In this document: in pieces, positions 1 to 64,000 of the stretch
Layout of the letters: the number at the start of each line of letters is the position of its first letter
Position numbering within the stretch: position 1 is the stretch's first letter
DNA from: a candidate division WOR-3 bacterium
Lineage (GTDB): Bacteria > Hydrothermota > Tepidihabitantia > SM23-42 > JAOAFX01
Assembly: GCA_037443805.1 (NCBI GenBank)
Contig: JBBINQ010000005.1
Coordinates: 9,607 to 73,606 of the forward strand
Direction: 5' to 3'
DNA length: 64,000 nucleotides
Made by a program: the position numbers and the translations under genes
Notes under the pieces: generated by a model
The model's database searches: none
Seen by the model: the letters and a program-made list of their open reading frames with translations, nothing else
Told to the model about the DNA's origin: nothing

Positions 1-107
1 GCTGGATTGTTTATCATAAAAAAATTGAGTCTGATGTGGATTCAATATTTTCATTTAATCAAAATGATTATTATTTAAAGCAGGGCATTATCACAAAAAA
101 GGAGTAA
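1..107 (+). CDS. 3' end of an upstream CDS, truncated by the window edge
   Basis: Frame from position 3 is open (WIVYHKKIESDVDSIFSFNQNDYYLKQGIITKKE) to TAA 105-107, just before the ridA ATG; too short to identify. Confidence 0.4.
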   Translation, partial: WIVYHKKIESDVDSIFSFNQNDYYLKQGIITKKE

Positions 108-109
108 AG

Positions 110-490
110 ATGAAAAAGATTATCAGAACTGATAGGGCTCCAAAAGCCATCGGACCTTATTCTCAAGCGGTTAGTGAAAATAAATTTATTTTTACCGCAG
201 GTCAGATTGGTATTTCACCAGAGACTGGTGAGATTGTCCAGGGTGGTGTAAAAGAACAGACAAAGCAAGCCTTAGAAAATCTTAAGGCAGTGCTACAGGC
301 TGGCGGCGCAGATTTGCAAGATGTAGTAAAGACGACAGTCTATCTTACAAAGGCGGAAGATTTTCCATTGATGAATGGGGTCTATGCAGAGTATTTTGCA
401 AAAGAACCACCAGCACGAACAACAATTTTTGTTGCTGGCTTACCAAAAGGAGCATTGGTTGAAATTGATGCCATCGCAAGCCTTAAATAA
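110..490 (+). CDS. ridA: RidA/YjgF/UK114 family reactive imine deaminase
   Basis: Family motifs APKAIGPYSQAV, FTAGQIG, PPARTT (catalytic Arg), LVEIDAIA; SD AAGGAG upstream. Confidence 0.93.
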   Translation: MKKIIRTDRAPKAIGPYSQAVSENKFIFTAGQIGISPETGEIVQGGVKEQTKQALENLKAVLQAGGADLQDVVKTTVYLTKAEDFPLMNGVYAEYFAKEPPARTTIFVAGLPKGALVEIDAIASLK

Positions 491-1160
491 GATTGAAAAA
501 GAACTAAAGTGTAGTTTTAAAAATAAAAATCTGTTAAGAAAGGCATTGACCCATTCTTCAGCAACATCTTCAGCCCGAACAGATTCCAATGAGGTTCTTG
601 AATTTTTAGGTGATGCAGTCCTGGAGCTTATTGTGCGTGAATTCTTAATTAAAAAATTTCCCAATATTGATGAAGGACAATTGAATCAATTAAAAAAACG
701 GTATACGAGTGAAGAAGTGCTTTGCAAGATTGGTAAAACAGTAGGTATTGGTGAGTTTCTGATAATGGATAAAGGTGAGGAGTTAACCGGTGGCAGAGAA
801 AGGTGCTCAAATATCAGCGCTGGTATTGAGGCACTATTTGGTGCGATATATCTTGACCGTGGTCTTGCATATGCCAAAAAATATTTTCAGAAGATCTTTT
901 TAGGTAAAAGGTTCAGACTCTCGCAGGATTATAAATCACTGGTAAATCAATGGGTAATGGTGAATAAAAAAGAGGTAGAATATAAAGTAATCAAAGAAGA
1001 AGGACCACCTCATAAAAAGGTATTCTATGTTGCATTATTTGTCAATGGCAAGGAAATATCTGCAGGTAAGGGTAAAAATAAAAAAAATGCTGAGCAGGAT
1101 GCGGCAAAAAATTTTTTGAAGAAGATTAAGACTGTAAAATTAAAGGAAAACGATAAGTAA
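468..1160 (+). CDS. rnc: Ribonuclease III with C-terminal dsRBD and atypical active-site residues
   Basis: ALTHSS, signature NEVLEFLGDAVL, EALFGAIYLD, dsRBD EEGPPHKKVF...GKGKNKKNAEQDAA. Start placed at ATG 468 (MPSQALN), overlapping the ridA end, rather than the ORF-track start at 375. Confidence 0.92.
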   Translation: MPSQALNKIEKELKCSFKNKNLLRKALTHSSATSSARTDSNEVLEFLGDAVLELIVREFLIKKFPNIDEGQLNQLKKRYTSEEVLCKIGKTVGIGEFLIMDKGEELTGGRERCSNISAGIEALFGAIYLDRGLAYAKKYFQKIFLGKRFRLSQDYKSLVNQWVMVNKKEVEYKVIKEEGPPHKKVFYVALFVNGKEISAGKGKNKKNAEQDAAKNFLKKIKTVKLKENDK

Positions 1161-1164
1161 AGGT

Positions 1165-1980
1165 TTATTTAATACCGGTTGTATCTTTTTCTTCGGTTAC
1201 AAATTCTACGACCATCTGGGTGGGTTTGCCCCTGACCGTGGGCGGAGCAATCTGCTGACCTTTTAAAATTCGGGACAGGGTTGTATCTTCCTGTGGTGTA
1301 ATTGTGTTTCCTGTGGCAACATTTAAAACCCTGCCTGTTGAATCAATGACTGCCCGAACCACAACCGGTGCAACCTTTTCTTGTGCAACCTCTTCAAGTT
1401 CTGTCACCGTAGGTGACTCGGTTTTTTTATAAGCCAGGTCAACATCTTTTGCCTCAGCAAACTTTCTTTCTGCAGAGATTCCTGTTGCAGCAGGTGCTGG
1501 TGCCTGTCTCTTTGCGACAATGCCGGGTTTGGGTATCACCACTTCAATCTTGTCTGTTTGGACAGGTTTTTCTGAAGGAACATAAGCGATATCAATTCTG
1601 TTTTTCATACTTACAGGACTGGCTAAATTTTCGTGTCCAGTAATAATAAAAACTAAAACTACAGCTGCAGCCACAGGCACCAATACCGGCACAACTTTCC
1701 AGAATAGAGGGCTACGTTTTTTTCTTATTTTTTCCATTACATTCTTTTTAAGATTAAACACAAATTCCCTTGAGGGCTCTTCAATCTCTATTTCCTTTAA
1801 ACCCATATCAATGGTCTTGAATTCTTCAATAATCTTAAGGCAGTGTGAGCAGTGTTTAAGATGTTCTTCTACCCTTTGCCTTTCTATTTCATTCAATTCA
1901 TTATCAATATAGGCACTTAATAGTTCTACTGGAAGACCACATTCAGAAAAATTTTGTTTGTTAAGATTATCTGGTTTCAT
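1165..1980 (-). CDS. Zinc-finger (ZAS/zf-HC2) transmembrane anti-sigma factor with a TonB_C-like C-terminal domain
   Basis: LLSAYIDNEL...VEEHLKHCSHC (HxxxCxxC), one TM helix, C-terminal VVVRAVIDSTGRV...RGKPTQMVVEF; start overlaps the ECF sigma stop. Confidence 0.8.
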   Translation of the reverse strand: MKPDNLNKQNFSECGLPVELLSAYIDNELNEIERQRVEEHLKHCSHCLKIIEEFKTIDMGLKEIEIEEPSREFVFNLKKNVMEKIRKKRSPLFWKVVPVLVPVAAAVVLVFIITGHENLASPVSMKNRIDIAYVPSEKPVQTDKIEVVIPKPGIVAKRQAPAPAATGISAERKFAEAKDVDLAYKKTESPTVTELEEVAQEKVAPVVVRAVIDSTGRVLNVATGNTITPQEDTTLSRILKGQQIAPPTVRGKPTQMVVEFVTEEKDTTGIK

Positions 1981-2531
1981 AATTTTAAATCTTTAAATAT
2001 GTTTCTTAAATGCTCCCTTGCCCTTGCAATTCTTGACATCACTGTGCCGGCAGGGATGCCAAGTGTCTGGCTAATCTCTTCGTAAGATAATTGCTCTTCA
2101 ATCCTTAAGACAAGGACCACCCGATATTCTTCAGGCAATTGTGCCATTGCCTTTGCAAGTTTTTCTTTGAGCATCTTTTCCTTTACCATCTGCACCGGGT
2201 CACCCTTATTATCTGCATAGTTCTGTGCCCATTCAAGTGGTTGAACATCAATTTTTCTCTCCTTTTTAATAAAATTGAGCGTATGATTGACCGCAATCTT
2301 TGAGAGCCAGGGCAGGAATTTATAGCCTGATTTAAATGTTTTGATACCCTGATAAGCTTTGATAAATATCTCCTGAACCAGGTCCTCAGTATCATCACGA
2401 TTATGCACCATCTGATAAACAAGACGATAAATAGACATCTTATATCGCTCAATTAAAGGTGCAAATGCCTCACAATCCCCATCTTTTACCATCTCTATCA
2501 ATTTATCATCGCTCTCATTATTATTATACAC
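1977..2531 (-). CDS. ECF (group 4) RNA polymerase sigma factor
   Basis: Region 2 DTEDLVQEIFIKAY...FLPWLSKIAVNHTLN; region 4 LPEEYRVVLVLR...SYEEISQTLGIPAGTVMSRIARAR. Start codon uncertain (GTG 2531). Confidence 0.93.
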   Translation of the reverse strand: MYNNNESDDKLIEMVKDGDCEAFAPLIERYKMSIYRLVYQMVHNRDDTEDLVQEIFIKAYQGIKTFKSGYKFLPWLSKIAVNHTLNFIKKERKIDVQPLEWAQNYADNKGDPVQMVKEKMLKEKLAKAMAQLPEEYRVVLVLRIEEQLSYEEISQTLGIPAGTVMSRIARAREHLRNIFKDLKL

Positions 2532-2566
2532 TAAATACCCTGTTTTATTCCCTATTTATGATGATG

Positions 2567-3319
2567 TTAATGGGTTTCTATAGAATTATTCAATTGATAA
2601 CCTTCAGGTATCTCAAAGACTCTATTACTTATCGGCACCGTTGAGATCTTTTTAATCGTACTTTTGGTTTGCATTGAAATATCAGTTTCTTTGTTCTGCG
2701 TATTGAGGTTCAGCTGCAGTTCCAGTGGGAAACCATCAATCTCAGAGATGTGTTTTTGAAATTCCCTGATTAGTTTATTATCAACTCCTGGCAAACTGGT
2801 GGAGTTAATATTGCTTAGCATCTTTTTGTTAAAACTCATAATTTCATCATAGCCAGCGAAATCCTTACCCAACCACATTGTTTGAGTCATTTCTATGGTG
2901 TCATTATCTAATTTGAAAATTAATGATACGATATATTTATCACATTCTACACCAAGGATTTTTTTAGTTTCTTCTAATTTTTCAACCTTTATCTCTGGCA
3001 AATTTTCAGGTGTCTCTGTTGTTTGACCCTCAACAGAATCATTCTTCAGGGAAAATTCTGCATATTCTTTATGTTCATTGTCAATGACCCAGGCAACACC
3101 CTTGTCCAATCTAATAATCGTAATCCTTTCAATATCGCCTAAGATTGGATCTTTTATTTGAATTTCAGTGCGCATAAAGTCGCCTTTAATAAAATTTCGG
3201 ATCAGGGTTGTTGTGCTTTGTCCCATCTCTATTAATCCCTGGCTTGTGGTTTCCATTTCATACATTACATCGCCAAAGATATTTGAAAGAAGCATAAGAT
3301 ATATTAAGATTCTATACAT
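2567..3319 (-). CDS. Exported DUF4412-like protein
   Basis: Signal-peptide-like N-terminus; IIRLDKGVAWVIDNEHKEY, ETKKILGVECDKYIV and FEIPEGY resemble DUF4412/GLPGLI-like proteins; SD GGAG. Confidence 0.6.
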   Translation of the reverse strand: MYRILIYLMLLSNIFGDVMYEMETTSQGLIEMGQSTTTLIRNFIKGDFMRTEIQIKDPILGDIERITIIRLDKGVAWVIDNEHKEYAEFSLKNDSVEGQTTETPENLPEIKVEKLEETKKILGVECDKYIVSLIFKLDNDTIEMTQTMWLGKDFAGYDEIMSFNKKMLSNINSTSLPGVDNKLIREFQKHISEIDGFPLELQLNLNTQNKETDISMQTKSTIKKISTVPISNRVFEIPEGYQLNNSIETH

Positions 3320-3353
3320 AGGTTAACTCCGGTTTAGTTTTTTACATTAAATT

Positions 3354-5759
3354 TCAGGCCGTAAGTTTTCCCTGTTTGTATAGTTCAATCAATTCTTTTG
3401 CCTCACGGTTCGTTGGGTCAATCTCAAGGGCGTGTTGAAATGCAGAGATCGCTTCGTCAAATTTCTCTAATTCAATCAATACCTTGCCCATATGAACATA
3501 GGCAAGACTATAATTTACATTGCGTTTAATCGCTTCCTGAAACATTCCTACTGCTTCGTTCAATTTTTTTGTTTTTATGTATAACAATCCAAAATTATTG
3601 TAAATTTCAGCAAGGTTCGGCTCCAATTTAAGCGCCTCTTCAAATATGTTCTTTGCCGCTTTATCCCTACCCAGTTCTGTGAGAATGAGCCCTTTCAGAT
3701 TCAGGTATTCTGCCAGGCGGTCAAGTTCCAGTGCCTTGTCAATTTCATTTAATGCAAGTTCGTGATTACCACGGTAATAATAAAGGGTGGCACGGTCAAA
3801 GTGGTCAAGGGCATCTTTTTTCTTTTTCGCAATCTGTTCCTGTTTATATTGCTCTTCCTGTTTGGCAAAGTAATCTTTCAAATTCTTCAACACCTCGCTG
3901 CTGAATTTTGAAATATCAAGTTGCTGCTCCAGTGATTCCTTAAATTGTTTTTGTATTTCCTGTGTCATCCGGTTAATCTGATTATTCAGTTCACCAAACT
4001 TCTCAGATAAACGAGCAATATCACCAAAGGTCTTTTCATACTGTTTTTCAAGGTCGCCAATCTCTTTTTTCATTTCTGAGACAAGGTCTTTGACCGATTC
4101 GTGCATACCTTCGCCAACATTCTCTACACCTTTACGCATTCCTTCGGCAAGCCCGGCAATTTTACTTAAGGATTCAAGGTAATTACGATTAAGATTGTTC
4201 ATCATTTCACTCATACTGGCAATATTGCTCTGGGTTTTGTCAAAGAGCCCTTCAAAGTTAGCAACGGTAGTTTGAATATTATTGAGATAACTCAGGTAAT
4301 GCTGATTTGTATTATTCAAGAACTCGCCGATATTGTGCAGTCCAGTTTTTAGTGTATCATTTAATTCATTATATTTATTCAAGCCTTCCTGCACCACATT
4401 TAACTGGTTATTAAGTGAATTTTTTAATTCATCAATGGGTGTTGCAAATGAATTGAGACTATTCTGAAGATTCATTAAGTTATTCACAAATTCATTTTTT
4501 AAATTGGATAGTTCGGGTTTGAGCACATTGATGGAATCATCAAACTTTTGAGCAGTATTGTTGAAAATCTTTTCCAGTTGCCCGGACATAACCTCGGTAT
4601 TGCTCTGCTGGATTTTTGTAAGTTCATTAAAGAGCACTTTCATTTCATCAAGTTTGAAACCGATCGTTCCCTGCAGGTCTTTAATTAAATCCTGCTGGTT
4701 TGTGCCCTGTAATTGCATCAGAGAATTTAATGATTCCTTAAATTCATCAAGCTTGGTGCTTAGTGTTCCCTGGAGTTCTTTTATTAAAGTCTGTTGGTTG
4801 TTCTCCTGCGTCTGGAGTAAGGAGTTCAAAGATGTCTTGAGGTCAATAAGGTTATTGCTAATTGTAATCTGGAGTTCTTTTAATAATGTTGTCTGATTTT
4901 CCTGCTGGGCTCGTGAGATATCATTATAAGCAGATTTTAATTCATCAAACTTCGCTGCTAAATTTTGTAGTGCGGTAATCCCTTCTACCTTTGTCCCGGC
5001 AATCTCACTCTTAACAATTTCCGCAATGCTGTTTATTCCATTCACAATATTTTCTACAACTTCAAATTTTTTCAATATCTCCTGACTTGAAGAATTAGTT
5101 TTTTCAATGCCCGTAATGAGTGTTTCTGTGCCTACTTGATATGTTGTTGCCACCTTTTCCATTGCATTCTTCAATGTTTCAGTTTTGTGGCTGATGTTCT
5201 CATTTAATCCATCAAAGCTACTTTTTATTTCGGTAAGAACATTCTTGAGTTCATCGGTCAATCTATTCTGCCCAGCCACAATATTGCCACCTGTTTCCTG
5301 TAATAATTTTATCCCTGTAATCTGTTCACGGGTTGTATTATTCAAAGTTTCAAGCTGGGCAATATTTTTATCTAAAAGATTTTTAATTGTATCAATCAGA
5401 TTTTGCTGTATCCCTGAGAGATTATCAAAGCCAAGGGCGATTACCTCATTCTGTTTTTTCATTATATCAAAGCGATTGAGGATGGCATCCTGGAGTGTCT
5501 GGATGGTGGTGGAGATGAGGACGCCCAATGCTTCATTGCGCTGGAACATTTCGTTCTTAAGTTCTTTAATACCATTTTTAAAATCTTCAATGATGATTCC
5601 GTTCTTTATGTTGGAAGAGAGCAATGAACATAATTTTGCCGCACCATCATAAACCATACATTCATTTTTTATACATTCTTTGATCTCTATTTCTTCGCTA
5701 ATCTTTTTACCATCGCGATCAAAAATTTCCTTTCTTTTAACAAGGAATGGACATTTCAT
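3354..5759 (-). CDS. Cys-motif + long coiled-coil + C-terminal TPR protein (801 aa)
   Basis: N-terminal CPF..CxxxxC..C motif, about 600 aa of helical heptad/hendecad sequence, about 4 TPRs (AEIYNNFGLLY, AYVHMGKVL, ALEIDPTN). Confidence 0.75.
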   Translation of the reverse strand: MKCPFLVKRKEIFDRDGKKISEEIEIKECIKNECMVYDGAAKLCSLLSSNIKNGIIIEDFKNGIKELKNEMFQRNEALGVLISTTIQTLQDAILNRFDIMKKQNEVIALGFDNLSGIQQNLIDTIKNLLDKNIAQLETLNNTTREQITGIKLLQETGGNIVAGQNRLTDELKNVLTEIKSSFDGLNENISHKTETLKNAMEKVATTYQVGTETLITGIEKTNSSSQEILKKFEVVENIVNGINSIAEIVKSEIAGTKVEGITALQNLAAKFDELKSAYNDISRAQQENQTTLLKELQITISNNLIDLKTSLNSLLQTQENNQQTLIKELQGTLSTKLDEFKESLNSLMQLQGTNQQDLIKDLQGTIGFKLDEMKVLFNELTKIQQSNTEVMSGQLEKIFNNTAQKFDDSINVLKPELSNLKNEFVNNLMNLQNSLNSFATPIDELKNSLNNQLNVVQEGLNKYNELNDTLKTGLHNIGEFLNNTNQHYLSYLNNIQTTVANFEGLFDKTQSNIASMSEMMNNLNRNYLESLSKIAGLAEGMRKGVENVGEGMHESVKDLVSEMKKEIGDLEKQYEKTFGDIARLSEKFGELNNQINRMTQEIQKQFKESLEQQLDISKFSSEVLKNLKDYFAKQEEQYKQEQIAKKKKDALDHFDRATLYYYRGNHELALNEIDKALELDRLAEYLNLKGLILTELGRDKAAKNIFEEALKLEPNLAEIYNNFGLLYIKTKKLNEAVGMFQEAIKRNVNYSLAYVHMGKVLIELEKFDEAISAFQHALEIDPTNREAKELIELYKQGKLTA

Positions 5760-8700
5760 TAAATCCTCCCTTCAACAAAATATCTTCCCTTGCCCAGGCG
5801 TTTTTCCTGTGCCATTTTTTCATATCTTTCAATTCTTGGGTAAAGTGAAAGGTCATTAAGCACTTTAAGGGCACTTGCTGCCGCAGTATATGAACCGAGC
5901 GCCTCATAGATATCAGCGTAAAGGAGTGCAGTATCTTTGTCAACGGAAAGAATCCTGAGCGATTCCAGGGCATCAATGGGTTGATTCTTTTTTAACAAGA
6001 CCCGTGCTTTTAAAATAATATAATCTTTTTTTTGCATTGCATCTGCACTGATCAGATTGAGTTCTTTTCGCGCTTCATTTACTTTATCCATTAAAAGATA
6101 CAGGTTAGTCCTTAACAATCTATCATTGTCTGAATCACCGGTTATCTCTTTTAATTTTTGATTAAAATATTCATTGCGCATCTTTTTTATTGTTTTGTAT
6201 ACAAAACCACGATCTTTTGTTTCCTGTAAAAGTTTTGTGTATAATTCAAGGGTTTTGTTGATTTCACCACTTTCAAAATATAATTGTCCCTGTTTTAACA
6301 AAATTTCTTCTTTCTTCCCGGGCATAAGCCCTTCTACTTTCTTTAGATAATCAATTGCCTTCTCATATTCCTTTTTATAAGCATGGATTTGACTCAAGAG
6401 CACATAGACAGGTGCTAAATTTTGGTTCTTCAAAATGATTTCCTTAAGCTGGGGAATTAAATTATCGCCATAATTGGGATTTCTATCATATAATTTCCTG
6501 AATATATCAACTGCCATATTCATATTTCCTATCTCTTTGTATAAATTCCCTGTGTAATGCATTAATTCGTCTGATTTTTCATAGTATTCTTTCAACCTCG
6601 CAATAATTTCAGGAATCTCTGCCGGTGCAATTTCGGAAAGTTTTTTGTAGATTTCAATTGCCTTTGTATAATTTTCTTCGGTAAGAAAAATTTTGCCGAG
6701 GAAATAATAGGAGGGAATATGGTTTGGATTTTTAGAGAGAATCTGGAGAATGAACTGCTTTATCCAGGCCGTTTCATTTTTATCAATATGATATATTTCT
6801 TCAATTGTATAAAGGGTATCTTCAAGATTATTATAATCAAAATAAAGTTGTGCCAGTCCTTTGCGGGCTTCTATATCTTGAGCCTCCTCAGAGCAGATTT
6901 TCTTCATTTCTGATATTGCCGGTTCACGGAATGATGGGTCCTGGGTCTGGGCATTGATATATAATTTTATTGCCGAGGTTTTAATATTTGACAGATAGTA
7001 GACCCGCGCCAGACTGAATGATAAAAGTGCTGAAGGAGCCTGGGTTTGTAATTTTTCCAGTAATGGCAGAACCCGCGACACAAGATTATTATCCAGTTCA
7101 CACGCCTGGAGAAGATGTTTTATACCTTCCTGATATTTTTTCAAGTTCAGTTCAATTGCACCCATTGCAAAAATAATACGAGGATTTGCAATTGCCTTTG
7201 CTGAAAGGGATTTTAATTCATCCAGGACATATTCTGCTCGTGCCGGAACGATCCGGGCAGTGAGCAAGTATTCTTCTACTGCTTCTTCAATCTGTTTTGC
7301 TCGTGCCAGTGCCCGTCCCCGGGCAAAATGTGCTGGTACATTGCTTTTATCTACGGCAAGGATTTTATCTAAATATTTTATGACCTCATTCGCATAATCA
7401 AACTCTCCGTCCAAGGCAAGCATCAGGGGTCTTACTCCATCACTTAAATTACCACTTTCAACGAATGCCTGTCCCAATCTTAAATTAAAATACTGGGCTT
7501 GAGGGCCAAAGACTTCAATCCCCTTTTTTGCTTCTTCAATTACCCGGTCATAAAGTTTACGATTAAAGAATGTATCAATCAATAAAGCCCAGACTTCGCG
7601 GTCTTTTGGAAATGCCTTGAGTGTATCATAAAATTCATCAATGATTTCAAAGAACGCCTTTGGGTCTACAATCTGGGCAGTTTTGAAAAACTGAGTGGCG
7701 ATTTCAATCTCTCCATCTTTCATAAATGTTCTTGCTGCAGTCAAGAGCAAAGGCACTGCCTTGGGCCTCTCTTTTATTACTTCTAATAGTGCCCGCTTTG
7801 CAGGTTCTTTTGTATCAGGGTTTGCTAATAGTTCATCAAATTTTTTTATTGCCTGGTTGTATTCACCAGCAAAGGCATAACCGCGTGCTATGGCAATGTC
7901 AAAGATTGCTGGTTCTTTTTCCCGGTGTTTTTCATATTTGTTAATTATTGTTCTGGCATACTCTGGTTTATGATTGAGAAGAGCATCAAGCGTGGGCACA
8001 AAAACAATCAGGTTCTCTTCTTCTTCAATATGGGGCTTCAGTACAGCAAATGCTTCACTATCTTTGTTCAGGTTGATTAAAGTCTTTGCCTTTAAATTTA
8101 GATAGACAGGTTCGCGAGGTTTTGTCTTCAAAATTTCAGATAGTGCCTGGTCAACAAGGTCATATTTTTTATTCTCCAGTAGCGATTCAAATATAAGCAC
8201 TGCATTTTCATCTTCACCCTTATGGCAATAACATAACCCTAAAAGATAGAGGGCGCGGTCGTTTTCTGGTGCATTTTCCAGTATTAAGTTGAGATTTAGG
8301 ATATATTCATCAATTAAACCGCGGTCTATATTATAAGCCTTATCAATGACTGCAACTGCCTCATCTGTCTTTTTTTGTTTGATATAAAAATTTACCAAGC
8401 TCTGGATAACAATAGGGTTATTCGGTTCTTTTTCAAATGCCTTTTTGTATCTGTTGATAATCTCTGATTGCTGTTCCGGAGCAATTTCAATTATTTTTTC
8501 AAATTCATTGATCGCCAGTGAGACACGCCCCGCATTTAGTAAATTGTCGGCAAGGCTGAATAGCACCTTTAAATTCTTGGGATTTACCCTTTGCAATTCC
8601 CTTAAGGTTTTTATTACATCATCAATCTTTGCCGTGTCTTTTTTCAATAGTGCCTCAAGCCTTGATAAAGAAGCATCAAGGTCACCCTTTTTTACATATA

Positions 8701-9487
8701 ATTCAGTTATAAACTGACTGAAATTTGATTCCAAATTCGCAGGTGGATGGATTGCAATAAGTGTATCAAGTAATGGGTCAATAAAGTCTGGAAATTTTTC
8801 ATAGATACGCTGTGCCTGATTCAGCACCTCGCTGGCATTTCCGGCAACTGTTTCAGTTTTGAGCAATAATAATGCCGCATAGGGGTCGTTAAATCTTTCC
8901 CGCGACATTGCTCTTGCCCAGCCCAATAACTGTTTTCCAAATCCTCCAGTACTAAGTAGAAATTCAATATTCTCAAGGGCAGTCTTCCCATCCTGATAAA
9001 TGAAGATGATTGTGCCATAGATGATTAAATTTTCAAAGTCACGTTTAGCTATTACTTTTTTTGTAGTAATATTCTGTTTCAATTTTTCATAGCGATTGGT
9101 CAATAATTTTATTTCCCGTTCATTGAATGCCCTTAATACTTTGAATAGTTCTTCGTATTGTTCCTGTGTTACATATAACTGGAGCAGAAAATCACCAGCA
9201 TCAATTGAAGTATATCTAAAGAAATAGTCGGAGAGCAAACCAATGATTTCATCCACCCGTGAAGGGACAATGACCTGTGCGGTTCTGAGTGTTTCTACTG
9301 CTTCTGTTCTTTGTTCATTCTCAAAATATAAGCGGGCAAGTTCCAGATATAAAGGAAAAGCATTCTCAGTTTCAGTCAGATTTTCTTCCAGCACTTTAAT
9401 TGCTGCTGGAAGTTTTCCTTCTTTGATATACTCATGTGCACGCTGTAATGCTTTTTCCGGGTCTTTACCGGCAAAAATTTCAAACAT
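5759..9487 (-). CDS. Very large cytoplasmic TPR-repeat protein (1242 aa)
   Basis: Continuous TPR-like helical pairs with xP-terminated turns (LQRVNPKN, IIEIAPEQ, FEKEPNN); no signal peptide; TAATG overlap with the next gene. Confidence 0.8.
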   Translation of the reverse strand: MFEIFAGKDPEKALQRAHEYIKEGKLPAAIKVLEENLTETENAFPLYLELARLYFENEQRTEAVETLRTAQVIVPSRVDEIIGLLSDYFFRYTSIDAGDFLLQLYVTQEQYEELFKVLRAFNEREIKLLTNRYEKLKQNITTKKVIAKRDFENLIIYGTIIFIYQDGKTALENIEFLLSTGGFGKQLLGWARAMSRERFNDPYAALLLLKTETVAGNASEVLNQAQRIYEKFPDFIDPLLDTLIAIHPPANLESNFSQFITELYVKKGDLDASLSRLEALLKKDTAKIDDVIKTLRELQRVNPKNLKVLFSLADNLLNAGRVSLAINEFEKIIEIAPEQQSEIINRYKKAFEKEPNNPIVIQSLVNFYIKQKKTDEAVAVIDKAYNIDRGLIDEYILNLNLILENAPENDRALYLLGLCYCHKGEDENAVLIFESLLENKKYDLVDQALSEILKTKPREPVYLNLKAKTLINLNKDSEAFAVLKPHIEEEENLIVFVPTLDALLNHKPEYARTIINKYEKHREKEPAIFDIAIARGYAFAGEYNQAIKKFDELLANPDTKEPAKRALLEVIKERPKAVPLLLTAARTFMKDGEIEIATQFFKTAQIVDPKAFFEIIDEFYDTLKAFPKDREVWALLIDTFFNRKLYDRVIEEAKKGIEVFGPQAQYFNLRLGQAFVESGNLSDGVRPLMLALDGEFDYANEVIKYLDKILAVDKSNVPAHFARGRALARAKQIEEAVEEYLLTARIVPARAEYVLDELKSLSAKAIANPRIIFAMGAIELNLKKYQEGIKHLLQACELDNNLVSRVLPLLEKLQTQAPSALLSFSLARVYYLSNIKTSAIKLYINAQTQDPSFREPAISEMKKICSEEAQDIEARKGLAQLYFDYNNLEDTLYTIEEIYHIDKNETAWIKQFILQILSKNPNHIPSYYFLGKIFLTEENYTKAIEIYKKLSEIAPAEIPEIIARLKEYYEKSDELMHYTGNLYKEIGNMNMAVDIFRKLYDRNPNYGDNLIPQLKEIILKNQNLAPVYVLLSQIHAYKKEYEKAIDYLKKVEGLMPGKKEEILLKQGQLYFESGEINKTLELYTKLLQETKDRGFVYKTIKKMRNEYFNQKLKEITGDSDNDRLLRTNLYLLMDKVNEARKELNLISADAMQKKDYIILKARVLLKKNQPIDALESLRILSVDKDTALLYADIYEALGSYTAAASALKVLNDLSLYPRIERYEKMAQEKRLGKGRYFVEGRI

Positions 9488-9803
9488 TCTTTGCCTTCCT
9501 TTTTAGTTCATCCCTTTTAAATGCCAAACCATCAACGATTGAATGGATTGGCTCGCTACCGCAGGCAATCAATAGCCCACTTATTAAATAATCAACCCAG
9601 TGGCTCAGATTAGAACCACTTTCCAGGCCGAGTTCTCTGATAAACCCAAATTGGAATGCAAAGGCAATCACCAGCCCCAGGGCAGTGCTTATAACCCAGG
9701 CATAAGCACGATTTCTACCCCGGGGTAGAATATATAAAATTTTTTCAGTCACCCTTTCTACGATTAGGGAAAGGCCAAGTAAAAGAATTAAGACTTTACC
9801 CAT
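9480..9803 (-). CDS. Small membrane protein with about 3 TMs, holin-like motifs
   Basis: Three hydrophobic segments, SLIVERVTE and GLLIACGSEPIH motifs, basic C-terminal tail; overlaps the TPR gene start by 8 nt. Confidence 0.6.
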   Translation of the reverse strand: MGKVLILLLGLSLIVERVTEKILYILPRGRNRAYAWVISTALGLVIAFAFQFGFIRELGLESGSNLSHWVDYLISGLLIACGSEPIHSIVDGLAFKRDELKRKAKNV

Positions 9804-9879
9804 ATCAATTATATTTTTTTATCTTTCTGCTCCGCTTCTATTCCCGGTTTTTACTGAATAATTTTTATTTCTCCTGTTA

Positions 9880-10344
9880 TTAAAATGTCTTTGCAATAGA
9901 AAAAATGCTCTTTAATTGTTCATCAGTCTTACGCAAACGAGCAGAGAGAGTTCGGGTGAAGACCCAGAGTAATTTATATGCAATACCAGTATCTTTGGCA
10001 AGTAACCTGCGAAAGTCATCTTTACCAATACAGAGTAATATTGTATCATCATTCGCAATTGCTGAAGCAGAACGCGGGGCATCATCAATTAATGCCATCT
10101 CACCAAAGTATTCACCTTCTCTTAGAATTGTTAATGCCTCTTCTCCCACACCCGGCACAATCGTGGATATGCGGATGCTACCCGAAACAATTAGATAAAA
10201 GGCATCACCAATGTCACCTTCTTTAAAGATAACTTCGTTCTTTTTCACGCGTCGTTCTTTTGAAATGGATATCAAAATATCCATCTCACTGGGTGTCAGT
10301 TCTCGGAACAGATAGACCTGACTTAATGCCTCCTTTTCCCTCAT
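9880..10344 (-). CDS. Stand-alone cyclic-nucleotide-binding domain protein (no HTH)
   Basis: IFKEGDIGDAFYLIVSGSIRI, phosphate-binding cassette YFGEMALIDDAPRSASA; start ATG 10344 overlaps the LysM gene stop. Confidence 0.88.
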   Translation of the reverse strand: MREKEALSQVYLFRELTPSEMDILISISKERRVKKNEVIFKEGDIGDAFYLIVSGSIRISTIVPGVGEEALTILREGEYFGEMALIDDAPRSASAIANDDTILLCIGKDDFRRLLAKDTGIAYKLLWVFTRTLSARLRKTDEQLKSIFSIAKTF

Positions 10345-11372
10345 CGCGCCTCCATTACTAATCGGCATTTTTCACCCCGTTTAATATCTGGAACCTTTTG
10401 TTCCCATCTCAATAGACCAATGCAAGCCTTTTCAAAGATGCTTATGACCTGGACTTTGGCGATGGTGAAATCGGGCATCTTTTTTCCACCCACAACCCGC
10501 TCCTGGTATACATCAAATATATCGCCGACCGCAACACCAGAATTCTCACCCTGGTCAAGATATATAAAAATGTGGGGTGGTTTTAGTTTTTCAGTTGATT
10601 TTACTTCTACTACATAGCCTTCAAGTTCTTTTGTTGCTGGTAAGAGTGTGACATTCTCTGGTGCTATTTGTGGTTGATACGGTGTTACAAGGTCACCTTT
10701 TTTGATAATATCGTAAGAATCAATTACTTTGCACCGTGAACCCTGTTCTCCCACTTCTTCAACCTCTGCCCGACCAAGGACAATAATCTCTTTGCCCAGA
10801 AATTCTCCGGTCTTTGGATGGCTGATGCCTTTTCCCGGACGATAAATAGTAAGGATATCACCCACTTTTACATCACTGGCACGGTCAATATAGATTGTTT
10901 TATATGCACTGATCATCTTTTCGTCCGTAGGTTCGGTTCCAGTAATGGTTGCCCATAATGGAAGGTCTTCTGTAAGGATAAAGCCCGCGCGATGGATAAT
11001 ATCTTCACTGAATATATGTTCCTCGGGTTTTACTACAGAGATGACCTCAGCGGTTTTTTTGGTTGGGGGTGCAGGTGGAACATAGGTATAGACCTCTTCA
11101 ACTGGAGGAACTTCGGTTACGGATTCAACTGGTGCTGGAACCATACCCAGTGATTCCTCAGGTGATGGTGGAATTACAAATACTTGATCAGGATATATCC
11201 AGTGCGGGTCTTCTATCTGGGTAAGATTTGCCCGCCATATATAGGGCCACAAAAACGGATTCTGATAATAAAACCCGGCAATATCCCATAATGTATCACC
11301 AGGTTTTACAGTATGTGTTGCCTCCTGTGCAAATATGGAGACAAAGACCAGCAGTAAAGCCAAGCGTTTCAT
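10341..11372 (-). CDS. Exported LysM peptidoglycan-binding protein with C-terminal beta domains
   Basis: Signal peptide, HTVKPGDTLWDIAGFYYQNPFLWPYIWRANL..IEDPHWIYPDQVFVIP; SD AGGAGG. Confidence 0.88.
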   Translation of the reverse strand: MKRLALLLVFVSIFAQEATHTVKPGDTLWDIAGFYYQNPFLWPYIWRANLTQIEDPHWIYPDQVFVIPPSPEESLGMVPAPVESVTEVPPVEEVYTYVPPAPPTKKTAEVISVVKPEEHIFSEDIIHRAGFILTEDLPLWATITGTEPTDEKMISAYKTIYIDRASDVKVGDILTIYRPGKGISHPKTGEFLGKEIIVLGRAEVEEVGEQGSRCKVIDSYDIIKKGDLVTPYQPQIAPENVTLLPATKELEGYVVEVKSTEKLKPPHIFIYLDQGENSGVAVGDIFDVYQERVVGGKKMPDFTIAKVQVISIFEKACIGLLRWEQKVPDIKRGEKCRLVMEAR

Positions 11373-11387
11373 ACCAACCTCCTTTTT

Positions 11388-12578
11388 TTATTTAATGTGC
11401 TTTATTGGCTGTTGAACCGACCATCTTCCTAACAAATTTCTTACGCTCACAATTTTATTATCATTTTTGAAGACCCGGGCAACCCTGGGTCCAATACCAG
11501 AAGTGAGTTCATAGACAATGGTATTACATTTTTTTGCCAGTTCTTCAGCCCTTATCTCTTCATTACCATCCTTGCCAATGAGGGTGACAACATCACCCAA
11601 TCTTGCCTGTGGAATATCAGTGACATCAATCATCATCAAGTCCATACAGATCGCTCCTACAATCTTTGCCCTTTTACCATGGCATAAGACTTCTGCATTG
11701 TTGGAGAGCAATCTTGGATAGCCATCGCCATATCCAACACTTACTGTAGCAATGGTGCTTTTCCGTTTTGTGCGGTAAGTATGTCCATAACTTATTGGTG
11801 TGCCTGTTGGCACACGGCGCAGGTTAACAATGCGTGATTTTAAACTCATTACAGGTTTGAAGTTTTCATTCAATAAAATCCTGAAAGATGGTGTCAATCC
11901 ATAAAGGGTAATGCCGGGACGGACTAAATTAAAATGGGAATCAGGAAAACGAAAGATACCAGAAGAATTTGCGAGGTGAATGAATTTTGGTCTTATCTTT
12001 ACGTTATGCAATTGCCCTATTAATTGTGAAAAATTTTTTATCTGCTTTTTGGAGAATGCGCCATCTGAATCTGCTAATGGGAAGTGGGAGAATATCCCTT
12101 CAATCTTTATATAAGGTGAATGATTGATTTTTTTAACGGCATTAAATGTTTCTTCATAGGGGAATCCGGTTCTGGTCATACCTGTGTCAACTTCAATATG
12201 GACAAGGATCGGTTTTTTTAATTTTTGTAATTTCTGGTTTAATTTTTTAAAAAAGGCAAATTCAGAGATGGTGGGAATAAGATTATATTCTATGATTCCA
12301 TCTATCTGATTGTCCATTACTGGGCTGAGAATAATTATCTTTGCATTAATGCCTGCAACACGCAACTCAATACCTTCTTCAGTACTTGCGACACCAAACA
12401 TATCAACACCAAATTGCTGTAATGTTCGGGCAATCTCTACTGCTCCATGACCATAGGCGTCTGCTTTTATTGCCGCCATAATCTTTTTGTTGTCAATCAT
12501 TTTGCGAATTAGTAAATAATTATCTATCAATCGATCAAGATAAATTTCTGCCCAGGTTCTTCCCAAATTATCCTTCAT
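11388..12578 (-). CDS. alr: Alanine racemase
   Basis: PLP-lysine motif AAIKADAYGHG, HIEVDTGMTRTG, VRPGITLYG, ISYGHTY, VGYGDGY, ICMDLMM; start placed at ATG 12578 (MKDNLGRTW). Confidence 0.96.
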   Translation of the reverse strand: MKDNLGRTWAEIYLDRLIDNYLLIRKMIDNKKIMAAIKADAYGHGAVEIARTLQQFGVDMFGVASTEEGIELRVAGINAKIIILSPVMDNQIDGIIEYNLIPTISEFAFFKKLNQKLQKLKKPILVHIEVDTGMTRTGFPYEETFNAVKKINHSPYIKIEGIFSHFPLADSDGAFSKKQIKNFSQLIGQLHNVKIRPKFIHLANSSGIFRFPDSHFNLVRPGITLYGLTPSFRILLNENFKPVMSLKSRIVNLRRVPTGTPISYGHTYRTKRKSTIATVSVGYGDGYPRLLSNNAEVLCHGKRAKIVGAICMDLMMIDVTDIPQARLGDVVTLIGKDGNEEIRAEELAKKCNTIVYELTSGIGPRVARVFKNDNKIVSVRNLLGRWSVQQPIKHIK

Positions 12579-12585
12579 TAATTTA

Positions 12586-12613
12586 ATAATATACATAAAT
12601 AATAAAAAATCAA
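12586..12613 (-). promoter_or_regulatory. sigma70-like promoter for alr operon (TTGATT-N16-TATTAT)
   Basis: Read on the reverse complement; -10 ends 7 nt before the alr ATG; no SD. Confidence 0.55.
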
Positions 12614-12623
12614 GAGATAAATT

Positions 12624-12660
12624 GACTTTTAGGTATTTAGGACTTTTAGGTATTGACTTT
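12624..12660. repeat. Direct repeat GACTTTTAGGTATT x2 plus a partial third copy
   Basis: Exact 14-mer at 12624-12637 and 12641-12654, then GACTTT at 12655. Confidence 0.8.
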
Positions 12661-12680
12661 AATGTTATTTTATATAGAAT
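12653..12680 (+). promoter_or_regulatory. sigma70-like promoter (TTGACT-N16-TAGAAT)
   Basis: Upstream of SD GAGGAGG and ATG 12701. Confidence 0.65.
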
Positions 12681-12700
12681 AACCTATGAGGAGGTATTGA

Positions 12701-13927
12701 ATGAAAAAAGCTTTTATCTTTTTACCTTTTCTTATTCTTTTTTTTATTGGTTGTCCGGCAACATGGGAGAATGCTGCCAAAATCTATTTACAGCAGGGTG
12801 AATATGCACGGGCAAAAGAACAGGCACAGGTTGGAATACAAACCAACCCTGAATATTATGGAGCCTATTGTCTTTTAGGTAAGGCAGAGACCGGACTGGG
12901 TAATTATATAGAGGCAGGCAAGGCGTTTCAGGAAGCGTATAAACGGGATTCACTTGCGACCATAAATTGGCTGAAAACAGATGAAGGTGGAAAGAATATA
13001 CCCGTATTCTGGCAGTCGTTTTATAATGCAGCATATAAACTCAATCTGGAAAAAAATTATCAGGAATCCATTCTTTACCTTCAATTTGCTAAAAAACTTG
13101 ACCCAACAAATGTGAGCCAATTTATCCTTGAAGGAAATAATTATGTGGATTTGGGAAATAGGGAACAGGCAATCAAATCTTATCAGAAGGTTCTGGAATT
13201 TGATAAAGAGAATCCTGAGGCGAGTTATTTCATTGCCAAGGTGCATTTTGATAAACAGGCATACGATTCCTGTGTTTTCTACATAGGTAATTCCATAAAG
13301 AGTTTTGAAAAGGATTATGGCAAAATAAAGAATCTTCTCTTTAAAAATGTAGAGTTTAATCAAAATCTTGCATCCGAATTGATAACGTTGTATAAAAATA
13401 AAAAGAAAGAGGCATTGGACCAGTTTATAAAGACCAAACTCGGTTATGATGAGGGTTTTGCCGGGCAGGAAAAGAATGTGGAGAAATTTGTAAAGGTAAA
13501 TGAGGAATATGGCCGCGGCGAATACCTGGCTGGTATTGTTTATCTCAATTTAAGAAATGATACATTGGCACTGAGTCATCTTACAAAGGCAGCAGAATTA
13601 TTGATTGATGACCCAGATGCCCTCTATTTTCTTGGTGAACTTCTGATAAGAAAGAACAAATGGGCTGAGGCAAGAAACTATTTTGATAGGCTGGTCGCAG
13701 TAAAGCCCGATGACTTTGCAGGCTGGTTCTATATTGGTGTATGCTATGCCCAGGAGAAGAACTATAAAAAAGCCATTGAAATCTATGAAGAAAAGGCATT
13801 ACCTCTGGAACCTACAAATATTGACCTTCTCACCAATCTTGCTTATGCATATCGTGAAATAGGGAATACCAAAAAGGCAATGGAGTATTTACAGAAAGCC
13901 GATAAATTATTAAAGGAGAAAAAATGA
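12701..13927 (+). CDS. TPR-repeat lipoprotein
   Basis: Lipobox FFIGC followed by multiple TPRs (YKKAIEIYEEKAL, LLTNLAYAY). Confidence 0.82.
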   Translation: MKKAFIFLPFLILFFIGCPATWENAAKIYLQQGEYARAKEQAQVGIQTNPEYYGAYCLLGKAETGLGNYIEAGKAFQEAYKRDSLATINWLKTDEGGKNIPVFWQSFYNAAYKLNLEKNYQESILYLQFAKKLDPTNVSQFILEGNNYVDLGNREQAIKSYQKVLEFDKENPEASYFIAKVHFDKQAYDSCVFYIGNSIKSFEKDYGKIKNLLFKNVEFNQNLASELITLYKNKKKEALDQFIKTKLGYDEGFAGQEKNVEKFVKVNEEYGRGEYLAGIVYLNLRNDTLALSHLTKAAELLIDDPDALYFLGELLIRKNKWAEARNYFDRLVAVKPDDFAGWFYIGVCYAQEKNYKKAIEIYEEKALPLEPTNIDLLTNLAYAYREIGNTKKAMEYLQKADKLLKEKK

Positions 13928-14910
13928 ACACAAGGGCAACCGAAGCAATTCTTAATATTTTAATCTTCATTGGTTTATTAATATTATTATTCGTTGTTGG
14001 TTATCCTCAGTATAAGGAAGCGCAGCCATCAAAGATTCGCATTGGCGTTGATAAATCATTTGGTTCCCTGCCCTTTTATGTTGCTCAAGTTGATACAACC
14101 AGAAGATATTTTAAGATTGAAAAGGTTGAACCAGAATTTGTTAATATAAATGGCGACCCACTTGAAGGTTTGAAAAGGGGAGATTATGATATTTGTGCTG
14201 TCCCCTGGTATAACCTCCTCATCTCACCGAGCAGTAATGGTGATACAGCAAAGGCACTATGCTCTGTTGCTTTTAAAGGTTTTAGTGATGCGATTGTTAT
14301 TCCCAAAGGAACCAAAATGAAATTTCTGAAGGACTTGAATGGAAAAAAGATTGGCTACCTGATGGATGATTCTTACCTATTTGATTTAATCGCACCGAAC
14401 CTTAAAACCGAGAATCTGACCAAATTTACTAAGGTCCCATTGGCAAGAGAAGAATTGGAAACAGCACTATCAAGTAAAAAGGTTGATGCAATATTTGTAA
14501 TAGAACCTTATCGCAGCCATATGTTATATGTGGGTGATACAACCCTTGATGAAGGGCTTATTAATAGATATATTATGCCTTCAATGCCCTATCTTGCAAT
14601 TGTAATGCGTAAGAGTTTTGTCCAGAATAATCGGCTTGCCTCTTACCGGATAAAGAATGTGCTTGATGGTGTATTAGGTTATCTACGGCTGCGGCCTGAA
14701 ATCGGAAAGAATGTGCTGGTTAAAAATAATAACTGGCCTGATGACCCAATCTATCTTGCAAATATAAGAATGCCTGAGTACCAGCGCCTGAGCGAGATAG
14801 ATATTAAAGGCATAGAGAGTTATCAGACATTTCTGGTGAGAGCAGGGATAGGAACCTGTGGCATAAAACCCCAGGAATTTCTTTTTGAGAGACTTGATTT
14901 CAGGAGATAA
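13924..14910 (+). CDS. Membrane-anchored NitT/TauT (SsuA/NMT1-like) solute-binding protein
   Basis: N-terminal TM anchor, KIRIGV...SLPFYVAQ, LKDLNGKKIGY, VDAIFVIEPY; ATGA overlap with the upstream gene. Confidence 0.75.
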   Translation: MNTRATEAILNILIFIGLLILLFVVGYPQYKEAQPSKIRIGVDKSFGSLPFYVAQVDTTRRYFKIEKVEPEFVNINGDPLEGLKRGDYDICAVPWYNLLISPSSNGDTAKALCSVAFKGFSDAIVIPKGTKMKFLKDLNGKKIGYLMDDSYLFDLIAPNLKTENLTKFTKVPLAREELETALSSKKVDAIFVIEPYRSHMLYVGDTTLDEGLINRYIMPSMPYLAIVMRKSFVQNNRLASYRIKNVLDGVLGYLRLRPEIGKNVLVKNNNWPDDPIYLANIRMPEYQRLSEIDIKGIESYQTFLVRAGIGTCGIKPQEFLFERLDFRR

Positions 14911-14912
14911 TT

Positions 14913-15209
14913 CCGGTCGTGCTAAATGGGGAGCTAGCGGTGCCCTGAATCCTGCTATATTTATGGCAGGATGACCCGAAATCCGCTTATGCGGGATTGA
15001 ATAGCCTCTTTGAGTTAACTCTTTCAGGGGCAACAGCAGGGATTTAAGAATGTTGAGGTTCGGGTCTTATGAAAGCACCGGCTACAAACCCCGCCAGGTC
15101 CGGAAGGAAGCAACGGTAAGTAGAGATGGGCTGGTCATAAGGCAGCCTGGGCTGAGTTCTTTACTTTGCTGTTCCTGAGATGGTTGGCGAATTGGGCTTG
15201 CACGACCGG
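14913..15209 (+). ncRNA. ffs: Signal recognition particle RNA, large Alu-domain-containing type (about 297 nt)
   Basis: Perfect terminal stem CCGGTCGTGC/GCACGACCGG; Ffh-binding helix GCCAGGTCCGGAAGGAAGCAAC; Alu-like 5' segment GTGCTAAATGGGGAGCTAGCGGTGCCCTG...AATCCGC; located upstream of dnaX as in many bacteria. Confidence 0.93.
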
Positions 15210-15294
15210 TTATCAGTAAATAGGAGTAGAAATAAACAACAGGGAACAAAGATGGAATATATGCGTATTAATTTGATTGGTTATTAATTTTTAT

Positions 15295-16719
15295 ATGGCA
15301 CACAGGGTCTTTTCATTAAAGTACCGTCCTCAAAATTTTGATGAGTTAACCGGCCAGACCCATATTGTCCTTTCACTCAAAGGAGCAATTAATAGCAGGG
15401 CAATCGGCCATGCATTTTTATTTGCCGGACCAAGGGGTGTTGGTAAGACTACGATGGCGAGAATCTTTGCCAAAAGTTTGAACTGCATAAATGGACCCAC
15501 AACCGCTCCGTGCCAGGAATGCCCTTCGTGTAAGGAAATTACACTCAGCAGAAGTATTGATGTGATAGAAATTGATGGTGCATCTAATCGGGGCATTGAA
15601 GAGATAAGAAACCTTCGGGAGAGTATAAAATATGCACCCCTTCAGGGTCGCTTTAAAATCTATATAATTGACGAAGTCCATATGCTCACCCAGGAGGCAT
15701 TCAATGCCTTACTTAAAACTCTTGAAGAGCCACCTGCCAGCGTAATTTTCATTCTTGCAACCACTAATCCGGCAAAGGTGCCTGCAACTATTATATCACG
15801 ATGTCAGCGTTTTATGTTTAAAAGATTGTCCATCAGTGAAATTATCAGGCGTTTGAAATTTATCGCAGAAAAGGAAGGGCTGGAGATTACAGAAAGAGCC
15901 CTTTATTATCTTGCATTGCGGGCAGATGGTAGTATTCGCGATGGTGAGAGTATCCTTGAACAGTTATCATCATTTGTGGAAGGAAAGATCACTGAAGAGC
16001 ATGTTTTCAAACTCATTGGATTTTTGAGTGTTGATTTTTACATTGATTTAATTAATAAAATTTTACAGAAAGACCTTGCCCATGTTTTTTTATTGTTGAA
16101 CAAAAGTATAGAAGAAGGGGCAGATGTTCTTGAGATATACCATGGTTTGATAAACTATATTAGAAAAATACTGCTCAGCCACATTGGCATCAATTATGAA
16201 CTTATTGATTCTACTGCAGAAGAGATTGAATTGTTAAAGGGTATTAATGTAGACAATGCGCGTCTTGTAAATTTGCTGGAAACCTGTATAAGATATGAAG
16301 ATACAATTAGACGCTCAATAAATCCGAGGATTGCACTGGAGTTGCTGCTGGCTCAGCTTACATCAGGTTTTACAAGTGAACCCATACAGACAAAGAATAA
16401 CCAGAAGAATTTTGATTCACAAAAAGGAGTGACTGATAAAGAGCGTTTAATTAACCAGCTGAGTAGAAAAAGTCCCAAACTTGCTGCAATCATATATAAT
16501 ACTGAGGTAGAACTCAATGGAGAAGACCTTGAAATTCGGGTTAATAATGAATTCCAGCACCGGACATTGATGGAGAATCAAAAGATTCTGGACGAAGCGA
16601 TGAAAGATGTTTTTGGTGAAGGCTTTAGTTTACATATCAGACTCAGTGAATCACAGAAAAATAAGACAAACCTCGCCGATACAATAAAAACGATGTTTGA
16701 TGGTGAAGAAGTGAGATAA
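15295..16719 (+). CDS. dnaX: DNA polymerase III subunit gamma/tau
   Basis: FSLKYRPQNFDELTGQ, Walker A GPRGVGKTT, Zn cluster CINGP..PCQECPSC, EIDGASNRG, IDEVHML, ISRCQRF. Confidence 0.96.
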   Translation: MAHRVFSLKYRPQNFDELTGQTHIVLSLKGAINSRAIGHAFLFAGPRGVGKTTMARIFAKSLNCINGPTTAPCQECPSCKEITLSRSIDVIEIDGASNRGIEEIRNLRESIKYAPLQGRFKIYIIDEVHMLTQEAFNALLKTLEEPPASVIFILATTNPAKVPATIISRCQRFMFKRLSISEIIRRLKFIAEKEGLEITERALYYLALRADGSIRDGESILEQLSSFVEGKITEEHVFKLIGFLSVDFYIDLINKILQKDLAHVFLLLNKSIEEGADVLEIYHGLINYIRKILLSHIGINYELIDSTAEEIELLKGINVDNARLVNLLETCIRYEDTIRRSINPRIALELLLAQLTSGFTSEPIQTKNNQKNFDSQKGVTDKERLINQLSRKSPKLAAIIYNTEVELNGEDLEIRVNNEFQHRTLMENQKILDEAMKDVFGEGFSLHIRLSESQKNKTNLADTIKTMFDGEEVR

Positions 16720-16741
16720 TAGATTCATCAGGGGTCGAGAG

Positions 16742-17026
16742 ATGAAGAATATCTTTAAAGATGCGATGAAATTACAGGAGCGGTTACGCGAAGAGCTGCA
16801 AAAGATTCGTGTTGAAGGCTCAGCTGGTGGTGGAATGGTGCGAATAGAGATGGATGGTGAGCAGAATGTTATTTCTGTAAAGATTGAACCCCAGGTCATC
16901 GCGGAAAATGATATTGTTATGCTACAGGATTTGATTGTTGCTGCATTCAATGATGCCCAGAATAAGGTTAAGGAGAAGGCACAGGAGTGCCTTGCCTCTT
17001 TGACCGGACTTCCGTTTTTCAAATAA
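16742..17026 (+). CDS. ybaB: YbaB/EbfC nucleoid-associated protein
   Basis: VEGSAGGGMVRI, LQDLIVAAFNDA; typical position after dnaX. Confidence 0.92.
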   Translation: MKNIFKDAMKLQERLREELQKIRVEGSAGGGMVRIEMDGEQNVISVKIEPQVIAENDIVMLQDLIVAAFNDAQNKVKEKAQECLASLTGLPFFK

Positions 17027-17047
17027 ATTCATACAATTACCCGAACC

Positions 17048-17075
17048 TTGACGCACCCATAAATTTGGCTATAAT
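17048..17075 (+). promoter_or_regulatory. gyrA promoter (TTGACG-N16-TATAAT), probably leaderless
   Basis: Perfect -10; ATG 6 nt downstream; no SD. Confidence 0.72.
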
Positions 17076-17081
17076 AAACTT

Positions 17082-19502
17082 ATGGAAGAGCGAATAACTA
17101 CTGTTTACATTGAAGAAGAGATAAAATCAAGTTATCTTGATTACTCAATGAGTGTTATTGTAGGCAGGGCATTACCTGATGTGCGTGATGGACTCAAGCC
17201 GGTCCAGCGGCGAATCCTATATGCGATGTATGAAGCAGGTCTTGCCTCAAATCGTGCGCACAAAAAGAGTGCAACTGTAATCGGTGATGTACTTGGTAAA
17301 TATCATCCACATGGCGATATGGCAATTTATGATGCCCTGGTCAGAATGGCACAAGATTTTTCAATGCGCTACCCACTGGTTAATGGTCAGGGCAATTTTG
17401 GTTCAATTGATGGTGATGCAGCAGCTGCTTACCGATATACAGAGGTAAGATTTACTGCCCTTGCTGAGGAACTCCTTAAAGACCTGGAAAAAAATACGGT
17501 TGATTTTATCCCCAATTTTGATGGAAGGCTCAAAGAACCATTAGTTCTTCCCGCGGGTTTTCCCAATCTTTTATGTAATGGTGCATCGGGTATTGCAGTT
17601 GGTATGGCAACCAATATTCCACCCCATAATCTTGGTGAGATTATTAATGCGTTGAATGCAATGATTGATGACCCTGAAATTGAAGACAAAAAAATTATGA
17701 AGTTGGTATCTGGTCCTGATTTTCCGACTGGCGGAATCATTGCCGGAAGAAAAGGGATTGAAGAAGCATATTTGACAGGTAAGGGTAGGATTATTATCAG
17801 GGGAAAGATAAAGATTGAAGATTTAAAAGGGGGTAAACAGGCAATTGTCATAATGGAGATTCCATATCAGGTCAATAAATCTACCCTCCTGGAAAAGATG
17901 GCACAATTGGTGAAAGAAAAAAAGATAGAAGATATCTCTGATATAAGGGATGAATCGGATAAAGATGGTATCAGAGTCGTTATTGAATTAAAAAGGGATG
18001 CAAATCCAGAAATTGTATTAAACAATCTTTATAAATATACGAATTTACAGACTACCTATAGTATTCAGTTACTTGCTTTGGTGGATGGTGTACCCAAAAC
18101 ATTAACCTTAAAACAAGCAATCAGACATTTTCTGGACTACCGTTTTGAAGTAATTACACGGCGCACAAAATTTGAATTGGCTGAGGCAGAGAAGAAAGCC
18201 CATATTCTTGAAGGATTAAAGATTGCTATTGAACATATTGATGAGGTAGTTAATATCATTAAAAAATCGGCAGATGTAAAGGTTGCGAAAGAGCGATTAA
18301 TGAAAAGATTTTCACTAACCGAGATTCAGGCGCAGGCAATACTTGATATGCGCCTTGCCCGATTGACCAATCTTGAAAAAGAGGCATTAGAAAAAGAGTA
18401 TTTAGGTTTGATAAAAGAGATTGCCCGCTTGAAATCTATACTTGCTTCACCCAAAGGTGTTTATGGCGTTATCAAAAAAGAATTGAGCGAACTTGCTACA
18501 AAATTTCAAGATAGCAGGCGGACAACTATCTCTGAAATGGAACCTGAAGAACTCACTATAGAAGATTTGATTGCTGAAGAAGATATGGTGATTACACTGA
18601 CCCAGCGCGGTTATATTAAACGACAGCCCATTACTACTTATCGCAATCAAACCCGTGGGGGCCAGGGAAGAAAATTGGTAGAAACAGGTGAAGAAGATTT
18701 TGCCAATCAACTTTTAATTTCCAAGACCACAGATACACTCCTTTTCTTTACTGACCGTGGCAAGGTCTATGCGACAAAAGTTTATGAAATTCCTGAGGCG
18801 GGTCCATTCTCCAAAGGCAGGTCTATTGCCAATCTCATTGAGATGAGCGAAGGTGAAAAAGTTAATGCCTGTCTGGGAATAAAAGAATTTTCTAATAAAT
18901 TTTTTATTTTTATGGCAACCAAACAGGGAAAAGTAAAGAAGACAGCACTTGATGAGTATGAGAATGTCAGAAAGAAAGGTATTATTGCAATAAAATTAGA
19001 ACCGAACGATAGGTTGATTGCCGCAGAACTGACCACGGGCAAAGATTCAGTTTTATTGACCACACACGATGGACAGACCTTAAGGTTCTCTGAGAAGAAG
19101 ACACGCCCAATGGGCAGAAATGCGAGTGGTGTGCGGGGTATGCGACTGGAAAAAGGAGATGAGGTGGTAAGCCTTAATCTTGCGCGAGAGCAAGAAGATA
19201 TGTTGATTATTGGTGAAAAAGGTTTAGGTAAAAGGATTAAATTTGCTGATGTAAATGAAAAGGGCAGGGGTGGAAAGGGTGTGAAGGCAATGACCATTGA
19301 TGAAAAGACCGGAAAGGTTGCTGGTGCAGTAAATGTGAATGATGAAGATGACTTGATTGCGATGACCAGGAGTGGAAAGGGAATAAGGACGCCAGTCAAT
19401 GCCATAAGGGTGATGGGCAGGCAGGCAAAGGGTGTGAAGATAATTACACTGGAAAAAGGTGATACTGTTGTTTCAATTGCACGCATAAAGGCAGAAGTAT
19501 GA
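17082..19502 (+). CDS. gyrA: DNA gyrase subunit A
   Basis: [27 protein letters not shown], catalytic AAAYRYTE, GyrA-box-like QTRGGQG, six-blade CTD repeats. Confidence 0.95.
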
Positions 19503-19515
19503 GAAACTTTTGAAG

Positions 19516-19592
19516 AGTAAGTAGTAGGTAGTAAGTAGTAGGTAGTAAGTAGTAAGTAGTAAGTAGTAAGTAGTAAGTAGTAAGTAGTAGGT
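19516..19592. repeat. Heptanucleotide tandem repeat (AGTARGT) x11
   Basis: Eleven perfect 7-mers: 8 AGTAAGT and 3 AGTAGGT; intergenic, after gyrA. Confidence 0.97.
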
Positions 19593-19597
19593 AGCTC

Positions 19598-19676
19598 CGC
19601 CTTGAAAAAGGCGAGAGTTTTCCGCTTTGCGTGAATTCTCGTTTAAGTCTCTTAAACGGAACTCGTCCTTCGGACG
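19598..19676 (+). other. Cluster of three hairpins upstream of dCMP deaminase
   Basis: CGCCTT-GAAA-AAGGCG; CGTTTAAG-TCT-CTTAAACG within an outer GAGTTTTCCG/CGGAACTC stem; CGTCC-TTC-GGACG. Confidence 0.6.
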
Positions 19677-19696
19677 GAATAAGGAGTGTTTAGATT

Positions 19697-20140
19697 ATGA
19701 AGCGTCAATCATGGGATGAATATTTTATGGCGATAGCAGAACTTGTCGCAAAGAGGTCAACCTGTTTACGAAGGCAGGTTGGTGCTGTGCTTGTAAAAGA
19801 TAAAAGAATCCTTGCTACAGGATACAATGGAGCACCGAGCGGTATTGTCCATTGTGAGGAGGTTGGTTGTCTGCGTGGAAAGATGGGTATTGCCTCAGGT
19901 GAGAGGCATGAACTCTGCCGCGGTGTCCATGCAGAGCAGAATGCCATTATCCAGGCAGCAAATTTTGGTGTGAATATTGAAGGTGCGATAATCTATACTA
20001 CACACCAACCCTGTTTTATCTGCACCAAGATGTTAATCAATGCAAAGATAAAAAAAATTATATTCAAAGAGGCATATCCAGATAAATTAGCGATTCAGAT
20101 GCTCAAAGAATCGGGCATAAAATTCTCCAAACTTAAATAA
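19697..20140 (+). CDS. dCMP deaminase (ComEB/DCTD-like)
   Basis: [19 protein letters not shown], Zn motifs HAEQNAI and PCFIC; SD AAGGAG. Confidence 0.92.
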
Positions 20141-20156
20141 AACATAATAATATCCA

Positions 20157-20184
20157 TTGACTTTTTAAAAATTTTGGTTAAAAT
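20157..20184 (+). promoter_or_regulatory. sigma70-like promoter (TTGACT-N16-TAAAAT)
   Basis: Upstream of SD TAAGGAGG and ATG 20203. Confidence 0.65.
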
Positions 20185-20202
20185 TGCACATAAGGAGGTT
20201 TT

Positions 20203-20730
20203 ATGAAAAAATATCTTGGTCTTATTTTATTGGTTTTGCTTGCTAACTGTGTAAAGGAACCGCTGGCGTGGTATGAAGATGTGGGCGTGGTTGAAATCCA
20301 GACCGACACTACAGTCATCACATTCCATGTGCCGGATACAGATACTGGACCGGGAAATCCAGGCTGGAATCCCTGGGGCAGTGGCTCTGCATCGCAGGAC
20401 CTTTCTATTACTTTGAGGGAAAAGGCAAAGAAGGATGTAGCAATTACCACTTTGCGCTGGCAGTTTTATAATGTTGATGGTAGTCAGGTTGCCAGTCGTT
20501 CTGAGAGCTATGTTCCGCCCATTGAGATTGGTGGTGGTAAGGAATTTACTTATACAGTTTCCATAATTGTTGATGAGGGTATTGCGGATGAGCTTGATGA
20601 TGCAGATGGTGCTAATAATGATTACAATGGCCGTGGGACAATAAAATTCATTGTAGAAGGTTATGATTTGATACGGGGTGAAGACATCAATTGTATATAT
20701 TCTTATACACCGATTTCAGTAACTAAATAA
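20203..20730 (+). CDS. Hypothetical lipoprotein
   Basis: Lipobox LLANC, strong SD, own promoter and terminator; beta-rich mature part. Confidence 0.75.
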   Translation: MKKYLGLILLVLLANCVKEPLAWYEDVGVVEIQTDTTVITFHVPDTDTGPGNPGWNPWGSGSASQDLSITLREKAKKDVAITTLRWQFYNVDGSQVASRSESYVPPIEIGGGKEFTYTVSIIVDEGIADELDDADGANNDYNGRGTIKFIVEGYDLIRGEDINCIYSYTPISVTK

Positions 20731-20747
20731 ATAATGTTTGATGTAGT

Positions 20748-20781
20748 AAAAAGGGGGCATCTTATAAACTGCCCCCTTTTT
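20748..20781. terminator. Bidirectional intrinsic terminator
   Basis: AAAAAGGGGGCA-N10-TGCCCCCTTTTT. Confidence 0.85.
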
Positions 20782-20788
20782 GTTAAAG

Positions 20789-21463
20789 ATGGCATTTAGG
20801 GCAATTATCTTTGATTTAGATGGCACGCTCCTTGATACAATCAAGGATATTGCGGATTCAATGAATTTCGTGCTCAAGACCTTAGGCTTTCCTATTTATA
20901 AGACTGAAGAATACTATTATTTTGTTGGTGAAGGTATGGAGACTTTATGTAGAAAGGTATTGCCACCTGTCCATAATACACCAGATATGGTCGCCCACTG
21001 TGTTGCGGCGATGAAAACAGAATATCAGAGACGCTGGCAAAATAATACAAGACCATATCCTGGTATTTTAGAATTATTAAACGAATTGGAAAAAAGAGAT
21101 ATAAAAATGGCAGTACTCTCTAATAAGCCTGACCCGCTTACAAAATTATTTATTCAAAAATTATTGGCCGGAATAAATTTTTCCCTTGTGCTCGGTGAAT
21201 CGCCTGATTTTCCTAAGAAACCCGCTCCAGACAGCGCATTATACATTTCAAAGTATCTAAATATTTCACCTTCAGAGTTTATTTATCTTGGCGACTCTAA
21301 TATTGATATGAAGACTGCAAATTCAGCAGGGATGTTCGCAGTGGGCGCCCTGTGGGGATTTAGAACTGCTGAAGAACTTATTTGTTCCGGTGCAAAAAAA
21401 TTGATTAAAGAACCGCAAGAATTATTAAAGATAATAGATAAAAATATTATCAGAAGATTTTAG
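20789..21463 (+). CDS. HAD-IA family hydrolase (phosphoglycolate phosphatase-like)
   Basis: Motif I FDLDGTLLDT, motif II VLSNK, KKPAPD, motif IV YLGDSNIDM. Confidence 0.9.
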   Translation: MAFRAIIFDLDGTLLDTIKDIADSMNFVLKTLGFPIYKTEEYYYFVGEGMETLCRKVLPPVHNTPDMVAHCVAAMKTEYQRRWQNNTRPYPGILELLNELEKRDIKMAVLSNKPDPLTKLFIQKLLAGINFSLVLGESPDFPKKPAPDSALYISKYLNISPSEFIYLGDSNIDMKTANSAGMFAVGALWGFRTAEELICSGAKKLIKEPQELLKIIDKNIIRRF

Positions 21464-21469
21464 CAATCG

Positions 21470-23548
21470 CTATTGTATTGTGCTGACCACCCCATTGTAT
21501 TGAGCCAGTAAATCACGGCTGTGCGTATCAGAAGTGAAGTAAAGAACCTGATTACCCGCATCAATAAACTTTTTTAATAGTTCAGCAAGTTTGCACCGCC
21601 GCTGCCAGTCCGCAAAGATAAAGGCATCATCAAGAACCAAAAATGTTCCTTCAGGAAAGAGTTTTTTTAATGCAGAGAGTCTGAAGCAGAACAATAACTG
21701 GTCCTTGGCACCACTGGACAATAGTTCTATTGGATATGCATCTCCATTGGTATCAACAGCAATAAAGTTCCGATTTTCAACTTTAACTATTTTATATTTT
21801 TCAGTGACAAAATAAAAATACTCACTAAGGCTATCCTGTCCATAAACAAGGTCACTGATAAAATTATCCAGTTCATTACTCATCTGATTTAAAATCTCTT
21901 CTGCCCTCTGGACTGCCTGGAGTTCAAGATGATAATTTTTCAGGTGATTTTCAATCTCAAAGATTTCAGAGAGAATATTTTTTTCATCAATGATACCGTA
22001 TCTACTTTTCTGAACTTCTTCAAAAATTTTAATTTCCCGCAATAATTCTTCAGTCTGCTTCTTTAAATTTTCAATCTGTTCTGCGACCTTTGTCTCTCTG
22101 CTAATATCACATTCCTTTGAAGGTGGTGATACTTCTCTTTCGCTAATGAGTCTTTTCCAGGTTGAATCGTCAGTCTCATTCAAATATTTAGCAATTTCAA
22201 CGCCGAGGCCTTTGATTTCGTTCTGTATTCTATTTTTATCTTCAATCTTCGCCTTTAACTGAACCAATGTGCCACAATTTGTCCTGCTCCTTAAATCTTC
22301 AATTGCCTTCTCAATTTTATCAATTGAATCAACCGTGCTCAAAAATTTCAATCTATCGCTCTTTGTAGAAATTAAGGTTCCCATTCTTATTTTATCATCT
22401 TCCAGCATCTTAATCTTTTTCTCAAGTTCTTCAATCGTTTGGACTTCAGGTATAAATAATTTTGTATCATTTAATACCTGCTCCAATCTTAACTTTTTGA
22501 TTTTTATTTTTGATTTTTTGATGGCAACAGCAGTGAAGCTCATAACACTAACTAAAAAAATCACAAGAGGGATCAGTATAGAAAGATTAAAACGAAAACT
22601 TAAAATGAGAAATATAAAGCCGATAAGAAAGAATAAAATAGGATAAAAGAAATTTGGTTCTTTTTCTATGGCTGAACTCTGAGAGATTCTATTTCTTATA
22701 TTATATTTATCAAGCAGTTCAAGTTTTTTTAATACTTCAGCAAAATCTTTATTCAGGTTATTGATTTCCTGCTCTATTTCATATTTTTCATCTGATTGAT
22801 TTTTTAAGGTTTCTTTTTTAATTTCTAATTCCTGCCACTGTTTAAAGTCTTCTTCAGTGTATCTCTGGTAGAGTTCAAATCGATTTTTTTTGTCAATGTA
22901 TTCGTTGTATAATTTTCGTAGATTTTGATACAACTTATATTTTTTCCAGGTTTCAATAAGGTTCAATTCATTGGTCAATGCTGTGTATTCTTCGGTTATT
23001 TTCTTCAATTCTTTTTTCTTGTTTTCTATCTGACCGATCTCCTGAATATAATTGCGCAACTGCTCAAGACGATTCTTTTGACTCTCAATCAATTTTTTCT
23101 TATCTGATTTCCAGTCATTCAATTTTGGCTGGTAACCAATTCCTTCTCTTAATTTTTTAATCAGGGTTGCGAATGGAATCTGTTTTCCGGTCTGGCTGAG
23201 CATCAATTTCAAACTATCCCAGAATTTCATCTGTTCATCACCTTTTTTGTATAATTCAGACTCTGAGGCAGGAATATAGAGCAATGGAGCGACTTCTGTC
23301 CTTGTGAGTATAGAAACTGGTTTTGTTGCAGGTAGTGTAACTATTTTTTTGCCAGTATCCAGTTCAATACTTATATGTTCGGGTTTGCCATACCTTGTTT
23401 TTGTCTTAAATAAGACCGAGGTCAATGCCTCTACAAGCGTGGTCTTACCCGATTCATTTAATCCAAATATTACATTAAAATTTCCTGGTTCAAGAATGAA
23501 TTCTTTTATTGGTCCGTAATCTTCTAATTTAAATTTCTTTATTTTCAT
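21470..23548 (-). CDS. YhaN/SbcC-like SMC-family ATPase with a central transmembrane hairpin
   Basis: Walker A GLNESGKTT, signature LLSSGAKDQL, Walker B LVLDDAF, H-loop YFTSD; coiled-coil arms; two hydrophobic helices in the middle; no CxxC hook. Confidence 0.85.
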   Translation of the reverse strand: MKIKKFKLEDYGPIKEFILEPGNFNVIFGLNESGKTTLVEALTSVLFKTKTRYGKPEHISIELDTGKKIVTLPATKPVSILTRTEVAPLLYIPASESELYKKGDEQMKFWDSLKLMLSQTGKQIPFATLIKKLREGIGYQPKLNDWKSDKKKLIESQKNRLEQLRNYIQEIGQIENKKKELKKITEEYTALTNELNLIETWKKYKLYQNLRKLYNEYIDKKNRFELYQRYTEEDFKQWQELEIKKETLKNQSDEKYEIEQEINNLNKDFAEVLKKLELLDKYNIRNRISQSSAIEKEPNFFYPILFFLIGFIFLILSFRFNLSILIPLVIFLVSVMSFTAVAIKKSKIKIKKLRLEQVLNDTKLFIPEVQTIEELEKKIKMLEDDKIRMGTLISTKSDRLKFLSTVDSIDKIEKAIEDLRSRTNCGTLVQLKAKIEDKNRIQNEIKGLGVEIAKYLNETDDSTWKRLISEREVSPPSKECDISRETKVAEQIENLKKQTEELLREIKIFEEVQKSRYGIIDEKNILSEIFEIENHLKNYHLELQAVQRAEEILNQMSNELDNFISDLVYGQDSLSEYFYFVTEKYKIVKVENRNFIAVDTNGDAYPIELLSSGAKDQLLFCFRLSALKKLFPEGTFLVLDDAFIFADWQRRCKLAELLKKFIDAGNQVLYFTSDTHSRDLLAQYNGVVSTIQ

Positions 23549-24588
23549 TTGATAATATCTTCAATATAAGGAAATGTCAATTCTAAAATTTTCATCCTCA
23601 ATTCATCCTCAAGCCCAGAGGTTTTTTGTACAAATTTATTGACAAAAGGAATCTTTAAAAATTGGTCCCAGGAAGAGATTTTATCGCAGTTCAGCAAGGG
23701 CGGATTTTTGAATTTGTCTTTAAATTCTTCTATTGCCTGCTGGACCCCTGTCTTAAATTCATTTTCATTTTCCGCAATATAGCCATTTATGTTGATTCCA
23801 AGCAGTATATTTTTGTCAGATAATTTTTTAATATCCTGTATGAGCCTGTTGATGATTGTTTGTTCATTTCCCGGAAATACAAAGTAATCCAATTCCTGCC
23901 AGTACGGTGCAATCTCAATATTGAGTGGAGTTATTTCAATCTCTTTGTCATTGATATTGACCAACGCAACCTTTCTTGGTTCACGGCACTTCATACTGAG
24001 TCCGATGGGTGCACCAGGGTATATGACCTTTGCTTTTTTATAATCCAATTCAATATATTTGGAATGGATATGTCCTAATAGGGCACACCGACACAGTTTT
24101 TCTATTTCTGCGGGATAGATGGGCATATATTCAACATCTTCCTGATTCAATATGGGTAGTATTGAAAGGTCATATATTGTGCCATGGGCAATTAATACAT
24201 CAATATCTTCGGTTAAATCTGCAATGCATTCAGAAAATTTCTTTGATTGAAAAGGAAGGGTAAGAAATTTGATGTTGTTAATACTAAATTGTTCAAATGG
24301 TTTTTTAAATAATTGTTTTACATTTTTACCATAGTCATAATTTGAGCCATAAGACTCACTGTCATGATTACCAGGGATTATCAGGATCCCAGCCTGTGTC
24401 TTTTCAAATATCTTCTTCACTTCGGGTCTTAATTGTGTAGCATCTGTATCTGAATCAAAAAGGTCACCAGCAATAACAATATAATCAGTTTTATGTTCAT
24501 TGGCTTTATCCACAATCCAATCAAGGACTTTGATGCGGAATGGGTCTTTGCTGCTTAAATGTAAATCAGCAGTATGCAGTATCAGCAT
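23545..24588 (-). CDS. YhaO/SbcD/Mre11-like metallophosphoesterase nuclease
   Basis: HTADLHL, AGDLFD, PGNHD, AHG and LGHIH motifs; overlaps the ATPase start. Confidence 0.9.
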
Positions 24589-24983
24589 GGATACCTTTTT
24601 TCAAAATAATCATTAAGAATTTTTTTATGGTCAAAGGCAATATCTTCAGGAAGGTTGTTTTTATTATAAATGCCAATCTCTATTGCATCATCTTTTGCTC
24701 TGGGTCTTCCTTTCGCCCTGGCAATGAATACTACAGTGATGGTATGGAATCTGGGGTCGCGCTCAGGGTCTGAATAGACATGGAATTGTTTAAGTTGTGT
24801 GATATCAAGATTGGTTTCTTCTTTAGCCTCCCGAACTGCTGCAGATTCAGCAGATTCGCCATAGTCAATAAAACCACCGGGTAATGCCCAGCCATAAGGC
24901 GGATTCTTTCTTTTAATCAGAATGATACCGCCATCTATTTCAATAATGATATCTACGGTTGGTACTGGATTGGATGTGGACAT
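24582..24983 (-). CDS. NUDIX hydrolase
   Basis: Nudix box [24 protein letters not shown]; YSDPERDPR. Confidence 0.93.
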
Positions 24984-24988
24984 AAAAA

Positions 24989-25016
24989 ATTATACCTAAA
25001 TTTTGTGTTAAATCAA
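24989..25016 (-). promoter_or_regulatory. Promoter for nudix-nuclease-ATPase operon (TTGATT-N16-TATAAT), probably leaderless
   Basis: Perfect -10 on the reverse strand, 5 nt before ATG 24983. Confidence 0.65.
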
Positions 25017-25032
25017 TGGTCAGCACTATATC

Positions 25033-25060
25033 TTGACAACGGGTAAAAATTGGATATTAT
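25033..25060 (+). promoter_or_regulatory. tRNA operon promoter (TTGACA-N16-TATTAT)
   Basis: 80 nt upstream of tRNA-Thr; back-to-back with the nudix promoter. Confidence 0.65.
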
Positions 25061-25140
25061 AAAATGGATAATGTTTTGAAAAATAAGTTTTTTTGCCGGT
25101 CTATTTTAGTGGTTGAGCAGTGCCGGACAATGGTGCGGAT

Positions 25141-25212
25141 GCCGACATAGCTCAGGGGTAGAGCAATGGTTTTGTAAACCATAGGTCGGGGGTTCAAATC
25201 CCTCTGTCGGCT
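25141..25212 (+). tRNA. tRNA-Thr(TGT)
   Basis: Acceptor GCCGACA/TGTCGGC, anticodon arm ATGGT-TTTGTAA-ACCAT, T-loop TTCAAAT; CCA not encoded. Confidence 0.96.
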
Positions 25213-25275
25213 ATATATTGTGCCGGATAGACCACAAATTGCCAGTTCTGAGCTTGCCGCCGGCTGAGTTTCTCC

Positions 25276-25358
25276 GGGCAGGTACCCAAGCGGCCAACGG
25301 GGGCAGACTGTAAATCTGCTGACGAAAGTCTTCGGAGGTTCGAATCCTTCCCTGCCCA
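25276..25358 (+). tRNA. tRNA-Tyr(GTA)
   Basis: Acceptor GGGCAGG/CCTGCCC, anticodon arm GCAGA-CTGTAAA-TCTGC, long variable arm, TTCGAAT; CCA not encoded. Confidence 0.96.
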
Positions 25359-25373
25359 TTTATTTTTTTAACA

Positions 25374-25401
25374 TTGACAAACCATTCTTTTTGACTAATA
25401 T
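25374..25401 (+). promoter_or_regulatory. sigma70-like promoter (TTGACA-N16-TAATAT)
   Basis: Between tRNA-Tyr and the next CDS. Confidence 0.5.
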
Positions 25402-25411
25402 TATATCGCAC

Positions 25412-27073
25412 ATGAGAATAATAATCGCGTCAATATCCAAAAAATTTGTGAAAATTATCTTGTTATTTATTGTAATTATCTCTATGGATTGCACTCTATT
25501 TAAAACAAGGTTTATGAATGTTGATAAGCGCTCAGCTGAGCTCTTTGAACAGGGAAACAATCATTTTAAGAAAAAAGAGTATGAGCAGGCAATTATTGAG
25601 TTTGAAAAGATTGTGCGCGATTATCCGAAAACTGAGGCGTATGAACCAGCATTATATCTCTTAACATTCAGTTATTTTAGACTGAATAGTTTTGAGCGGA
25701 CAGTGTTCTATGGAGAGAAATTTTTAAAAGAATTTCCTTATTCAAATTATCTTGTAAAAGTTTTAGGCATGCTTGGTGAAGCAAATTTGAAATTGGTAAA
25801 TGATTATAAGGCAGCATACTATTTGATAAAATTTTCTAAACAATCAACAGATATACTGGAAAATGAGTCCGCGTATAAAAAAACAATGCAATTATTATCT
25901 GAAATGTCCCTGGACAATCTTGAAAAACTCCATCGTAATTTTTTGGGCGAACCAATTGATGAACATATCCTCTATTATTTAATAAAGGCAGAGATCAAGG
26001 CAGGACAGGAAAAGGATGCAGAGAGGGATTATAAACTTCTGACCCGTAGATATCCTGAGACCATCTATGCAGAGGAGTTTACTGATTTCAAAAGATTCAC
26101 TGAACTTGGTTCAGCAACACGCCGGGCAGGTGTTCTATTACCACTTACTGGAAAATTTGCCCGCTATGGTGAAAAATTGCAGGAGATTTTGAAATTTTTT
26201 AATCAACAGCAATATCTCCCATTCTTTACTGCAGTGGTTGATACAAAATCTGACCCGGTGGATGCAATCTTTGCAGCAAAGGATTTAATTGATGAGAAAA
26301 AGGTTGATTTTATTATTGGACCAATATTTTCTATTGAGGCACTGGGTGTTGCTGGATATGCGAGTGCCCGCAGTATTCCGCTCGTTATCCCTACCAATAT
26401 TGAATTAAAATTGAATAGTCTGTCTTTAATCTTCACACCGGGCCAGACCCTGGAACAACAGGCAAGGGCAATTGCACGATATAGCACAAAACAACTCGGT
26501 CTTGCAAGATTTGCAGTATTGTTTCCTGAAATTGGTCGCTACAGCACACTCGCCGGTATCTTTATGGAAGAGGTCAAGAAAAATGACGGTGAGGTTGTGG
26601 CAGTGGAATCATTCAATCCTGATTCTGTGACCTTAAAATACGAACTGGAACGGATAAAAAAGAAGAAGCCAGAGGCAATTTTTCTTTCAATGGATGGTGA
26701 TATGATTATTAATACTGCTCCACAGATTTTTTATTATGGGCTTGAGGATGTAAAGATTTTAGGGACTGAGGCGTTTGATAGCGAAAGGATTATTAGATTA
26801 GGAGAAAAATATGTAGAATCAGCAATATTCGCAACCCCTGCTTTTGTAGACTCTTCAGCAATCAAGGAATTGAAGAAACATAATCTTGATACGAGCGACC
26901 CTCTCTCAATAAAATTTTTTCAGACCCTCTGGGCATTGAAGCAATTATCTGATTACGAACGGGTAAATTTAGGAACTAAATTGGGTGAAGTTTTGATGAG
27001 AGAAAGAAATTTTAATATCTTGACAATAAGGAATGGAGAATTTGTGAAATTGGCTGAATTAAAAGTGGAATAA
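25412..27073 (+). CDS. BamD-like TPR + periplasmic-binding-protein type 1 domain (LpoA-like PBP activator)
   Basis: Probable lipoprotein Cys (ISMDC), N-terminal TPRs (YEQAIIEFEKIVRDYP), then RAGVLLPLTGKFARYG, FIIGPIFS, FAVLFP. Start uncertain. Confidence 0.72.
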   Translation: MRIIIASISKKFVKIILLFIVIISMDCTLFKTRFMNVDKRSAELFEQGNNHFKKKEYEQAIIEFEKIVRDYPKTEAYEPALYLLTFSYFRLNSFERTVFYGEKFLKEFPYSNYLVKVLGMLGEANLKLVNDYKAAYYLIKFSKQSTDILENESAYKKTMQLLSEMSLDNLEKLHRNFLGEPIDEHILYYLIKAEIKAGQEKDAERDYKLLTRRYPETIYAEEFTDFKRFTELGSATRRAGVLLPLTGKFARYGEKLQEILKFFNQQQYLPFFTAVVDTKSDPVDAIFAAKDLIDEKKVDFIIGPIFSIEALGVAGYASARSIPLVIPTNIELKLNSLSLIFTPGQTLEQQARAIARYSTKQLGLARFAVLFPEIGRYSTLAGIFMEEVKKNDGEVVAVESFNPDSVTLKYELERIKKKKPEAIFLSMDGDMIINTAPQIFYYGLEDVKILGTEAFDSERIIRLGEKYVESAIFATPAFVDSSAIKELKKHNLDTSDPLSIKFFQTLWALKQLSDYERVNLGTKLGEVLMRERNFNILTIRNGEFVKLAELKVE

Positions 27074-27084
27074 TGGAGGTATGC

Positions 27085-27312
27085 ATGGCAAAAAAAGAGA
27101 AGAAGGAGAAAGAAAGAGAAAAGAAAGAAAAAAGACCCGAGGCACTTATTGATATTAAATTTACACAGAAAAACTATCTGTTCTTTGGTGCCGGACTTAT
27201 TTCTCTAATTATTGGATTTATCCTGTTAAGAAATGGAGATATTGTGCTGGCACCAATCTTATTAGTGCTGGGTTATCTTGTTTTCTTTCCACTGGGTATT
27301 CTTGTTAAATAA
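27085..27312 (+). CDS. Small two-TM membrane protein (DUF3098-like)
   Basis: Charged N-terminus, FTQKNYLFFGAGL...LAPILLVLGY; SD GGAGG before ATG 27085. Confidence 0.7.
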   Translation: MAKKEKKEKEREKKEKRPEALIDIKFTQKNYLFFGAGLISLIIGFILLRNGDIVLAPILLVLGYLVFFPLGILVK

Positions 27313-27378
27313 CTGATATCTGGATACCTGTTTCTTATATTTATTTGTTGATAATTAGATTGTTCTATTTTTTATCCA

Positions 27379-28395
27379 ATGATTAAATCCCTGCCCATTA
27401 AAGAAAAAGCCCGTAAACTTGGTCTTGATGTCAGAGTTTGTTCAGCAGAACCATTTTCTGAATTGGCTGAACATATTAGAAAACAAAGAGAAAAAAACTT
27501 CTTTCTTAATAATAATTCCTGGAGCGATGATGAGATAAAAGATTTTTGTAATCCATGTTCAATAATGTCAGGGGTAAAGAGTATTATAAGTTCATTTCTA
27601 TTTTATTTAACCTTAGAAGAACCGGACCCGTCCGAACCCGGCAAACCTTATGGTTATGTTGCTCAATATACACAGCGTAATTATTACAAAGAACTCAAAA
27701 AACGGCTAAAAAAACTTGCTGGTTTTTTAAAAAAAGAATATCAGGCAAAATTTGTTGCACATTCGTGTGGACCAGTAGCAGAGAAACCGATTGCCTGGCG
27801 CAGTGGAACTGGTTATTATGGAAAGCATAGTATTATTATTAATCCTGATTATGGCTCGTGGATTGTGCTCGGTGAAATCTATACAGATTTAGAGATAGAA
27901 CCTGATGAACCGCTAAAATTAAATTGTGGAGATTGTATTATTTGTATGGATAAGTGCCCAACCGGTGCAATAACTGCACCATATATCATTGACAGAAAAA
28001 GGTGCATTCAGAGTTTAACTAACTGGTGCGGTCTAATACCCGATAACATAGCACAGGTCTGGCAAAATCGTATTTATGGTTGCACAACCTGCCAGGATGT
28101 GTGTCCGATAAACAAAAAAATTAAACCCGAACATCCGAAGACCGATATCGGAGTTGTTGGTGCCTATGTCCCTCTACTTGATATACTACAGATGGATGAG
28201 GATACCTACAGAAAAAAATATTCAGACAATCAGATTAGTGCCAGATGGGTTCACTTTGATGCGATAAAAAGGAATGCCCTGCTTGCCTTAGCACATTTCC
28301 AGGATAAAAAGACAATACCAATCATTGAAAAATATGCAAAAGGGGATAATCAGCTATTAAGGGATACTGCAATGTGGACATTGGGGCGGTTTTAA
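27379..28395 (+). CDS. queG: Epoxyqueuosine reductase
   Basis: AEKPIAWRSGTGYYGKHS, GSWIVLGEI, two Fe-S motifs CGDCIICMDKCPTGA and YGCTTCQDVCP, HEAT-like tail. Confidence 0.88.
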   Translation: MIKSLPIKEKARKLGLDVRVCSAEPFSELAEHIRKQREKNFFLNNNSWSDDEIKDFCNPCSIMSGVKSIISSFLFYLTLEEPDPSEPGKPYGYVAQYTQRNYYKELKKRLKKLAGFLKKEYQAKFVAHSCGPVAEKPIAWRSGTGYYGKHSIIINPDYGSWIVLGEIYTDLEIEPDEPLKLNCGDCIICMDKCPTGAITAPYIIDRKRCIQSLTNWCGLIPDNIAQVWQNRIYGCTTCQDVCPINKKIKPEHPKTDIGVVGAYVPLLDILQMDEDTYRKKYSDNQISARWVHFDAIKRNALLALAHFQDKKTIPIIEKYAKGDNQLLRDTAMWTLGRF

Positions 28396-28396
28396 A

Positions 28397-29497
28397 ATGG
28401 CAACACTGGCTCAAAAGATTCAGACCGCATTCTTTAATCCGCAGAATATTGGGTGGATTCTTTTACACAAATTAGAAACAGTTATTGGCTACCATTTTTT
28501 GAAAATACACGCTATGCCACCAGAGACCATAAACATTTATCCAACATATCGCTGTAATTTAAAGTGCGAGATGTGCTTTGAAAAGTTTGCACGGGTAAAG
28601 AATGAACTGAATATCAATGACTGGCTCTGCATAATAGATTATATAAAAAAATTTCATCCCCGCATCCACATCTCTGGAGGTGAGCCCTTTGTTTTTAAAG
28701 AAATAATAAAAATTATTGAGTATGTCAAACATAATAATCTCTTTCTCAATATCACTACAAATGGGACACTCCTGAGTGAATATGCCGAAGCATTGGTTAG
28801 ATATAAAGTGAATCGCATTGATATTTCCATTGATGGTCCAGAAGAGATACATGATAGTATCCGCGGTGTCAAAGGAACATTTGTTAGAATTTTGAAGGGC
28901 TTAGAAAATCTGCATAGATTTAAAAAAGGGCGTGCGCCAGTCTTAAAAATAAATTCAATTATAAATTTTAATAATCCCGGGACGATGAGAGAGGTTATTG
29001 CCCTTGCCAAGGAATATGGGGTTTCAGTGGTCCAATTTATCTATCCTTTTTATCTTACAGAAAATGAAGTTGCCCATCATAAAAGATTTCTAAATAATAG
29101 TTTAAAAAGAGATATTAATTACTGGTGTCAGGCGAGCCATTTTAAACCGCAACCCGGGGATTTTTATGACATTAAAAAAATATTGGATGAACTATCCCGA
29201 CATAAGATAATAATTGAAATATTTCCTAAATTTACTTTTGAACAGTTCAAATTGTATTACCATAGCCCTGAAGATTTCATCCAGGTTTACAAAGGTAAAT
29301 GCCGGGCAATGTGGCACACGGCGACGATCCTTCCTGATGGTTGTCTTGAGTCATGCCCGGACTATATTTTGGGCAATGTCAAAAAAGACAATTTTTTTGA
29401 TATCTGGAATAACCAGGCAATGGCCGGGCTCCGCAAATTGATTAAGGCAAAAAAATTCTTTTCAGTATGCCGTGCCTGCTGTTTCTACTATCAATAA
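28397..29497 (+). CDS. Radical SAM/SPASM-domain protein
   Basis: CNLKCEMC, ISGGEP, TTNGTLL, SIDG; C-terminal CRAMW...CPD...CRACC. Confidence 0.88.
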   Translation: MATLAQKIQTAFFNPQNIGWILLHKLETVIGYHFLKIHAMPPETINIYPTYRCNLKCEMCFEKFARVKNELNINDWLCIIDYIKKFHPRIHISGGEPFVFKEIIKIIEYVKHNNLFLNITTNGTLLSEYAEALVRYKVNRIDISIDGPEEIHDSIRGVKGTFVRILKGLENLHRFKKGRAPVLKINSIINFNNPGTMREVIALAKEYGVSVVQFIYPFYLTENEVAHHKRFLNNSLKRDINYWCQASHFKPQPGDFYDIKKILDELSRHKIIIEIFPKFTFEQFKLYYHSPEDFIQVYKGKCRAMWHTATILPDGCLESCPDYILGNVKKDNFFDIWNNQAMAGLRKLIKAKKFFSVCRACCFYYQ

Positions 29498-29523
29498 GAA
29501 TCCCGCCGTTTCTAAATGTCCTG

Positions 29524-29551
29524 TTGACAAAAGATGCAATTTTGGTATAAT
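29524..29551 (+). promoter_or_regulatory. guaB promoter (TTGACA-N16-TATAAT, extended -10 TG), probably leaderless
   Basis: Both hexamers perfect; ATG 5 nt after the -10; no SD. Confidence 0.8.
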
Positions 29552-29556
29552 ATTTA

Positions 29557-31020
29557 ATGAAAGAATTTAAATTACCAGAGGGTCTGACATTTGATGATAT
29601 TTTGTTAATTCCTCAATTTTCCAATGTTCTGCCACGGGAATGTGATGTGCGGACAAAATTTTCCCGGCATATCAGCTTGAATATTCCATTGGTAAGCGCG
29701 GCAATGGATACAGTAACTGAATCTGCTACTGCAATCGCACTTGCCCAGGAAGGGGGTATTGGAGTCATCCACAAAAATTTGACCATTGAGGAACAACAAA
29801 AAGAGGTGCGTAAGGTTAAACGGGCTGAGAGCGGGATGATTATTGACCCCATTACTGTGACCGAAGATATGACAATCAGACAGGCAAAGGAGCTGATGGA
29901 GAAGAATAGAATCTCCGGGGTGGTTGTGGTGAATAAAGAATTTCGCGTGGTGGGAATGTTGACAAATCGTGATATCATCTTTGAAGATAATCTCAATAAA
30001 AAAGTGAAAGATACAATGACCAGTGAAAAATTAATTACCGCACCTGAAGGAACCACACTGGAACAGGCACGCCGGATTATTAAAAAATACAAGATTGAAA
30101 AATTACCCATTGTTGACCGCAATGGTAGATTAAGGGGATTGATTACCATAAAAGATATAATAAAGAAAATGGAGCACCCCAATGCGATATTTGATAGAAC
30201 CGGTAGATTGCGGTGTGCGGCAGCAGTAGGTGTTGATAAAAAAACTATTGACCGTGTGTCTGCCTTGATTGAAGCTGATGTTGACGCACTTGTGGTGGAT
30301 GTTGCCCATGCCCATTCATTGAGTGTTATAAAATTGATAAAGGAGATTAAGAAAAAATTCGCGGACATAGAATTGGTGGCAGGTAATGTAGGCAGTCCTG
30401 AAGCTACCCAGTATCTTGCAAAACTTAATGTGGATGCGATTAAAGTGGGAATCGGCCCAGGTTCAATCTGCACAACCAGGGTGATTGCCGGCATTGGTGT
30501 GCCTCAGGTGAGCGCTATTATTGAATGCTCCCGCATTGCCCGGAAATATAAGATTCCTATTATTGCTGATGGTGGGATTAGATATTCAGGCGATATTGTT
30601 AAGGCACTTGCCTGTGGTGCATCCTGTGTGATGATTGGCAATCTCTTTGCTGGAACTGAAGAGAGCCCGGGTGAGACCATTCTCCTTGAGGGCAGAAGAT
30701 ATAAGGAGTATCGGGCAATGGGTTCTCTGTCTGCAATGCGTCGCGGTTCAGCAGATCGCTATTTCCAGGAAGCAGCAAAAAAACTTGTTCCTGAAGGTGT
30801 GGAAGGAAGGGTTCCATATCGGGGGTCTGTAAAGGATGTAATATTCCAGCTCATTGGTGGTTTAAAATCAGGGATGGGTTATTGTGGTGCAAAAGACATT
30901 TTAACATTGCAAAAGAAGGCGAGATACATCAGGATAAGCCCGGCTGGACTCAGAGAGAGCCATCCCCATGATATTACCATCACCAAAGAAGCACCCAATT
31001 ATGAGATTAGAGGGTTTTGA
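29557..31020 (+). CDS. guaB: Inosine-5'-monophosphate dehydrogenase
   Basis: [10 protein letters not shown], two CBS domains, catalytic [38 protein letters not shown]. Confidence 0.97.
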
Positions 31021-31768
31021 CCTACCTTTTTCAAAAATTGCGCCATATTATGATACATTGATGTCTTTTGTAAATTATCGCTCCTGGGTGGATTACATAG
31101 AGCGTATCATTGCAATGCACCACATTCAGGAAAAGATTATTCTTGATATCGCATGCGGCACCGGGGTCTGTCTTGAGTTGTGGCTAAAAAAGGGCTATCG
31201 GGTAATTGGACTTGATAGGTCAGAGCCGATGCTTGAGATATGTAAGAAAAGATTTGCCCAGCATTTAATTGAGAATGGAAATGTGAATTTGATTAAAGGT
31301 GATATAAGAAATTTTTCTTTTAATGAACCACTACCAGTAATAACCTGTCTCTATGATAGTTTGAATTATCTATTGAGTGCTGATGAACTATTAGCCTGCT
31401 TTAAATCCGCTTATGCTACACTTTCTCAGAATGGCATCTTTGTCTTTGATATGAATACTATCCATGCCCTGCGCGATGAATGGGGAAACCAGGTTTTTGA
31501 AAGAAGGGATGGGCAAATCCATTCAATATGGGATAATACTTTTGACTCTACAACAAATATATCCACATTGAAACTGACGATTAATATTTATGAAGATAAT
31601 CAGGTTTTAACCGTCAGAGAATTACATCAGGAGCGAGCCTATGCACTGGATGAGATTAAATCTTTAATTACTTCTGCTGGTTTCAAATTATATCTTTACC
31701 GGCACCTGACATTCAATCCTGCCAGCGAATTTGATACAAGGGTGCTTGGTGTTGCAAAAAAATTATGA
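31001..31768 (+). CDS. Class I SAM-dependent methyltransferase
   Basis: ILDIACGTG, IGLDRSEPML, CLYDSLNYL, GIFVFDMNT; start placed at ATG 31001. Confidence 0.85.
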   Translation: MRLEGFDLPFSKIAPYYDTLMSFVNYRSWVDYIERIIAMHHIQEKIILDIACGTGVCLELWLKKGYRVIGLDRSEPMLEICKKRFAQHLIENGNVNLIKGDIRNFSFNEPLPVITCLYDSLNYLLSADELLACFKSAYATLSQNGIFVFDMNTIHALRDEWGNQVFERRDGQIHSIWDNTFDSTTNISTLKLTINIYEDNQVLTVRELHQERAYALDEIKSLITSAGFKLYLYRHLTFNPASEFDTRVLGVAKKL

Positions 31769-32988
31769 TGATTGCTGATTTACATATCCATTCAAGATTT
31801 TCCCGCGCAACCTCACAGGATATGACAATACCAAGAATTGCTGAATATGCGAAGTTAAAAGGTATTGGCATGGTCGGCACAGGCGATTTTACGCATCCGG
31901 GTTGGCTCAATGAATTAAAAGAGTATCTGCAATTTAAAGATGGTGTCTATGAATATGCCGGAGTAAAATTTATACTTACGGTTGAAGTGAACAATATTTA
32001 TACAAAAAATGGAAAACTGCGCAGAATCCACAATATCATCTTTGCTCCTGATTTTCAAACAGTAGAAAAGGTCAATAGCTATCTCGGTAAATATGGAAAA
32101 CTTGAAGCTGATGGTAGACCCATCATCTCCCTGGGCACAGATGAAATGTTAAAGGCATTGCTTGATATTTCAACGGAGATATTTATTGTTCCATCCCATA
32201 TCTGGACACCATGGTTCTCTTTGTTCGGTTCAAATTCTGGTTTTGATTCTATAGAAGAGTGTTTTGGAGAATTGACCAGTAAGGTATTTGCCCTGGAAAC
32301 CGGTCTGTCTTCAGACCCAGCAATGAACTGGCGGCTATCAAGTCTGGATAAATTTTCACTTATTTCTAATTCTGATGCCCATTCTCCCAATCGCCTGGGA
32401 CGCGAAGCAAATGTCTTTAGTGAAGAGCTGAACTATTCTGCCCTTAAAGAGGTATTGAAAAACAAAGACCGAAGTAGATTTTTATTCACGATAGAATTCT
32501 ATCCTGAAGAAGGTAAATACCATTTTGATGGTCATCGTCGTTGCCAGGTAAGATTATCTCCCAAAGAGGCAAAATTGAATAATAACCTGTGTCCAGTATG
32601 CTCCCGTAGTATTACAGTTGGCGTTTTACACAGGGTTGAACTCCTTGCTGACCGTGATGAAGGGTATGTTCCTGAAAATAGTATACCATTTAAAAATCTA
32701 ATTCCTCTTGAAGAGATCATTGCTGAGGCAATGGGTGTGGGCAGGGATACAGTTGGTGTCAAAAATGAATATCAGAGGCTCTGTAAAATATTTGGCAATG
32801 AGTTTGAAATTCTGCTCAATACGCCAATAACTGAATTGAAAAATAGTACCCAAGAAAAGATAGCACAGGGGATTGAACGGGCGCGTCGTGGCGATGTGAA
32901 TATTAATCCTGGTTATGACGGCGAATTTGGAACAATAAAACTTTTTGACCAGCACACAGCATCAGACTCCCAGCTTGGTTTGTTTTAA
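31765..32988 (+). CDS. PHP-domain endonuclease Q family protein
   Basis: ADLHIHSRFS, GTGDFTHP, SHIWTPW, ETGLSSDP, SNSDAHS, GKYHFDGHRRC...CPVC, PGYDGEFG. Confidence 0.88.
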   Translation: MMIADLHIHSRFSRATSQDMTIPRIAEYAKLKGIGMVGTGDFTHPGWLNELKEYLQFKDGVYEYAGVKFILTVEVNNIYTKNGKLRRIHNIIFAPDFQTVEKVNSYLGKYGKLEADGRPIISLGTDEMLKALLDISTEIFIVPSHIWTPWFSLFGSNSGFDSIEECFGELTSKVFALETGLSSDPAMNWRLSSLDKFSLISNSDAHSPNRLGREANVFSEELNYSALKEVLKNKDRSRFLFTIEFYPEEGKYHFDGHRRCQVRLSPKEAKLNNNLCPVCSRSITVGVLHRVELLADRDEGYVPENSIPFKNLIPLEEIIAEAMGVGRDTVGVKNEYQRLCKIFGNEFEILLNTPITELKNSTQEKIAQGIERARRGDVNINPGYDGEFGTIKLFDQHTASDSQLGLF

Positions 32989-32991
32989 TTA

Positions 32992-33019
32992 TTGACAATG
33001 GTGATTAATTATATATAAT
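32992..33019 (+). promoter_or_regulatory. wza operon promoter (TTGACA-N16-TATAAT), probably leaderless
   Basis: Both hexamers perfect; ATG 5 nt downstream. Confidence 0.8.
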
Positions 33020-33024
33020 TATTT

Positions 33025-33597
33025 ATGTTTCTGTTAATACTTCTTACAGTATCGCCTCATGTCTTTCTTTCTCCTAATGATGCGATAGAAATTGAGATAT
33101 GGCACCAACCTACGCTCAGCGGTAAATATCTTGTAGATGCGGATACAAGTCTTAATATGCCACTGCTCGGTAAACTTGATATCAAAAACATTCCTGCTGA
33201 TTCATTAGAGAAGATGTTGATTGATGAATTTCACAAATATTATGGTGATGTATTCCTCACCGTGAATATTTATTATCAAATCAGTGTTTTTGGAGAAGTT
33301 AAGTCTCCAGGGAAATATTATTTGAAGAGCAGTGAAAATCTTGCCAACCTTCTGGCAATGGCAGGAGGTCCAACTGCAAATGGTAATTTGGGAAGGATTC
33401 GCATTTTAAACCTGGGTCAGGAAAGGACCGTGAATTTTGAAAAGATACTGAAGCAAGGTAAAAAGATTGAAGAATTAAATTTAAAGCCTGGTGATGTGGT
33501 TATTATTCCAAGAAGATTTATGCCAGCATTACAGGAATGGTCAGTGCTATTCACTATTGGCACTTTGATTATGCAGATTGTGTATTACACGAAATGA
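33025..33597 (+). CDS. wza: Short polysaccharide export protein (Poly_export + SLBB)
   Basis: LSPNDAIEI, MPLLGKL, ISVFGEVKSPGKY, AMAGGPT, LKPGDVVIIP, C-terminal amphipathic helix; no lipobox Cys. Confidence 0.75.
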   Translation: MFLLILLTVSPHVFLSPNDAIEIEIWHQPTLSGKYLVDADTSLNMPLLGKLDIKNIPADSLEKMLIDEFHKYYGDVFLTVNIYYQISVFGEVKSPGKYYLKSSENLANLLAMAGGPTANGNLGRIRILNLGQERTVNFEKILKQGKKIEELNLKPGDVVIIPRRFMPALQEWSVLFTIGTLIMQIVYYTK

Positions 33598-35912
33598 AAA
33601 AAGAACTTACTTTTCAGGATTATATTGATGTAATTAAAAAAAGGCGCAATTTGATTATTATCTGTGCCCTTGTAACAACAGTTTGTGCGGTTGTCATAAG
33701 CTTACAGCTGCCAAAGATTTATGAAGCAAAGGTCAAATTTAAGTTAGAACTATCTGAGGCAAAGCCCACTTTCTTTACTGAACTATACACGCCACAGCGT
33801 GTTGACCCGGTGGAGAGTGAGCTGGAGATCATTCGCAGTAGAACACTGGCGCGTTCAGTCGTGAAAAAACTTGGTTTGAATTTTGTCGTCAATAATCATA
33901 ACCGAACATTATTTGATTCGGTCCAGATAAGTGATTATTTCCCGCCGGGAAAATACCTTATAAAATTTGACGATAATAATAACTTTGAGATTGTCAATAA
34001 ACAAGAGGAGCTCATTGGCAGGGGTATGGTCAAGGTTCTTTTTGACAATGGTGGTTTAAGATTTTTATTAAAGGAAAGGCCAACAAAGAATTATATTGAG
34101 TTCAGTGTATTGAATGTAGAGAAAGCAACTGAAGAATTGATGGGTAATATTTCGGCAAGCCAGATTAAGAATACTGCCCTGGTATTGTTAAAAGCGCGGT
34201 CAATATTACCAGAAATGGCAGCAAAGATCGCCAATACTCTATCCCAGGAATATATTTTATATACCCTGGAAAGTTTACGGGAATCAGCACGCGGCTCCAA
34301 AGAATTTATTGAGAGTCAGATCAAGATTTTTGGTATGGAACTTGACAGCGCTGAGGAAAACTTGCGAAAATATAAGCAGAAGAGCGGGGTCTTCTTGCTC
34401 AGCGAAACTGCGCGAGAGATCATTAATTCACTTGCACAATTTGAGGTTGAAAGAGAAAAGGCAGTTGTTGAGTTAAACGAAACTGAAAGTAGTATAAAAA
34501 AACTTGAAAATGAACTGGCACGCGATGAGGCGAGTTATGGTTATTACAAAAAGATGGCATCTTTTCCAACCATCTCTAATAGCCCATTGATTCTTAAACT
34601 CAAAGACCAATTGAAAGCCCTTGAATTACAAAAACAGGAATACCAGAATGACCCAATAAAATTAAAACAGATTGAAGGGCAGATTGCACAAATTGAGCAG
34701 GAGATCAATAAGGCGAGCAAGCAGATTGCACTGGCTGGACCATCAGTAGGAGATCCGGTGTTCCAATCGGTCATTACCAATATCATCAACAGCGAGACAA
34801 AACTTATAGCCCTGCAGAGCCGTATTGATGCCTTAAACCAGATTATTGAGCAGCATAATCGTCGGTTAAAACAACTGCCCGAGGCAGAGGTCAATTTGGC
34901 ACAACTTGAACGGCAAAAAAAGGCGAACGAAGAGATATATACAATGCTCCTTGGTAAACTTGAGGAATCAAAGATTGCTGAGGCAATACAGATAAGTCAG
35001 GCAAGGATTATTGATTATGCGATAATTCCAGATGAACCGGTAGAGCCAAAACCAAAACAGAATGCTATCCTCGGTCTGATCCTTGGTTTACTGATTGGCC
35101 TGGGTGGCGCTTTTCTACTTGAATATCTTAATACTTCAATAAAGACATCAAAAGAGATTGAAGAACTTACCGAGATATCAGTACTGGCAAATGTTCCTAT
35201 GGTGAAGAATAAACATCATATTGATATTCCCATTATCAATGAACCACATTCAGATATTGCTGAGGCATACCGTATACTACGAACAAATATTCTATTTTCT
35301 GCTGCTGCCCGTTCCATCAAATCATTGCTGGTTACATCAACCGTGCCCCAGGAAGGTAAGACTACCACCTGCATCAATTTAGGTATTACATTTGCACAAC
35401 TCGGGCAGAAGGTCGTTATTCTTGATTGCGATTTTAGAAGGCCAAAATTACATAATTATTTCAAGGCGCTTGTCAAAGATAATCATAATGGACTCTCGGA
35501 TATTTTAATTAACCGAATAAAATTGAAAGATGCATTGATAAAATCACCATTTGAAAATCTATATTTTATTACCAGTGGTACAATTCCATCTAATCCTGCT
35601 GAATTGCTTGGTTCTTCACGAATGTCAGAAATTATTGATGAACTTAAGAATAATTTTGAATTTATTCTTGTTGATGCACCACCTGCTTTGGGGATTGCTG
35701 ATGCCCGTGTTCTGGGCAAGATATGCGATGGGATTCTTGTTGTAGTAATGACCGGAAAAACCGAGCGAGATGCAATACTGGAAATAAAAGAAGAATTAGA
35801 ACGCGCTGGCGAAAAAATAATTGGTTTTGTATTAAATGGTGTTGACATAACACACAGGTACCATCGGTATCGCTATTATCACTATTACAAACATCCATCT
35901 ATCCAGACCTGA
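33594..35912 (+). CDS. wzc: Polysaccharide co-polymerase / BY-kinase
   Basis: Wzz-like N-terminal TM, periplasmic coiled coil, second TM, EAYRILRTN, Walker A STVPQEGKTT, DCDFRRP, VDAPP, Tyr cluster YHRYRYYHYY. Confidence 0.9.
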   Translation: MKKELTFQDYIDVIKKRRNLIIICALVTTVCAVVISLQLPKIYEAKVKFKLELSEAKPTFFTELYTPQRVDPVESELEIIRSRTLARSVVKKLGLNFVVNNHNRTLFDSVQISDYFPPGKYLIKFDDNNNFEIVNKQEELIGRGMVKVLFDNGGLRFLLKERPTKNYIEFSVLNVEKATEELMGNISASQIKNTALVLLKARSILPEMAAKIANTLSQEYILYTLESLRESARGSKEFIESQIKIFGMELDSAEENLRKYKQKSGVFLLSETAREIINSLAQFEVEREKAVVELNETESSIKKLENELARDEASYGYYKKMASFPTISNSPLILKLKDQLKALELQKQEYQNDPIKLKQIEGQIAQIEQEINKASKQIALAGPSVGDPVFQSVITNIINSETKLIALQSRIDALNQIIEQHNRRLKQLPEAEVNLAQLERQKKANEEIYTMLLGKLEESKIAEAIQISQARIIDYAIIPDEPVEPKPKQNAILGLILGLLIGLGGAFLLEYLNTSIKTSKEIEELTEISVLANVPMVKNKHHIDIPIINEPHSDIAEAYRILRTNILFSAAARSIKSLLVTSTVPQEGKTTTCINLGITFAQLGQKVVILDCDFRRPKLHNYFKALVKDNHNGLSDILINRIKLKDALIKSPFENLYFITSGTIPSNPAELLGSSRMSEIIDELKNNFEFILVDAPPALGIADARVLGKICDGILVVVMTGKTERDAILEIKEELERAGEKIIGFVLNGVDITHRYHRYRYYHYYKHPSIQT

Positions 35913-35930
35913 TTAGCATTGCGAGGGGAG

Positions 35931-36209
35931 ATGAAAAGAGAAATTTTGTTTTTCATCAAACGCTGGATAATTATCATTTTTTTTATTATTCTTCCCATCT
36001 CTTATATCGGTAGAAAATTATTTTTGCTATTAAATGCCAATTATACAGAAAAAGTTCTACAAAAGAGTATAATTATCTTTTCCGCGGAGAATGAATTATT
36101 AAAAAAACGAATTGATGATTATCGGAGAGGCACATTGATTGAGGCGCGGGCAAGGGATGAACTGGGGATGATAAAAAAAGGTGAAAAGGTATATTTTATA
36201 AAACAATGA
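35931..36209 (+). CDS. ftsB: Septum formation initiator (FtsB/DivIC family)
   Basis: Single TM, coiled coil, IEARARDELGMIKKGE. Confidence 0.75.
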   Translation: MKREILFFIKRWIIIIFFIILPISYIGRKLFLLLNANYTEKVLQKSIIIFSAENELLKKRIDDYRRGTLIEARARDELGMIKKGEKVYFIKQ

Positions 36210-36889
36210 ATTATCAATTACAAATTACTCCATTCTGGTTAATCTGGGTTAAAGGTGAAGGTGTTTATACCCCTGGTGACCAGGTCGTTTTCAAAACCAA
36301 TGATGGTATTGATATTGGTAGAGTGATAAGTTTTCAGAATTATGAGGTAGAACCGATTGGTGGCGAAATTTTACGCCTTTTGCATAATGAAGACCAACCC
36401 AAGATTGAAGAATTAAAAGAGTATGAAGAGTATTGTATGATTGAACTTAAGAATGCAATAACTGATGCACATCTGGATATGAAGGTTGTATATGCACATT
36501 GTCAATTTGATGAAGAGCGTATTATATTTTATTTTACTGCAGAAAAGAAGATGAAGTTCCGCAAACTCCATCGCTATATTTCGCAAAAATTAAATAAGCG
36601 TATTGTAATAAAACAGATAGGTGCACGCGATTATGTCCGTTATGTCGGTGGATTGGGACCTTGTGGTAGGAAAATATGTTGTGCTTCTTTTTTGAAAAAC
36701 TTAAAGTCAATCTCTTTAAGAATGGCACGGGAACAAAAGATCTATGTTGCGCCAAGTAAACTTTCCGGGATCTGTGGTAAATTACTTTGCTGTTTAAATT
36801 TTGAAGAAGATTTTTATGCTGATTTTCAGACAGCAGATTATGTATCCGAATCAGAAGGGGGAGAGGAAGAAGAAATTGAGGAGTTCTGA
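36206..36889 (+). CDS. ricT: PSP1/RicT (YaaT) family regulatory Fe-S protein
   Basis: IFYFTAE, QIGARD, GGLGPCGRKICC, KLSGICGKLLCCLNFE. Confidence 0.88.
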   Translation: MNYQLQITPFWLIWVKGEGVYTPGDQVVFKTNDGIDIGRVISFQNYEVEPIGGEILRLLHNEDQPKIEELKEYEEYCMIELKNAITDAHLDMKVVYAHCQFDEERIIFYFTAEKKMKFRKLHRYISQKLNKRIVIKQIGARDYVRYVGGLGPCGRKICCASFLKNLKSISLRMAREQKIYVAPSKLSGICGKLLCCLNFEEDFYADFQTADYVSESEGGEEEEIEEF

Positions 36890-37604
36890 TTTTATTTATA
36901 ATTTGATAAAATTAGTTACTACATTGCGCAAAAAATGTCCCTGGGATAGAAAGCAGACTCTTGATACAATGAAAAATAATATCATAGAAGAGGCATACGA
37001 AGTAGTCAGTGCCATTGAAGAAAAGAATCTACCTTTAATCAAAGAAGAGATTGGGGATCTACTTTTTTTAGGCATTTTTTTGTGCCTGCTTCTTGAAGAA
37101 AAAGGGGTTTCATTCAAAGATATTATTTCTGCAACCATAGAAAAATATCAACGCAAACACCCCCATGTTTTTAAATCAAAAAAGTTCAAGAGTACTAAAG
37201 AGATTGTAAGGTTCTGGCACAGTTCAAAAGCCGATCTGTTCCAGGGGATTCCTTATTCTCTTCCCGCACTGCTCGCAGCAAAATTGATCCAGGAACGTGC
37301 AGCACGGATCGGGTTTGACTGGGAAGATGCTGAGGGACCTTTAAAAAAATTAGGAGAAGAGATCAAAGAATTGGGTGAGGCAAAATCAAGAAAGGAATTA
37401 AAAGATGAGATGGGCGACATTCTTTTTTCTTGTGTTAACCTTGCCCGTCACCTTAAATTGGACCCGGAGGATATGCTGCGCCAGGCGAATAAAAAATTTG
37501 TAAAGAGGTTTAGATTGATGCAAAAAAAATTAAAAAAGGAAAAGAAAGATCTATCTTCAGTCAGTCTCAAAGAAATGGATAAAGTGTGGAATAAGATAAA
37601 ATAG
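36876..37604 (+). CDS. mazG: Nucleoside triphosphate pyrophosphohydrolase MazG (tandem domain)
   Basis: CPWDRKQT, IEEAYEV, EEIGDLL, RKHPHVF, GFDW, DEMGDILF; TTG 36876 taken as the start. Confidence 0.92.
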   Translation: MRSSDFIYNLIKLVTTLRKKCPWDRKQTLDTMKNNIIEEAYEVVSAIEEKNLPLIKEEIGDLLFLGIFLCLLLEEKGVSFKDIISATIEKYQRKHPHVFKSKKFKSTKEIVRFWHSSKADLFQGIPYSLPALLAAKLIQERAARIGFDWEDAEGPLKKLGEEIKELGEAKSRKELKDEMGDILFSCVNLARHLKLDPEDMLRQANKKFVKRFRLMQKKLKKEKKDLSSVSLKEMDKVWNKIK

Positions 37605-37606
37605 GG

Positions 37607-37687
37607 GGTCAAATCATTGCCGGGTGACCGAGAATGATTCATAAAATGATACAGAGTTCAGGTTTTGTAAAGTGTGAAGATTTGACC
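37607..37687. repeat. 81-bp segment bounded by perfect 9-bp inverted repeats GGTCAAATC/GATTTGACC
   Basis: Arms at 37607-37615 and 37679-37687; fills the mazG-rsmG gap. Confidence 0.5.
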
Positions 37688-37690
37688 ACA

Positions 37691-38323
37691 ATGGAACAGT
37701 TGAAACAAGGACTTGATGAACTAAAAATAGATTACTCAGATACTATTCTTGAGAAATTTCGTCTTTACTTAGATGCTCTTTTTACTTTTAAAGATAGACT
37801 GCATCTAATTTCACATAAAGATTACACACGTATCAGTGTAAAACATTTTCTTCCTTCTTTAACTGCATTGAAATTTATTGCTAACGAAAAAAAAACCTGT
37901 GATATTGGTGCGGGTGCAGGCTTTCCTTCTGTGCCTTTAAAGATTTTTAAACCCGCGCTTGAACTTACTCTATTTGAATCGGTTAAAAAAAAGGCAGAAT
38001 TTTTAAAATATTTAATTGACAGGCTGGCACTGGATAAAGTTTATGTCGTAAATTGCCGTGCAGAAAATTATGGTAATAACCATTTTGAAATAGTTTTCAT
38101 TCGTGCGGCAGGTAAAATTAAAAAACTGGCACGAACAGTAAATAATCTACTGATACCAGGTGGCAGGGCAATATTTTATAAGTCTCCAGCGATAGAGGCA
38201 GAATTAAATGAGGCAAAAAGGGAGATTGAAAAATACAATTTTGTAGTTTCAATTGAAAGAACTTTGACACCGGTCGTCTATGAACCATTAACTTTGGTGA
38301 TGTTGCAAAAACAAAAAAATTGA
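37691..38323 (+). CDS. rsmG: 16S rRNA m7G527 methyltransferase
   Basis: KHFLPSL, CDIGAGAGFPSVPL, ESVKKKAEFL, RAE, IRA; start placed at ATG 37691. Confidence 0.88.
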   Translation: MEQLKQGLDELKIDYSDTILEKFRLYLDALFTFKDRLHLISHKDYTRISVKHFLPSLTALKFIANEKKTCDIGAGAGFPSVPLKIFKPALELTLFESVKKKAEFLKYLIDRLALDKVYVVNCRAENYGNNHFEIVFIRAAGKIKKLARTVNNLLIPGGRAIFYKSPAIEAELNEAKREIEKYNFVVSIERTLTPVVYEPLTLVMLQKQKN

Positions 38324-39093
38324 TTATGCTTTCTATTATTATTATAAATTTCCGTATGGCAGAAAAACTATATCGTTGTATTGAAAGTATTATCAATACC
38401 CAGGATATGCATAAAATAGAAATAATCGTGGTCAATAAATTATCATCCGACAATGCGCATCATATTGTTAAAACAAAATATCCTCATATAAAGGTGATTG
38501 AATCCAGAAAATTTGGTATTGCGTATATGCGCAATTTGGGTATAAAAGAGGCGTGTGGTGATTATCTGCTATTCCTTGATGCGGATACAATTCTCTTACA
38601 GAATTTAAATCCAGCAATAAAATTTTTACAAGAGCATCCTGAAGCAGGTGGATTGGGTATAAAACTTATTGGTGATGACCATAAATTGCAATACTCTGCC
38701 CGCACTTTTTACGATTTCAAGACCATTATATGGAGACGCACACCACTCAATGTATTATTTCCCAATAGTTCTATAATTAGAAAACATCTTATGATGGATT
38801 GGGCGCACGATAGACCCCTTGTTGTGGACTGGGTGCAGGGTGCTTTTTTATTGATAAAAAGAGCGGCATTGGAACAGATAGGAACCTTTGATGAATTCAG
38901 TCCGTTTGGTTTTGAGGATGTTGCCTGGTGTTATCGTGCAAGTAAAAAAGGCTGGAAGATTTATTACTTTCCGTATATTACTGTAATACATGAATACCAG
39001 CGGAGCAGTGCTTCAGTATTTTCAATACGTGCATTGTACCATTTCTGGGCATTTTTGAGATTCTGTCTCAAATATGGATTTTTCTCAAAATGA
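38320..39093 (+). CDS. GT2 family glycosyltransferase
   Basis: LSIIIIN, NLGI, LLFLDADT (DxD), WVQGAFLLI, GFEDVAWC. Confidence 0.88.
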   Translation: MIMLSIIIINFRMAEKLYRCIESIINTQDMHKIEIIVVNKLSSDNAHHIVKTKYPHIKVIESRKFGIAYMRNLGIKEACGDYLLFLDADTILLQNLNPAIKFLQEHPEAGGLGIKLIGDDHKLQYSARTFYDFKTIIWRRTPLNVLFPNSSIIRKHLMMDWAHDRPLVVDWVQGAFLLIKRAALEQIGTFDEFSPFGFEDVAWCYRASKKGWKIYYFPYITVIHEYQRSSASVFSIRALYHFWAFLRFCLKYGFFSK

Positions 39094-40535
39094 ATGTATA
39101 TTTTTTAATACCACCATCAGGTAATAAGAAACTTGTTCCGGAAAGGGTCTTTGGTTGTAGCTATGGTCTGTATCCAATCCCGAATATTTTTATCCTGACA
39201 TTTGCCAGCATATTAAGAGATGCAGGTCATCAGGTTGAAATCATTGATGCACCGATTATGCAAATGGGCTTAAAAAAATTTTATAATTATCTATCAACCA
39301 GGACCGATTGCTGCTTTATATTTTACAGTGTTAATCTCTCAACCGCGAATGATAATAATAGTGCGAGAATACTTAGAAGCCAGGCTCCTGAAGCGCCGAT
39401 AATCTTCTGTGGCCCTGCGCCAACCTATCAGCCAGAAAGATTCATTTTTGATAAAAAGACTTTTGTTGCACGGGGTGAGGCAGATTGGACGCTTCGGGAA
39501 CTGGTTTCCTATCTTGCCGGGAACTCTCAGAATTCTTTGGATGCGATTAAGGGTATTTCTTATTTTCGTAAAGGTATAGTCATTGATAATCCAATGCGGG
39601 AATTGATAAAGGATTTGGATGAACTTCCATTCCCGGCACGGGATTTGCTCGCGCGCGATAAATACTACAATCCTAAATTAAAAGAACGCCCATTTACCGC
39701 AATGTTAACTTCTCGTGGTTGTCCATATCAATGTTCTTTCTGCGTTCCCTGTTCCCTCAACTTTGCAAGGAAGATAGAATTTCAGAAGTGTTATGGAACC
39801 GATAAAATTCCTCCAGTAGCATTTGCATCGCCGGCTCGGGTTATCTCAGAATTTGAATTACTCAAAAAACAAGGATACAGAACAGTGAGCATTATTGATG
39901 ATGAATTTTTGTTGAAACCGGAAAGAGTAATGGAAATTTGTAATGGGATAAAAAAACTGGGTATAAAATGGGGCTGCCTGGCAAGGGCAGACCACCTGAA
40001 TAATGAAGACCTCATTCAAACGATGGCTGAGGCAGGCTGCCAGTATATAGATATTGGTGTAGAATCATTCAATCAAAGGATTCTTGATGATGTAAAAAAG
40101 AAACTTGATGTATCTGTTATCCCCAGGGCAGTGCAATTATTAAAAAAACATAGGATTGAGCCAAAACTGAATATCCTTGTCGCTGCATCGCCTCTGGAAA
40201 CAGAACAGACAATAAAAGAGACAATAAACAGAGCATTTTCATTGAAGCCAGGGCTCATAATGTTAAATATCTGCACGCCTTTTCCCGGGACTGAACTTTA
40301 TAATCAAGCATTAAAAAACCATTGGTTTGTGGAGAAAGACTATTATCCAGCCGATGTTCAAAAGGAATCAGTCATTCAGTATCCCCATTTAAAGAAAGAA
40401 ACAATAGAAAAGATTGTGGCCCAGGCAAACAGAAAATTTTTTTCCCAGCCATATTTTATCCTTGCTCACTTAAAATTGGGTTTGAATTTTAAAAATATGG
40501 TTAATGCCCTGAAAAGTCTTTTAAAAAAATTTTAA
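39090..40535 (+). CDS. Cobalamin-binding-domain radical SAM protein
   Basis: B12-binding N-terminus (VEIIDA, CGPAPT, RGEAD), TSRGCPYQCSFC, IIDDEF, IGVES, PFPGTEL. Confidence 0.88.
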   Translation: MNVYFLIPPSGNKKLVPERVFGCSYGLYPIPNIFILTFASILRDAGHQVEIIDAPIMQMGLKKFYNYLSTRTDCCFIFYSVNLSTANDNNSARILRSQAPEAPIIFCGPAPTYQPERFIFDKKTFVARGEADWTLRELVSYLAGNSQNSLDAIKGISYFRKGIVIDNPMRELIKDLDELPFPARDLLARDKYYNPKLKERPFTAMLTSRGCPYQCSFCVPCSLNFARKIEFQKCYGTDKIPPVAFASPARVISEFELLKKQGYRTVSIIDDEFLLKPERVMEICNGIKKLGIKWGCLARADHLNNEDLIQTMAEAGCQYIDIGVESFNQRILDDVKKKLDVSVIPRAVQLLKKHRIEPKLNILVAASPLETEQTIKETINRAFSLKPGLIMLNICTPFPGTELYNQALKNHWFVEKDYYPADVQKESVIQYPHLKKETIEKIVAQANRKFFSQPYFILAHLKLGLNFKNMVNALKSLLKKF

Positions 40536-40545
40536 GATTTGCATC

Positions 40546-40573
40546 TTGACATTGTAATTATTTTAGATAAAAT
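40546..40573 (+). promoter_or_regulatory. Promoter for DUF6754 operon (TTGACA-N16-TAAAAT), probably leaderless
   Basis: ATG 40580 lies 6 nt downstream; no SD. Confidence 0.65.
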
Positions 40574-40579
40574 TATAAA

Positions 40580-41662
40580 ATGTTTTTATTACTCTTCATT
40601 ATTAATATATATGCGATAGATTTACGGGCATTTGACACACCAAATGATGATGGTTCAGGTATTACTATTAATTGGCAAACTTACCAGAATTATCAAACCT
40701 TTGCTATCTACAGAAGCACTGAACCATCGGGCATTTTTGAAAAGATTGGTGAAGTGGAGGGTTCAGAAAATAGATTCCTGGATACAAATATTAAAACAGG
40801 ACAGGAATATTATTATAAATTAAATGCAAGGCAGGACACGCTTATAGATTCTTCCCGGGTGGTTGGACCAATAAAGTCTCAGGTGCAGTATTTTAATACT
40901 GCACGCCTTCCTATGGCAATCTGCATAATTATACTTTTTGCTGCCATTCTTTTTTATATCAGTCAGGCGAAAAAAAGGGGAAGATTGTTTATCAGAAAGA
41001 TTCCTGCACTCAATGCAGTTGAAGAGGCGATTGGCAGGGCAACAGAGATGGGCAAGCCCGTGCTTTATGTTCCGGGCATAATGGATATTGACGACCCTCA
41101 GACCATTGCCTCAATGAGTATCCTTTCAAGGGTTGCAGAAAAGACTGCAGAATATGGCACACCGCTCTATGTTCCAACGAGTCGCTCAATGGCTATGACC
41201 ATGGCGCAACAGGTGGTCAAAGAGGCAGCAACCAGGGTAGGCCGTCCTGACTGGTATAATATTGATAATATCCGATATATTACGGATGACCAGTTTGCCT
41301 ATGTATCTGCAGTTGATGGTATTATGGTGCGGGAAAAACCAGCGACGAATCTTTATTTAGGAACATTTTATGCAGAGTCATTAATTCTTGCGGAAACCGG
41401 TCATTCTACAGGTGCAATTCAGATTGCAGGCACTGCAATGCCTGACCAGTTGCCATTCTTTGTTGCAGCGTGTGATTATACACTTTTAGGTGAAGAACTA
41501 TATGCAGCAAGTGCCTATCTCTCACAAGAACCAGTCCAGTTAGGCTCACTAAAAGGCCAGGACCTCGGCAAGTTGATCTTTATTGGTGTGATCATTATTG
41601 GTGTGCTATGCCAGATTTTTTCCTATCAGTTTTTCATTAACCTTTTTAATACGATAGAATGA
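40580..41662 (+). CDS. FN3 + DUF6754-domain membrane protein
   Basis: Signal-like N-terminus, FN3 (DTPNDDGSGITINW...YYYKL), TM, then GRATEMGKPV, QIAGT, FFVAACDYTLLGEELYAASAYLS, C-terminal TM. DUF name from recall. Confidence 0.72.
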   Translation: MFLLLFIINIYAIDLRAFDTPNDDGSGITINWQTYQNYQTFAIYRSTEPSGIFEKIGEVEGSENRFLDTNIKTGQEYYYKLNARQDTLIDSSRVVGPIKSQVQYFNTARLPMAICIIILFAAILFYISQAKKRGRLFIRKIPALNAVEEAIGRATEMGKPVLYVPGIMDIDDPQTIASMSILSRVAEKTAEYGTPLYVPTSRSMAMTMAQQVVKEAATRVGRPDWYNIDNIRYITDDQFAYVSAVDGIMVREKPATNLYLGTFYAESLILAETGHSTGAIQIAGTAMPDQLPFFVAACDYTLLGEELYAASAYLSQEPVQLGSLKGQDLGKLIFIGVIIIGVLCQIFSYQFFINLFNTIE

Positions 41663-42282
41663 AGACGATAATACCTTTAATAATTGTTTTTGCATGTGGA
41701 TTTTATATGTTAATTACATTTTTTATTCCAGCACGATTTGCCCAAGCCAGTTCTCAAACACTCCAGAATTGGTATCTGGGTGTTATAGCATTTTTTGTAT
41801 TTATTGGTATATTTAATCTTATTAGAATCAATGTGGATAAAATTCAGCGGCGTTTAAGAGATTGGCAATACAGTTTTATTTTATTGTTTTTTTTGGGAGT
41901 GATGTTAGGAGCAGGATTTATTGGTGGTAGAGATTCACGGATATTTTTATATTTCTTTGAAAATTTTCAGGTGCCGCTGGGCGCCACTATGTTTTCTCTC
42001 TTGGCATTCTTTGTTGCCTCGGCGTCATTCCGTGCATTCCGTGCGAAAACACCAGAGGCGACATTGTTGTTGATCGCGGCAGTGGTCGTGATGATTGGCA
42101 GGATCCCTATTGGTTATTTAATATGGCACGGTTTTCCTGACCTGGTAGAATGGATTATGCAGGTTCCGAATACTGCAGCAAAGCGTGGCATTCTCTTCGG
42201 TATTGATTTAGGGCTGATCTCTATGGCATTGCGCGTGCTCCTGGGTATTGAAAGAAGTTATATGGGAGGAGCCCGTGAATAA
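41659..42282 (+). CDS. Polytopic membrane protein (about 6 TM), subunit of DUF6754 cluster
   Basis: ATMFSLLAFFVASASFRAFRA, PNTAAKRGILFG, RVLLGIER; ATGA overlap with the upstream gene. Confidence 0.75.
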   Translation: MKTIIPLIIVFACGFYMLITFFIPARFAQASSQTLQNWYLGVIAFFVFIGIFNLIRINVDKIQRRLRDWQYSFILLFFLGVMLGAGFIGGRDSRIFLYFFENFQVPLGATMFSLLAFFVASASFRAFRAKTPEATLLLIAAVVVMIGRIPIGYLIWHGFPDLVEWIMQVPNTAAKRGILFGIDLGLISMALRVLLGIERSYMGGARE

Positions 42283-42303
42283 AATATTTATCAGGGTTAT
42301 TAT

Positions 42304-43125
42304 ATGAATCTTATTGAACGCTTGAGCAAATTAGATAGAAGGATTATTTTTCTGCTTGTCGCACTGGCAGTCATTATCCCGATGCTTGTGCCACTTAATC
42401 TACCTGTGGATATTACAAAACCAGTAAAAAATGTCTATCAAAAGATTGAATCTCTACCTGAAGGTTCAGTAGTGCTCATTTCTACAGATTATGACCCGGG
42501 TAGTGAGGCAGAACTCTATCCAGCGACCGAGGCAGTGATTGAACATTGTTTTCACAAGAATTTAAAGATATATATGATGGGTCTATGGCCAGCTGGCAGT
42601 GAATTGGGTAATGTGGCTTTAAATCAGATTGCCCAAATATATAATAAAAAATATGGTGAGGATTATATAAATGTGGGTTATCGGCCGGGTGGTGCAATTA
42701 TGCTCTTGAGTTTAGGCCGTAATTTTGCTGATGTAATAAAGGTTGATTATCAGGGTGTCCCTATTGATTCATTCCCCTTAGGAAAGAAAGTAAAATCGGC
42801 AAAAGATCTGGGCCTGGTTATGACCTTTTCTGCTGGAGACCCTGGTATATTACACTGGATAATCTATTTCCATGCCCGCTATGGTATTCCAATCTGCGGT
42901 GCGACCACTGCAATTATGGCACCGCAACAGTATGCATATTTAAGTTCTGGACAGCTGGTTGGACTTTTAGGTGGACTAAAGGGTGCAGCAGAATATGAGA
43001 CCCTTGTGAATAAAAAGGGCAGGGGGTTAAGGGGAATGGATGCACAGTCTATTGTTCATCTTCTGCTTGTCGGATTCATTGTTCTTGGTAATGTGATACT
43101 GGTCTATCAGCGGAGGAAAAAATGA
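42304..43125 (+). CDS. Membrane-anchored alpha/beta-domain protein (DUF6754-related)
   Basis: N- and C-terminal TMs, DYDPGSEAELYP, YGEDYINVGY, GQLVGLLGGLKGAAEYE. Confidence 0.7.
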   Translation: MNLIERLSKLDRRIIFLLVALAVIIPMLVPLNLPVDITKPVKNVYQKIESLPEGSVVLISTDYDPGSEAELYPATEAVIEHCFHKNLKIYMMGLWPAGSELGNVALNQIAQIYNKKYGEDYINVGYRPGGAIMLLSLGRNFADVIKVDYQGVPIDSFPLGKKVKSAKDLGLVMTFSAGDPGILHWIIYFHARYGIPICGATTAIMAPQQYAYLSSGQLVGLLGGLKGAAEYETLVNKKGRGLRGMDAQSIVHLLLVGFIVLGNVILVYQRRKK

Positions 43126-43739
43126 TAAATACCTTAGGAATATGGATTGCCGCAGTCTTAACCCTTGCCATATACTCATTCTTGTATAAGGATAATCCAT
43201 TCTATAAAATTGCGGAAAATATCTTTGTTGGTGTCTCTGCTGGCTATTGGGCAGTTGTTCTATGGTTTGATTTTGCCTGGCCCAATTTATTTGAGCCTCT
43301 GTTCTACCGGGGCCAGTGGTATAATATCTTTCCTGTATTTATTGGACTTTTGATGTTTGCACCACTCATTCCCAAAATCTCCTGGATGATACGCATTCCC
43401 CTGACATTCACGATGGGCATTTCTATGGCTGTCTTTATAACTCAGATTGTTCAGGGTGACATCTTTCCCCAGTTGCAGGCAACATTCTTGCCTCTAAAAG
43501 ATGTCCCTGCTTTTACTATATTTTCCAATCTTTTGATTATCATTGGTGTAATCTTCACGCTTATCTATTTCTATTTTTCTAAAGAGCACAAAGGACCATT
43601 AGGTATTTTTGCCAGGATTGGTATCTGGTTTATGATGGTTTCATTCGGTGCTTCGTTCGGATACACAATTATGGCTCGTGTATCACTATTTATCGGTAGG
43701 GTATATTTTTTGCTACATAACTGGTTGGGAGTGATATAG
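43122..43739 (+). CDS. Polytopic membrane protein (about 6 TM), subunit of DUF6754 cluster
   Basis: SFLYKDNPFYKIAENIFVGVSAGY, YFYFSKEHKG, FGASFGYTIMAR. Confidence 0.75.
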   Translation: MINTLGIWIAAVLTLAIYSFLYKDNPFYKIAENIFVGVSAGYWAVVLWFDFAWPNLFEPLFYRGQWYNIFPVFIGLLMFAPLIPKISWMIRIPLTFTMGISMAVFITQIVQGDIFPQLQATFLPLKDVPAFTIFSNLLIIIGVIFTLIYFYFSKEHKGPLGIFARIGIWFMMVSFGASFGYTIMARVSLFIGRVYFLLHNWLGVI

Positions 43740-44576
43740 ATGGCTGATTTTGAGATTAATTTAAAGGAATTTAATCTTTCTGATATACTACAATTTCTTA
43801 CTTACTTGAAAAAAAGCGGTGTGGTCAGAGTAAGCGGTGAATTGAATGGTGAGATATATCTAAGAGATGGCAATATTGTGCATGCAACCGATGGCACAGA
43901 AAAAGGATTTGAATCATTGCTCAATCTTTCCCTGGTCAATCTTGAACGGGCAGTTTTTGAAGCAGGAATAAAGGCGACCGAACACACAATTTCTGAGGAT
44001 GTGGGAAAATTGACCGAAACTATTGAAAGGCGAAGGATTGAATTTGAGCAGATTAAGGAACATTTGCCACCACGCGATGCAGTGCTTGCAAAATCAACAA
44101 AAGAATTACCGAGTGCGGTTGCCCTGCGCCGAACTGACTGGCAGGTTCTGGCAATGGTTGATGGCAAAAGGACCATTAATGAAATTATTGCCCAGTCAAA
44201 ATTGGGTGGATATGAAACCATAAAGACCATTATCTGGCTAAAAGAACAAGGTTTGATTTACGACCCGAGGGAAGCAGAGAGATTAATGGCTGGTTTGATT
44301 CATTATTTAAATGCATTTTTTAAAATTTTTGGCAAACATGGTTTGAATTGGTTCAGAAGATGGTGCGAGCAAAATTCGCAAGAACAAGCATTGAGCTCGG
44401 CACTGAAGGTAAATGAAGATACCTTTGAGATTGTTGTGCAGAATCCAATGTCCCAGGAGCAGATTGATGAGTTCAGAAAAAAGTTTGATAAGTTTATTGA
44501 TACAGAAGGTCCTCTGGTCTATGGAAAATTACTGTTCAAGAAAAAACTTGAAGAGTTCCGTGCCGAATTGAAATAG
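43740..44576 (+). CDS. DUF4388 (PATAN-like) + winged-helix domain protein
   Basis: FEINLKEFNLSDILQFL..LKKSGVVRV..GEIYLRDGNIVHA; wHTH-like DWQVLAMVDGKRTINEII...LKEQGLI; ATG directly follows the upstream TAG. Confidence 0.78.
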   Translation: MADFEINLKEFNLSDILQFLTYLKKSGVVRVSGELNGEIYLRDGNIVHATDGTEKGFESLLNLSLVNLERAVFEAGIKATEHTISEDVGKLTETIERRRIEFEQIKEHLPPRDAVLAKSTKELPSAVALRRTDWQVLAMVDGKRTINEIIAQSKLGGYETIKTIIWLKEQGLIYDPREAERLMAGLIHYLNAFFKIFGKHGLNWFRRWCEQNSQEQALSSALKVNEDTFEIVVQNPMSQEQIDEFRKKFDKFIDTEGPLVYGKLLFKKKLEEFRAELK

Positions 44577-44589
44577 AAAGGAGTGGTGA

Positions 44590-45375
44590 ATGGAGATATT
44601 GGATAAGATACCAGGCGTAATAAATTATGCTGTGGTCAATGCCGAGGATGGCTCAATTGAGAAGATAAAAGGTTCGTCAACTTCACCGATTGGTGACCTC
44701 ACTGCATTCTTCTCCTCGGCAGCAGAGGTGATAAAAAATACGCTGGGACTGGGTGAAATAAATTTTGTATCACTCTGTTACGGCGCAAATCGTTTGATAA
44801 TATTTATTCATAATAATAAGTATCTTGGTATTGAAGTAGAGCGAGAGGCAAAACCCTCTGAGGTGATTGAAAAGATAAAGGCTCAGTTGTCTTTGATTGG
44901 AGAAGAGAAAAAAGAGGTGGTGATAGAAGAGAAAAAGGAAGAAGTAGAAGAAAAGGTCGTGGAAAAAGAAGAGCGACCAGAGGTTCAGGTTGTTGAGGAG
45001 AAAGTAGTTGAAGAGGTTAAACCAGCCCCGGCTCCAGTCAAAGAAGAGATTAAATTACCAAGGAGCATCGGTTCAAAATTGATGCAGATAAATCTGTTGA
45101 TTGATGAATTTGGAAGCGGTGGTAAAAAGGCACACTGGCTTGATATTCTAAATCAAGGTCTGGGCGTAATTGCCACAGATATTCTGCCCATTGTTGGTAT
45201 CATTGGTGAAAAAATGGAATTCAAACAGAATCCACCTCTGGAAAAAGAAGATGACATTGTTCAGATACTGAGAACACTGATTGATTTTCTGGTCAAAAAA
45301 GCAGTGGAAGAAATAGGTTCTTCTCAGGCACGGGTAAAAGTTCAGGCAGTCATTGAAAAGATGAAACAATTGTGA
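44590..45375 (+). CDS. Roadblock/LC7-like domain + E/K/V-rich linker + C-terminal helical domain
   Basis: About 100-aa alpha-beta domain (KIPGVINYAVVNAEDG...LIIFIHNNKYLGIEV), low-complexity linker EEKKEVVIEEKKEEVEEKVVEKEE. Confidence 0.6.
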   Translation: MEILDKIPGVINYAVVNAEDGSIEKIKGSSTSPIGDLTAFFSSAAEVIKNTLGLGEINFVSLCYGANRLIIFIHNNKYLGIEVEREAKPSEVIEKIKAQLSLIGEEKKEVVIEEKKEEVEEKVVEKEERPEVQVVEEKVVEEVKPAPAPVKEEIKLPRSIGSKLMQINLLIDEFGSGGKKAHWLDILNQGLGVIATDILPIVGIIGEKMEFKQNPPLEKEDDIVQILRTLIDFLVKKAVEEIGSSQARVKVQAVIEKMKQL

Positions 45376-45379
45376 GGGG

Positions 45380-45976
45380 GTGAATGCTATGAATGAAGAA
45401 ATATTGAATAAGATTGAGGAGCGTGGTCTGGGTCTACCTTTTGTTGTAAAAAAAGATGGCGAGACCATTACTTCGCATAGTGGAGAAACAAATAAAGCAA
45501 AGTTTTCTCAAACTGGCACTGTTCTATTTGAATCTATTGGCGCAGTGGGTGGAATAAAGATTGATGTCATTGAAATTGTAGGAAGTAATCAGAGCCTGCT
45601 CTGCGATATTTCTGAAGAAGAGTTGATCGGGCACATCTATGCGACATCCCAGATGTCCATACTTGATAATATCTGGAATGCGATAAAAGATATAAGGGCA
45701 AAACAAAAAGAAGAGGTTGTTGAAGTAGAGAAACCCAAAGAGAAATTTGCACCTGAATTTCTTGAGCAATTGAAGGCGATTGTCCAGGATTATCTTGGTG
45801 ATTTTACAGAAAGGGTTTATCAGAATCAACTCAAAGCACAGCGCATAAAGATTGAAGAACTTTATGAAGAGGATCTGAGAAGGTTCATCTTTGCACTTGG
45901 CAAGGCAGCGGGAATGATTATTGGTCCGACAAAAGGTAAGGATTTGACCAACAAACTTCTTGCAAAATTAAAATGA
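45380..45976 (+). CDS. Roadblock/LC7-like domain + helical C-terminal domain
   Basis: Beta-hairpin/helix pattern FVVKKDGETIT...VLFESIGAVG...IEIVGSNQSLL; start could be 45389. Confidence 0.5.
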   Translation: MNAMNEEILNKIEERGLGLPFVVKKDGETITSHSGETNKAKFSQTGTVLFESIGAVGGIKIDVIEIVGSNQSLLCDISEEELIGHIYATSQMSILDNIWNAIKDIRAKQKEEVVEVEKPKEKFAPEFLEQLKAIVQDYLGDFTERVYQNQLKAQRIKIEELYEEDLRRFIFALGKAAGMIIGPTKGKDLTNKLLAKLK

Positions 45977-46074
45977 TAAGATATAATCAGTATCAGAGAT
46001 GGAAATTTGAAATCTGGAATCTCATTAGAATTTCTATAACCGGATTTGGAACTTAAAAAAATATAGGAGGTTCT

Positions 46075-46443
46075 ATGTCCTTAATATTATTTTCTGCACC
46101 ATTCGGGATAGAAGAGTCAACCTATCAGGCACTGGCAATAATCCCGAACTATGTGCTGGTAGTTGGTGCAATTTTATTATGGCTCGCCTTCATTTTTTTG
46201 GGAATCATTGCGCGCCGTTATGAAATTGTGCTCGGTGAAAAGACCAACTGGCAGTTTATGGTTATTGCACCCACAGGTATTTTGCTCTTTGCTTTGATCC
46301 AATTGATATTTTGCGGAATAGGCGGCAAGATGATGTTGCCCAAAGGCGGTATAAATTATCTTGCATATGGCTTATTCTTTCTCTCAGGAATTCTCTCGGT
46401 TGTGGCAAACTTAAAATTTTATGGAGTCACTAAGGGAAAATAG
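46075..46443 (+). CDS. Small 3-TM membrane protein
   Basis: SD AGGAGG; three hydrophobic helices; LGIIARRYEIVLGEKTNWQF. Confidence 0.72.
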   Translation: MSLILFSAPFGIEESTYQALAIIPNYVLVVGAILLWLAFIFLGIIARRYEIVLGEKTNWQFMVIAPTGILLFALIQLIFCGIGGKMMLPKGGINYLAYGLFFLSGILSVVANLKFYGVTKGK

Positions 46444-46452
46444 GGAGGTTTT

Positions 46453-46803
46453 ATGAGGGCAGATTTAATTGCGGAAATTATTTTTATTGTGGCAATATTG
46501 CTTGCCATTATTTCGCTTATCATCTTCGGCCTTATCTTGAAGAGGCTCCTCAATTTAATAGGTGGAAAGGGCATCTGGGTCTTTCCTTTGATTGGCTGTC
46601 TATTTCTGGTCGCAATGGCGGTATTCCATTTATATCGTATTATCTTCTACTTTCCGCTCTTGAGCGTTGCTGGTCCAGGCGACCTTTTTGATTTAATCAT
46701 TGGTTCTCTTGCCCTTGCTCGGTATGAAAGTTTTCTCTTTCTTGGTGCCGGTCTTTTCCCATTGATTGGTGGGATACTTTATTATAGTGCAAGTTCAAAA
46801 TGA
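46453..46803 (+). CDS. Small 3-TM membrane protein, probable paralog of 46075-46443
   Basis: SD GGGAGG; FGLILKRLLNLIGGKGIWVF aligns by eye with the neighbour. Confidence 0.72.
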   Translation: MRADLIAEIIFIVAILLAIISLIIFGLILKRLLNLIGGKGIWVFPLIGCLFLVAMAVFHLYRIIFYFPLLSVAGPGDLFDLIIGSLALARYESFLFLGAGLFPLIGGILYYSASSK

Positions 46804-46806
46804 CCC

Positions 46807-46834
46807 TTGACATTTTCCATAAAATAATTATAAT
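46807..46834 (+). promoter_or_regulatory. exbB operon promoter (TTGACA-N16-TATAAT)
   Basis: Both hexamers perfect; SD AAAGGAGG before ATG 46862. Confidence 0.8.
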
Positions 46835-46861
46835 GTAGGGTATAGAAAGGAGGCTTATTCT

Positions 46862-47485
46862 ATGATCAGGGAATTTTCTATTGGCGGTGGTGTGATGTGG
46901 TTGTTATTGATTTGTATCATTTTAGCATTGGGCATTGTTCTTGAGCGTCTTTTTTCTCTTTTAATAAAAATAAGACTGAATCCAAAGAGTTTTTTGGAGA
47001 AACTTATTTCAACGATTGATGCCCAGGGTCTTGATGCAGGTATAGCTTTATGTGACCAGACAGCTTCACCCGCAGCAAAGATTGCCAAAGTGATATTAGA
47101 AAAAGGAGATAAAGGCAAGGATGCAATGGAAGAGGTGGCGGCGCGTGCTGCCGCAATTGAACTCGCTTTTTTAGATAGAGGAATGGCGCTACTGGCGGGT
47201 TTGACCACGGTTGCCCCATTTCTTGGATTCTTAGGAACAGTAACAGGTATGATTCGTGCATTTGCAGCAATTGCTATGGCAGGCGAGGTTGAGCCTACAA
47301 TTGTTGCCAGTGGTATTTCTGAGGCATTGATCACAACCAAATGGGGTTTGATCATTGCAACTCCACTCGCTATTCTCCATATTCTCTTTACGGGTAAAGT
47401 GGATGGGTATACAAAAGATATGGAAGAAGTTGCTGCGGGTTTGATTGATTATATGATTGAGCATTATCCCAAAAGGAAAAAATAG
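46862..47485 (+). CDS. exbB: MotA/TolQ/ExbB proton channel protein
   Basis: APFLGFLGTVTGMIRAF, GISEALITTKWGLIIA. Confidence 0.92.
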   Translation: MIREFSIGGGVMWLLLICIILALGIVLERLFSLLIKIRLNPKSFLEKLISTIDAQGLDAGIALCDQTASPAAKIAKVILEKGDKGKDAMEEVAARAAAIELAFLDRGMALLAGLTTVAPFLGFLGTVTGMIRAFAAIAMAGEVEPTIVASGISEALITTKWGLIIATPLAILHILFTGKVDGYTKDMEEVAAGLIDYMIEHYPKRKK

Positions 47486-47950
47486 ATGGAATTGAGGCAA
47501 AAGAAAAAATATCAAGCCGCTATTCCTACTGCCTCAATGGGTGATATTGCATTTTTGATCATCATTTTCTTTATGACCACAACTGTTTTTACCAGGGAAA
47601 AAGGTATCAAGATGCTTCTACCTGAAAAAACCGAGACTGAGACCAAGGTCAAACCAGAGAATGTTGTTTCAATTCTGATAAATCCTGAAGGTGCATTAAA
47701 ACTGAGGGCAACGGGTTATGATGGAATTGACATATCTCCCCAGCAATATAGTGAAGTGCGAAGAATCGTTGAAGAAAAGCTCTTAGAAAGGGATACTTTA
47801 CTCGTAGTCTCCTTGAAAACGAGTAAAGATGCCCAATACCAGGCAATGATAGGAGTGCTTGACCAGATAAAGCTCGCAAAAGTGGTCACCCAGGATGGCA
47901 GAGAATTAAAGGCAAATAAAATAAGTCTTATCCCAACGAGTGAGGAATAA
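47486..47950 (+). CDS. exbD: ExbD/TolR family protein
   Basis: IPTASMGDIAFLIIIFFMTTTVF with conserved Asp. Confidence 0.9.
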   Translation: MELRQKKKYQAAIPTASMGDIAFLIIIFFMTTTVFTREKGIKMLLPEKTETETKVKPENVVSILINPEGALKLRATGYDGIDISPQQYSEVRRIVEEKLLERDTLLVVSLKTSKDAQYQAMIGVLDQIKLAKVVTQDGRELKANKISLIPTSEE

Positions 47951-48366
47951 TGCGTAAAAGTATTATCAGAAGGTTTACCAGAACACCTGAAATTCCTACT
48001 GCCTCAACTGCTGATGTTGCCTTTCTTTTAATACTTTTCTTTATGGTCACTACGGTGTTCAGGGCAACTTCCCTTAATCTAAAGATTGTGCTGCCCAAGG
48101 CAAAGTCTACAGAAAGGATTCTTATCCGCAGGAATATTACCCATATCTGGGTTGATAATAATGGTCGTGTATTTATTGATGATAGCCTTGTTCCCAAGGA
48201 ACGGGTCAGTTCAAAGATATCGCCCAAGGTTGCGGAAAATCCTGAGCTGGTTACAATCTTAAATATCCATAGCGATATTGAATATGGCACAGTAGATGTG
48301 ATACTTGACCAATTAAAAGAGTCCCGGGCATTTAAGATTACATTTGCTACAGAATTTGGAGGATGA
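47950..48366 (+). CDS. exbD: Second ExbD/TolR family protein
   Basis: IPTASTADVAFLLILFFMVTTVF; LPKA. Confidence 0.9.
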   Translation: MRKSIIRRFTRTPEIPTASTADVAFLLILFFMVTTVFRATSLNLKIVLPKAKSTERILIRRNITHIWVDNNGRVFIDDSLVPKERVSSKISPKVAENPELVTILNIHSDIEYGTVDVILDQLKESRAFKITFATEFGG

Positions 48367-48367
48367 G

Positions 48368-48976
48368 ATGCGTGACCATAAATTGATGTATGGGGTATAT
48401 TTCCGCACAGGAATGTTTATCGGTATAATTTTGTTGATTCTACTATTTCTGTTCTTGCCCTATGCTGAGGTAGAACCTTATAAATTGAGAAAAGAGGTTG
48501 TGACAATGGTGGAAGAGATTTCTGCGGAGATTGAAAAGTATGAAGAACCTCCACCAGTGGAGAGGCCAAAGGTTGCGGTTGCTGCTGCTCCATCTGAAGT
48601 TACTGAGGAGGCGGTTGAGACCATTGCCGCAACTGAATTTCGGGAGGATATCATTAGAACCCAGCCCACGGGTCCGGAAATAGAGATTGTTCCTTATTTT
48701 AAGGTAGAGGTAAAACCACAACCTATCTCAATGCCTGCACCAGAATGGCCCGAACTTGTAAAAAGAGCAGGCATTGAAGGTAGTCTACAAGTGAAGTTTT
48801 TGGTGAATGTTGATGGCACTGTTATGGATGTCCAGATTGTGAAATCCAGCGGTAATCAGTTACTTGATGAGGCAGCAGTGGCGAGTGTATGGAAATATAG
48901 ATTTACTCCGGCAAAACAGCGTGATAAACTCGTAAGGGTATGGGTCTTTAGAAAAATAGAATTTAAATTTAAGTAA
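48368..48976 (+). CDS. tonB: Energy transducer TonB
   Basis: TM anchor, Pro-rich linker EEPPPVERP, TonB_C GIEGSLQVKFLVNVDG...LDEAAVASVWKYRFTPA; start ATG 48368. Confidence 0.9.
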   Translation: MRDHKLMYGVYFRTGMFIGIILLILLFLFLPYAEVEPYKLRKEVVTMVEEISAEIEKYEEPPPVERPKVAVAAAPSEVTEEAVETIAATEFREDIIRTQPTGPEIEIVPYFKVEVKPQPISMPAPEWPELVKRAGIEGSLQVKFLVNVDGTVMDVQIVKSSGNQLLDEAAVASVWKYRFTPAKQRDKLVRVWVFRKIEFKFK

Positions 48977-48982
48977 TTATCC

Positions 48983-49010
48983 TTGACAATTTTTATTTTT
49001 TTAATATAAT
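48983..49010 (+). promoter_or_regulatory. Promoter of lipoprotein-TBDR-PorV operon (TTGACA-N16-TATAAT)
   Basis: Both hexamers perfect; about 75-nt leader with two SD-like motifs. Confidence 0.78.
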
Positions 49011-49087
49011 ATTTATATATAGAAAGGGGGTGGGACATTAAAAAAAATCGCTTAAAACTAAATAACATAAAAGAAAAGGAGGATTAA

Positions 49088-50122
49088 ATGATAAGGCTGA
49101 AATGGCTAAGTCTATTAGCAATTTTAACATTGGTGTTTGTAAGTTGTGGTAATGAACCACCAGAGGAGTTCTATAATGGAACACCACAGGACGATACATT
49201 GATTAATGCATTGCTTGATGCGAATTCTGAATATCTTATAACCGATGATTTATTTTTAGATACGTATAGCCGGATTGATTCGTTTGTAGTAAGCTTCCCA
49301 GTAGCAGATTCATATTTTAAAACAGAATCAATTCTGGTTAAACAACATCTGGATAGTTTGAGTGAAAAAATCGCATCAAGTGCTCGTTTTAAGGACCTCT
49401 GGTATACCAAAGATACTACCTGCACAGTGTATCTCTTTGATACATTTAACATAATACAGGAGGTCCATTATGACCGATTATACAAAGGTTATTATTTCTG
49501 GCAGGGCGATACATCCAAGAAACTGGATACAGTGATCGTTGAAGCCACTTCAGGTTATTATTCTTATGATACAATAACTGTAGAGGGGCTTCGCCATATT
49601 TATGTTGAACCAGTAAAAGAAAGGGTTTGGGATGAGGAACTTCAGGATTCGGTCTGGAAGATAAAAGAGCCAAGAGAATGGATTTTGAAGAGAATTTCCT
49701 ATGGAAACTATGGATTGCCAAATCGGGGCGCAGGAATTCCTGAGATCGATTACGCTATAGTAACTTCTAATAATACCTCAAAAGTTGATACCATCTGGGC
49801 ATCAAATACAGATACTCTCTATCAACATCATGCAATGAACCGTTTCTGCGCAATAGATTCGCTGTTAGAATATGATGCGGGTGATACTTTGACAATTTCA
49901 CTGACCCTTTCCGGAACAATTACAAGTGACCTCTGCTCATTCTTTGCCATTCAGGATGGTAAGAAAGTTCAACTTATTGGTGGTTCAGGTAAGATTGCCA
50001 TTACTGGTTCTGGCGTGAAAAATCTTGTATTTGTGGCGATTGTCAACGATGGATTATGCTATGTAAAGCCTGCCAGCCCATTACTTGCAAGATTCTGGCT
50101 TATACCCATAAGGGTTAATTGA
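49088..50122 (+). CDS. Hypothetical lipoprotein (344 aa)
   Basis: Lipobox VFVSC; SD AAGGAGG; beta-rich, many DT/DS motifs. Confidence 0.75.
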   Translation: MIRLKWLSLLAILTLVFVSCGNEPPEEFYNGTPQDDTLINALLDANSEYLITDDLFLDTYSRIDSFVVSFPVADSYFKTESILVKQHLDSLSEKIASSARFKDLWYTKDTTCTVYLFDTFNIIQEVHYDRLYKGYYFWQGDTSKKLDTVIVEATSGYYSYDTITVEGLRHIYVEPVKERVWDEELQDSVWKIKEPREWILKRISYGNYGLPNRGAGIPEIDYAIVTSNNTSKVDTIWASNTDTLYQHHAMNRFCAIDSLLEYDAGDTLTISLTLSGTITSDLCSFFAIQDGKKVQLIGGSGKIAITGSGVKNLVFVAIVNDGLCYVKPASPLLARFWLIPIRVN

Positions 50123-50133
50123 GGAGGTGTATA

Positions 50134-52902
50134 ATGAAAAAATTATTGGCGTTAATCCTTACCACTGCATTTTTGTTCGGTGCAGAGTATGGTAAAATTA
50201 CTGGTAAGGTGAGGGACGCTGAAACCGGTGAACCATTGATCGGTGCTGATGTGATTGTAGAAGGAACAGAACTTGGTGCCGCAACAGATGAAAAGGGTGA
50301 TTATGTGATTCTCTATGTTCCTGCAGGAACCTATGTGGTTACCGCATCATATTTAGGTTATGACCCATATACTTATACCCAGGTGATTGTCAATGCTGAC
50401 CAGACTACAAATCTCAATTTCAGATTAAAACCTACAGTAATTGAAGTAGAAAAGGTTACGGTTGTTGCTGAAAAACCACCAATTGTTGCCTCCCAGGTCC
50501 AGAGTGGACATTCAGTTACATCGCAAGATATATCCCGTCTACCCGTGACCACAATCAACCAGGTGGTTACCCTCCAGGCAGGCGTATCCACATCAAATCT
50601 TGGTACACATATTCGTGGTGGCAGGCCCGAAGAGGTAACTTATTATGTGGATGGTATTATGACCAAGGTTCCACACACAGGTGCGCAATCAACCCAGATA
50701 AATGCCTCAGCAGTAGAAGAGGTAACAGTTGTCAGTGGTGGTTTTGATGCAGAATATGGTGAAGCACTTTCAGGAATTATCAATGTTGTGACCAAAGAGG
50801 GTGGAACAAAACCATCAGGTAGCTTTAGGTACTTGACCGATGAGGTATTTGCAATGGATGCGCTCAAAGACAAACTGAATACTGGTTATAATTTCTATGA
50901 CCTATCACTGGGTGGTCCTTTACCTGCTTTGTCCAGATTGAAATATTTCCTCTCTGGTGAATTAACATTGACAGATGCTTATGCAGAGGCATTATATAAG
51001 GTTCCTTCACCAAGGAATACATATCGTGCTCAGGGCAGATTCTCCTATACAATGCCCAATAATAAAGGTAAGATTACCTTGAGTGGATTTAATTCAAGGG
51101 ACCAGTATGTGACCTGGTCATCAGGAAATTTAAAATACTTCCAGAATAGACCAATGAGCAGGACCAAGAACTATATTCTCTCTTCCACATTCAATTATAT
51201 GCTCACGGCAAAGACCCTTTTGACAGTTAAGGGCGGTATGACACACTATGATAGAGTATATGGCAACCGTGATTATGCCTGGGAAGATTCTGCGGGTCAT
51301 GGGTGGTATGACGATTATCGTTTCAAAGCAGAACATTGCATAAAGTATCTTACTAAAGATTTACTTCCGCCCAAGGATGTTATCGTGGATAGTGTAATGC
51401 AATACCATACTGAGTATACAAACCGTGATGTGGATGCATTACGCAACAATCCCTATGGCGTTGAAGGTATGTATTATACCTATGGCGACTATCGTGTATG
51501 GAGATACTGGCAGAATGATGATATCCAGGCAAGGTTTGACCTTTCCCATGCAGTGGGTAAGGTTCATGAATTCAAAACTGGTGTTGACTATGTAGGATAC
51601 AACCTGAAATATTATGATAATAACCTTCCCTGGGTCACGAATCCATTCTGGGATTATTATGAGCGACAGCCCTATAAGGTTGCAGCGTATGTTCAGGACA
51701 AAATGGATTTTGAAGGTTTGATTGCACGGCTTGGACTGAGATTTGATTATTTTGACCCCAAGAGTTGTACCTACAAAGTTCCAAATGACCCAAGGAATGA
51801 TACCCTTGCATATGCAGACAAGAGTTATCGTGTTTCTCCGCGTATTGGTTTTTCTCTACCAGTTACTGAACGGATGAAATTCCGTTTCAATTATGGACAT
51901 TATTTCCAGTTACCCGCACTTGATGATATGTTCAGCACAACTGATACAGCAGTGATAAGGCTTGCACTCTCTCGCGGTAATACAATTATAGGAAATATCT
52001 TTATGAAGCCAGAAAAGACTGTGCAGTATGAGGTCGGTATTGAAAATCAGTTCACACAGGATGTAGTAATGGGATTTACTGCGTATTTCAAAGATGTGTA
52101 TGACCTGTCTCAGATTCGTGAAGTTATTGCATTGCCAATGCCATACTTCCAGTTCTTTAATGTTGACTACGGAAATATCAAAGGATTTGAAATAAGGTTA
52201 GATAAGACAATGTCCAATATGTGGGCATTTGGTCTCAGTTATACGCTCCAGTTTGCCAAAGGGACTGCCTCTTACGCAGGTGAGTTCTATTATGACTTCT
52301 ATTATGGTGGTACTGACCCGATTACTGGATTACCATTACAGCCACCAGTAATTGATTACTGGCTTGATTTTGATGAACGGAATATCGTGAATGCGAACCT
52401 GGACCTCCAACTGCCTTCTGATTTTGTTTTCATCCCATTGCAGGATTTAAACTCATCATTTGTATTCTCATACCATTCAGGCCATCCATACACGCCCCTT
52501 GACCTGAGAGGAAATAAGACAGGTGATGAGAATTCTGCAAGGATGCCTGGTTGGTGGAATGTTGATATGAATGCAAGTAGATTGATAAAGATTGGTCCAG
52601 TAAAATTCACCTTAACCGCACTCGTTAATAATCTCTTTAATTCAAGACAAATAGTAGAGGTATATCAGACATCTGGTGACCCTGATGACCATGGTGACCC
52701 AGAACCTACCCTGACTCAGTTTGGAACCCTGACCATTGGTTCAAGTCGCTATTCGCCACAGGCTGATTATAATCATGATGGTATTATGACACCACCTGAG
52801 CAGAAAAAAGCTTATATTGCAGCAAGAACCGATTATTATCTTGACCCAACAAATTATAATGGTCCATTCAGGGTTCAGATCGGTATTGGTTTAGGATTTT
52901 AG
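50134..52902 (+). CDS. TonB-dependent outer-membrane receptor with N-terminal carboxypeptidase-regulatory-like domain
   Basis: GKITGKVRDAETGEPLIGADV, plug IRGGRPEEVTYYVDG, GGFDAEYGEALSGIINVVTKEG, MKPEKTVQYEVG, C-terminal QIGIGLGF; start ATG 50134. Confidence 0.9.
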   Translation: MKKLLALILTTAFLFGAEYGKITGKVRDAETGEPLIGADVIVEGTELGAATDEKGDYVILYVPAGTYVVTASYLGYDPYTYTQVIVNADQTTNLNFRLKPTVIEVEKVTVVAEKPPIVASQVQSGHSVTSQDISRLPVTTINQVVTLQAGVSTSNLGTHIRGGRPEEVTYYVDGIMTKVPHTGAQSTQINASAVEEVTVVSGGFDAEYGEALSGIINVVTKEGGTKPSGSFRYLTDEVFAMDALKDKLNTGYNFYDLSLGGPLPALSRLKYFLSGELTLTDAYAEALYKVPSPRNTYRAQGRFSYTMPNNKGKITLSGFNSRDQYVTWSSGNLKYFQNRPMSRTKNYILSSTFNYMLTAKTLLTVKGGMTHYDRVYGNRDYAWEDSAGHGWYDDYRFKAEHCIKYLTKDLLPPKDVIVDSVMQYHTEYTNRDVDALRNNPYGVEGMYYTYGDYRVWRYWQNDDIQARFDLSHAVGKVHEFKTGVDYVGYNLKYYDNNLPWVTNPFWDYYERQPYKVAAYVQDKMDFEGLIARLGLRFDYFDPKSCTYKVPNDPRNDTLAYADKSYRVSPRIGFSLPVTERMKFRFNYGHYFQLPALDDMFSTTDTAVIRLALSRGNTIIGNIFMKPEKTVQYEVGIENQFTQDVVMGFTAYFKDVYDLSQIREVIALPMPYFQFFNVDYGNIKGFEIRLDKTMSNMWAFGLSYTLQFAKGTASYAGEFYYDFYYGGTDPITGLPLQPPVIDYWLDFDERNIVNANLDLQLPSDFVFIPLQDLNSSFVFSYHSGHPYTPLDLRGNKTGDENSARMPGWWNVDMNASRLIKIGPVKFTLTALVNNLFNSRQIVEVYQTSGDPDDHGDPEPTLTQFGTLTIGSSRYSPQADYNHDGIMTPPEQKKAYIAARTDYYLDPTNYNGPFRVQIGIGLGF

Positions 52903-52908
52903 GAGGCT

Positions 52909-55869
52909 ATGATGAAAAAGACACTGGCAATTTTACTATTGTTGGCTATTATAGCCTTTGCCAGAACGGCGGTGCCAAATAATCAATACCGTCCGTTCGA
53001 AATAAAGACCCATAATATTAATAACATAGAAATGTGCGTGTCAAACTATGGAAAGTTTGGCCAGACACAGGCTGGCAATGCTGGTCTCTGGTGGCCCAAA
53101 GGTAGTGGAGAGAATTATATCTTTGGTGCAGGTCCCTGGTTTGGTACAATTGTTGGTGATGATACGCTCGTAACAATCGGTTATGGTCCACATGGTGGTG
53201 AGGCTGAATATGTTCCAGGATTAAAAGATATGTCTACGGGTGACCCCAATGCACAAATTTATATGTATCCATCGCCCTGGCCACCTCCTGCTGATGTATT
53301 CCCAATGGCACCACAGGTATCAAAGTCTCATCAGGATTCCTGGTGTGCATATAATGACCTTGATGCAAGTTATCACATACCGGGTGATACAAGACCTATC
53401 GGACTTGAAGTGTATCAAACAGTCTATGCCTGGAATTTGAGCACGACCGCAGATATCATTTTTATAAGATACGAACTAAAGAATGTAAGTGGAAGCAAAC
53501 TTACTAATTGCTATTTCGGGGTCTGCACTGATAATGATATTGGTAATGAAGCAGGCACAAATGCGAATGATATTATCAGCGGTATTGTCTGGCAGGAGTA
53601 CCAGATTGGTACTGAACTTGATACGATTGATAATCTTGGATACCAATGGCAGACCGAGGATGAGCCTGGCTGGGATGATGTGGGCGCAATCGGTTTTGAC
53701 TATCTTCAGAGCCCCTGGGATTTAAAAGAGAATCAGGATAAAGATAATGATGGTATACTTGACCAGTATGAAAGGGACAGTGCGTATTATGTAGATAATC
53801 TACCCCAGACACAATGGGATGTTGATGGTGACGGCACACCTGACTGGCGCGACCCATCGCAAATTCCCCAGTTAGGTATGACTGCATTCAAGCGGTTTAC
53901 CCTCAATCTTGAGCCGAATAAAGATAATGAGAGGTATGTGACCCTTGCCGGATATAATTTTAAAACCGGTGAATATACGCCATTTGATACGATTCCTCCA
54001 CAACCTGATGACCAGAGATTCTTACAATGCAGTGGACCCTTTGAATTGGAAGCGGATTCAATCGCTATCGTGCTTGTCGGTGTTATGTGCACTTACTGGC
54101 CCAGAGGTGTTGTTGAGCGTCCTGATACCGCACTGGCGAAAGTTGATAAGACGGTTCAATATATCTATAATATGAACTGGCTCTTACCTGGTCCGCCTCC
54201 ACCTCCAACCCTGACCTGTATTCCTGGTGATGCAAAGGTTACTCTAATCTGGGACAATGTTTCAGAGACTACACCTGACCCATACTATGAGGTCGTGAGC
54301 AAACCCGGACCAAATAATGACCCTTACTACAAAAAATACGATTTTGAAGGTTATCGTGTCTGGCGCAGTCCAACAGGCAAGACTGGTACCTGGAAATTAT
54401 TGGCATCATTTGACCTGGCAAACGGTATCACATTTACAGATACATCTGCTCCTGAATCAATTGCCTTGAGTGCAACTGATGTCGGCCTGACCCATTCTTA
54501 TACAGATACTGATGTGCGTAATGGGTTTGGTTACTATTATGCAGTAACTGCGTTTGACTACAATTATGTGAAGAGCACATTTGATTCCATTTATCTTGAT
54601 ACATTCTATGTCCAGCCCGGTGGTGACACAGTATGGGACTATGATACAATCCAAGTTGAAGGTCCAATGCCAATCTATTATGAAAGCGGACAGGTTCCAA
54701 TTACTGCTACTCCACGCCGTGACCCGGCAGATTACAGAGAAGGTTCATTTACTGTGGAATTAGTGAATGGAAATGAGAGATTGGTCTCAAATCTTAGTGC
54801 GAAGATTGTCTATCCATTGAATATGACCGAAGACCCGCAATTCTTTAAATTTGGTCCGATTGTAAGGGATACTATTACCGGATACCCAATCTATTCTGCT
54901 TTCTTATGTGATAAAGACACAGTGCCGCTGGATAGCTTTAAAGTTACTATGCCCCTTGATACTTTTGCCCATACCTACTTCTATGAGTTTAAAGAATATA
55001 ATGGTATAAGTGTGACTCCGTGGTTTATCAAAACCAAGGCAAAAGGTAGCATAGTGATATTTGATACAATCATTAAGGAAGCAGGAAGTACATATCCGGA
55101 TACGCTACTTTCATTAAGCTCTTCAATTGTAGGTAGGGCAATAAACTGGGCATATCGGGGTAATGACTTTAAAATAATCTGGAAGAAAAAAGATCCTGCA
55201 GGCGAGGTTAATACAATAACTGTGATTGACCTCCAGACAGGTGATACAATTCCATTTAAACCATATACTGAATCTACGGATACAAGTTCATTGGCTGATG
55301 GTTGGTGTTTCCGTTCACTCACGCAATCCACTGATACACTCGTTTATGGAAATGCTTCAACCGGAACCAGGACTATCTATATTTGCAGTGGTAAGATTGG
55401 TATTGCCAAAGGATGGTTCAATGTTGGTGGCGAACCCAGGCCTTCAGAAAATGATGTCTGGACTGTCAGGGCATCAGATGCTTATGTGCCAGCGCCATTC
55501 AAATCCACATTTGCCATTCATCCTTCTCCAGCAGGAATCCTGACCGATACAACCATCACGCTTAATGTCAAGGTTGTTCCTAATCCATATCTGATTCATA
55601 ATGAATGGCAGCAGTCTTCACTCATCAGGAGATTGCGTTTCATTAATCTCCCCAGCGAATGCACGATAAGGATATTTACGCTTAACGGCGATTTGATTAA
55701 AACGATTAAACACAATGCGACGATCGGCTCAGTTCAGGGTGATGCTGGCGGAGATGAGTGGTGGGACCTTCTGACTGAAAATAGACAGCTTGTGGCAAGC
55801 GGTGTTTACATCTTCCATGTTGATTCCAAGGTTGGTGAACAGGTCGGTAAATTTGTTGTTATCCGATAG
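52909..55869 (+). CDS. 986-aa exported protein with FN3-like module and T9SS-CTD-like C-terminus
   Basis: Signal peptide, HNINNIEMCVSNYG, DxDxDG Ca-binding motifs, GDAKVTLIWD...YYYAVTAFD, C-terminal VKVVPNPY...IRIFTLNGDLIKT...VASGVYIFHV...GKFVVIR. Confidence 0.78.
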   Translation: MMKKTLAILLLLAIIAFARTAVPNNQYRPFEIKTHNINNIEMCVSNYGKFGQTQAGNAGLWWPKGSGENYIFGAGPWFGTIVGDDTLVTIGYGPHGGEAEYVPGLKDMSTGDPNAQIYMYPSPWPPPADVFPMAPQVSKSHQDSWCAYNDLDASYHIPGDTRPIGLEVYQTVYAWNLSTTADIIFIRYELKNVSGSKLTNCYFGVCTDNDIGNEAGTNANDIISGIVWQEYQIGTELDTIDNLGYQWQTEDEPGWDDVGAIGFDYLQSPWDLKENQDKDNDGILDQYERDSAYYVDNLPQTQWDVDGDGTPDWRDPSQIPQLGMTAFKRFTLNLEPNKDNERYVTLAGYNFKTGEYTPFDTIPPQPDDQRFLQCSGPFELEADSIAIVLVGVMCTYWPRGVVERPDTALAKVDKTVQYIYNMNWLLPGPPPPPTLTCIPGDAKVTLIWDNVSETTPDPYYEVVSKPGPNNDPYYKKYDFEGYRVWRSPTGKTGTWKLLASFDLANGITFTDTSAPESIALSATDVGLTHSYTDTDVRNGFGYYYAVTAFDYNYVKSTFDSIYLDTFYVQPGGDTVWDYDTIQVEGPMPIYYESGQVPITATPRRDPADYREGSFTVELVNGNERLVSNLSAKIVYPLNMTEDPQFFKFGPIVRDTITGYPIYSAFLCDKDTVPLDSFKVTMPLDTFAHTYFYEFKEYNGISVTPWFIKTKAKGSIVIFDTIIKEAGSTYPDTLLSLSSSIVGRAINWAYRGNDFKIIWKKKDPAGEVNTITVIDLQTGDTIPFKPYTESTDTSSLADGWCFRSLTQSTDTLVYGNASTGTRTIYICSGKIGIAKGWFNVGGEPRPSENDVWTVRASDAYVPAPFKSTFAIHPSPAGILTDTTITLNVKVVPNPYLIHNEWQQSSLIRRLRFINLPSECTIRIFTLNGDLIKTIKHNATIGSVQGDAGGDEWWDLLTENRQLVASGVYIFHVDSKVGEQVGKFVVIR

Positions 55870-55878
55870 GAGGCAAAA

Positions 55879-56991
55879 ATGAAAAGGTACCTAACAATAA
55901 GCCTGATATTATTAATTCCCCTGTTTGCAGATTTTGCAAAACTCGGGACATCAGGTGCCCAGTTTTTAAAGATCGGTGTGGGTCGTGGGACAGCAATGGG
56001 TGAGGCATTTGTTGCTATTTCTGATGATGCCTCAGCAACCTACTGGAACCCGGCTGGACTGGGTATTCTGAATAATCGTCAGATTGCACTCCAGCACAAT
56101 GAATGGATTGCTGATGTGAAACACGAATACCTTTCACTTGCAGTACCCCTTTCAAATATGGGAACGCTCGGATTCAGTCTCACTGCCCTGACAATGGGTA
56201 AGATGGAATATACCACGGTTGATGACCCAACTACTTATACTGTAAGAGAAGATACTGGAACCGGAACTTTTTTCAATGCCTCTGACTTTGCCCTGGGAAT
56301 CTCATTTGGCAGGATGTTTACTGACCGTCTTGCTGCAGGTTTTACAATAAAGGCAATCCAGGAGATGATCTGGGATATGTCTGCATCAGGTATTGCTACG
56401 GATTTTGGCATTCACTACAATACTGGTTTTAAGGGTTTGAAGATTGCAGCGTCAATGGCAAATTTTGGTTCAGATATTTCCTTTGGTGGCAGGCAGTTAG
56501 ATCAATCAGTAAGTCCTTTCCCAGATTCGCCAATTGATTATGAGCCGATTCCTATTACTCTAAAGACCACGCCGTTTCCATTACCACTAATCTTCAGATT
56601 TGGTCTGGCAATGAATCCAGTAGAGAATGAATCTCAGCGATTGACTGTTGCCCTTGATTTGAACCATCCAAATGATAACTACGAAACGATAAACTTGGGA
56701 TTTGAATATGGTTATTTAAATACCATATTCCTGAGAACTGGATACAAAGTATACCTGAATATGGACTATATGAAGGCAATGACCGGTGCTGAACCTGTAT
56801 ATGATTCTGTGGCAGAAAAATACACCTATCCAAACTGGGGTGAGAATACTGAATGGCTGTTGAATAATCTCTGTGCTGGTGTAGGATTCAATCTCAAAAT
56901 GGCTGAGCGAGAACTGCACATTGATTATACTTATATGAATAAAGGTGTCTTCAAAGCGACGCATCGTATTGGGTTACTGATCGGATTCTAA
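55879..56991 (+). CDS. porV: PorV/PorQ (UPF0164)-family outer-membrane beta-barrel
   Basis: GAQFLKIGVGRGTAMGEAFVAISDDASATYWNPAGL, DFGIHY, INLGFEYGY, C-terminal HRIGLLIGF. Confidence 0.8.
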   Translation: MKRYLTISLILLIPLFADFAKLGTSGAQFLKIGVGRGTAMGEAFVAISDDASATYWNPAGLGILNNRQIALQHNEWIADVKHEYLSLAVPLSNMGTLGFSLTALTMGKMEYTTVDDPTTYTVREDTGTGTFFNASDFALGISFGRMFTDRLAAGFTIKAIQEMIWDMSASGIATDFGIHYNTGFKGLKIAASMANFGSDISFGGRQLDQSVSPFPDSPIDYEPIPITLKTTPFPLPLIFRFGLAMNPVENESQRLTVALDLNHPNDNYETINLGFEYGYLNTIFLRTGYKVYLNMDYMKAMTGAEPVYDSVAEKYTYPNWGENTEWLLNNLCAGVGFNLKMAERELHIDYTYMNKGVFKATHRIGLLIGF

Positions 56992-57003
56992 GAAAGAAAA
57001 ATA

Positions 57004-57036
57004 GGGCGGGGTTCTGATTTTTCAGAACCCCGCCCC
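57004..57036. other. Perfect 14-bp intra-operon hairpin without a plus-strand U-tract
   Basis: GGGCGGGGTTCTGA-TTTTT-TCAGAACCCCGCCC. Confidence 0.8.
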
Positions 57037-57048
57037 TGAAAAGAGGTA

Positions 57049-59697
57049 GTGATGAAGAAAATTTTCGTATTGTCAGTATTAGTGGGCTTATGCTTAGGCT
57101 CTGATTTTATCCCGAGGGATAAGATTGAGACTATTGCCCATAAATTCATTAATCAAAGATATGGTTCTTCATACATACTTAAAGATATTATTACTTATTT
57201 TGGGGTAGATGAAGAACCGAATGCCTATGGTTTTGTTTTTCAGAATCAGGAGCAAAATATCACAATAATAATGGGAGCAAGGTATACTACATCACCAATC
57301 GGTGAGGTATACCAGGGGAGTCCATATTGTCAGAGGTTTTATAATCGTGCATTAGAATATTTGAGAACAAAAGCAATTGATAAATCAGAATTCAAACATT
57401 ATTACTATTTTGGAGCAGGAGAAGAGTATGCGGGTTTTGAATCAGGCGGAGAAAAACTTTTGATTAACTTAAGGAATTTCCAGATACGGACAGGTGAAGA
57501 TTTGATAAAATGTTCACCCGACCCGGTTCTTGAATCATTAACCCGTGAAAAGTGGGAACGGTATCTAAGCATTAGTGACTTTAGTACACGCCAGGGCGGT
57601 TATGTTGATTCTGTGCCTTTTATTGATTGGGTTTATGGCTGCTCGCCTACTGCTGCCTCAATGATATTCTGGTACTGGGATTATCGTGGTTATGGAAAAC
57701 TCGTTGACCATTTTTACACACACTGGGATACACCTGAGAATGAATGGAATGATTGTGCTAATACAAATCGGGAACTTGCTTTGGCAATGTATACTGATAC
57801 TACTACCGGTGGCACAACTATAGGTAATATCAGACCAGGAATGATTACAGTTGCCAATTCCTATAATGGCTACTCCTGTTCAGGTTCAACATCGCCTCAG
57901 GGCGGTTCCTGGAATCAGTATAATTTTTCCTGGATAAAGACTGAAATAGATGCCCAGAGGCCCTGCCACTGGAATGTGCTTTATTATTGGTATCCACCAA
58001 TGTCTGATTACATAAATCATTCTATAACTGGTGTAGGATATGAAATTACCAGTAGCGATACATTCATAATTGTTCATACAACCTGGGATAATGACGAACC
58101 ACTCTGGCCATTATGGACATATTACAATGGAGTATATTGCTATGATTATGTCGTAACCTTTTTACCTGGTGGTTCAAATCCAAACAATATCATTCTTGAT
58201 TATCCCAGGGGTGGTGATGTTTATAATCTACCCGTAATGTTTAAGAATCTGAAATACAGATTACGGTGGCATACTGAGGGGACTAATATTGACCATATAA
58301 AGATGTGGTGGTCAAAGGGCACTGATGCTGATGGATATGATTCTCTGCGCTGGACATTGATTGGCAATAATATTCCCAATACTGGGCAATATATCTGGAC
58401 CTGTCCATCTATCAGCTGTTCTCTCAGGGTCAATATCAGTGCACTGGATGGAAGTAATGTTAGACTTGCCGCAGATGGCAGTTTTGGTAGAGTTCAGGTA
58501 AGGGAATTGAATCATTCAGCAAATGTAAACCTTATAGGACACTATGATACACCAGGTTGGGCAAATGATGTGATTGTTATAGGAAACTATGCCTACATCG
58601 CAGATGGCACAAATGGTTTGTTTATCATAGATGTCAGTGATTCTACACTACCTGATTATGTGAACAAGGTTAGCCTGCCTGGTAATTCAGGAACAATTAT
58701 TGGAACAGCTCAATATCTATATATTGGTGACCGTGAAGATACTTTACGAATTCTTTCTCTCTCCAACCCTACCAATCCATCACAGGTTGGAAAATTGGCT
58801 TTTACTGATGATGTGCTCGGGCTATATATATCAGGGAATATCCTTTATGTTGCAGCCCGTTCACAGGGTTTAGTTATTGTTGATGTTTCAAACCCATCAA
58901 ATCCTGTGAGTCTTGGAACATTTAATACCACAGGATTTGCCTATGATGTAGTTGTTGAAAATAATCTTGCCTTTGTTGCTGATGCTACAAAAGGTGTGCG
59001 GATAATAGATGTCTCAACACCATCAAATCCAGTTGAAACCGGTTACTATGATACAAATGGCATTACCTATGCAGTGGCAAAATCAGGCAATTATATTTAT
59101 GCAGCAGATGGCACCGCGGGCATAAAGGTTTTTGACGGTTCAAGCCCTGATACTCTTTTGCTTTTAGGTTCTCTTGATACACCAGGAACAGCATCGGGTA
59201 TTCAATACTTCAACAACCATATTTTTGTCGCTGATGGCACAATGGGTGGAATAAGGGCAATAAATGTATCAAACCCATCTGCTCCTTCAGAAACAGGATA
59301 TATACTTTCCCTCAGCACAGCGACCGCCCTTTATTTGAGAAATAATCTGGTCTATCTACCTGATGGCAACACTGGAGTGCTTATTATTAAACAGGATATC
59401 GTGGGTATAGAAGAGAGGAGTATGACCGGATTAATCAATGCACTCAATCTCTTTCCTCAGCCAGCAAAGCAGGGTAATGGTATCCGCATCCATTTTGCGA
59501 CGGTTAAAGAGACCGATGGCGAAATTTATGTTCTTGACATTACAGGAAGAAAGGTCTCCACAATCTATGAAGGTAGATTTGTAAAAGGGAATAATGAATT
59601 CTCCTGGAGACCCGATGCATTGGCAGCCGGTGTTTATTTTATATCGGTCAAAACCAATACTGAAAAAATGTTTGGTAAGATACTTATAGTAAAATAA
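57049..59697 (+). CDS. Papain-like (C10/C39-like) cysteine peptidase + LVIVD repeats + T9SS type A sorting domain
   Basis: Prodomain, catalytic-like YGCSPTAASM and NHSITGVGY, repeated YAYIADG.GL.IIDVS.P..P units, CTD LFPQPA...VLDITGRKV...LAAGVYF. Confidence 0.8.
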   Translation: MMKKIFVLSVLVGLCLGSDFIPRDKIETIAHKFINQRYGSSYILKDIITYFGVDEEPNAYGFVFQNQEQNITIIMGARYTTSPIGEVYQGSPYCQRFYNRALEYLRTKAIDKSEFKHYYYFGAGEEYAGFESGGEKLLINLRNFQIRTGEDLIKCSPDPVLESLTREKWERYLSISDFSTRQGGYVDSVPFIDWVYGCSPTAASMIFWYWDYRGYGKLVDHFYTHWDTPENEWNDCANTNRELALAMYTDTTTGGTTIGNIRPGMITVANSYNGYSCSGSTSPQGGSWNQYNFSWIKTEIDAQRPCHWNVLYYWYPPMSDYINHSITGVGYEITSSDTFIIVHTTWDNDEPLWPLWTYYNGVYCYDYVVTFLPGGSNPNNIILDYPRGGDVYNLPVMFKNLKYRLRWHTEGTNIDHIKMWWSKGTDADGYDSLRWTLIGNNIPNTGQYIWTCPSISCSLRVNISALDGSNVRLAADGSFGRVQVRELNHSANVNLIGHYDTPGWANDVIVIGNYAYIADGTNGLFIIDVSDSTLPDYVNKVSLPGNSGTIIGTAQYLYIGDREDTLRILSLSNPTNPSQVGKLAFTDDVLGLYISGNILYVAARSQGLVIVDVSNPSNPVSLGTFNTTGFAYDVVVENNLAFVADATKGVRIIDVSTPSNPVETGYYDTNGITYAVAKSGNYIYAADGTAGIKVFDGSSPDTLLLLGSLDTPGTASGIQYFNNHIFVADGTMGGIRAINVSNPSAPSETGYILSLSTATALYLRNNLVYLPDGNTGVLIIKQDIVGIEERSMTGLINALNLFPQPAKQGNGIRIHFATVKETDGEIYVLDITGRKVSTIYEGRFVKGNNEFSWRPDALAAGVYFISVKTNTEKMFGKILIVK

Positions 59698-59770
59698 AGA
59701 AAGGAGGTGATAAAATAAACAAAAAAAATAAAGAAATAATTGGTTAAAGAAAAAAGAAAGGAGAGAAAAA

Positions 59771-61384
59771 ATGAAAAAACTATCAATTATTCTGGTTTTT
59801 GCATGTGTTATATGGGCAGTCACAGTGCCCGCAAATATTGATAAGGCAAAGATGGATGATGGTACCGGGTTCTATGACAAATCCGTACCTGTATCCACAA
59901 CCCGTGATATTTTAGTTGCGGACTCATCAGCAAATGAATACTGTATGTGGACCCAGCAACAGGAATGTCTTGCATACAATCCCGGGCTTGCCTATCTTGA
60001 ATTTGTCTGCAGAAATTTTGTAGTAGGCAATAATCTTGATGTCTGGCAGACCGATAGTGCTTTTTCCTTAACCCTGACTGATGAGAATGTCTATTCTCAG
60101 CAACTTGGTGGTGGTGCGCGGTATCCGAATTCAATTGCCAGTGATGATGGGTCAGGCAATGGTCCACATATCTCATTTCCTTATCTCATCACAGGTGCCT
60201 GGGGTGGGATGGGTGCACAGTATGAGAGCGGTGGTTGGTTCTCTTCATTCTGGGATGAACCAGTAGATGTGGGCCAGGGCAATATCGGAACCCATAAGAA
60301 TGATGGTAAGCAACTAGCAAATGGAAATATCCTGTTCATCGGTGTGACTGGCACATATGATATCCTTTATCGGGTCTGGAGCCCTGATTTAGGGACATAT
60401 ATTGGTGGTGGTGTGGTTGCACCAGCAACTTCATATTTCTGGGGCTTTGACATTAATAACGGGACTGCCTATGTGTTCTATTACGATGATAATCTGAATG
60501 TCTATTACAAGACCTCAACTGATGGTATCAACTGGAGTGGACAGCAGACCTATAATATGGTCTGGCCACAACCATTTACAAATAATGTGCTATACTGGTG
60601 CCAGATGGCAGTGACTGATGCAGGCAATCCGATTTTGGTGTTTGACTTCATCAATGGTGATGATGCTGATTATCCGTATGAGGGCAAGGTCTATGTCTCT
60701 ATAGCTTCTGGTCAACCCTGTATTGAGGTTGGGGATACAACAAGTGGTGCAGAGAACTTCTATCCAACAGTGGCAACGGGTGGTAATTATGTTGTGGTCT
60801 TGTTTGGTGAGACACGTAGTGGTTCAGGTCAGTATACATTCTGGGATGTTTATTACAACTATTCAGCAGATAATGGTGCGACCTGGCATACACCGATAAA
60901 CCTTACGAGTGGAATAACCGAGCATAACAACTGCCTCTGGCAGATTGCCAAGAGAGTCGACCCTGCAGGTAATGGGCAATTCTTCTTTGCATTCGGTTGT
61001 GCAATCTCTGACCCATTATTGGATTTATGGTATAATATCAATTGGGGTAGCCCAATTGCCAGCCGCTGGTATGTTGGTCGTAATCCAATTGTGGGTATTG
61101 CTGAGAACAAGACTGAAACGCCAAAGAAACTTACACTCAATATTACGCCGAATCCAGTGCGTAATCAGACCGGCATTTCCTATACCTTACCTAAGTCAGG
61201 TAGTGTCTCAATCAATCTCTACAGTGCAGATGGTAGATTGGTTCAGACCATTGACCAGGGTTATAAGAATGCTGGTCTCTATACAACCACGCTTGATGCC
61301 CGCGAACTCGCAAATGGCGCCTATATTGTTGTGCTCAAGACCGATAACAAGGCTGTCTCTGGTAAGGTGGTTGTTGCCCATTAA
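59771..61384 (+). CDS. Exported beta-propeller-like protein with Asp-box (BNR) motifs and T9SS type A sorting domain
   Basis: YKTSTDGINW, YSADNGATW; CTD ITPNPVRN..ISYTLP..LYSADGRLV..LANGAY. Confidence 0.78.
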   Translation: MKKLSIILVFACVIWAVTVPANIDKAKMDDGTGFYDKSVPVSTTRDILVADSSANEYCMWTQQQECLAYNPGLAYLEFVCRNFVVGNNLDVWQTDSAFSLTLTDENVYSQQLGGGARYPNSIASDDGSGNGPHISFPYLITGAWGGMGAQYESGGWFSSFWDEPVDVGQGNIGTHKNDGKQLANGNILFIGVTGTYDILYRVWSPDLGTYIGGGVVAPATSYFWGFDINNGTAYVFYYDDNLNVYYKTSTDGINWSGQQTYNMVWPQPFTNNVLYWCQMAVTDAGNPILVFDFINGDDADYPYEGKVYVSIASGQPCIEVGDTTSGAENFYPTVATGGNYVVVLFGETRSGSGQYTFWDVYYNYSADNGATWHTPINLTSGITEHNNCLWQIAKRVDPAGNGQFFFAFGCAISDPLLDLWYNINWGSPIASRWYVGRNPIVGIAENKTETPKKLTLNITPNPVRNQTGISYTLPKSGSVSINLYSADGRLVQTIDQGYKNAGLYTTTLDARELANGAYIVVLKTDNKAVSGKVVVAH

Positions 61385-61400
61385 GGATATTTTCTTTTAC

Positions 61401-61428
61401 AAAAAGGGGGCATTTATGCCCCCTTTTT
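61401..61428. terminator. Bidirectional intrinsic terminator between convergent genes
   Basis: AAAAAGGGGGCA-TTTA-TGCCCCCTTTTT. Confidence 0.88.
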
Positions 61429-61480
61429 GTTTTTTCTATTCTTTAATATTTTATGAAATTAAAAGCAAAGAATTAAATTT

Positions 61481-63514
61481 TTATTTATTAATAAATCTCA
61501 AATTTTGTAAGATTGGTTGGTAATTACGATTCTTTCTCAATCCCGTCTTCCAGAACTTTATAGCATTATCAGTGTCGTGTAAATTGTAATAACAGATTCC
61601 AATGAGATTATAGATTTCTGCTGGAATTTCATAACCCTGTGGGTACTTTATTGCCTTGGTGAAATTTTCAATTGCCCTTTGATAATCTTTTTGTTTCATA
61701 TAGAGCCGTGCCAGTGATTCATAGATTATTGGATTTGGAGAAGGTTTACTTTTTAAATATAATTCTAAGATTTCCTGAGCCTTTAATAAATCATTTTTGA
61801 GCAGGTAACAATCAGCAAGATTTATAAAAACCATTGCATCAGCATAAGGAACCATTATGCCTTTTTGAAGATAATATATCGCACTATCAACCATTCCTTC
61901 CCTTTTATATATATAACCAAGATGGTTTAATGGATAATGGAAATTGGGATTCAAATCTATAGATTTTTTAAAGCATTCTATTGCCTTTTCTCTATTATTT
62001 ATCTTGTTGTAATAGATGCCCGCAGTAAATAAAAATTCGTAGCTCAGTTCGTCATATGGTAGTGCAAAGCCGGCATTTAGATAGGTTTGCATTTCTGAGA
62101 ACCTTTTATTTTCAGTGAGGGCACTGATGATCTGGGTATAAGATAATGAGGCAGGTTTATGATATGGATAGCTATGCTTGAAAAATTTTATTTGTGTCAG
62201 GGGTATGAAAACTGCCAGAAGAATAATCAATTTTGTAAGATGGTCAAAATTTTTATATTTGATTGATTCAATAAATTTAATAATATAATAACCGGCAAAT
62301 ATACACAAAAGAGATATGATAGGTATACGATATCGTGAGGTAATAAATATCAATATAATGGTGATTGCATAGCCAGATAGCATCAAGAGCATAATTTGCA
62401 GGGTTCTTTTTTTACGGAGATTTGTATCGTACAATAATATAAAGATAATACCGGCAAAACTCAAGGGGAAAACTATATCTGCCCTTGGCAGGGGGAATTT
62501 ATTGACTATAGAAAAATTATTAAAGAATGTATCATCAATATTACGGGGAAATTCATAGGCATTTAAAAATAAAATTGCTTTTTTTATGGTTTTCCATAAC
62601 CAGACCAGTGGTCTTTGTATAATAAAACTAATTCCCATTCTGTACCAGTAATTTTGTTGTTCGCCAAAATTCGTGATTCTTTCTGAAAGATATGCGCTCG
62701 TCATCAAACTGTCCCATTGATAGCCTGGCTGGATTGCGACGGTTTTCTCCATTTCTAAATTATTTCCTACATAAAAATTTATCCCGCCGTTATAGGATAT
62801 GATTACTGGTTCATAAGCATATAAATAATTGCGCATCGTAACCAGAGCCGTTGGTGCCAATGTTAAAAGTAAAAACATTGTTAGATATTTTAATCTTTTT
62901 ACCAAAGCCATTTCTTTAACAACAACCCATAACCAACCTAATAAGATGGGCAAAAGAATCAAGAAATTGGTCAAGGTAATGCTCAAAAATCCATAACCAA
63001 TGCCTCCGATTAGCAACCATATCCATCTTAATGGTTTATTCTTACCAAATTCAGAAAATTTTATCAGACTGAATATTGAAAATAAAAATAAAAAACCAAT
63101 AAGGACTGAGGGAAGAATTTCTAAGTTTGCCTGGATGATTGGTAGATAGAGTGCATATATAAATGATGCTACTAATGCGGTCTTTTTATTGAATATATTT
63201 ATACAAACATAATAGAGTAATAGGATGCTTAACAGGTCAAGGAAAATCTGGACGATCTTTATGCCATTGATTGAATGATTGAAAATCTTTAATAGAATTG
63301 CAACAAAATAATAGTAAAATGGGGGATGATAATAAGAACTGGGTGGACCAAGGAAATTTTTTGTAAGGATATAATCAGCAATTTTGATATATTCGGCTCC
63401 ATCAACAACAGGAAAATTAAAGATGGGATTCTTTGATTCCAGTTCATAATAGTGAAAAAAACGTAAAAAGATTGCAATGAGTATTATCAAAATTATATAT
63501 TTATTTAATCGCAA
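61481..63514 (-). CDS. GT-C (PMT_2/GT39-like) glycosyltransferase with C-terminal TPRs
   Basis: PVVDGAEY, HPPFYYYF, about 12 TMs, NGGINFYVGNN, TSRYRIP, TPRs AIECFKKSIDLNP; TTG start. Confidence 0.8.
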   Translation of the reverse strand: MRLNKYIILIILIAIFLRFFHYYELESKNPIFNFPVVDGAEYIKIADYILTKNFLGPPSSYYHPPFYYYFVAILLKIFNHSINGIKIVQIFLDLLSILLLYYVCINIFNKKTALVASFIYALYLPIIQANLEILPSVLIGFLFLFSIFSLIKFSEFGKNKPLRWIWLLIGGIGYGFLSITLTNFLILLPILLGWLWVVVKEMALVKRLKYLTMFLLLTLAPTALVTMRNYLYAYEPVIISYNGGINFYVGNNLEMEKTVAIQPGYQWDSLMTSAYLSERITNFGEQQNYWYRMGISFIIQRPLVWLWKTIKKAILFLNAYEFPRNIDDTFFNNFSIVNKFPLPRADIVFPLSFAGIIFILLYDTNLRKKRTLQIMLLMLSGYAITIILIFITSRYRIPIISLLCIFAGYYIIKFIESIKYKNFDHLTKLIILLAVFIPLTQIKFFKHSYPYHKPASLSYTQIISALTENKRFSEMQTYLNAGFALPYDELSYEFLFTAGIYYNKINNREKAIECFKKSIDLNPNFHYPLNHLGYIYKREGMVDSAIYYLQKGIMVPYADAMVFINLADCYLLKNDLLKAQEILELYLKSKPSPNPIIYESLARLYMKQKDYQRAIENFTKAIKYPQGYEIPAEIYNLIGICYYNLHDTDNAIKFWKTGLRKNRNYQPILQNLRFINK

Positions 63515-63527
63515 GTCTGGATATATC

Positions 63528-64000
63528 CTATTTTATCAACCCCAGCCAGGGTCCTAAAAGAAATTGTAGTCTGCCTATCAAAAGACTCAAGCGTGCCATT
63601 ACTGTATATCCAAATGAAGCACCAAAGCCGACCATAATAAAAACAATCCCAACATAAGAAACAGGCTTGAGAATTCCTTTATGCTCTCTTGAAAAGAAAA
63701 AGAAAAATATTGTGGCAATGACACCGATAAATATCAATACTGCCCACAGACCTTGTTGCCAGTTCGTAAACAGATGGGGATAGAGAATTGTGCCCTGCAT
63801 CTGTTTTATTACATCTGCTTGGATGATTGCAGGAATGCTTACACCTGAAGAAAAGCCTAAGGCAACAGCAATGGGAATTCTGACGAGCCAGGAGATTTTA
63901 GGAATAAATCTGCAGAAATATAGTATACCGATAAACATTGGAATGAGCACAAGATAATTTCCGCCCTGTAAAGGCATAATAAGCCGCGGGGTCAATACCA
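63528..64000 (-). CDS. Partial membrane protein, paralog of 43122-43739 (5' end beyond the window)
   Basis: IPKISWLVRIP, FFFSREHKG, FGASFGYTVMARLSLLIGRL match the 43122 protein; frame open to the window edge. Confidence 0.85.
   Translation of the reverse strand, partial: VLTPRLIMPLQGGNYLVLIPMFIGILYFCRFIPKISWLVRIPIAVALGFSSGVSIPAIIQADVIKQMQGTILYPHLFTNWQQGLWAVLIFIGVIATIFFFFFSREHKGILKPVSYVGIVFIMVGFGASFGYTVMARLSLLIGRLQFLLGPWLGLIK

What the first reader, a model, noticed from the sequence alone, without database searches (positions are those of the whole stretch)
12586..49010. All twelve recognisable sigma70-type promoters have a 16-nt, not 17-nt, spacer
Seen: 28-nt -35/-10 spans at 12653, 17048, 20157, 25033, 25374, 29524, 32992, 40546, 46807 and 48983 (plus strand) and 12586-12613 and 24989-25016 (minus strand). 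Four are perfect TTGACA-N16-TATAAT, and I noticed no comparable N17 match. Established: the E. coli and B. subtilis optimum is 17 nt. Inference: this lineage's primary sigma or RNA polymerase has a shifted spacer preference. The promoters were picked by eye, so selection bias is possible.
Basis: partly seen in the sequence, partly recalled or inferred. Interest (0 to 1): 0.62.

Follow-up and report, generated by a model that had tools for sequence, protein, structure and literature searches.

The report
Promoters with a fixed 16-base spacer
In this uncultured WOR-3 bacterium and its relatives, the standard bacterial promoter boxes TTGACA and TATAAT sit 16 bases apart, not the 17 that recent cross-phylum surveys call universal, which suggests the transcription machinery of this lineage has a shifted geometry.

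Summary
Four are perfect TTGACA-N16-TATAAT, against about 0.04 expected by chance at any one spacing, and no other spacing from 12 to 22 nt has a perfect match.

Selection by eye is not the cause. A matrix trained only on relatives finds 8 window sites at N16 and none at N15 or N17. Ten related genomes (153 kb, GyrA 64-92% identical) give 12 perfect sites at N16 and none elsewhere. With one mismatch allowed they give 34 at N16 and 1 at N17. The same script peaks at N17 on Bacillus phage SPO1.

The gyrA promoter keeps N16 in 11 genomes while its spacer sequence diverges. About half of the promoters place the -10 box 5-7 nt before an ATG, so those mRNAs are predicted leaderless, which also fixes the -10 register.

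The organism belongs to candidate division WOR-3 (Caldifarciminota). A distant WOR-3 genome (L020) follows the rule. Another (L026) is mixed, and two give no usable signal.

A holoenzyme optimum of 16 bp is the likeliest cause, but it is untested. No RpoD sequence and no RNA data could be reached. Less negatively supercoiled DNA is the main rival.

Verdict: a new variant of a known kind, of moderate to high interest.

The parts
12586..12613 (-). alr (alanine racemase) promoter, TTGATT-N16-TATTAT. The -10 box is followed by 7 nt and then ATG at 12578, so the mRNA is predicted leaderless. The true start is 18 nt inside the longest ORF.
   Evidence: Conserved with N16 in L001.
12653..12680 (+). 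Promoter of the TPR protein gene (12701), TTGACT-N16-TAGAAT. Leader of about 14 nt with GAGGAGG (20 nt from -10 end to ATG). Divergent from the alr promoter.
   Evidence: L001 orthologue is also N16.
17048..17075 (+). gyrA promoter, TTGACG-N16-TATAAT, then 6 nt and ATG (17082). Leaderless. An in-frame TAA lies inside the -10 box.
   Evidence: Same architecture in L001-L004 and L006-L010, plus L020.
20157..20184 (+). Promoter of the hypothetical 175-aa gene (20203), TTGACT-N16-TAAAAT. Shine-Dalgarno-led.
   Evidence: L002 orthologue is N16.
24989..25016 (-). Promoter of the NUDIX / SbcD-like / SbcC-like operon, TTGATT-N16-TATAAT, then 5 nt and ATG (24983). Leaderless.
25033..25060 (+). Promoter upstream of tRNA-Thr and tRNA-Tyr (25141-25358), TTGACA-N16-TATTAT. 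Predicted leader of about 74 nt.
25374..25401 (+). Promoter of the BamD-like TPR lipoprotein gene (ATG 25412). TTGACA-N16-TAATAT, with an alternative reading N19-TATTAT. Ambiguous.
29524..29551 (+). guaB (IMP dehydrogenase) promoter. Perfect TTGACA-N16-TATAAT with TGG before the -10 box, then 5 nt and ATG (29557). Leaderless.
32992..33019 (+). Promoter of the polysaccharide export operon (Wza-like, Wzc-like and following genes). Perfect consensus N16, then 5 nt and ATG (33025). Leaderless.
40546..40573 (+). Promoter of the DUF6754 operon (40580-46803), TTGACA-N16-TAAAAT, then 6 nt and ATG. Leaderless.
45960..45987 (+).
46807..46834 (+). Promoter of the exbB-exbD-exbD-tonB-like operon. Perfect consensus N16. 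Shine-Dalgarno-led, about 21-nt leader (27 nt from -10 end to ATG).
48983..49010 (+). Promoter of the operon encoding the 344-aa protein, a TonB-dependent receptor and T9SS-tail proteins. Perfect consensus N16. About 71-nt leader (77 nt from -10 end to ATG).
14885..14911 (+). Probable exception: TTGAGA-N15-GATAAT, ending 5 nt before the 5' end of the large SRP RNA (14917-15205). It overlaps the last codons of the upstream gene.
   Evidence: Conserved in L001 as TTGAAA-N15-GATAAT.

Best explanation
These are the housekeeping (primary sigma, sigma70/sigmaA-type) promoters of a WOR-3 (Caldifarciminota / 'Stahlbacteria'-like) bacterium. In this lineage the holoenzyme reads near-consensus TTGACA and TATAAT boxes across a 16-bp spacer. 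That places the TTG of the -35 box one base pair closer to the -10 box than in E. coli or B. subtilis. The spacer carries a T-rich stretch (-19 to -16) followed by G at -15 and -14, which resembles an extended -10 element. The -10-to-start geometry is canonical: transcription is inferred to begin about 6 nt after the -10 box. In about half of the promoters that position is the A of the start codon, so those mRNAs would be leaderless. The rest have Shine-Dalgarno leaders. Shown here: the sites, their statistics, their position before genes, and their conservation in length but not in spacer sequence across relatives. Inferred: recognition by the primary sigma, the transcription start positions, and that the 1-bp shift reflects a changed distance or rotation between sigma regions 2 and 4 on the polymerase (the sigma 3-4 linker or the beta flap).
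For: Exact sites. Four perfect N16 sites against 0.04 expected, and none at other spacings. Relatives only, 153 kb: 12 perfect sites at N16 and 0 elsewhere. With one mismatch: 34 at N16 and 1 at N17, shuffle mean about 1.3. Spacer-blind test anchored on TAnnnT-N5/6-ATG at ORF starts: 22 of 29 have a TTGACA with at most one mismatch at N16, and none at any spacing from 13 to 20. Other phyla give 1 of 38, at N17. A matrix trained on relatives gives 8 window hits at N16 and none at N15 or N17. Positive control SPO1: with one mismatch, 7 at N17 and 0 at N16. With two mismatches, 27 against 6. The gyrA promoter is N16 and leaderless in the window, L001-L004, L006-L010 and L020, with divergent spacers. 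More distant phyla have Shine-Dalgarno-led gyrA. The promoters serve housekeeping genes: gyrA, guaB, alr, tRNAs. Logo of 40 sites: T at -19 to -16, G at -15 (24 of 40) and -14 (21 of 40), ATG beginning 5-6 nt after the -10 box in 21 of 40.
Against: There is no direct TSS evidence, because no RNA runs hold this sequence. No RpoD, RpoB or RpoC of the lineage was obtained, so no indel or substitution can be named. One probable N15 promoter (SRP RNA) and one ambiguous N17/N15 site (23580) exist. Not all genomes labelled WOR-3 follow the rule. L026 has 2 N16 and 2 N17 sites, L061 shows no signal, and the apparent N16 excess in L027 is a CRISPR array artefact. The sample is about 217 kb around one syntenic region, not whole genomes.
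Confidence: 0.6

Rival explanations
1. DNA topology rather than the enzyme. The polymerase has the usual optimal angle between boxes, but the chromosome of this lineage is kept less negatively supercoiled, and therefore more tightly twisted. That would bring the -35 and -10 boxes into phase at 16 bp instead of 17.
For: The torsional model of Forquet et al. predicts that short spacers are favoured on relaxed DNA. Promoters activated by relaxation in E. coli have shorter spacers (PMC9303308). The DNA runs holding this sequence come from hot spring, subsurface, sediment and aquatic metagenomes. The GyrA box of the clade is QTRGGQG or QSRGGQG and lacks the second basic residue of the usual Q(R/K)RGG(K/R)G. 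That could mean altered supercoiling activity, which is a lead and not a test.
Against: By my own estimate, a full 1-bp shift (about 34 degrees over 17 bp) needs nearly all of a superhelical density change of about 0.06 to go into twist. That is more than is usually unconstrained in vivo. The rule holds in genomes of 38-56% GC and in at least two deep WOR-3 branches. GyrA otherwise scores as a full-length gyrase. Non-basic GyrA-box variants also occur in loci with no N16 rule, such as L035, L061 and L080.
Confidence: 0.15
2. Deliberately suboptimal spacing. The enzyme optimum is 17 bp as elsewhere, but the lineage uses 16 bp with near-perfect boxes. This would make open complexes short-lived and responsive to global signals, as in E. 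coli rRNA P1 promoters.
For: From my own knowledge, E. coli rrn P1 promoters have 16-bp spacers. Forquet et al. note that 16-nt promoters behave unusually. The boxes here are exceptionally close to consensus, with 16 perfect sites in 217 kb, as if compensating for a handicap.
Against: No N17 promoter rises above chance in 217 kb, which is hard to maintain against single-base insertions if N17 were stronger. The gyrA promoter kept N16 in 11 genomes with no case of 17 bp plus weaker boxes. Discriminators are AT-rich, not GC-rich as in rrn P1. The rule covers every gene class seen.
Confidence: 0.1
3. Register or naming artefact. Sigma region 4 of this lineage reads cTTGAC, one base upstream, so the spacer counted between the recognised elements is still 17.
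For: C precedes TTGACA in 21 of 40 sites and T in only 1. The sixth base of the hexamer is the weakest, A in 27 of 40.
Against: The invariant TTGAC core is still one base closer to the TA of the -10 box than in SPO1/B. subtilis promoters counted by the same script (TTG-N19-TATAAT occurs 38 times against about 5 background). The leaderless ATG fixes the -10 register independently. So the physical distance is changed, whatever the hexamer is called.
Confidence: 0.05
4. Chance or by-eye selection. The twelve sites are cherry-picked matches in AT-rich DNA.
For: At two mismatches the window holds many chance hits at every spacing, about 16 expected per spacing. A CRISPR repeat in L027 shows how a repeat can fake an N16 excess.
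Against: Perfect and one-mismatch counts, the independent training and test sets, intergenic placement and cross-genome conservation all reject it. The 40 clade sites are all distinct sequences.
Confidence: 0.01

Closest known systems
Canonical sigma70/sigmaA promoters of E. coli and B. subtilis (TTGACA-N17-TATAAT)
   Same: Same two hexamers. A at -11 and T at -7 are invariant. A G-containing element lies just upstream of the -10 box. About 6 nt separate the -10 box from the inferred start. The promoters serve housekeeping genes.
   Different: The mode of the spacer is 16, not 17, with nothing above chance at 17 or 18. The boxes are far closer to consensus than is typical of E. coli (my own knowledge). 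About half the promoters abut the start codon.
E. coli rrnB P1-type promoters with a 16-bp spacer
   Same: 16-bp spacing between near-consensus boxes.
   Different: In E. coli this is a minority class tied to a GC-rich discriminator and growth-rate control (own knowledge). Here it is the general rule, with AT-rich discriminators.
Leaderless promoter architecture of Deinococcus-Thermus and Actinobacteria (GeneMarkS-2 'group C')
   Same: A -10 box 5-8 nt upstream of the start codon with no Shine-Dalgarno sequence, mixed with Shine-Dalgarno-led genes in the same genome (PMC6028130; PMC12340547).
   Different: Most Deinococcus leaderless promoters lack a recognisable -35 box, and an added one works at 17 bp. 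Here nearly all have a strong TTGACA at 16 bp (22 of 29).
Bacteroidota/Chlorobi primary-sigma promoters (-33 TTTG / -7 TAnnTTTG)
   Same: Stahlbacteria (WOR-3) are listed in the FCB superphylum in one RNAP study, alongside Bacteroidota, whose promoter geometry and naming (-33/-7 or -33/-6) differ from the E. coli standard. TTG-N19-TA in WOR-3 lies within the TTG-N17-23-TAnnTTTG range quoted for Flavobacterium.
   Different: WOR-3 keeps TATAAT and TTGACA. TAnnTTTG is not enriched at any spacing. Whether the Bacteroidota optimum equals 19 between TTG and TA is my recollection and was not verified here.
Alternative-sigma promoters with short spacers (ECF sigmas, S. aureus sigmaB)
   Same: Spacers shorter than 17 and narrow length tolerance (PMC11156646 abstract).
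   Different: Those have different box sequences and stress regulons. Here the boxes are the primary-sigma consensus in front of housekeeping genes.

Membership tests
Primary-sigma (sigma70/sigmaA) -35/-10 promoter | -35 hexamer resembling TTGACA | tested here: met
   TTGAC is invariant or nearly so in all 40 clade sites (chosen with at most one mismatch). 22 of 29 spacer-blind candidates have a TTGACA with at most one mismatch.
Primary-sigma (sigma70/sigmaA) -35/-10 promoter | -10 hexamer resembling TATAAT, with A at position 2 and T at position 6 | tested here: met
Primary-sigma (sigma70/sigmaA) -35/-10 promoter | Spacer distribution with its mode at 17 bp (range 16-18) | tested here: not met
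   The mode is 16. With one mismatch allowed there are 41 sites at N16 against 3 at N17 in 217 kb, and N17 is at chance level. 16 is inside the accepted range, so the sites qualify individually, but the family's modal value is not reproduced.
Primary-sigma (sigma70/sigmaA) -35/-10 promoter | Placed in intergenic DNA upstream of transcription units, including housekeeping genes | tested here: met
Primary-sigma (sigma70/sigmaA) -35/-10 promoter | Transcription starts 6-8 nt downstream of the -10 box | tested here: inconclusive
   Indirect only. ATG begins 5-6 nt after the -10 box in 21 of 40 sites, and the SRP RNA 5' end lies 5 nt after a -10 box. No RNA runs are available.
Primary-sigma (sigma70/sigmaA) -35/-10 promoter | Bound and used by the organism's group-1 sigma holoenzyme | not testable with these tools
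   No RpoD of the lineage was retrievable.
Leaderless-mRNA gene starts (GeneMarkS-2 group C pattern) | -10 box 5-8 nt upstream of the start codon, no Shine-Dalgarno sequence, alongside Shine-Dalgarno-led genes | tested here: met
   Six of 13 window promoters (alr, gyrA, NUDIX, guaB, wza, DUF6754). 29 candidates in the clade. The other genes have GGAGG leaders.
Bacteroidota sigmaABfr promoters | TAnnTTTG at -7 with TTTG at -33 | tested here: not met
   TTG-Nx-TAnnTTTG is not enriched at any x from 15 to 24 in the clade.
E. coli rrn P1-type 16-bp promoters | 16-bp spacer combined with a GC-rich discriminator, restricted to stable-RNA and growth-rate-controlled genes | tested here: not met
   The spacer criterion is met, but positions -6 to -1 are AT-rich and the class covers all gene types.

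The most novel reading that the evidence does not exclude
A deep bacterial lineage, WOR-3/Caldifarciminota or at least two of its major branches, has re-tuned its RNA polymerase holoenzyme. The unchanged consensus boxes are read across 16 bp with essentially no use of 17 bp. This would be the first documented exception to the 'universal 17-bp spacer', and it is coupled to widespread leaderless mRNAs that carry full -35/-10 promoters.
Probability: 0.5. Interest if true: 0.72.

Novelty: new variant of a known kind. Interest (0 to 1): 0.64.

Why it matters
Two cross-phylum surveys state that the 17-bp spacer is conserved across bacteria. Myers et al. 2021 (PMC8407463) found 17 bp the most frequent distance in every species with TSS maps. 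[quoted passage not shown] A lineage that uses the same boxes at 16 bp contradicts that generalisation.

It would matter in four ways. It offers a natural experiment on what sets the distance between sigma regions 2 and 4. It would mislead promoter predictors that assume or reward 17 bp. It matters for building genetic tools in WOR-3, now that a first isolate exists (PMC12285271). It also improves start-codon annotation in these genomes, for example the alr start at 12578.

Tried and rejected
TSS evidence. Two searches for sequencing runs found only DNA metagenomes (subsurface, sediment, hot spring, aquatic) and no RNA run. I therefore did not use read laying.

RpoD. A tblastn with the E. coli sigma70 regions 2-4 (sequence from memory; it found Gemmatimonadota sigmas at 39% identity) gave no hit in the window or any WOR-3 locus. 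The window holds only an ECF sigma and its anti-sigma factor.

Extending the contig. Exact-protein look-ups of three window proteins were not on record.

Metagenome scan.

Large homology search. I ran no further search on RpoD, because a generic sigma query would rank thousands of other lineages first.

L027 as support. I first counted its 35 N16 hits as support. Inspection showed a CRISPR array whose repeat mimics TTGACC-N16-TAGAAT, so I withdrew it.

N21 excess. The small N21 excess in the window (6 hits at one mismatch) comes from coding-region hits or second readings of other sites, not a second promoter class.

SRP RNA promoter. Rfam found the RNA only in L001 among 8 of the relatives (L005 and L009 not scanned), so conservation rests on two genomes.

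Bacteroidota motif. It was tested and found absent from WOR-3. There was too little Bacteroidota sequence to measure their own optimum.

Literature. No paper on WOR-3 promoters or leaderless mRNAs was found. The ProFinder supplementary per-phylum table is not held.

Full report

Every listed span was read back. Each has a TTGACA-like hexamer, exactly 16 nt, and a TATAAT-like hexamer at the stated coordinates. A count over the whole window on both strands gives 4 perfect TTGACA-N16-TATAAT sites (29524, 32992, 46807, 48983). No other spacing from 12 to 22 nt has a perfect match. Two hundred dinucleotide-preserving shuffles give about 0.04 per spacing, with a maximum of 1 at N16.

With one mismatch allowed, N16 has 7 sites and N17 has 2, against an expectation of about 1. 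Of the two N17 hits, 54143 lies inside a 986-aa coding sequence. The other, 23580(-), sits at an internal gene junction and can equally be read as N15.

**2. Was it selection by eye?**

No. Four tests show this.

- I trained a weight matrix on relatives only. It covered the -35 box plus one flanking base, and the -10 box plus four upstream bases. Scanning the window with spacing free from 13 to 21 gave 8 hits of 14 bits or more at N16, none at N15 or N17, and chance-level singletons elsewhere.
- I surveyed every intergenic region of 25 nt or more upstream of a gene or RNA. Wherever the best candidates have two or fewer mismatches and lie close to the gene start, an N16 reading is among the best. 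Three regions tie with another spacing: ECF sigma (N20, 53 nt upstream), NUDIX (N15, 72 nt upstream) and tRNA-Thr (N19).
- The survey revealed a thirteenth N16 candidate at 45960.
- The tool's own consensus scan ranks the same sites at the top.

**3. Which organism is this?**

GyrA (17082-19502) is 90-92% identical to three MAGs labelled candidate division WOR-3 or simply 'bacterium' (L001-L003). It is 76-79% identical to 'Candidatus Stahlbacteria'/WOR-3 MAGs (L004-L009) and 64% identical to L010. NCBI now names WOR-3 the phylum Caldifarciminota.

The gene content fits a Gram-negative FCB-type bacterium. It includes T9SS sorting tails, TonB-dependent receptors, ExbBD and many TPR proteins. The DNA runs that hold this sequence are subsurface, sediment, hot spring and aquatic metagenomes.

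**4. Is the rule lineage-wide?**

| Mismatches allowed | N16 | N17 | N15 | N18 | Shuffle mean per spacing |
|---|---|---|---|---|---|
| 0 | 12 | 0 | 0 | 0 | about 0.06 |
| 1 | 34 | 1 | 3 | 2 | about 1.3 |

The signal holds from 38% to 56% GC. All 40 sites in the clade with at most one mismatch are distinct sequences.

As a control, the same script on the first 50 kb of Bacillus phage SPO1 (41% GC) gives 7 sites at N17 and 0 at N16 with one mismatch. With two mismatches it gives 27 against 6. So the method recovers 17 where 17 is expected.

A test blind to spacing used a weak TAnnnT placed 5-6 nt before an ATG that opens an ORF of 80 aa or more, with an in-frame stop close upstream. It finds 29 cases in the clade. 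Of these, 22 have a TTGACA with at most one mismatch at exactly N16, and none at any other spacing from 13 to 20. About 1.2 Mb from other phyla gave 38 such cases, and only one has a -35 box, at N17.

**5. Phylogenetic footprint**

The gyrA promoter is TTGAC(A/T/G)-N16-TATAAT, or TTGATT in L004, followed by 5-7 nt and the GyrA start codon. This holds in the window, L001-L004 and L006-L010. The spacer differs at most positions apart from a T-run and GG. L020 is a WOR-3 genome of 55% GC with only 53% GyrA identity. It has TTGACT-N16-TAGAAT, then 7 nt and ATG before gyrA, plus eight other distinct N16 sites. In other phyla gyrA is preceded by a Shine-Dalgarno sequence instead.

Orthologous alr, TPR-protein and 175-aa-gene promoters in L001 and L002 are also N16. 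Constant length with divergent sequence shows selection on the length itself.

**6. Limits of the lineage claim**

The large N16 excess in L027 is an artefact. It comes from 26 copies of a CRISPR repeat that happens to read TTGACC-N16-TAGAAT. L026 has two N16 and two N17 sites, and L061 shows nothing. So the rule is established for the window's clade and for L020, not yet for the whole phylum.

Seven Omnitrophota-like loci gave 12 N16 against 6 N17 sites. This may mean the tendency is wider.

**7. Anatomy**

The logo of 40 sites shows these features:

- C precedes TTGACA in 21 of 40 sites.
- Positions -19 to -16 are T-rich.
- G is at -15 in 24 of 40 sites and at -14 in 21 of 40.
- Positions -6 to -1 are AT-rich.
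- An ATG begins 5-6 nt after the -10 box in 21 of 40 sites.

In the window, six promoters are of this predicted leaderless type: alr, gyrA, NUDIX operon, guaB, wza operon and DUF6754 operon. For gyrA an in-frame TAA lies inside the -10 box, and the protein aligns from residue 1 with other GyrA sequences. No longer ORF or Shine-Dalgarno sequence is therefore possible. Five others have GGAGG leaders. One precedes tRNA-Thr and tRNA-Tyr, and one (25374) is ambiguous.

The leaderless start codons fix the -10 register independently. The -10-to-start distance is canonical, and it is the -35 box that sits one base closer.

**8. Exceptions**

TTGAGA-N15-GATAAT ends 5 nt before the SRP RNA 5' end and is conserved in L001, with 5 of 15 spacer changes against 1 of 12 in the boxes. 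It is probably a real N15 promoter, although it overlaps the end of a coding sequence. Site 25374 can be read as N16 (TAATAT) or N19 (TATTAT).

**9. Mechanism**

The simplest reading is that the holoenzyme's preferred spacing is 16 bp. That means sigma region 4 on the beta flap sits about one base-pair step closer, or differently rotated, relative to sigma region 2. This step is inferred. I could not obtain RpoD, RpoB or RpoC for the lineage.

The main rival is DNA topology. The torsional model of Forquet et al. predicts that short spacers are favoured on relaxed DNA. The clade's GyrA box is the unusual QTRGGQG. However, by my own estimate a full 1-bp shift needs an implausibly large twist change. 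The rule also spans 38-56% GC and two deep branches.

A 'deliberately suboptimal' strategy, as in E. coli rrn P1, is unlikely. No N17 variant appears anywhere, and the discriminators are AT-rich.

A register shift (reading cTTGAC) would only rename the shift. TTG-N19-TATAAT occurs 38 times against about 5 for neighbouring spacings.

**10. Comparison with what is known**

Myers et al. 2021 found 17 bp the most frequent spacing in every species with TSS data. The ProFinder preprint of September 2026 reports a median of 17 in all 49 panel genomes. It reports 17 bp enriched in 60 of 67 phyla and depleted in none, and concludes that the canonical spacer holds across bacteria. Its search admits only 16-18 bp, and its per-phylum table is not available to me.

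Deinococcus leaderless promoters mostly lack a -35 box, and an added one works at 17 bp. Bacteroidota and Chlorobi, in the FCB superphylum where one RNAP study also lists Stahlbacteria, use -33/-7 or -33/-6 motifs. WOR-3 does not use TAnnTTTG. I found no paper on WOR-3 promoters.

A first WOR-3 isolate, strain sy37, now exists, so the prediction can be tested experimentally.

**11. Verdict**

The molecular cause remains open. This is a new variant of a known kind of element, of moderate to high interest.

Noticed in passing
window 12576-12596, 17082, 24983, 29557, 33025, 40580: Six genes (alr, gyrA, NUDIX operon, guaB, wza, DUF6754) start 5-7 nt after a -10 box with no Shine-Dalgarno sequence. 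Their mRNAs are therefore predicted leaderless, unlike Bacteroides (about 3.7% of 5' UTRs under 10 nt). The longest alr ORF (start 12596) overruns its own promoter, and the real start is probably 12578.
   Followed up: partly
window 18648-18668 (GyrA residues 523-529); same motif in L001-L010 and L020: The GyrA box reads QTRGGQG (QSRGGQG, QTRGGHG, QIRGGVG or QGRGGAG in relatives) instead of the usual Q(R/K)RGG(K/R)G. Its second basic residue is lost throughout the N16 clade. Similar non-basic variants occur in some Omnitrophota-like loci and in L035, L061 and L080.
   Followed up: partly
L027 3374-5068: A CRISPR array of 26 repeats with a 66-bp period. The repeat contains TTGACC-N16-TAGAAT and so mimics a promoter excess. 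This is a trap for any spacer census.
   Followed up: yes
L012, L032, L036, L037, L043, L050, L051: Omnitrophota-like loci, some labelled 'uncultured Planctomycetales', show 12 N16 against 6 N17 sites with at most one mismatch. Many have TGT directly before TATAAT. A shorter-spacer tendency may exist outside WOR-3.
   Followed up: partly
window 40580-46803: An operon of ten genes led by a DUF6754 protein and containing a DUF4388 protein. The other eight products match no Pfam family.
   Followed up: no
window 14885-15205: A large-type SRP RNA lies directly before dnaX-ybaB. It is preceded by a conserved TTGAGA-N15-GATAAT that overlaps the stop codon of the upstream gene. This is the only good non-N16 promoter candidate.
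   Followed up: partly
window 19503-19696 and 27074-27378: Two long intergenic gaps of 194 and 305 nt, in an otherwise very compact genome, have no consensus promoter and no Rfam match. The first contains a small GC hairpin (19664-19676).
   Followed up: no
window 1165-2531 (-): An ECF sigma factor gene with a downstream zf-HC2 anti-sigma gene. Its upstream region has no N16 housekeeping promoter, as expected if the gene is autoregulated.
   Followed up: no
L007 19179-19222; L003 18487-18591; window 12586-12680 and 24989-25060: Divergent promoter pairs are common. In L007 the two -35 boxes sit back to back, 4 bp apart, within a 44-bp span. In the window the pairs are 39 and 16 bp apart.
   Followed up: no

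What the first reader, a model, noticed from the sequence alone, without database searches (positions are those of the whole stretch)
43740..45976. DUF4388-wHTH plus two roadblock-like proteins coupled to the membrane complex, with no GTPase
Seen: the DUF4388 ATG directly follows the TAG of the last membrane subunit. Two genes with apparent roadblock/LC7 folds follow, one with a roughly 50-aa E/K/V linker (about 44900-45045). Established: roadblock proteins act as GAP/GEF partners of MglA-type GTPases (Myxococcus MglB, Streptomyces conservon CvnB), and DUF4388/PATAN domains occur in polarity modules. No P-loop GTPase gene is in the operon or the window. Inference: a conservon-like or polarity signalling module wired to an unknown membrane complex, either acting in trans on a distant MglA or GTPase-independent.
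Basis: partly seen in the sequence, partly recalled or inferred. Interest (0 to 1): 0.7.

Follow-up and report, generated by a model that had tools for sequence, protein, structure and literature searches.

The report
GTPase-less PATAN plus two-roadblock membrane module
A candidate-phylum (WOR-3) bacterium has a conserved gene set for one PATAN-domain protein, two roadblock-fold proteins and two tiny membrane proteins, placed between an uncharacterised membrane complex and the TonB energy-transducing motor, and no partner GTPase of the kind such proteins normally regulate is seen near it in any relative examined.

Summary
The ATG of g5 (43740) directly follows the TAG of the last membrane subunit. 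g5 is a PATAN/DUF4388 protein. g6 (44590-45375) and g7 (45389-45976) both have roadblock/LC7 N-terminal domains (AlphaFold2 plus Foldseek; best matches LAMTOR, Asgard Roadblock and MglB). g6 has a disordered E/K/V linker at 44905-45021. No small GTPase lies in the 64-kb window or in any related locus examined.

The interpretation needs revision in four ways.
- Each roadblock protein also carries a conserved C-terminal helical domain. The one in g6 is homologous to the C-terminus of the PATAN protein.
- The unit extends to two small 3-TM proteins, g8 and g9.
- The DUF6754 four-gene core occurs in at least 568 species, mostly without this module. Adjacency holds in WOR-3, is looser in one other lineage and involves a divergent core in a third.
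- The module recurs in about six other uncultured lineages. Four of six evaluable lineage types, counting WOR-3, have ExbB-ExbD-ExbD-TonB next to it, and two have it among housekeeping genes.

"Conservon-like" fails on three of four defining parts. The best reading is a self-contained, membrane-associated roadblock/PATAN adaptor complex with no dedicated GTPase, probably acting on envelope machinery. Action in trans on a distant MglA is not excluded. I rate it a new variant of a known kind, of moderate interest.

The parts
40546..40573 (+). sigma70-like promoter match (11 of 12) just upstream of g1; candidate start of the g1-g7 transcription unit
   Evidence: a consensus match only
40580..41662 (+). 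g1: signal/TM segment, periplasmic FN3 domain, TM helix, cytoplasmic DUF6754 domain, C-terminal TM helix
   Evidence: Pfam PF20539 E 2e-118; FN3 by PDB profile hits to titin and Fn3; TM prediction
41659..42282 (+). g2: ~6-TM membrane protein; start overlaps the g1 stop by 4 nt
   Evidence: conserved with g1 in 53 of 55 loci
42304..43125 (+). g3: bitopic protein with N- and C-terminal TM helices and a ~215-aa soluble domain
43122..43739 (+). g4: 5-6-TM membrane protein; its TAG stop abuts the g5 ATG
43740..44039 (+). g5 residues 1-100: PATAN (DUF4388/PatA_N) domain
   Evidence: Pfam PF14332; the L073 orthologue covers model positions 2-120 of 122 within its residues 5-101
44082..44273 (+). g5 residues ~115-178: PqqD-like/winged-helix region (conserved motif RRTDWQxLAxVDGKRT); the most conserved part of g5
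   Evidence: weak TIGR03859 hits in 10 of 12 members; HTH_47 E 0.03; conservation
44274..44576 (+). g5 residues 179-278: C-terminal domain homologous to the g6 C-terminal domain
   Evidence: g6-CTD HMM hits g5 orthologues at E 3.4e-7, 7.3e-6 and 1.7e-3; reciprocal hits at 7.5e-5 and 3.3e-3; hhalign 96 columns, E 0.017
44590..44904 (+). g6 residues 1-105: roadblock/LC7-fold domain (invariant D20-G21)
   Evidence: AF2; Foldseek; alignment; L073 orthologue Pfam Robl_LC7 E 7e-4
44905..45021 (+). g6 residues 106-144: disordered E/K/V-rich linker of variable length in homologues
   Evidence: pLDDT <50; alignment gaps; no DNA tandem repeat
45052..45375 (+). g6 residues 155-261: conserved C-terminal domain (helix-helix-beta hairpin-helix-helix), pLDDT >90
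45389..45721 (+). g7 residues 1-111: roadblock-fold domain; best structural matches are MglB
   Evidence: AF2; Foldseek
45746..45976 (+). g7 residues 120-195: conserved three-helix C-terminal domain (motif LGKAAGMIIGPxKG)
45960..45987 (+). weaker promoter-like match (10 of 12) before g8, in the 98-nt g7-g8 gap; that gap is only 1-34 nt in several relatives
46075..46443 (+). g8: 3-TM small membrane protein that travels with the module
46453..46803 (+). g9: 3-TM small membrane protein, probable paralogue of g8
   Evidence: (hhalign 97 columns, E 0.009)
46807..46834 (+). perfect TTGACA-16-TATAAT promoter match upstream of exbB
46862..48976 (+). exbB (46862-47485), exbD (47486-47950), exbD (47950-48366), tonB (TTG 48344, or more likely ATG 48368, to 48976): TonB energiser; follows the module in WOR-3 and three other lineages
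   Evidence: Pfam; synteny

Best explanation
The region encodes a self-contained five-gene module.
- g5: PATAN domain, a PqqD-like winged helix, and a C-terminal domain (CTD).
- g6: roadblock domain, a disordered linker, and a CTD homologous to that of g5.
- g7: roadblock domain, a short linker, and a three-helix CTD.
- g8 and g9: two paralogous 3-TM proteins.

Inferred mechanism:
- The two roadblock domains pair as a heterodimer, as MP1/p14 and the LAMTOR pairs do.
- The family-specific C-terminal domains tie the PATAN protein to that dimer, and tie the whole assembly to the inner membrane through g8/g9.
- The complex then works as an adaptor or switch without a dedicated GTPase. Its PATAN and winged-helix surfaces engage neighbouring envelope machinery.
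- In WOR-3 that machinery is the DUF6754 four-protein inner-membrane complex (same predicted transcription unit) and the ExbB-ExbD2-TonB proton-motive energiser immediately downstream.

Shown: the folds, domain architecture, g5-g6 CTD homology, gene order and its conservation, and the absence of a linked GTPase.
Inferred: heterodimerisation, membrane docking on g8/g9, and the target.
For: Folds.

Remote sequence link to Robl_LC7: the L073 g6 orthologue scores 19.7 bits. The g6 profile also reaches a genuine Robl_LC7 protein, P0391 (E 2.6e-4 in 1.84 billion proteins), which scores 36.6 bits on Pfam.

CTDs: they are as conserved as, or more conserved than, the roadblock domains. They are also the parts that remain detectable across lineages.

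g5/g6 CTD homology: reciprocal hits.

Order g5-g6-g7-g8-g9: found in the window, in 12 WOR-3/Stahlbacteria genome loci and L083, and in L084, L088 and L091/L092. L093 has g6-g9 and L090 has g5-g7.

TonB operon: ExbB-ExbD-ExbD-TonB is adjacent in WOR-3, L084, L088 and L093.

No GTPase motifs in any of these loci.

Coupling and signals: the stop of g4 abuts the start of g5 (0-nt gap), the g5-g6 and g6-g7 gaps are 13 nt with Shine-Dalgarno sites, and the strongest promoter matches fall before g1, exbB and the gene at 49088.

Literature:
- PATAN is a stand-alone output domain that localises to the inner membrane and binds motor components PilB1/PilC (bioRxiv 10.1101/2021.06.11.447907).
- 328 of 749 MglB homologues are 'orphans' not coupled to MglA (PMC4316618).
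Against: - There is no direct evidence for any protein-protein contact; multimer modelling could not be run.
- The best structural match of g7 is the GAP MglB, and g6 keeps the Asp-Gly pair typical of MglB homologues, so GTPase binding remains possible.
- Whole genomes could not be scanned for MglA.
- The module also sits among housekeeping genes in two lineages, so its target need not be either the TonB system or DUF6754.
- g7-CTD homology to the g5/g6 CTD is not established.
Confidence: 0.45

Rival explanations
1. Regulator acting in trans on a GTPase. The g6/g7 roadblock pair acts as GAP and/or GEF for an MglA-family GTPase encoded elsewhere in the genome, and the PATAN protein is the effector or localiser. 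This would be a dispersed polarity module.
For: - g7's best structural matches are MglB in complex with MglA.
- g6 has an invariant D20-G21, like the conserved Asp-Gly pair of MglB homologues.
- 1:2 MglA:MglB systems exist, and 200 of 238 genomes with MglB homologues also encode MglA (PMC4316618).
- PATAN genes are often near mglA/mglB.
Against: - No GTPase lies within 5-10 kb in any of about 20 loci from about 7 lineages, despite otherwise strict synteny.
- 390 of 449 MglA genes sit within four genes of their MglB, so an MglA in these genomes would be expected to have its own MglB.
- The family is defined by extra C-terminal domains that MglB lacks.
Confidence: 0.25
2. Dedicated cytoplasmic subunits of the DUF6754 membrane complex. 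g5-g7 would be structural or regulatory parts of that complex, as the abutting stop and start codons suggest.
For: - Stop/start abutment at 43739/43740 and one predicted promoter for g1-g7.
- Adjacency in all WOR-3 loci.
- Proximity to a DUF6754 core in L073 and to a divergent one in L088.
Against: - Of 55 DUF6754 loci with at least 8 kb downstream, 53 have g2-g4 but only 11 have g5-g7.
- The module occurs with no DUF6754 gene within 5-9 kb upstream in L084 and L093. In L091/L092 no DUF6754 gene appears in the 1.7-3.8 kb held upstream, and only ~1.1 kb is held upstream in L090.
Confidence: 0.12
3. Membrane-tethered signalling relay to gene expression. g8/g9 and the roadblock pair hold the PATAN-winged-helix protein at the membrane and release it in response to TonB-dependent transport. 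This would be functionally analogous to FecA-FecR-FecI trans-envelope signalling.
For: - A winged-helix-like region in g5.
- Recurrent adjacency to the TonB operon and to TonB-dependent receptors.
Against: - The winged-helix signal resembles PqqD/RRE peptide-binding domains rather than DNA-binding regulators, and all hits are below threshold.
- No sigma factor or DNA target was identified.
- L093 lacks the PATAN gene yet keeps the rest of the module.
Confidence: 0.08
4. Conservon-like (CvnA-D) module.
For: A roadblock protein next to a winged-helix-like protein and membrane proteins, recalling CvnB/CvnC/CvnA.
Against: - No HATPase/kinase-like CvnA, no DUF742 hit and no CvnD GTPase.
- The PATAN domain and the C-terminal domains are foreign to conservons.
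Confidence: 0.03

Closest known systems
MglB (Roadblock/LC7 GAP of MglA; Myxococcus xanthus, Thermus thermophilus)
   Same: The g7 and g6 N-domains have the same alpha-beta-beta-alpha-beta-beta-beta(-alpha) fold, and MglB is g7's top structural match. Two roadblock genes lie side by side, as in 1:2 MglA:MglB systems. A PATAN gene is nearby, as is often seen with mglAB.
   Different: There is no adjacent GTPase in any relative. Each protein carries an extra conserved C-terminal domain after a variable linker. The window proteins do not reach the Pfam Robl_LC7 threshold. The family is small: 34 cluster representatives in 1.84 billion proteins.
Ragulator/LAMTOR (MP1-p14 and LAMTOR4-5 roadblock heterodimers on the lysosomal membrane)
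   Same: g6's top structural matches. The concept is the same: two different roadblock proteins forming a membrane-anchored scaffold beside a transporter or motor.
   Different: Ragulator scaffolds the Rag GTPases and is anchored by lipidated LAMTOR1. Here no GTPase is seen, and anchoring by g8/g9 is only inferred. The similarity is one of fold only (14-18% identity).
PatA-type PATAN regulators (PixE, PixG and PatA of cyanobacteria; SgnC of Myxococcus)
   Same: The PF14332 domain scores above threshold. PATAN acts as a protein-interaction output domain at the inner membrane.
   Different: There is no REC domain. Instead g5 has a PqqD-like winged helix plus a CTD shared with a roadblock protein. 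The genomic partners are TonB/DUF6754 rather than type IV pilus genes.
Streptomyces conservon / mycobacterial Mfp (CvnA-D)
   Same: A roadblock protein in an operon with membrane proteins.
   Different: It lacks the CvnA kinase-like sensor, DUF742 and the CvnD GTPase.
Agl-Glt gliding machinery of Myxococcus (TolQR-like motor plus TonB-like GltG/J, controlled by MglA/MglB). This comparison is from my own knowledge and was not tested here.
   Same: A roadblock-type regulator genetically associated with an ExbB/ExbD/TonB-type proton-motive motor.
   Different: No Glt homologues were identified. The downstream genes look like an ordinary FCB-type exbB-exbD-exbD-tonB plus TonB-dependent receptor uptake set.

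Membership tests
Roadblock/LC7 superfamily (PF03259) | alpha-beta-beta-alpha-beta-beta-beta fold | tested here: met
   AF2 secondary-structure order. All Foldseek hits listed for g6 (top 50 of 62 at E<=1e-3) and the 45 for g7 are roadblock-fold chains or roadblock-domain-containing proteins.
Roadblock/LC7 superfamily (PF03259) | Pfam HMM match at or above the gathering score | tested here: not met
   No hit for g6 or g7, even at E<=10 on the isolated domains. The L073 g6 orthologue scores 19.7 bits against a cutoff of 23. There is an indirect link through P0391, which scores 36.6 bits and is reached by the g6 profile at E 2.6e-4.
MglA/MglB polarity module | MglA-family small GTPase encoded within about four genes of the roadblock gene | tested here: not met
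   No ORF with G1 plus G4 motifs in the window or in about 20 related loci.
MglA/MglB polarity module | MglA-family GTPase somewhere in the genome, and GAP activity of the roadblock protein | not testable with these tools
   Whole genomes cannot be scanned here, and biochemistry is needed.
Conservon (CvnA-D) | CvnA sensor-kinase-like membrane protein | tested here: not met
   No HATPase_c/HisKA hit in g1-g9.
Conservon (CvnA-D) | CvnC (DUF742) protein | tested here: not met
   No DUF742 hit for g5 or its middle region at E<=10.
Conservon (CvnA-D) | CvnD P-loop GTPase | tested here: not met
PATAN / PatA_N (PF14332) | Pfam HMM match above the gathering score | tested here: met
   44.6 bits against a cutoff of 25. 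Orthologues are annotated PatA_N.
PatA-type response regulator | C-terminal REC domain | tested here: not met
   No Response_reg hit.
TonB energiser (ExbB-ExbD-TonB) | MotA_ExbB, ExbD and TonB_C domains in consecutive genes | tested here: met
DUF6754 membrane complex (PF20539 plus three co-conserved genes) | PF20539 match and downstream g2-g4 homologues | tested here: met
   E 2e-118; g2-g4 present in 53 of 55 loci.
Known anti-phage defence systems (PADLOC) | any PADLOC model hit | tested here: not met
   0 hits for g1-g9.

The most novel reading that the evidence does not exclude
The PATAN protein, the two roadblock proteins and g8/g9 form a GTPase-independent switch or adaptor. It sits on the inner membrane and controls the activity or placement of a TonB-ExbBD proton-motive motor and, in WOR-3, of the widespread but uncharacterised DUF6754 complex. 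That would make it a prokaryotic 'Ragulator without Rags', and part of a so far undescribed envelope machine of FCB-related candidate phyla.
Probability: 0.3. Interest if true: 0.75.

Novelty: new variant of a known kind. Interest (0 to 1): 0.55.

Why it matters
Roadblock proteins are understood almost entirely as partners of small GTPases (MglB, CvnB, LAMTOR). This family would be different. It is conserved, has two roadblock members, carries its own C-terminal domain shared with a PATAN protein, travels with two tiny membrane proteins, and never has a neighbouring GTPase. It would be a clean test of whether prokaryotic roadblock modules can work without a GTPase.

The module's neighbours add to the interest. 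One is the TonB energiser. The other is a four-gene DUF6754 complex found in hundreds of uncultured species, for which the literature search found no paper. The module therefore offers an experimental route into two uncharacterised pieces of cell-envelope biology in candidate phyla.

Tried and rejected
- hhalign of the g6 and g7 families: only weak similarity. A clean g6-CTD or g5-CTD HMM does not reach the g7 CTD, so I do not claim that all three proteins share one CTD. An earlier hit came from an HMM that may have absorbed a g5 sequence, and I discount it.
- NCBIfam 'slr1658 superfamily' hit on the g5 C-terminus: only 2 of 12 members and far below cutoff. Papers mentioning slr1658 were uninformative.
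- MshEN hit on the g5 CTD, which would have suggested c-di-GMP binding: E 0.15, treated as noise.
- PDB sequence search with the g5 profile: nothing.
- PDB sequence search with the DUF6754 profile: only the FN3 part matches.
- Paralogy of g1/g3 and of g2/g4: not supported; only TM segments align.
- PADLOC: no hit.
- Rfam on 40000-49200: no hit.
- DNA tandem repeat in the g6 linker: none.
- Literature searches for DUF6754, for DUF4388 with roadblock, and for WOR-3 with MglA: no papers.
- Extending the window through its end genes: no exact protein on record.
- My first Walker-A regular expression was too strict: it missed the Wzc-like kinase. My first G3 filter would have missed MglA, which has TxxG instead of DxxG. 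I repeated the scan with GK[ST] plus G4 only.
Full report
**1. What is in the sequence**

The window comes from a candidate division WOR-3 bacterium, judging by the source names of near-identical homologues. From 40580 to 48976 all genes lie on the + strand with very short gaps:
- g1, 40580-41662: Pfam DUF6754, E 2e-118. It has an N-terminal FN3 domain.
- g2, 41659-42282: about 6 TM helices.
- g3, 42304-43125: bitopic.
- g4, 43122-43739: 5-6 TM helices.
- g5, 43740-44576.
- g6, 44590-45375.
- g7, 45389-45976.
- g8, 46075-46443, and g9, 46453-46803: 3 TM helices each.
- exbB, exbD, exbD and tonB, 46862-48976.
- A putative lipoprotein and a TonB-dependent receptor at 50119-52902.

The g4 stop (TAG, 43737-43739) abuts the g5 ATG. 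g6 and g7 have good Shine-Dalgarno sites. The g7 start is ATG 45389 rather than the GTG listed first.

The three best sigma70-type promoter matches in 38-50 kb all fall in intergenic gaps: before g1 (11 of 12), before exbB (12 of 12) and before the gene at 49088 (12 of 12). A weaker one (10 of 12) lies before g8. These are consensus matches only. They suggest the units g1-g7, g8-g9 and exbB-tonB. In several relatives the g7-g8 gap is only 1-34 nt.

**2. The three soluble proteins**

g5:
- It passes the PATAN/DUF4388 model at 44.6 bits against a cutoff of 25.
- The domain is the first ~100 residues.
- Residues ~115-178 are the most conserved part of g5. They give weak PqqD-type hits in 10 of 12 family members and a weak HTH_47 hit. 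A winged helix is therefore plausible but not proven.

g6 and g7:
- Neither has a Pfam hit.
- AlphaFold2 models built on 41- and 43-sequence alignments (pLDDT 77.6 and 84.5) give the roadblock order alpha-beta-beta-alpha-beta-beta-beta-alpha for residues 1-~110 of both.
- Foldseek against the PDB returns roadblock proteins only. g6 matches LAMTOR/Ragulator, Asgard Roadblock and Streptomyces 3kye (E from 2e-5). g7 matches MglB of M. xanthus and T. thermophilus and dynein LC7 (E from 4.5e-5).
- A distant g6 orthologue nearly reaches the Pfam Robl_LC7 threshold (19.7 bits against 23).
- The g6 profile finds a genuine Robl_LC7 protein at E 2.6e-4 in 1.84 billion sequences.

The fold claim is therefore confirmed.

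**3.

Both roadblock proteins are two-domain proteins. After a linker whose length varies between homologues comes a conserved C-terminal domain (CTD). In g6 the linker is residues 106-144 and is disordered and E/K/V-rich.
- g6 CTD, residues 155-261: helix-helix-hairpin-helix-helix, pLDDT >90.
- g7 CTD, residues 120-195: three helices.

These CTDs are at least as conserved as the roadblock domains. They are also what remains recognisable in distant lineages.

An HMM of the g6 CTD alone hits the C-termini of PATAN proteins from three distant lineages, at E 3.4e-7, 7.3e-6 and 1.7e-3 among 12,794 ORFs. The reciprocal search also works. hhalign aligns 96 columns. So g5 and g6 share a homologous CTD. 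For g7 this is not established.

**4. Conservation and context**

DUF6754:
- It is a large family, with at least 8000 hits.
- It is found in at least 568 species genomes of WOR-3, Zixibacteria, Latescibacteria, Coatesbacteria, Fermentibacteria/Aegiribacteria, Cloacimonadota, Ignavibacteria, Eisenbacteria and others.
- Among 55 loci with at least 8 kb downstream, 53 keep g2-g4, 11 have g5-g7, and 16 have a downstream exbB operon. Six of those 16, from Fermentibacteria/Aegiribacteria, lack g5-g7.
- These 80 loci are the ones most similar to the WOR-3 query, so the fractions are biased.

WOR-3: the full array g1-g9 plus exbB-tonB is kept, in the same order, in all 12 WOR-3/Stahlbacteria loci and in L083.

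The g6 family:
- It is small, with 34 representatives at E<=1e-3 in 1.84 billion proteins.
- Contexts of distant members are listed below.

| Locus | Arrangement |
|---|---|
| L073 | g1-g4, two TPR proteins, LplA, g5-g7, then the locus ends |
| L088 | divergent g1..g4, LplA, g5-g9, TonB-dependent receptor, exbB-tonB |
| L084 | LplA, g5-g9, NHL protein, receptor, exbB-tonB; no DUF6754 within 9 kb |
| L093/L094 | g6-g9, exbB-tonB, receptor; no PATAN gene, no DUF6754 |
| L091/L092 | g5-g9 among glycolytic and other housekeeping genes |
| L090 | g5-g7 followed by ruvB |

Across these lineage types:
- The invariant core is the roadblock pair, present in all 7.
- The PATAN gene is present in 6 of 7.
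- g8/g9 are present in 5 of the 6 where this can be evaluated.
- The TonB operon is adjacent in 4 of 6.
- A DUF6754 core is present in 3 of 7.

**5. GTPase**

No ORF in the window, or in any module-bearing locus, combines a GK[ST] P-loop with an [NT][KQ]xD G4 motif. The only P-loops are DnaX-like, SbcC-like and Wzc-like proteins, ABC transporters and RuvB.

Whether the genomes encode MglA elsewhere could not be tested.

The literature sets the prior (PMC4316618):
- 421 of 749 MglB homologues are coupled to MglA, and the rest are orphans.
- 200 of 238 genomes with MglB homologues also encode MglA.
- 390 of 449 MglA genes are coupled to an MglB.

An orphan roadblock gene is therefore not rare in itself. 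What is unusual is an orphan pair with its own signature domains, kept in a five-gene module.

**6. Interpretation**

My best reading (confidence 0.45) has these steps:
- g6 and g7 heterodimerise through their roadblock domains.
- The CTDs recruit the PATAN protein.
- g8/g9 anchor the assembly to the inner membrane.
- The complex acts as a GTPase-independent adaptor or switch on envelope machinery. In WOR-3 that means the DUF6754 complex and/or the TonB energiser.

PATAN is documented as an autonomous output domain that localises to the inner membrane and binds motor components.

Rivals:
- Action in trans on a distant MglA (0.25).
- Dedicated subunits of the DUF6754 complex (0.12). This is contradicted by the distribution in section 4.
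- A membrane-tethered signalling relay through the winged helix (0.08).
- A conservon (0.03). This fails on three of its four parts.

**7. Novelty**

No paper in the library mentions DUF6754, or DUF4388 together with roadblock. Public records label these proteins hypothetical or 'roadblock/LC7 domain-containing'.

I rate the module a new variant of a known kind: roadblock/PATAN regulatory modules. Interest is moderate. It would be higher if GTPase independence and control of the TonB motor were shown.

Noticed in passing
window 40580-43739; loci L001-L081: The four-gene DUF6754 core consists of g1 (FN3 plus DUF6754), a 6-TM protein, a bitopic protein and a 5-6-TM protein. It is conserved in at least 568 species of FCB-related candidate phyla, sometimes in two copies per locus. 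The literature search found no paper on it, and the DUF6754 domain has no PDB sequence relative.
   Followed up: partly
L073 8683-9804; 26 of 81 loci: A conserved 373-aa protein with weak RnfC_N and Biotin_lipoyl (barrel-sandwich hybrid) hits lies next to DUF6754 in many phyla, but not in WOR-3. A lipoate-protein ligase (LplA) gene sits directly upstream of the PATAN gene in L073, L084 and L088. This may point to a lipoyl/biotinyl-type partner.
   Followed up: partly
L034, L019, L035, L037, L046, L049: In Fermentibacteria/Aegiribacteria the DUF6754 core is followed by a TonB-dependent receptor and exbB-exbD-exbD-tonB, without the PATAN/roadblock module. DUF6754 and the TonB system are therefore linked independently of the module.
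   Followed up: partly
L093 4902-5737 and L094: This lineage keeps g6-g9 plus the TonB operon, but has no PATAN gene in the ~0.8-kb gap upstream.
   Followed up: partly
L082 (CP070664.1) versus L083: In the 'complete' WOR-3 bin77 chromosome the array starts at g3 and ends after g8, next to HigB/HTH toxin-antitoxin genes and ferredoxin genes. A metagenome contig with identical proteins carries the full array. This is either a misassembly or a rearrangement.
   Followed up: no
window 46807-46834, 48983-49010, 40546-40573: Perfect or near-perfect TTGACA-16-TATAAT matches sit exactly in intergenic gaps, which suggests this WOR-3 organism uses classical sigma70 promoters.
   Followed up: no
window 48344-48976: The tonB ORF as listed starts at a TTG that overlaps exbD by 23 nt. 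An ATG at 48368, 2 nt after the exbD stop, is the more likely start.
   Followed up: no
window 33025-35912: A polysaccharide export protein (Poly_export/SLBB) and a Wzc-like chain-length/tyrosine-kinase protein lie here. Further downstream are a GT2 glycosyltransferase (38320-39093) and a B12-binding radical SAM enzyme (39090-40535), which lies directly upstream of g1.
   Followed up: no
window 57049-59697: An 882-aa LVIVD-repeat protein has a Peptidase_C39-like domain and a T9SS C-terminal sorting domain, so the organism probably has a type IX secretion system.
   Followed up: no
window 52909-55869: A 986-aa ORF directly after the TonB-dependent receptor has no Pfam hit. L088 and L093 have proteins of similar size (855 and 801 aa) that are also unannotated, in the same relative position.
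   Followed up: no

Follow-up and report, generated by a model that had tools for sequence, protein, structure and literature searches.

The 64,000-nucleotide stretch of WOR-3 DNA analyzed here (the window) carries the genes of a Ton motor followed by an operon encoding a lipoprotein, a TonB-dependent receptor, a secreted protein of 986 amino acids (aa) and an outer membrane barrel, which raises the question of how such a receptor and its companions work together at the cell surface. What is understood of TonB-dependent uptake with surface accessories comes for the most part from SusCD/RagAB of Bacteroidota and from proteobacterial lipoprotein receptors, the SusD-type lid being known from Bacteroidota, and the physiology of WOR-3, Stahlbacteria, Edwardsbacteria and related uncultured phyla is known from genomes only. 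Our analysis indicates that the four-gene operon is a widely conserved yet undescribed arrangement, in which the 986-aa protein, with its calcium-binding motifs, probably sits on its own PorQ/PorV-type barrel in place of a SusD-type lid arrangement. No account of such an arrangement was found in the literature on WOR-3 and T9SS or type IX secretion, or on PorV and TonB-dependent receptors.

Domain searches confirmed that all eight genes are real and encode the domains proposed in the initial annotation (Table 1). The exbB-exbD-exbD-tonB genes span 46862-48976, and a separate operon downstream (49088-56991) encodes, in this order, the lipoprotein, a TonB-dependent receptor of Oar architecture, the 986-aa protein and the PorV/PorQ-family barrel, with gaps of 11, 6 and 9 nt from 5' to 3'. 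Both operons follow a sigma-70-like promoter call, which stands for a consensus match only, as the number of such matches across the region does not exceed that in shuffles. The lipoprotein gene is preceded by a strong Shine-Dalgarno sequence (AAAGGAGG, 49076-49083). The hairpin behind the barrel gene has a U-tract on its minus-strand side only; it is likely an operon boundary or attenuator, and its function as a plus-strand terminator is uncertain. Riboswitches and other known RNA elements, which could have given a clue to the substrate, were looked for in and near the operon leaders, and none was found.

Table 1. Coordinates of the features discussed in the text (positions within the window)
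Feature	Position	Strand	Characteristics
Sigma-70-like promoter match (TTGACA-16-TATAAT)	46807..46834	+	12/12 consensus; intergenic, 5' of exbB
exbB, 207 aa	46862..47485	+	MotA/TolQ/ExbB proton channel; PF01618 87.4 bits
exbD copy 1, 154 aa	47486..47950	+	PF02472 64.6 bits
exbD copy 2, 138 aa	47950..48366	+	PF02472 75.8 bits
tonB, about 205-210 aa	48344..48976	+	TonB_C PF03544 71 bits
Sigma-70-like promoter match	48983..49010	+	perfect match; upstream of four-gene operon
Lipoprotein, 344 aa, unnamed family	49088..50122	+	signal peptide; lipobox ...FVSC20 followed by a conserved GNEPPE
TonB-dependent receptor, 922 aa from ATG 50134	50134..52902	+	CarboxypepD_reg + Plug + TonB_dep_Rec
Secreted surface protein, 986 aa	52909..55869	+	signal peptide 1-19; no Pfam match
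CTD of 986-aa protein, residues 886-986	55564..55866	+	divergent T9SS CTD, seven-strand beta-sandwich
PorV/PorQ-family outer membrane barrel, 370 aa	55879..56991	+	signal peptide; NF033709 200.8 bits (cut-off 90)
15-bp GC-rich hairpin	57003..57036	.	between barrel gene and next gene
T9SS type A cargo	57049..59697	+	C39-like peptidase (PF13529) + LVIVD beta-propeller (PF08309, 146 bits) + Por_Secre_tail
T9SS type A cargo, 537 aa	59771..61384	+	PF18962 37.6 bits, TIGR04183 41.7 bits
Terminator-like hairpin	61399-61430		after the 537-aa cargo gene

The upstream operon encodes an ExbB-ExbD-TonB motor, comprising a MotA_ExbB channel with four transmembrane-like segments, the ExbD proteins and a TonB_C protein with a single N-terminal transmembrane segment (TIGR01352 60.9 bits, cut-off 27.1). 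Neither Pal nor TolB is encoded in the vicinity, and it is TonB_C, not TolA, that the last of the four proteins resembles. Ton genes were found directly 5' again and again, in close and distant modules alike. The receptor ORF opens at TTG 50119 (927 residues), with ATG 50134 as the probable start, and its Pfam scores were 76.3 (PF13620), 37.9 (PF07715) and 104.6 bits (PF00593). An N-terminal extension (residues 27-115), recognized by PF13620 as well as PF13715 (74.8 bits), is followed by a TonB-box-like VEKVTVVAEKPP, in which A117 is present in 42/42 orthologues, a plug and a 22-strand-type barrel, the order typical of the Oar class. The protein closes with a normal beta-signal (...GLGF) whose terminal F is kept in 40/42 orthologues. 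It is not of the SusC/RagA type, reaching 68.8 bits on TIGR04056 against a cut-off of 368.25 and aligning with the N-terminal 380 model positions only. An EF-hand-like loop (D-x-N-x-D-G...E894) at residues 883-894 is conserved in 41/42 orthologues; it contains the DYNHDG motif that had been described as ending the receptor, which is indeed EF-hand-like and conserved but lies at residues 883-888 of 927.

Co-transcribed with the receptor is the lipoprotein, which had been passed over in the initial annotation. Its 146 homologues are nearly all from WOR-3 and C20 is invariant among them, and its gene lies 5' of the receptor gene in 27 of 36 genome loci. Pfam and NCBIfam searches with the lipoprotein gave no match. 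The AF2 model (pLDDT 84.6, pTM 0.80) is beta-rich with an Ig-like domain at the C-terminus and had no PDB match in Foldseek at E<=0.001 (best E 0.017); SusD-like, SusE/F-like and hemophore-like identities were rejected because nothing significant was retrieved. The absence of SusD that had been proposed for this locus was borne out, since the Pfam search gave no SusD-family match in any operon protein and the lipoprotein is mostly beta, without a SusD-like PDB match, in place of the all-alpha TPR-like fold of such lids. As a candidate lid or partner of the receptor, the lipoprotein is likelier and more natural than the 986-aa protein, for which that part had been suggested.

The 986-aa protein belongs to a family with 4740 representatives at E<=1e-3 and no Pfam model, at least six paralogues having been fetched from one genome. 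It consists of a beta-supersandwich N-domain (about 30-425), an Fn3-like domain (about 431-560), a variable beta region (561-880) and the CTD. The N-domain has two EF-hand-like loops (D277-K-D-N-D-G-I-L-D-Q-Y-E288; D304-V-D-G-D-G-T-P-D-W-R-D315) that hardly vary among 49 homologues, and the calcium-binding motifs pointed out earlier hold as sequence patterns. The best Foldseek fold matches of the N-domain were carbohydrate-associated beta-supersandwich domains of GH94, GH116, GH15 and GH65 enzymes, and in a search with the full model it also resembled the beta-supersandwich domain of YidC. A glycoside hydrolase or phosphorylase identity was rejected because TM-scores were ~0.2 and the (alpha/alpha)6 catalytic barrel is absent, and no ligand site was identified in the fold matches; the modelled fold gives a weak hint of a glycan as substrate. 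Curated domain searches with the protein and 75 relatives returned only sporadic FlgD_ig, Dockerin_1, CHU_C and Por_Secre_tail matches in the tail, with no catalytic domain in the 75 family members scanned, and the family profile retrieved only insignificant antibody-like matches from PDB sequences.

The CTD bears on how this protein might reach and remain at the surface. In an hhalign comparison with the family tail it aligned end-to-end with the type A CTDs of neighbouring Por_Secre_tail cargos (probability 97%, E 1.2e-10), including the PNP, GxY and terminal K-x-x-V-I-R/K motifs, and the AF2 model places seven strands within residues 894-984. The claim of a T9SS-CTD-like end thus stands as far as homology to type A CTDs is concerned but not at the level of curated cut-offs, as the window protein had no match to PF18962 (E<=0.01) or TIGR04183 (E<=0.1). 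Among the 49 homologues, NCBIfam searches matched the PorZ tail in 38, TIGR04183 in 18 and the PorU tail in 13; at E<=0.01, PF18962 matched one and TIGR04183 18 (best 3e-4). Some homologues are named 'T9SS type A sorting domain-containing protein' at NCBI. CHU_C matched weakly in two of the 49, and the CTD is not type B. Homology at the extreme C-terminus, the seven-strand sandwich and the signal peptide together correspond to a T9SS CTD in the broad sense and support the assignment as a divergent T9SS-type CTD, which in sequence is most similar to the PorZ tail. The resemblance is confined to the tail (positions 673-746 of the PorZ model NF052228, 18 bits where the cut-off is 260). The CTD is also the best conserved segment of the protein, with a mean identity of 73% versus 31-39% in the middle region. 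For the same genome pairs, identities were 0.72-0.92 in the CTD and 0.51-0.76 in the rest, while a neighbouring cargo of the cleavable type exhibited the reverse pattern (CTD 0.2-0.5, rest 0.4-0.78).

The barrel aligns over residues 24-370 with positions 1-326 of the PorV/PorQ-family model NF033709, well above its cut-off, and an Edwardsbacteria counterpart scored 211 bits. It fell short of the equivalog cut-offs for PorQ (NF033711, 86/220 bits), PorV2 (NF052325, 84.8/325) and PorV (NF033710, 49.9/250) as well as of FadL/Toluene_X (PF03349, 18.4 versus 29.7 bits). A BamG-like identity, by analogy with BamG-BamH, was ruled out on HMM scores, there being no match to NF053685 at E<=0.1. The only PDB sequence match was F. 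johnsoniae PorV (6h3i_F, E 0.004). The barrel is accordingly PorV-like and not a canonical FadL, as had been proposed, with the correction that by its profile scores it is a family member nearer PorQ than PorV.

To what extent these genes belong together was apparent from related loci. Among 87 evaluable full-length loci both receptor and barrel adjoined the 986-aa relative in 74, neither in 12 and the receptor alone in one, and the barrel was never found beside the large protein without the receptor. In genome records the receptor was directly 5' and the barrel directly 3' in 36 of 50 full-length relatives, with five clearly solo and nine that could not be judged and lie outside the 87. An independent metagenome sample (n=46), seeded from distant members of the family, gave the same all-or-none picture (both 38, receptor only 1, barrel only 0, neither 7). 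Even where identity falls to 25-35%, and across more than one candidate phylum, receptor, large protein and barrel follow each other in the same order at similar distances, with gaps of 6-16 nt suggesting coupled translation. The triad is thus syntenic elsewhere, in WOR-3, Stahlbacteria and Edwardsbacteria (locus L086), and one contig fragment from Latescibacterota carries the receptor with a 986-aa relative. None of the three outcomes that would have counted against the initial annotation, namely a C-terminus unlike T9SS CTD profiles, a FadL-like barrel and a lack of synteny, was encountered.

Each genome has one to several modules with a variable middle region in the large protein, and four loci (L084, L093, L117 and L157) contain tandem duplicates of the entire module; this copy number resembles the diversification of uptake loci and not a single-copy machine. 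The description of the barrel as dedicated has to be tempered, as about 14% of full-length paralogues (the 12 of 87 above, which have the same CTD) lack an adjacent barrel or receptor. Short paralogues, which have an ordinary type A CTD, adjoin neither gene save for a few located after a PorV-family barrel (L061, L068, L075 and L139). Given these solo full-length and short paralogues, the head domain cannot be an accessory of the receptor alone, and barrels do not strictly come one per protein.

The operon is followed by two ordinary type A cargos, so that at least three CTD proteins are encoded within the window, and related loci contain several PorV/PorQ-family genes; together these lend T9SS export indirect support. 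The first cargo (PF18962 29.3 bits, TIGR04183 29.2 bits) keeps its place beside the operon in the majority of close WOR-3 relatives, and relatives of the second are often located directly 5' of the receptor in distant modules. Neither sprA nor porKLMN nor other T9SS core genes were found in the 64-kb window, and none were seen in related loci totalling ~2.4 Mb, where the first 85 loci lack any ORF >1300 aa. Because these loci were chosen around the 986-aa family and not genome-wide, little can be concluded from not finding SprA in them. Outside Chlorobiota, SprA has been reported for FCB phyla (PMC12611786).

Taken together, we infer a TonB-energised uptake module whose capture protein would be exported by the T9SS route and then anchored, in the manner of PorZ on PorQ, to a PorQ-like barrel that is its cognate partner, a reading whose chances we put at about even. 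The adjacent motor would energise a four-component outer membrane module for nutrient uptake, with the receptor as the import channel through its CarboxypepD_reg extension, TonB box, plug and barrel. The 986-aa protein would cross the inner membrane via Sec and the outer membrane by a T9SS-type route specified by the CTD, which may be kept, not cleaved, and dock non-covalently on the barrel encoded 9 nt downstream to form a physical complex. Its calcium-binding beta-supersandwich head and variable middle could then capture, and possibly process, the substrate at the surface and hand it to the receptor, while it is the small beta-rich lipoprotein that would more probably cap the receptor's barrel or partner it directly.

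The same pair of proteins could instead be the secretion and attachment machinery for all CTD cargos, analogous to PorZ-PorQ or PorU-PorV, with receptor and Ton genes linked for another reason such as envelope biogenesis. The PorZ- and PorU-like tail as well as weak Foldseek matches of the 986-aa model to PorU (6za2) and PorZ (5m11) fit this explanation, as does one orthologue that occupies a very stable neighbourhood between two true CTD cargos in nearly every WOR-3 genome sampled. We nevertheless consider it unlikely: only the tail matches, the model having no PorZ-type beta-propellers and no PorU-type C25 peptidase domain, several diverged or tandem modules per genome with a variable middle are atypical of a core machine, and the barrel never adjoins the large protein without the receptor. 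Elsewhere in WOR-3-type genomes (L002), moreover, another PorQ-like barrel is paired with a protein whose tail is PorZ-like. Improbable to a similar degree is that the 986-aa protein forms a surface coat or adhesin subunit on the PorQ-like barrel, merely co-regulated with the receptor and without substrate hand-over. The size of the family, its all-beta build with calcium-binding sequence motifs and no catalytic domain in the members scanned, and the frequency of solo and short paralogues are in line with such a role, which is difficult to reconcile with the all-or-none co-occurrence of receptor and barrel at gaps of 6-16 nt across ~30% identity and across phyla, and with the recurrently linked Ton operon.

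The receptor might also work outwards as in Oar, exporting or inserting the 986-aa protein in a TonB-powered, SprA-independent manner with the PorQ-like barrel as recipient. Its Oar domain architecture (PF13620, plug and barrel with TonB box; PMC6434023), the Ton genes alongside and the lack of T9SS core genes in the window and related loci would agree, and yet this reading is highly unlikely in our view, as the loci surveyed are family-centred and SprA is reported beyond Chlorobiota, many ordinary type A CTD cargos of WOR-3-type genomes have no receptor alongside, and a folded cargo far exceeds the lumen of a plugged 22-strand barrel. There is likewise only a slim chance that such an SprA-bypassing route, with the Oar-type receptor as conduit or insertion aid and the PorQ-like barrel taking the retained CTD, makes the module a self-sufficient device for both export and display, which may share its evolutionary origin with the carrier step of the T9SS, and not an importer. 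That four unrelated envelope genes are adjacent by chance has a negligible probability and was refuted by the synteny survey: the arrangement, with gaps of 6-11 nt and an order recurring in 74/87 loci, some as low as 25-35% in identity and from other candidate phyla, is not fortuitous.

If the uptake module operates as proposed, it would represent a third solution for substrate capture, in which a surface protein without a lipid anchor is displayed via a T9SS-type CTD attached to a private PorQ-like barrel, and PorQ-PorZ-type anchoring would grow from a one-off detail of a machinery to a general display mechanism. It would also give a functional context to the unnamed 986-aa family, with its thousands of representatives, and to the unnamed lipoprotein family, and would provide a marker locus by which nutrient acquisition could be recognised in genomes of WOR-3, Stahlbacteria and Edwardsbacteria, and probably in those of related uncultured phyla.

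Compared with known systems, the module shares with SusC/SusD and RagAB of Bacteroidota a TonB-dependent barrel with a CarboxypepD_reg-type extension, co-transcribed surface accessories and multiple diverged loci. In contrast to these, there is no SusD, the receptor remains far from the TIGR04056 cut-off (68.8 vs 368 bits), the lipoprotein gene comes first and one accessory is no lipoprotein but a CTD protein accompanied by a barrel as its putative anchor. IhtB of Porphyromonas is listed among T9SS CTD cargos. In the IhtA-IhtB system a receptor is likewise co-transcribed with an outer membrane-associated, surface-exposed accessory thought to pass substrate on (PMC12094164). That accessory, however, is a small chelatase resembling CbiK, is anchored in the way of ordinary cargo and has no dedicated PorQ-like barrel. 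Oar of Myxococcus xanthus, which is needed for PopC secretion, has by description (PMC6434023) a domain architecture identical to that of the receptor, which has a dedicated Ton system nearby; unlike the receptor, Oar is implicated in export of PopC and has no known CTD-protein or PorV-family partner.

Dedicated outer membrane barrels encoded beside a specific surface protein are also found among PorP/SprF-like proteins and in BamG-BamH. FadL-family barrels hold surface proteins in the Bacteroidota BAM complex (BamG-BamH; PMC12578637; PMC12611786), and PorP barrels with type B CTD proteins offer a further precedent (PMC9143113). The barrel of the window differs from the former in having no BamG match and no link to BamA, and from the latter in being of the PorV/PorQ and not the PorP type, with a CTD that is not type B. 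In Porphyromonas, PorZ sits on PorQ and PorU on PorV, a retained T9SS CTD serving as the anchor on a FadL/PorV-family barrel of the 14-strand type (PMC10947112). Both window proteins are far below the equivalog cut-offs for PorQ, PorV, PorZ and PorU, the passenger consists of a beta-supersandwich, an Fn3 and a variable beta region instead of two beta-propellers or a C25 peptidase, and the genes are adjacent, embedded in a receptor operon and part of a multi-copy unit. The combination of a PorV-family barrel with a CTD surface protein is nevertheless the same, and with the PorZ tail matched in 38/49 homologues and the PorQ equivalog model as the best of its kind for the barrel, the closest precedent, judged from sequence, is PorQ-PorZ and not PorV-cargo.

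The genes of the Ton system, the lipoprotein, the TonB-dependent receptor, the 986-aa protein and the barrel named in the initial annotation were all confirmed on the forward strand by ORF listing and HMM scans (see table). Two perfect consensus matches (TTGACA-16-TATAAT) fall in the sole two sizeable intergenic gaps, before exbB and before the lipoprotein gene, and a 15-bp GC-rich hairpin lies 3' of the barrel gene. With gaps of 11, 6 and 9 nt from lipoprotein to barrel gene, the locus was read as two putative transcription units, one for the Ton motor and the other a four-gene operon. The closest genome match to the window is a WOR-3 MAG with an orthologue of the 986-aa protein at 96% identity. 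Elsewhere the window carries housekeeping genes, namely gyrA, dnaX, alanine racemase, IMP dehydrogenase, SRP RNA and two tRNAs.

Features of the window discussed in the text
Feature	Position	Strand	Evidence
TPR-repeat proteins	3354-9487	-	
TPR-repeat protein	12701-13927	+	
Large bacterial SRP RNA	14917-15205	+	119 bits
tRNA genes (2)	25141-25212; 25276-25358	+	
360-aa DUF6754 protein	40580-41662	+	394.6 bits
Block of seven small genes	42304-46803	+	
Promoter-like match	46807-46834		
exbB	46862-47485	+	ORF + HMM
exbD (2 copies)	47486-47950; 47950-48366	+	ORF + HMM
tonB	48344-48976	+	ORF + HMM
Promoter-like match	48983-49010		
Lipoprotein, 344 aa	49088-50122	+	ORF
TonB-dependent receptor	50119/50134-52902	+	ORF + HMM
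986-aa protein	52909-55869	+	ORF
Barrel, 370 aa	55879-56991	+	ORF + HMM
GC-rich hairpin	57003-57036		
C39-like peptidase + LVIVD propeller cargo	57049-59697	+	
537-aa cargo	59771-61384	+	
TPR-repeat protein	61481-63514	-	

The receptor, the 986-aa protein and the barrel are syntenic elsewhere. Among 50 non-duplicate full-length relatives from genome records, 36 were flanked by a receptor directly upstream and a barrel directly downstream, mostly with gaps of 9-16 nt, and 27 of these 36 loci carried a recognisable lipoprotein gene; of the remainder, five were clearly solo and nine were interrupted by contig ends. An independent metagenome sample seeded from distant members yielded 46 evaluable ORFs, of which 38 had both neighbours, one the receptor only, none the barrel only and seven neither. 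Across both samples, at least 74 loci are syntenic. The triad was retained down to approximately 25-35% identity and, according to the taxon labels of the MAG records, was present in WOR-3, Stahlbacteria and Edwardsbacteria, while a 3.7 kb Latescibacterota fragment contained the receptor and the big protein; relatives of the big protein without the module were found in one TA06 and one further Latescibacterota MAG. The whole module was tandemly duplicated in four loci (L084, L093, L117 and L157), and exbB-exbD-exbD-tonB was located directly upstream in close and several distant modules. Among complete WOR-3 chromosomes, the module or its relatives occur in CP070802.1, CP070834.1, CP070664.1, CP070686.1, CP070705.1 and CP070680.1. 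In three complete MAG chromosomes (CP070664.1, CP070686.1 and CP070834.1; loci L037, L048 and L049) the big-protein ORF behind the receptor was truncated (468-785 aa) and not followed by a detected barrel gene, which may reflect assembly frameshift errors or genuine decay of the module.

The proposal that the 986-aa protein ends in a CTD of the T9SS type failed at curated thresholds and stood at the profile level. The window protein matched neither PF18962 nor TIGR04183, and among 49 homologue tails these models were found in one and 18, respectively (E<=0.01). Profile comparison (hhalign) aligned the family tail end-to-end with the CTDs of two neighbouring Por_Secre_tail cargos and their orthologues (probability 97%, E 1.2e-10), both cargos passing the Por_Secre_tail threshold, and the AF2 model of the C-terminal domain has the seven strands expected for a CTD. 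The commonest NCBIfam tail match was to PorZ (38/49 homologues), with PorU matched in 13/49; these are the two T9SS proteins with uncleaved CTDs, seated on PorQ and PorV (PMC10947112). The tail is also the best-conserved segment of the protein, with 73% mean identity versus 31-39% in the middle region. Across matched genome pairs it was more conserved than the rest of the same protein, whereas the adjacent LVIVD cargo exhibited the opposite pattern, its CTD being much less conserved than its passenger. Such a pattern fits a domain that would have a lasting, specific binding partner.

On the NCBIfam model for the PorV/PorQ family the barrel reached 200.8 bits (cut-off 90) but stayed under the equivalog cut-offs for PorQ (86/220 bits), PorV2 (85/325) and PorV (50/250); in HMM scans it was below the Pfam FadL cut-off and gave no BamG match, and its sole PDB sequence match was PorV of F. 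johnsoniae. PorV is itself a barrel of the FadL superfamily, so the choice between FadL-like and PorV-like is a question of subfamily, and at this level the PorV-type assignment holds as PorV/PorQ. Elsewhere, a gene for a 579-aa fusion of a PorV/PorQ-family barrel (121 bits) with a C-terminal OmpA-like peptidoglycan-binding domain (locus L061, 6195-7934; also L068 and L075) immediately precedes that for a short paralogue consisting of the head domain and a type A CTD. To our knowledge, no PorV-OmpA fusion has been described. In a WOR-3-type MAG, a second cluster of envelope genes (locus L002, 13415-21989, minus strand) encodes a 457-aa protein whose tail is PorZ-like, a PorQ-like barrel of 434 aa, an 823-aa TPR protein, ExbB, two ExbD, a TonB_C protein of 301 aa and a protein of 285 aa. 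This cluster may represent either the true PorQ-PorZ-type pair of these organisms or one more display unit linked to Ton genes.

The 986-aa protein starts with a Sec signal peptide; no Pfam domain was assigned to it. It has 361 homologues in the word index, and searches of a representative library returned 4740 matches at E<=1e-3 and 361 at E<=1e-30. Its AF2 model is all-beta (pLDDT 82.9), and the first ~400 residues resemble the beta-supersandwich domains of GH94, GH116, GH15 and GH65 as well as the YidC P1 domain (probability 1.0, E ~1e-5, yet with low TM-scores). In these GH enzymes the supersandwich precedes a catalytic barrel; no catalytic barrel follows it here. An insert (residues 271-325) with two nearly invariant EF-hand-like loops is followed by an Fn3-like domain, a beta region of low conservation (561-880) and the C-terminal domain. 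Glycan capture by the protein is weakly suggested by its supersandwich fold, Ca loops and variable middle region; no regulatory RNA was found in or near the operon leaders, nor any other hint to the substrate.

Solo full-length paralogues outside the module have the same tail as the module proteins. Short paralogues of ~520 aa, often in tandem arrays, consist of the N-terminal head domain and an ordinary type A CTD that passes the threshold, and by this composition show the head domain to be a putative autonomous secreted unit. Arrays of two or three head-domain paralogues were present in L029, L062-L064, L089-L091, L115, L153 and L161, and CP070834.1 by itself contains at least six head-domain matches. 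The head-domain family is strongly expanded in WOR-3.

The receptor comprises a CarboxypepD_reg N-terminal extension, a TonB-box-like segment (VEKVTVVAEKPP), a plug and a barrel with a final F, which is the architecture reported for the Oar class (PMC6434023). Membership in SusC/RagA was rejected (68.8 bits versus a cut-off of 368). The DYNHDG motif, initially placed at the end of the receptor, is real and kept in 41/42 orthologues but lies at residues 883-888 of 927, where it forms an EF-hand-like loop with E894. The 344-aa lipoprotein belongs to an unnamed family nearly confined to WOR-3, in which Cys20 is invariant and precedes a conserved acidic stretch, GNEPPE. Its confident AF2 model (pLDDT 84.6, pTM 0.80) consists mainly of beta structure, including very long strands and an Ig-like domain at the C-terminus, and had no significant match among PDB folds; the lipoprotein is therefore not SusD-like, which bears out the description of the operon as SusD-less. 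As cap or partner of the receptor, the lipoprotein encoded directly upstream appears a more natural candidate than the 986-aa protein originally proposed.

Of the seven small genes immediately upstream of exbB, four encode TM-containing proteins of 273 aa (terminal TM segments), 205 aa (5 TM), 122 and 116 aa (4 TM each), and the others a 278-aa DUF4388/PATAN protein and soluble 261- and 198-aa proteins with charged linkers; DUF4388 was the only family assigned within the block. Synteny between this block and the module extends to nearly all close WOR-3 relatives, one of them without Ton genes (L005), and the 273/205 pair often occurs a second time downstream on the opposite strand. Just upstream of the block lies the gene for the DUF6754 protein, a very strong match. 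The very large TPR-repeat proteins of the window (801, 1242, 408 and 677 aa) gave weak PorW/SprE-like and BamD-like matches via their TPR repeats only. Downstream of the operon lie two genuine T9SS type A cargos. In distant modules the receptor is often immediately preceded by relatives of the 537-aa cargo, and this protein may thus belong to the system as a fifth, more loosely attached component.

The genes are linked in an all-or-none fashion, their spacing is coupled, the Ton motor is adjacent, and the tail is both PorZ-like and unusually conserved. Together, these features argue for an uptake module energised through TonB, in which the large surface protein would leave the cell by a T9SS-type route and, via its CTD, remain docked on the cognate PorQ-like barrel; we give this reading an even chance. 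It is unlikely that the 986-aa protein and the barrel represent secretion or attachment machinery, and to the same degree unlikely that a surface coat or adhesin is encoded with a receptor that is merely co-regulated. Oar-like export via the receptor, which has the architecture of that class, is less probable still, and adjacency by chance has next to no probability.

All parts of the predicted uptake module are of known kinds, namely a Ton motor, a receptor of Oar architecture, a PorV/PorQ-family barrel and a T9SS-type CTD. Neither the 986-aa family nor the lipoprotein family has a curated model. Surface proteins anchored on a barrel are known from PorQ-PorZ and PorV-PorU (PMC10947112), from PorP with type B CTD proteins (PMC9143113) and from BamG-BamH (PMC12578637, PMC12611786). 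In the literature searched, no description was found of a TonB-dependent receptor joined in a fixed set with a CTD protein and the latter's private PorQ-like barrel.
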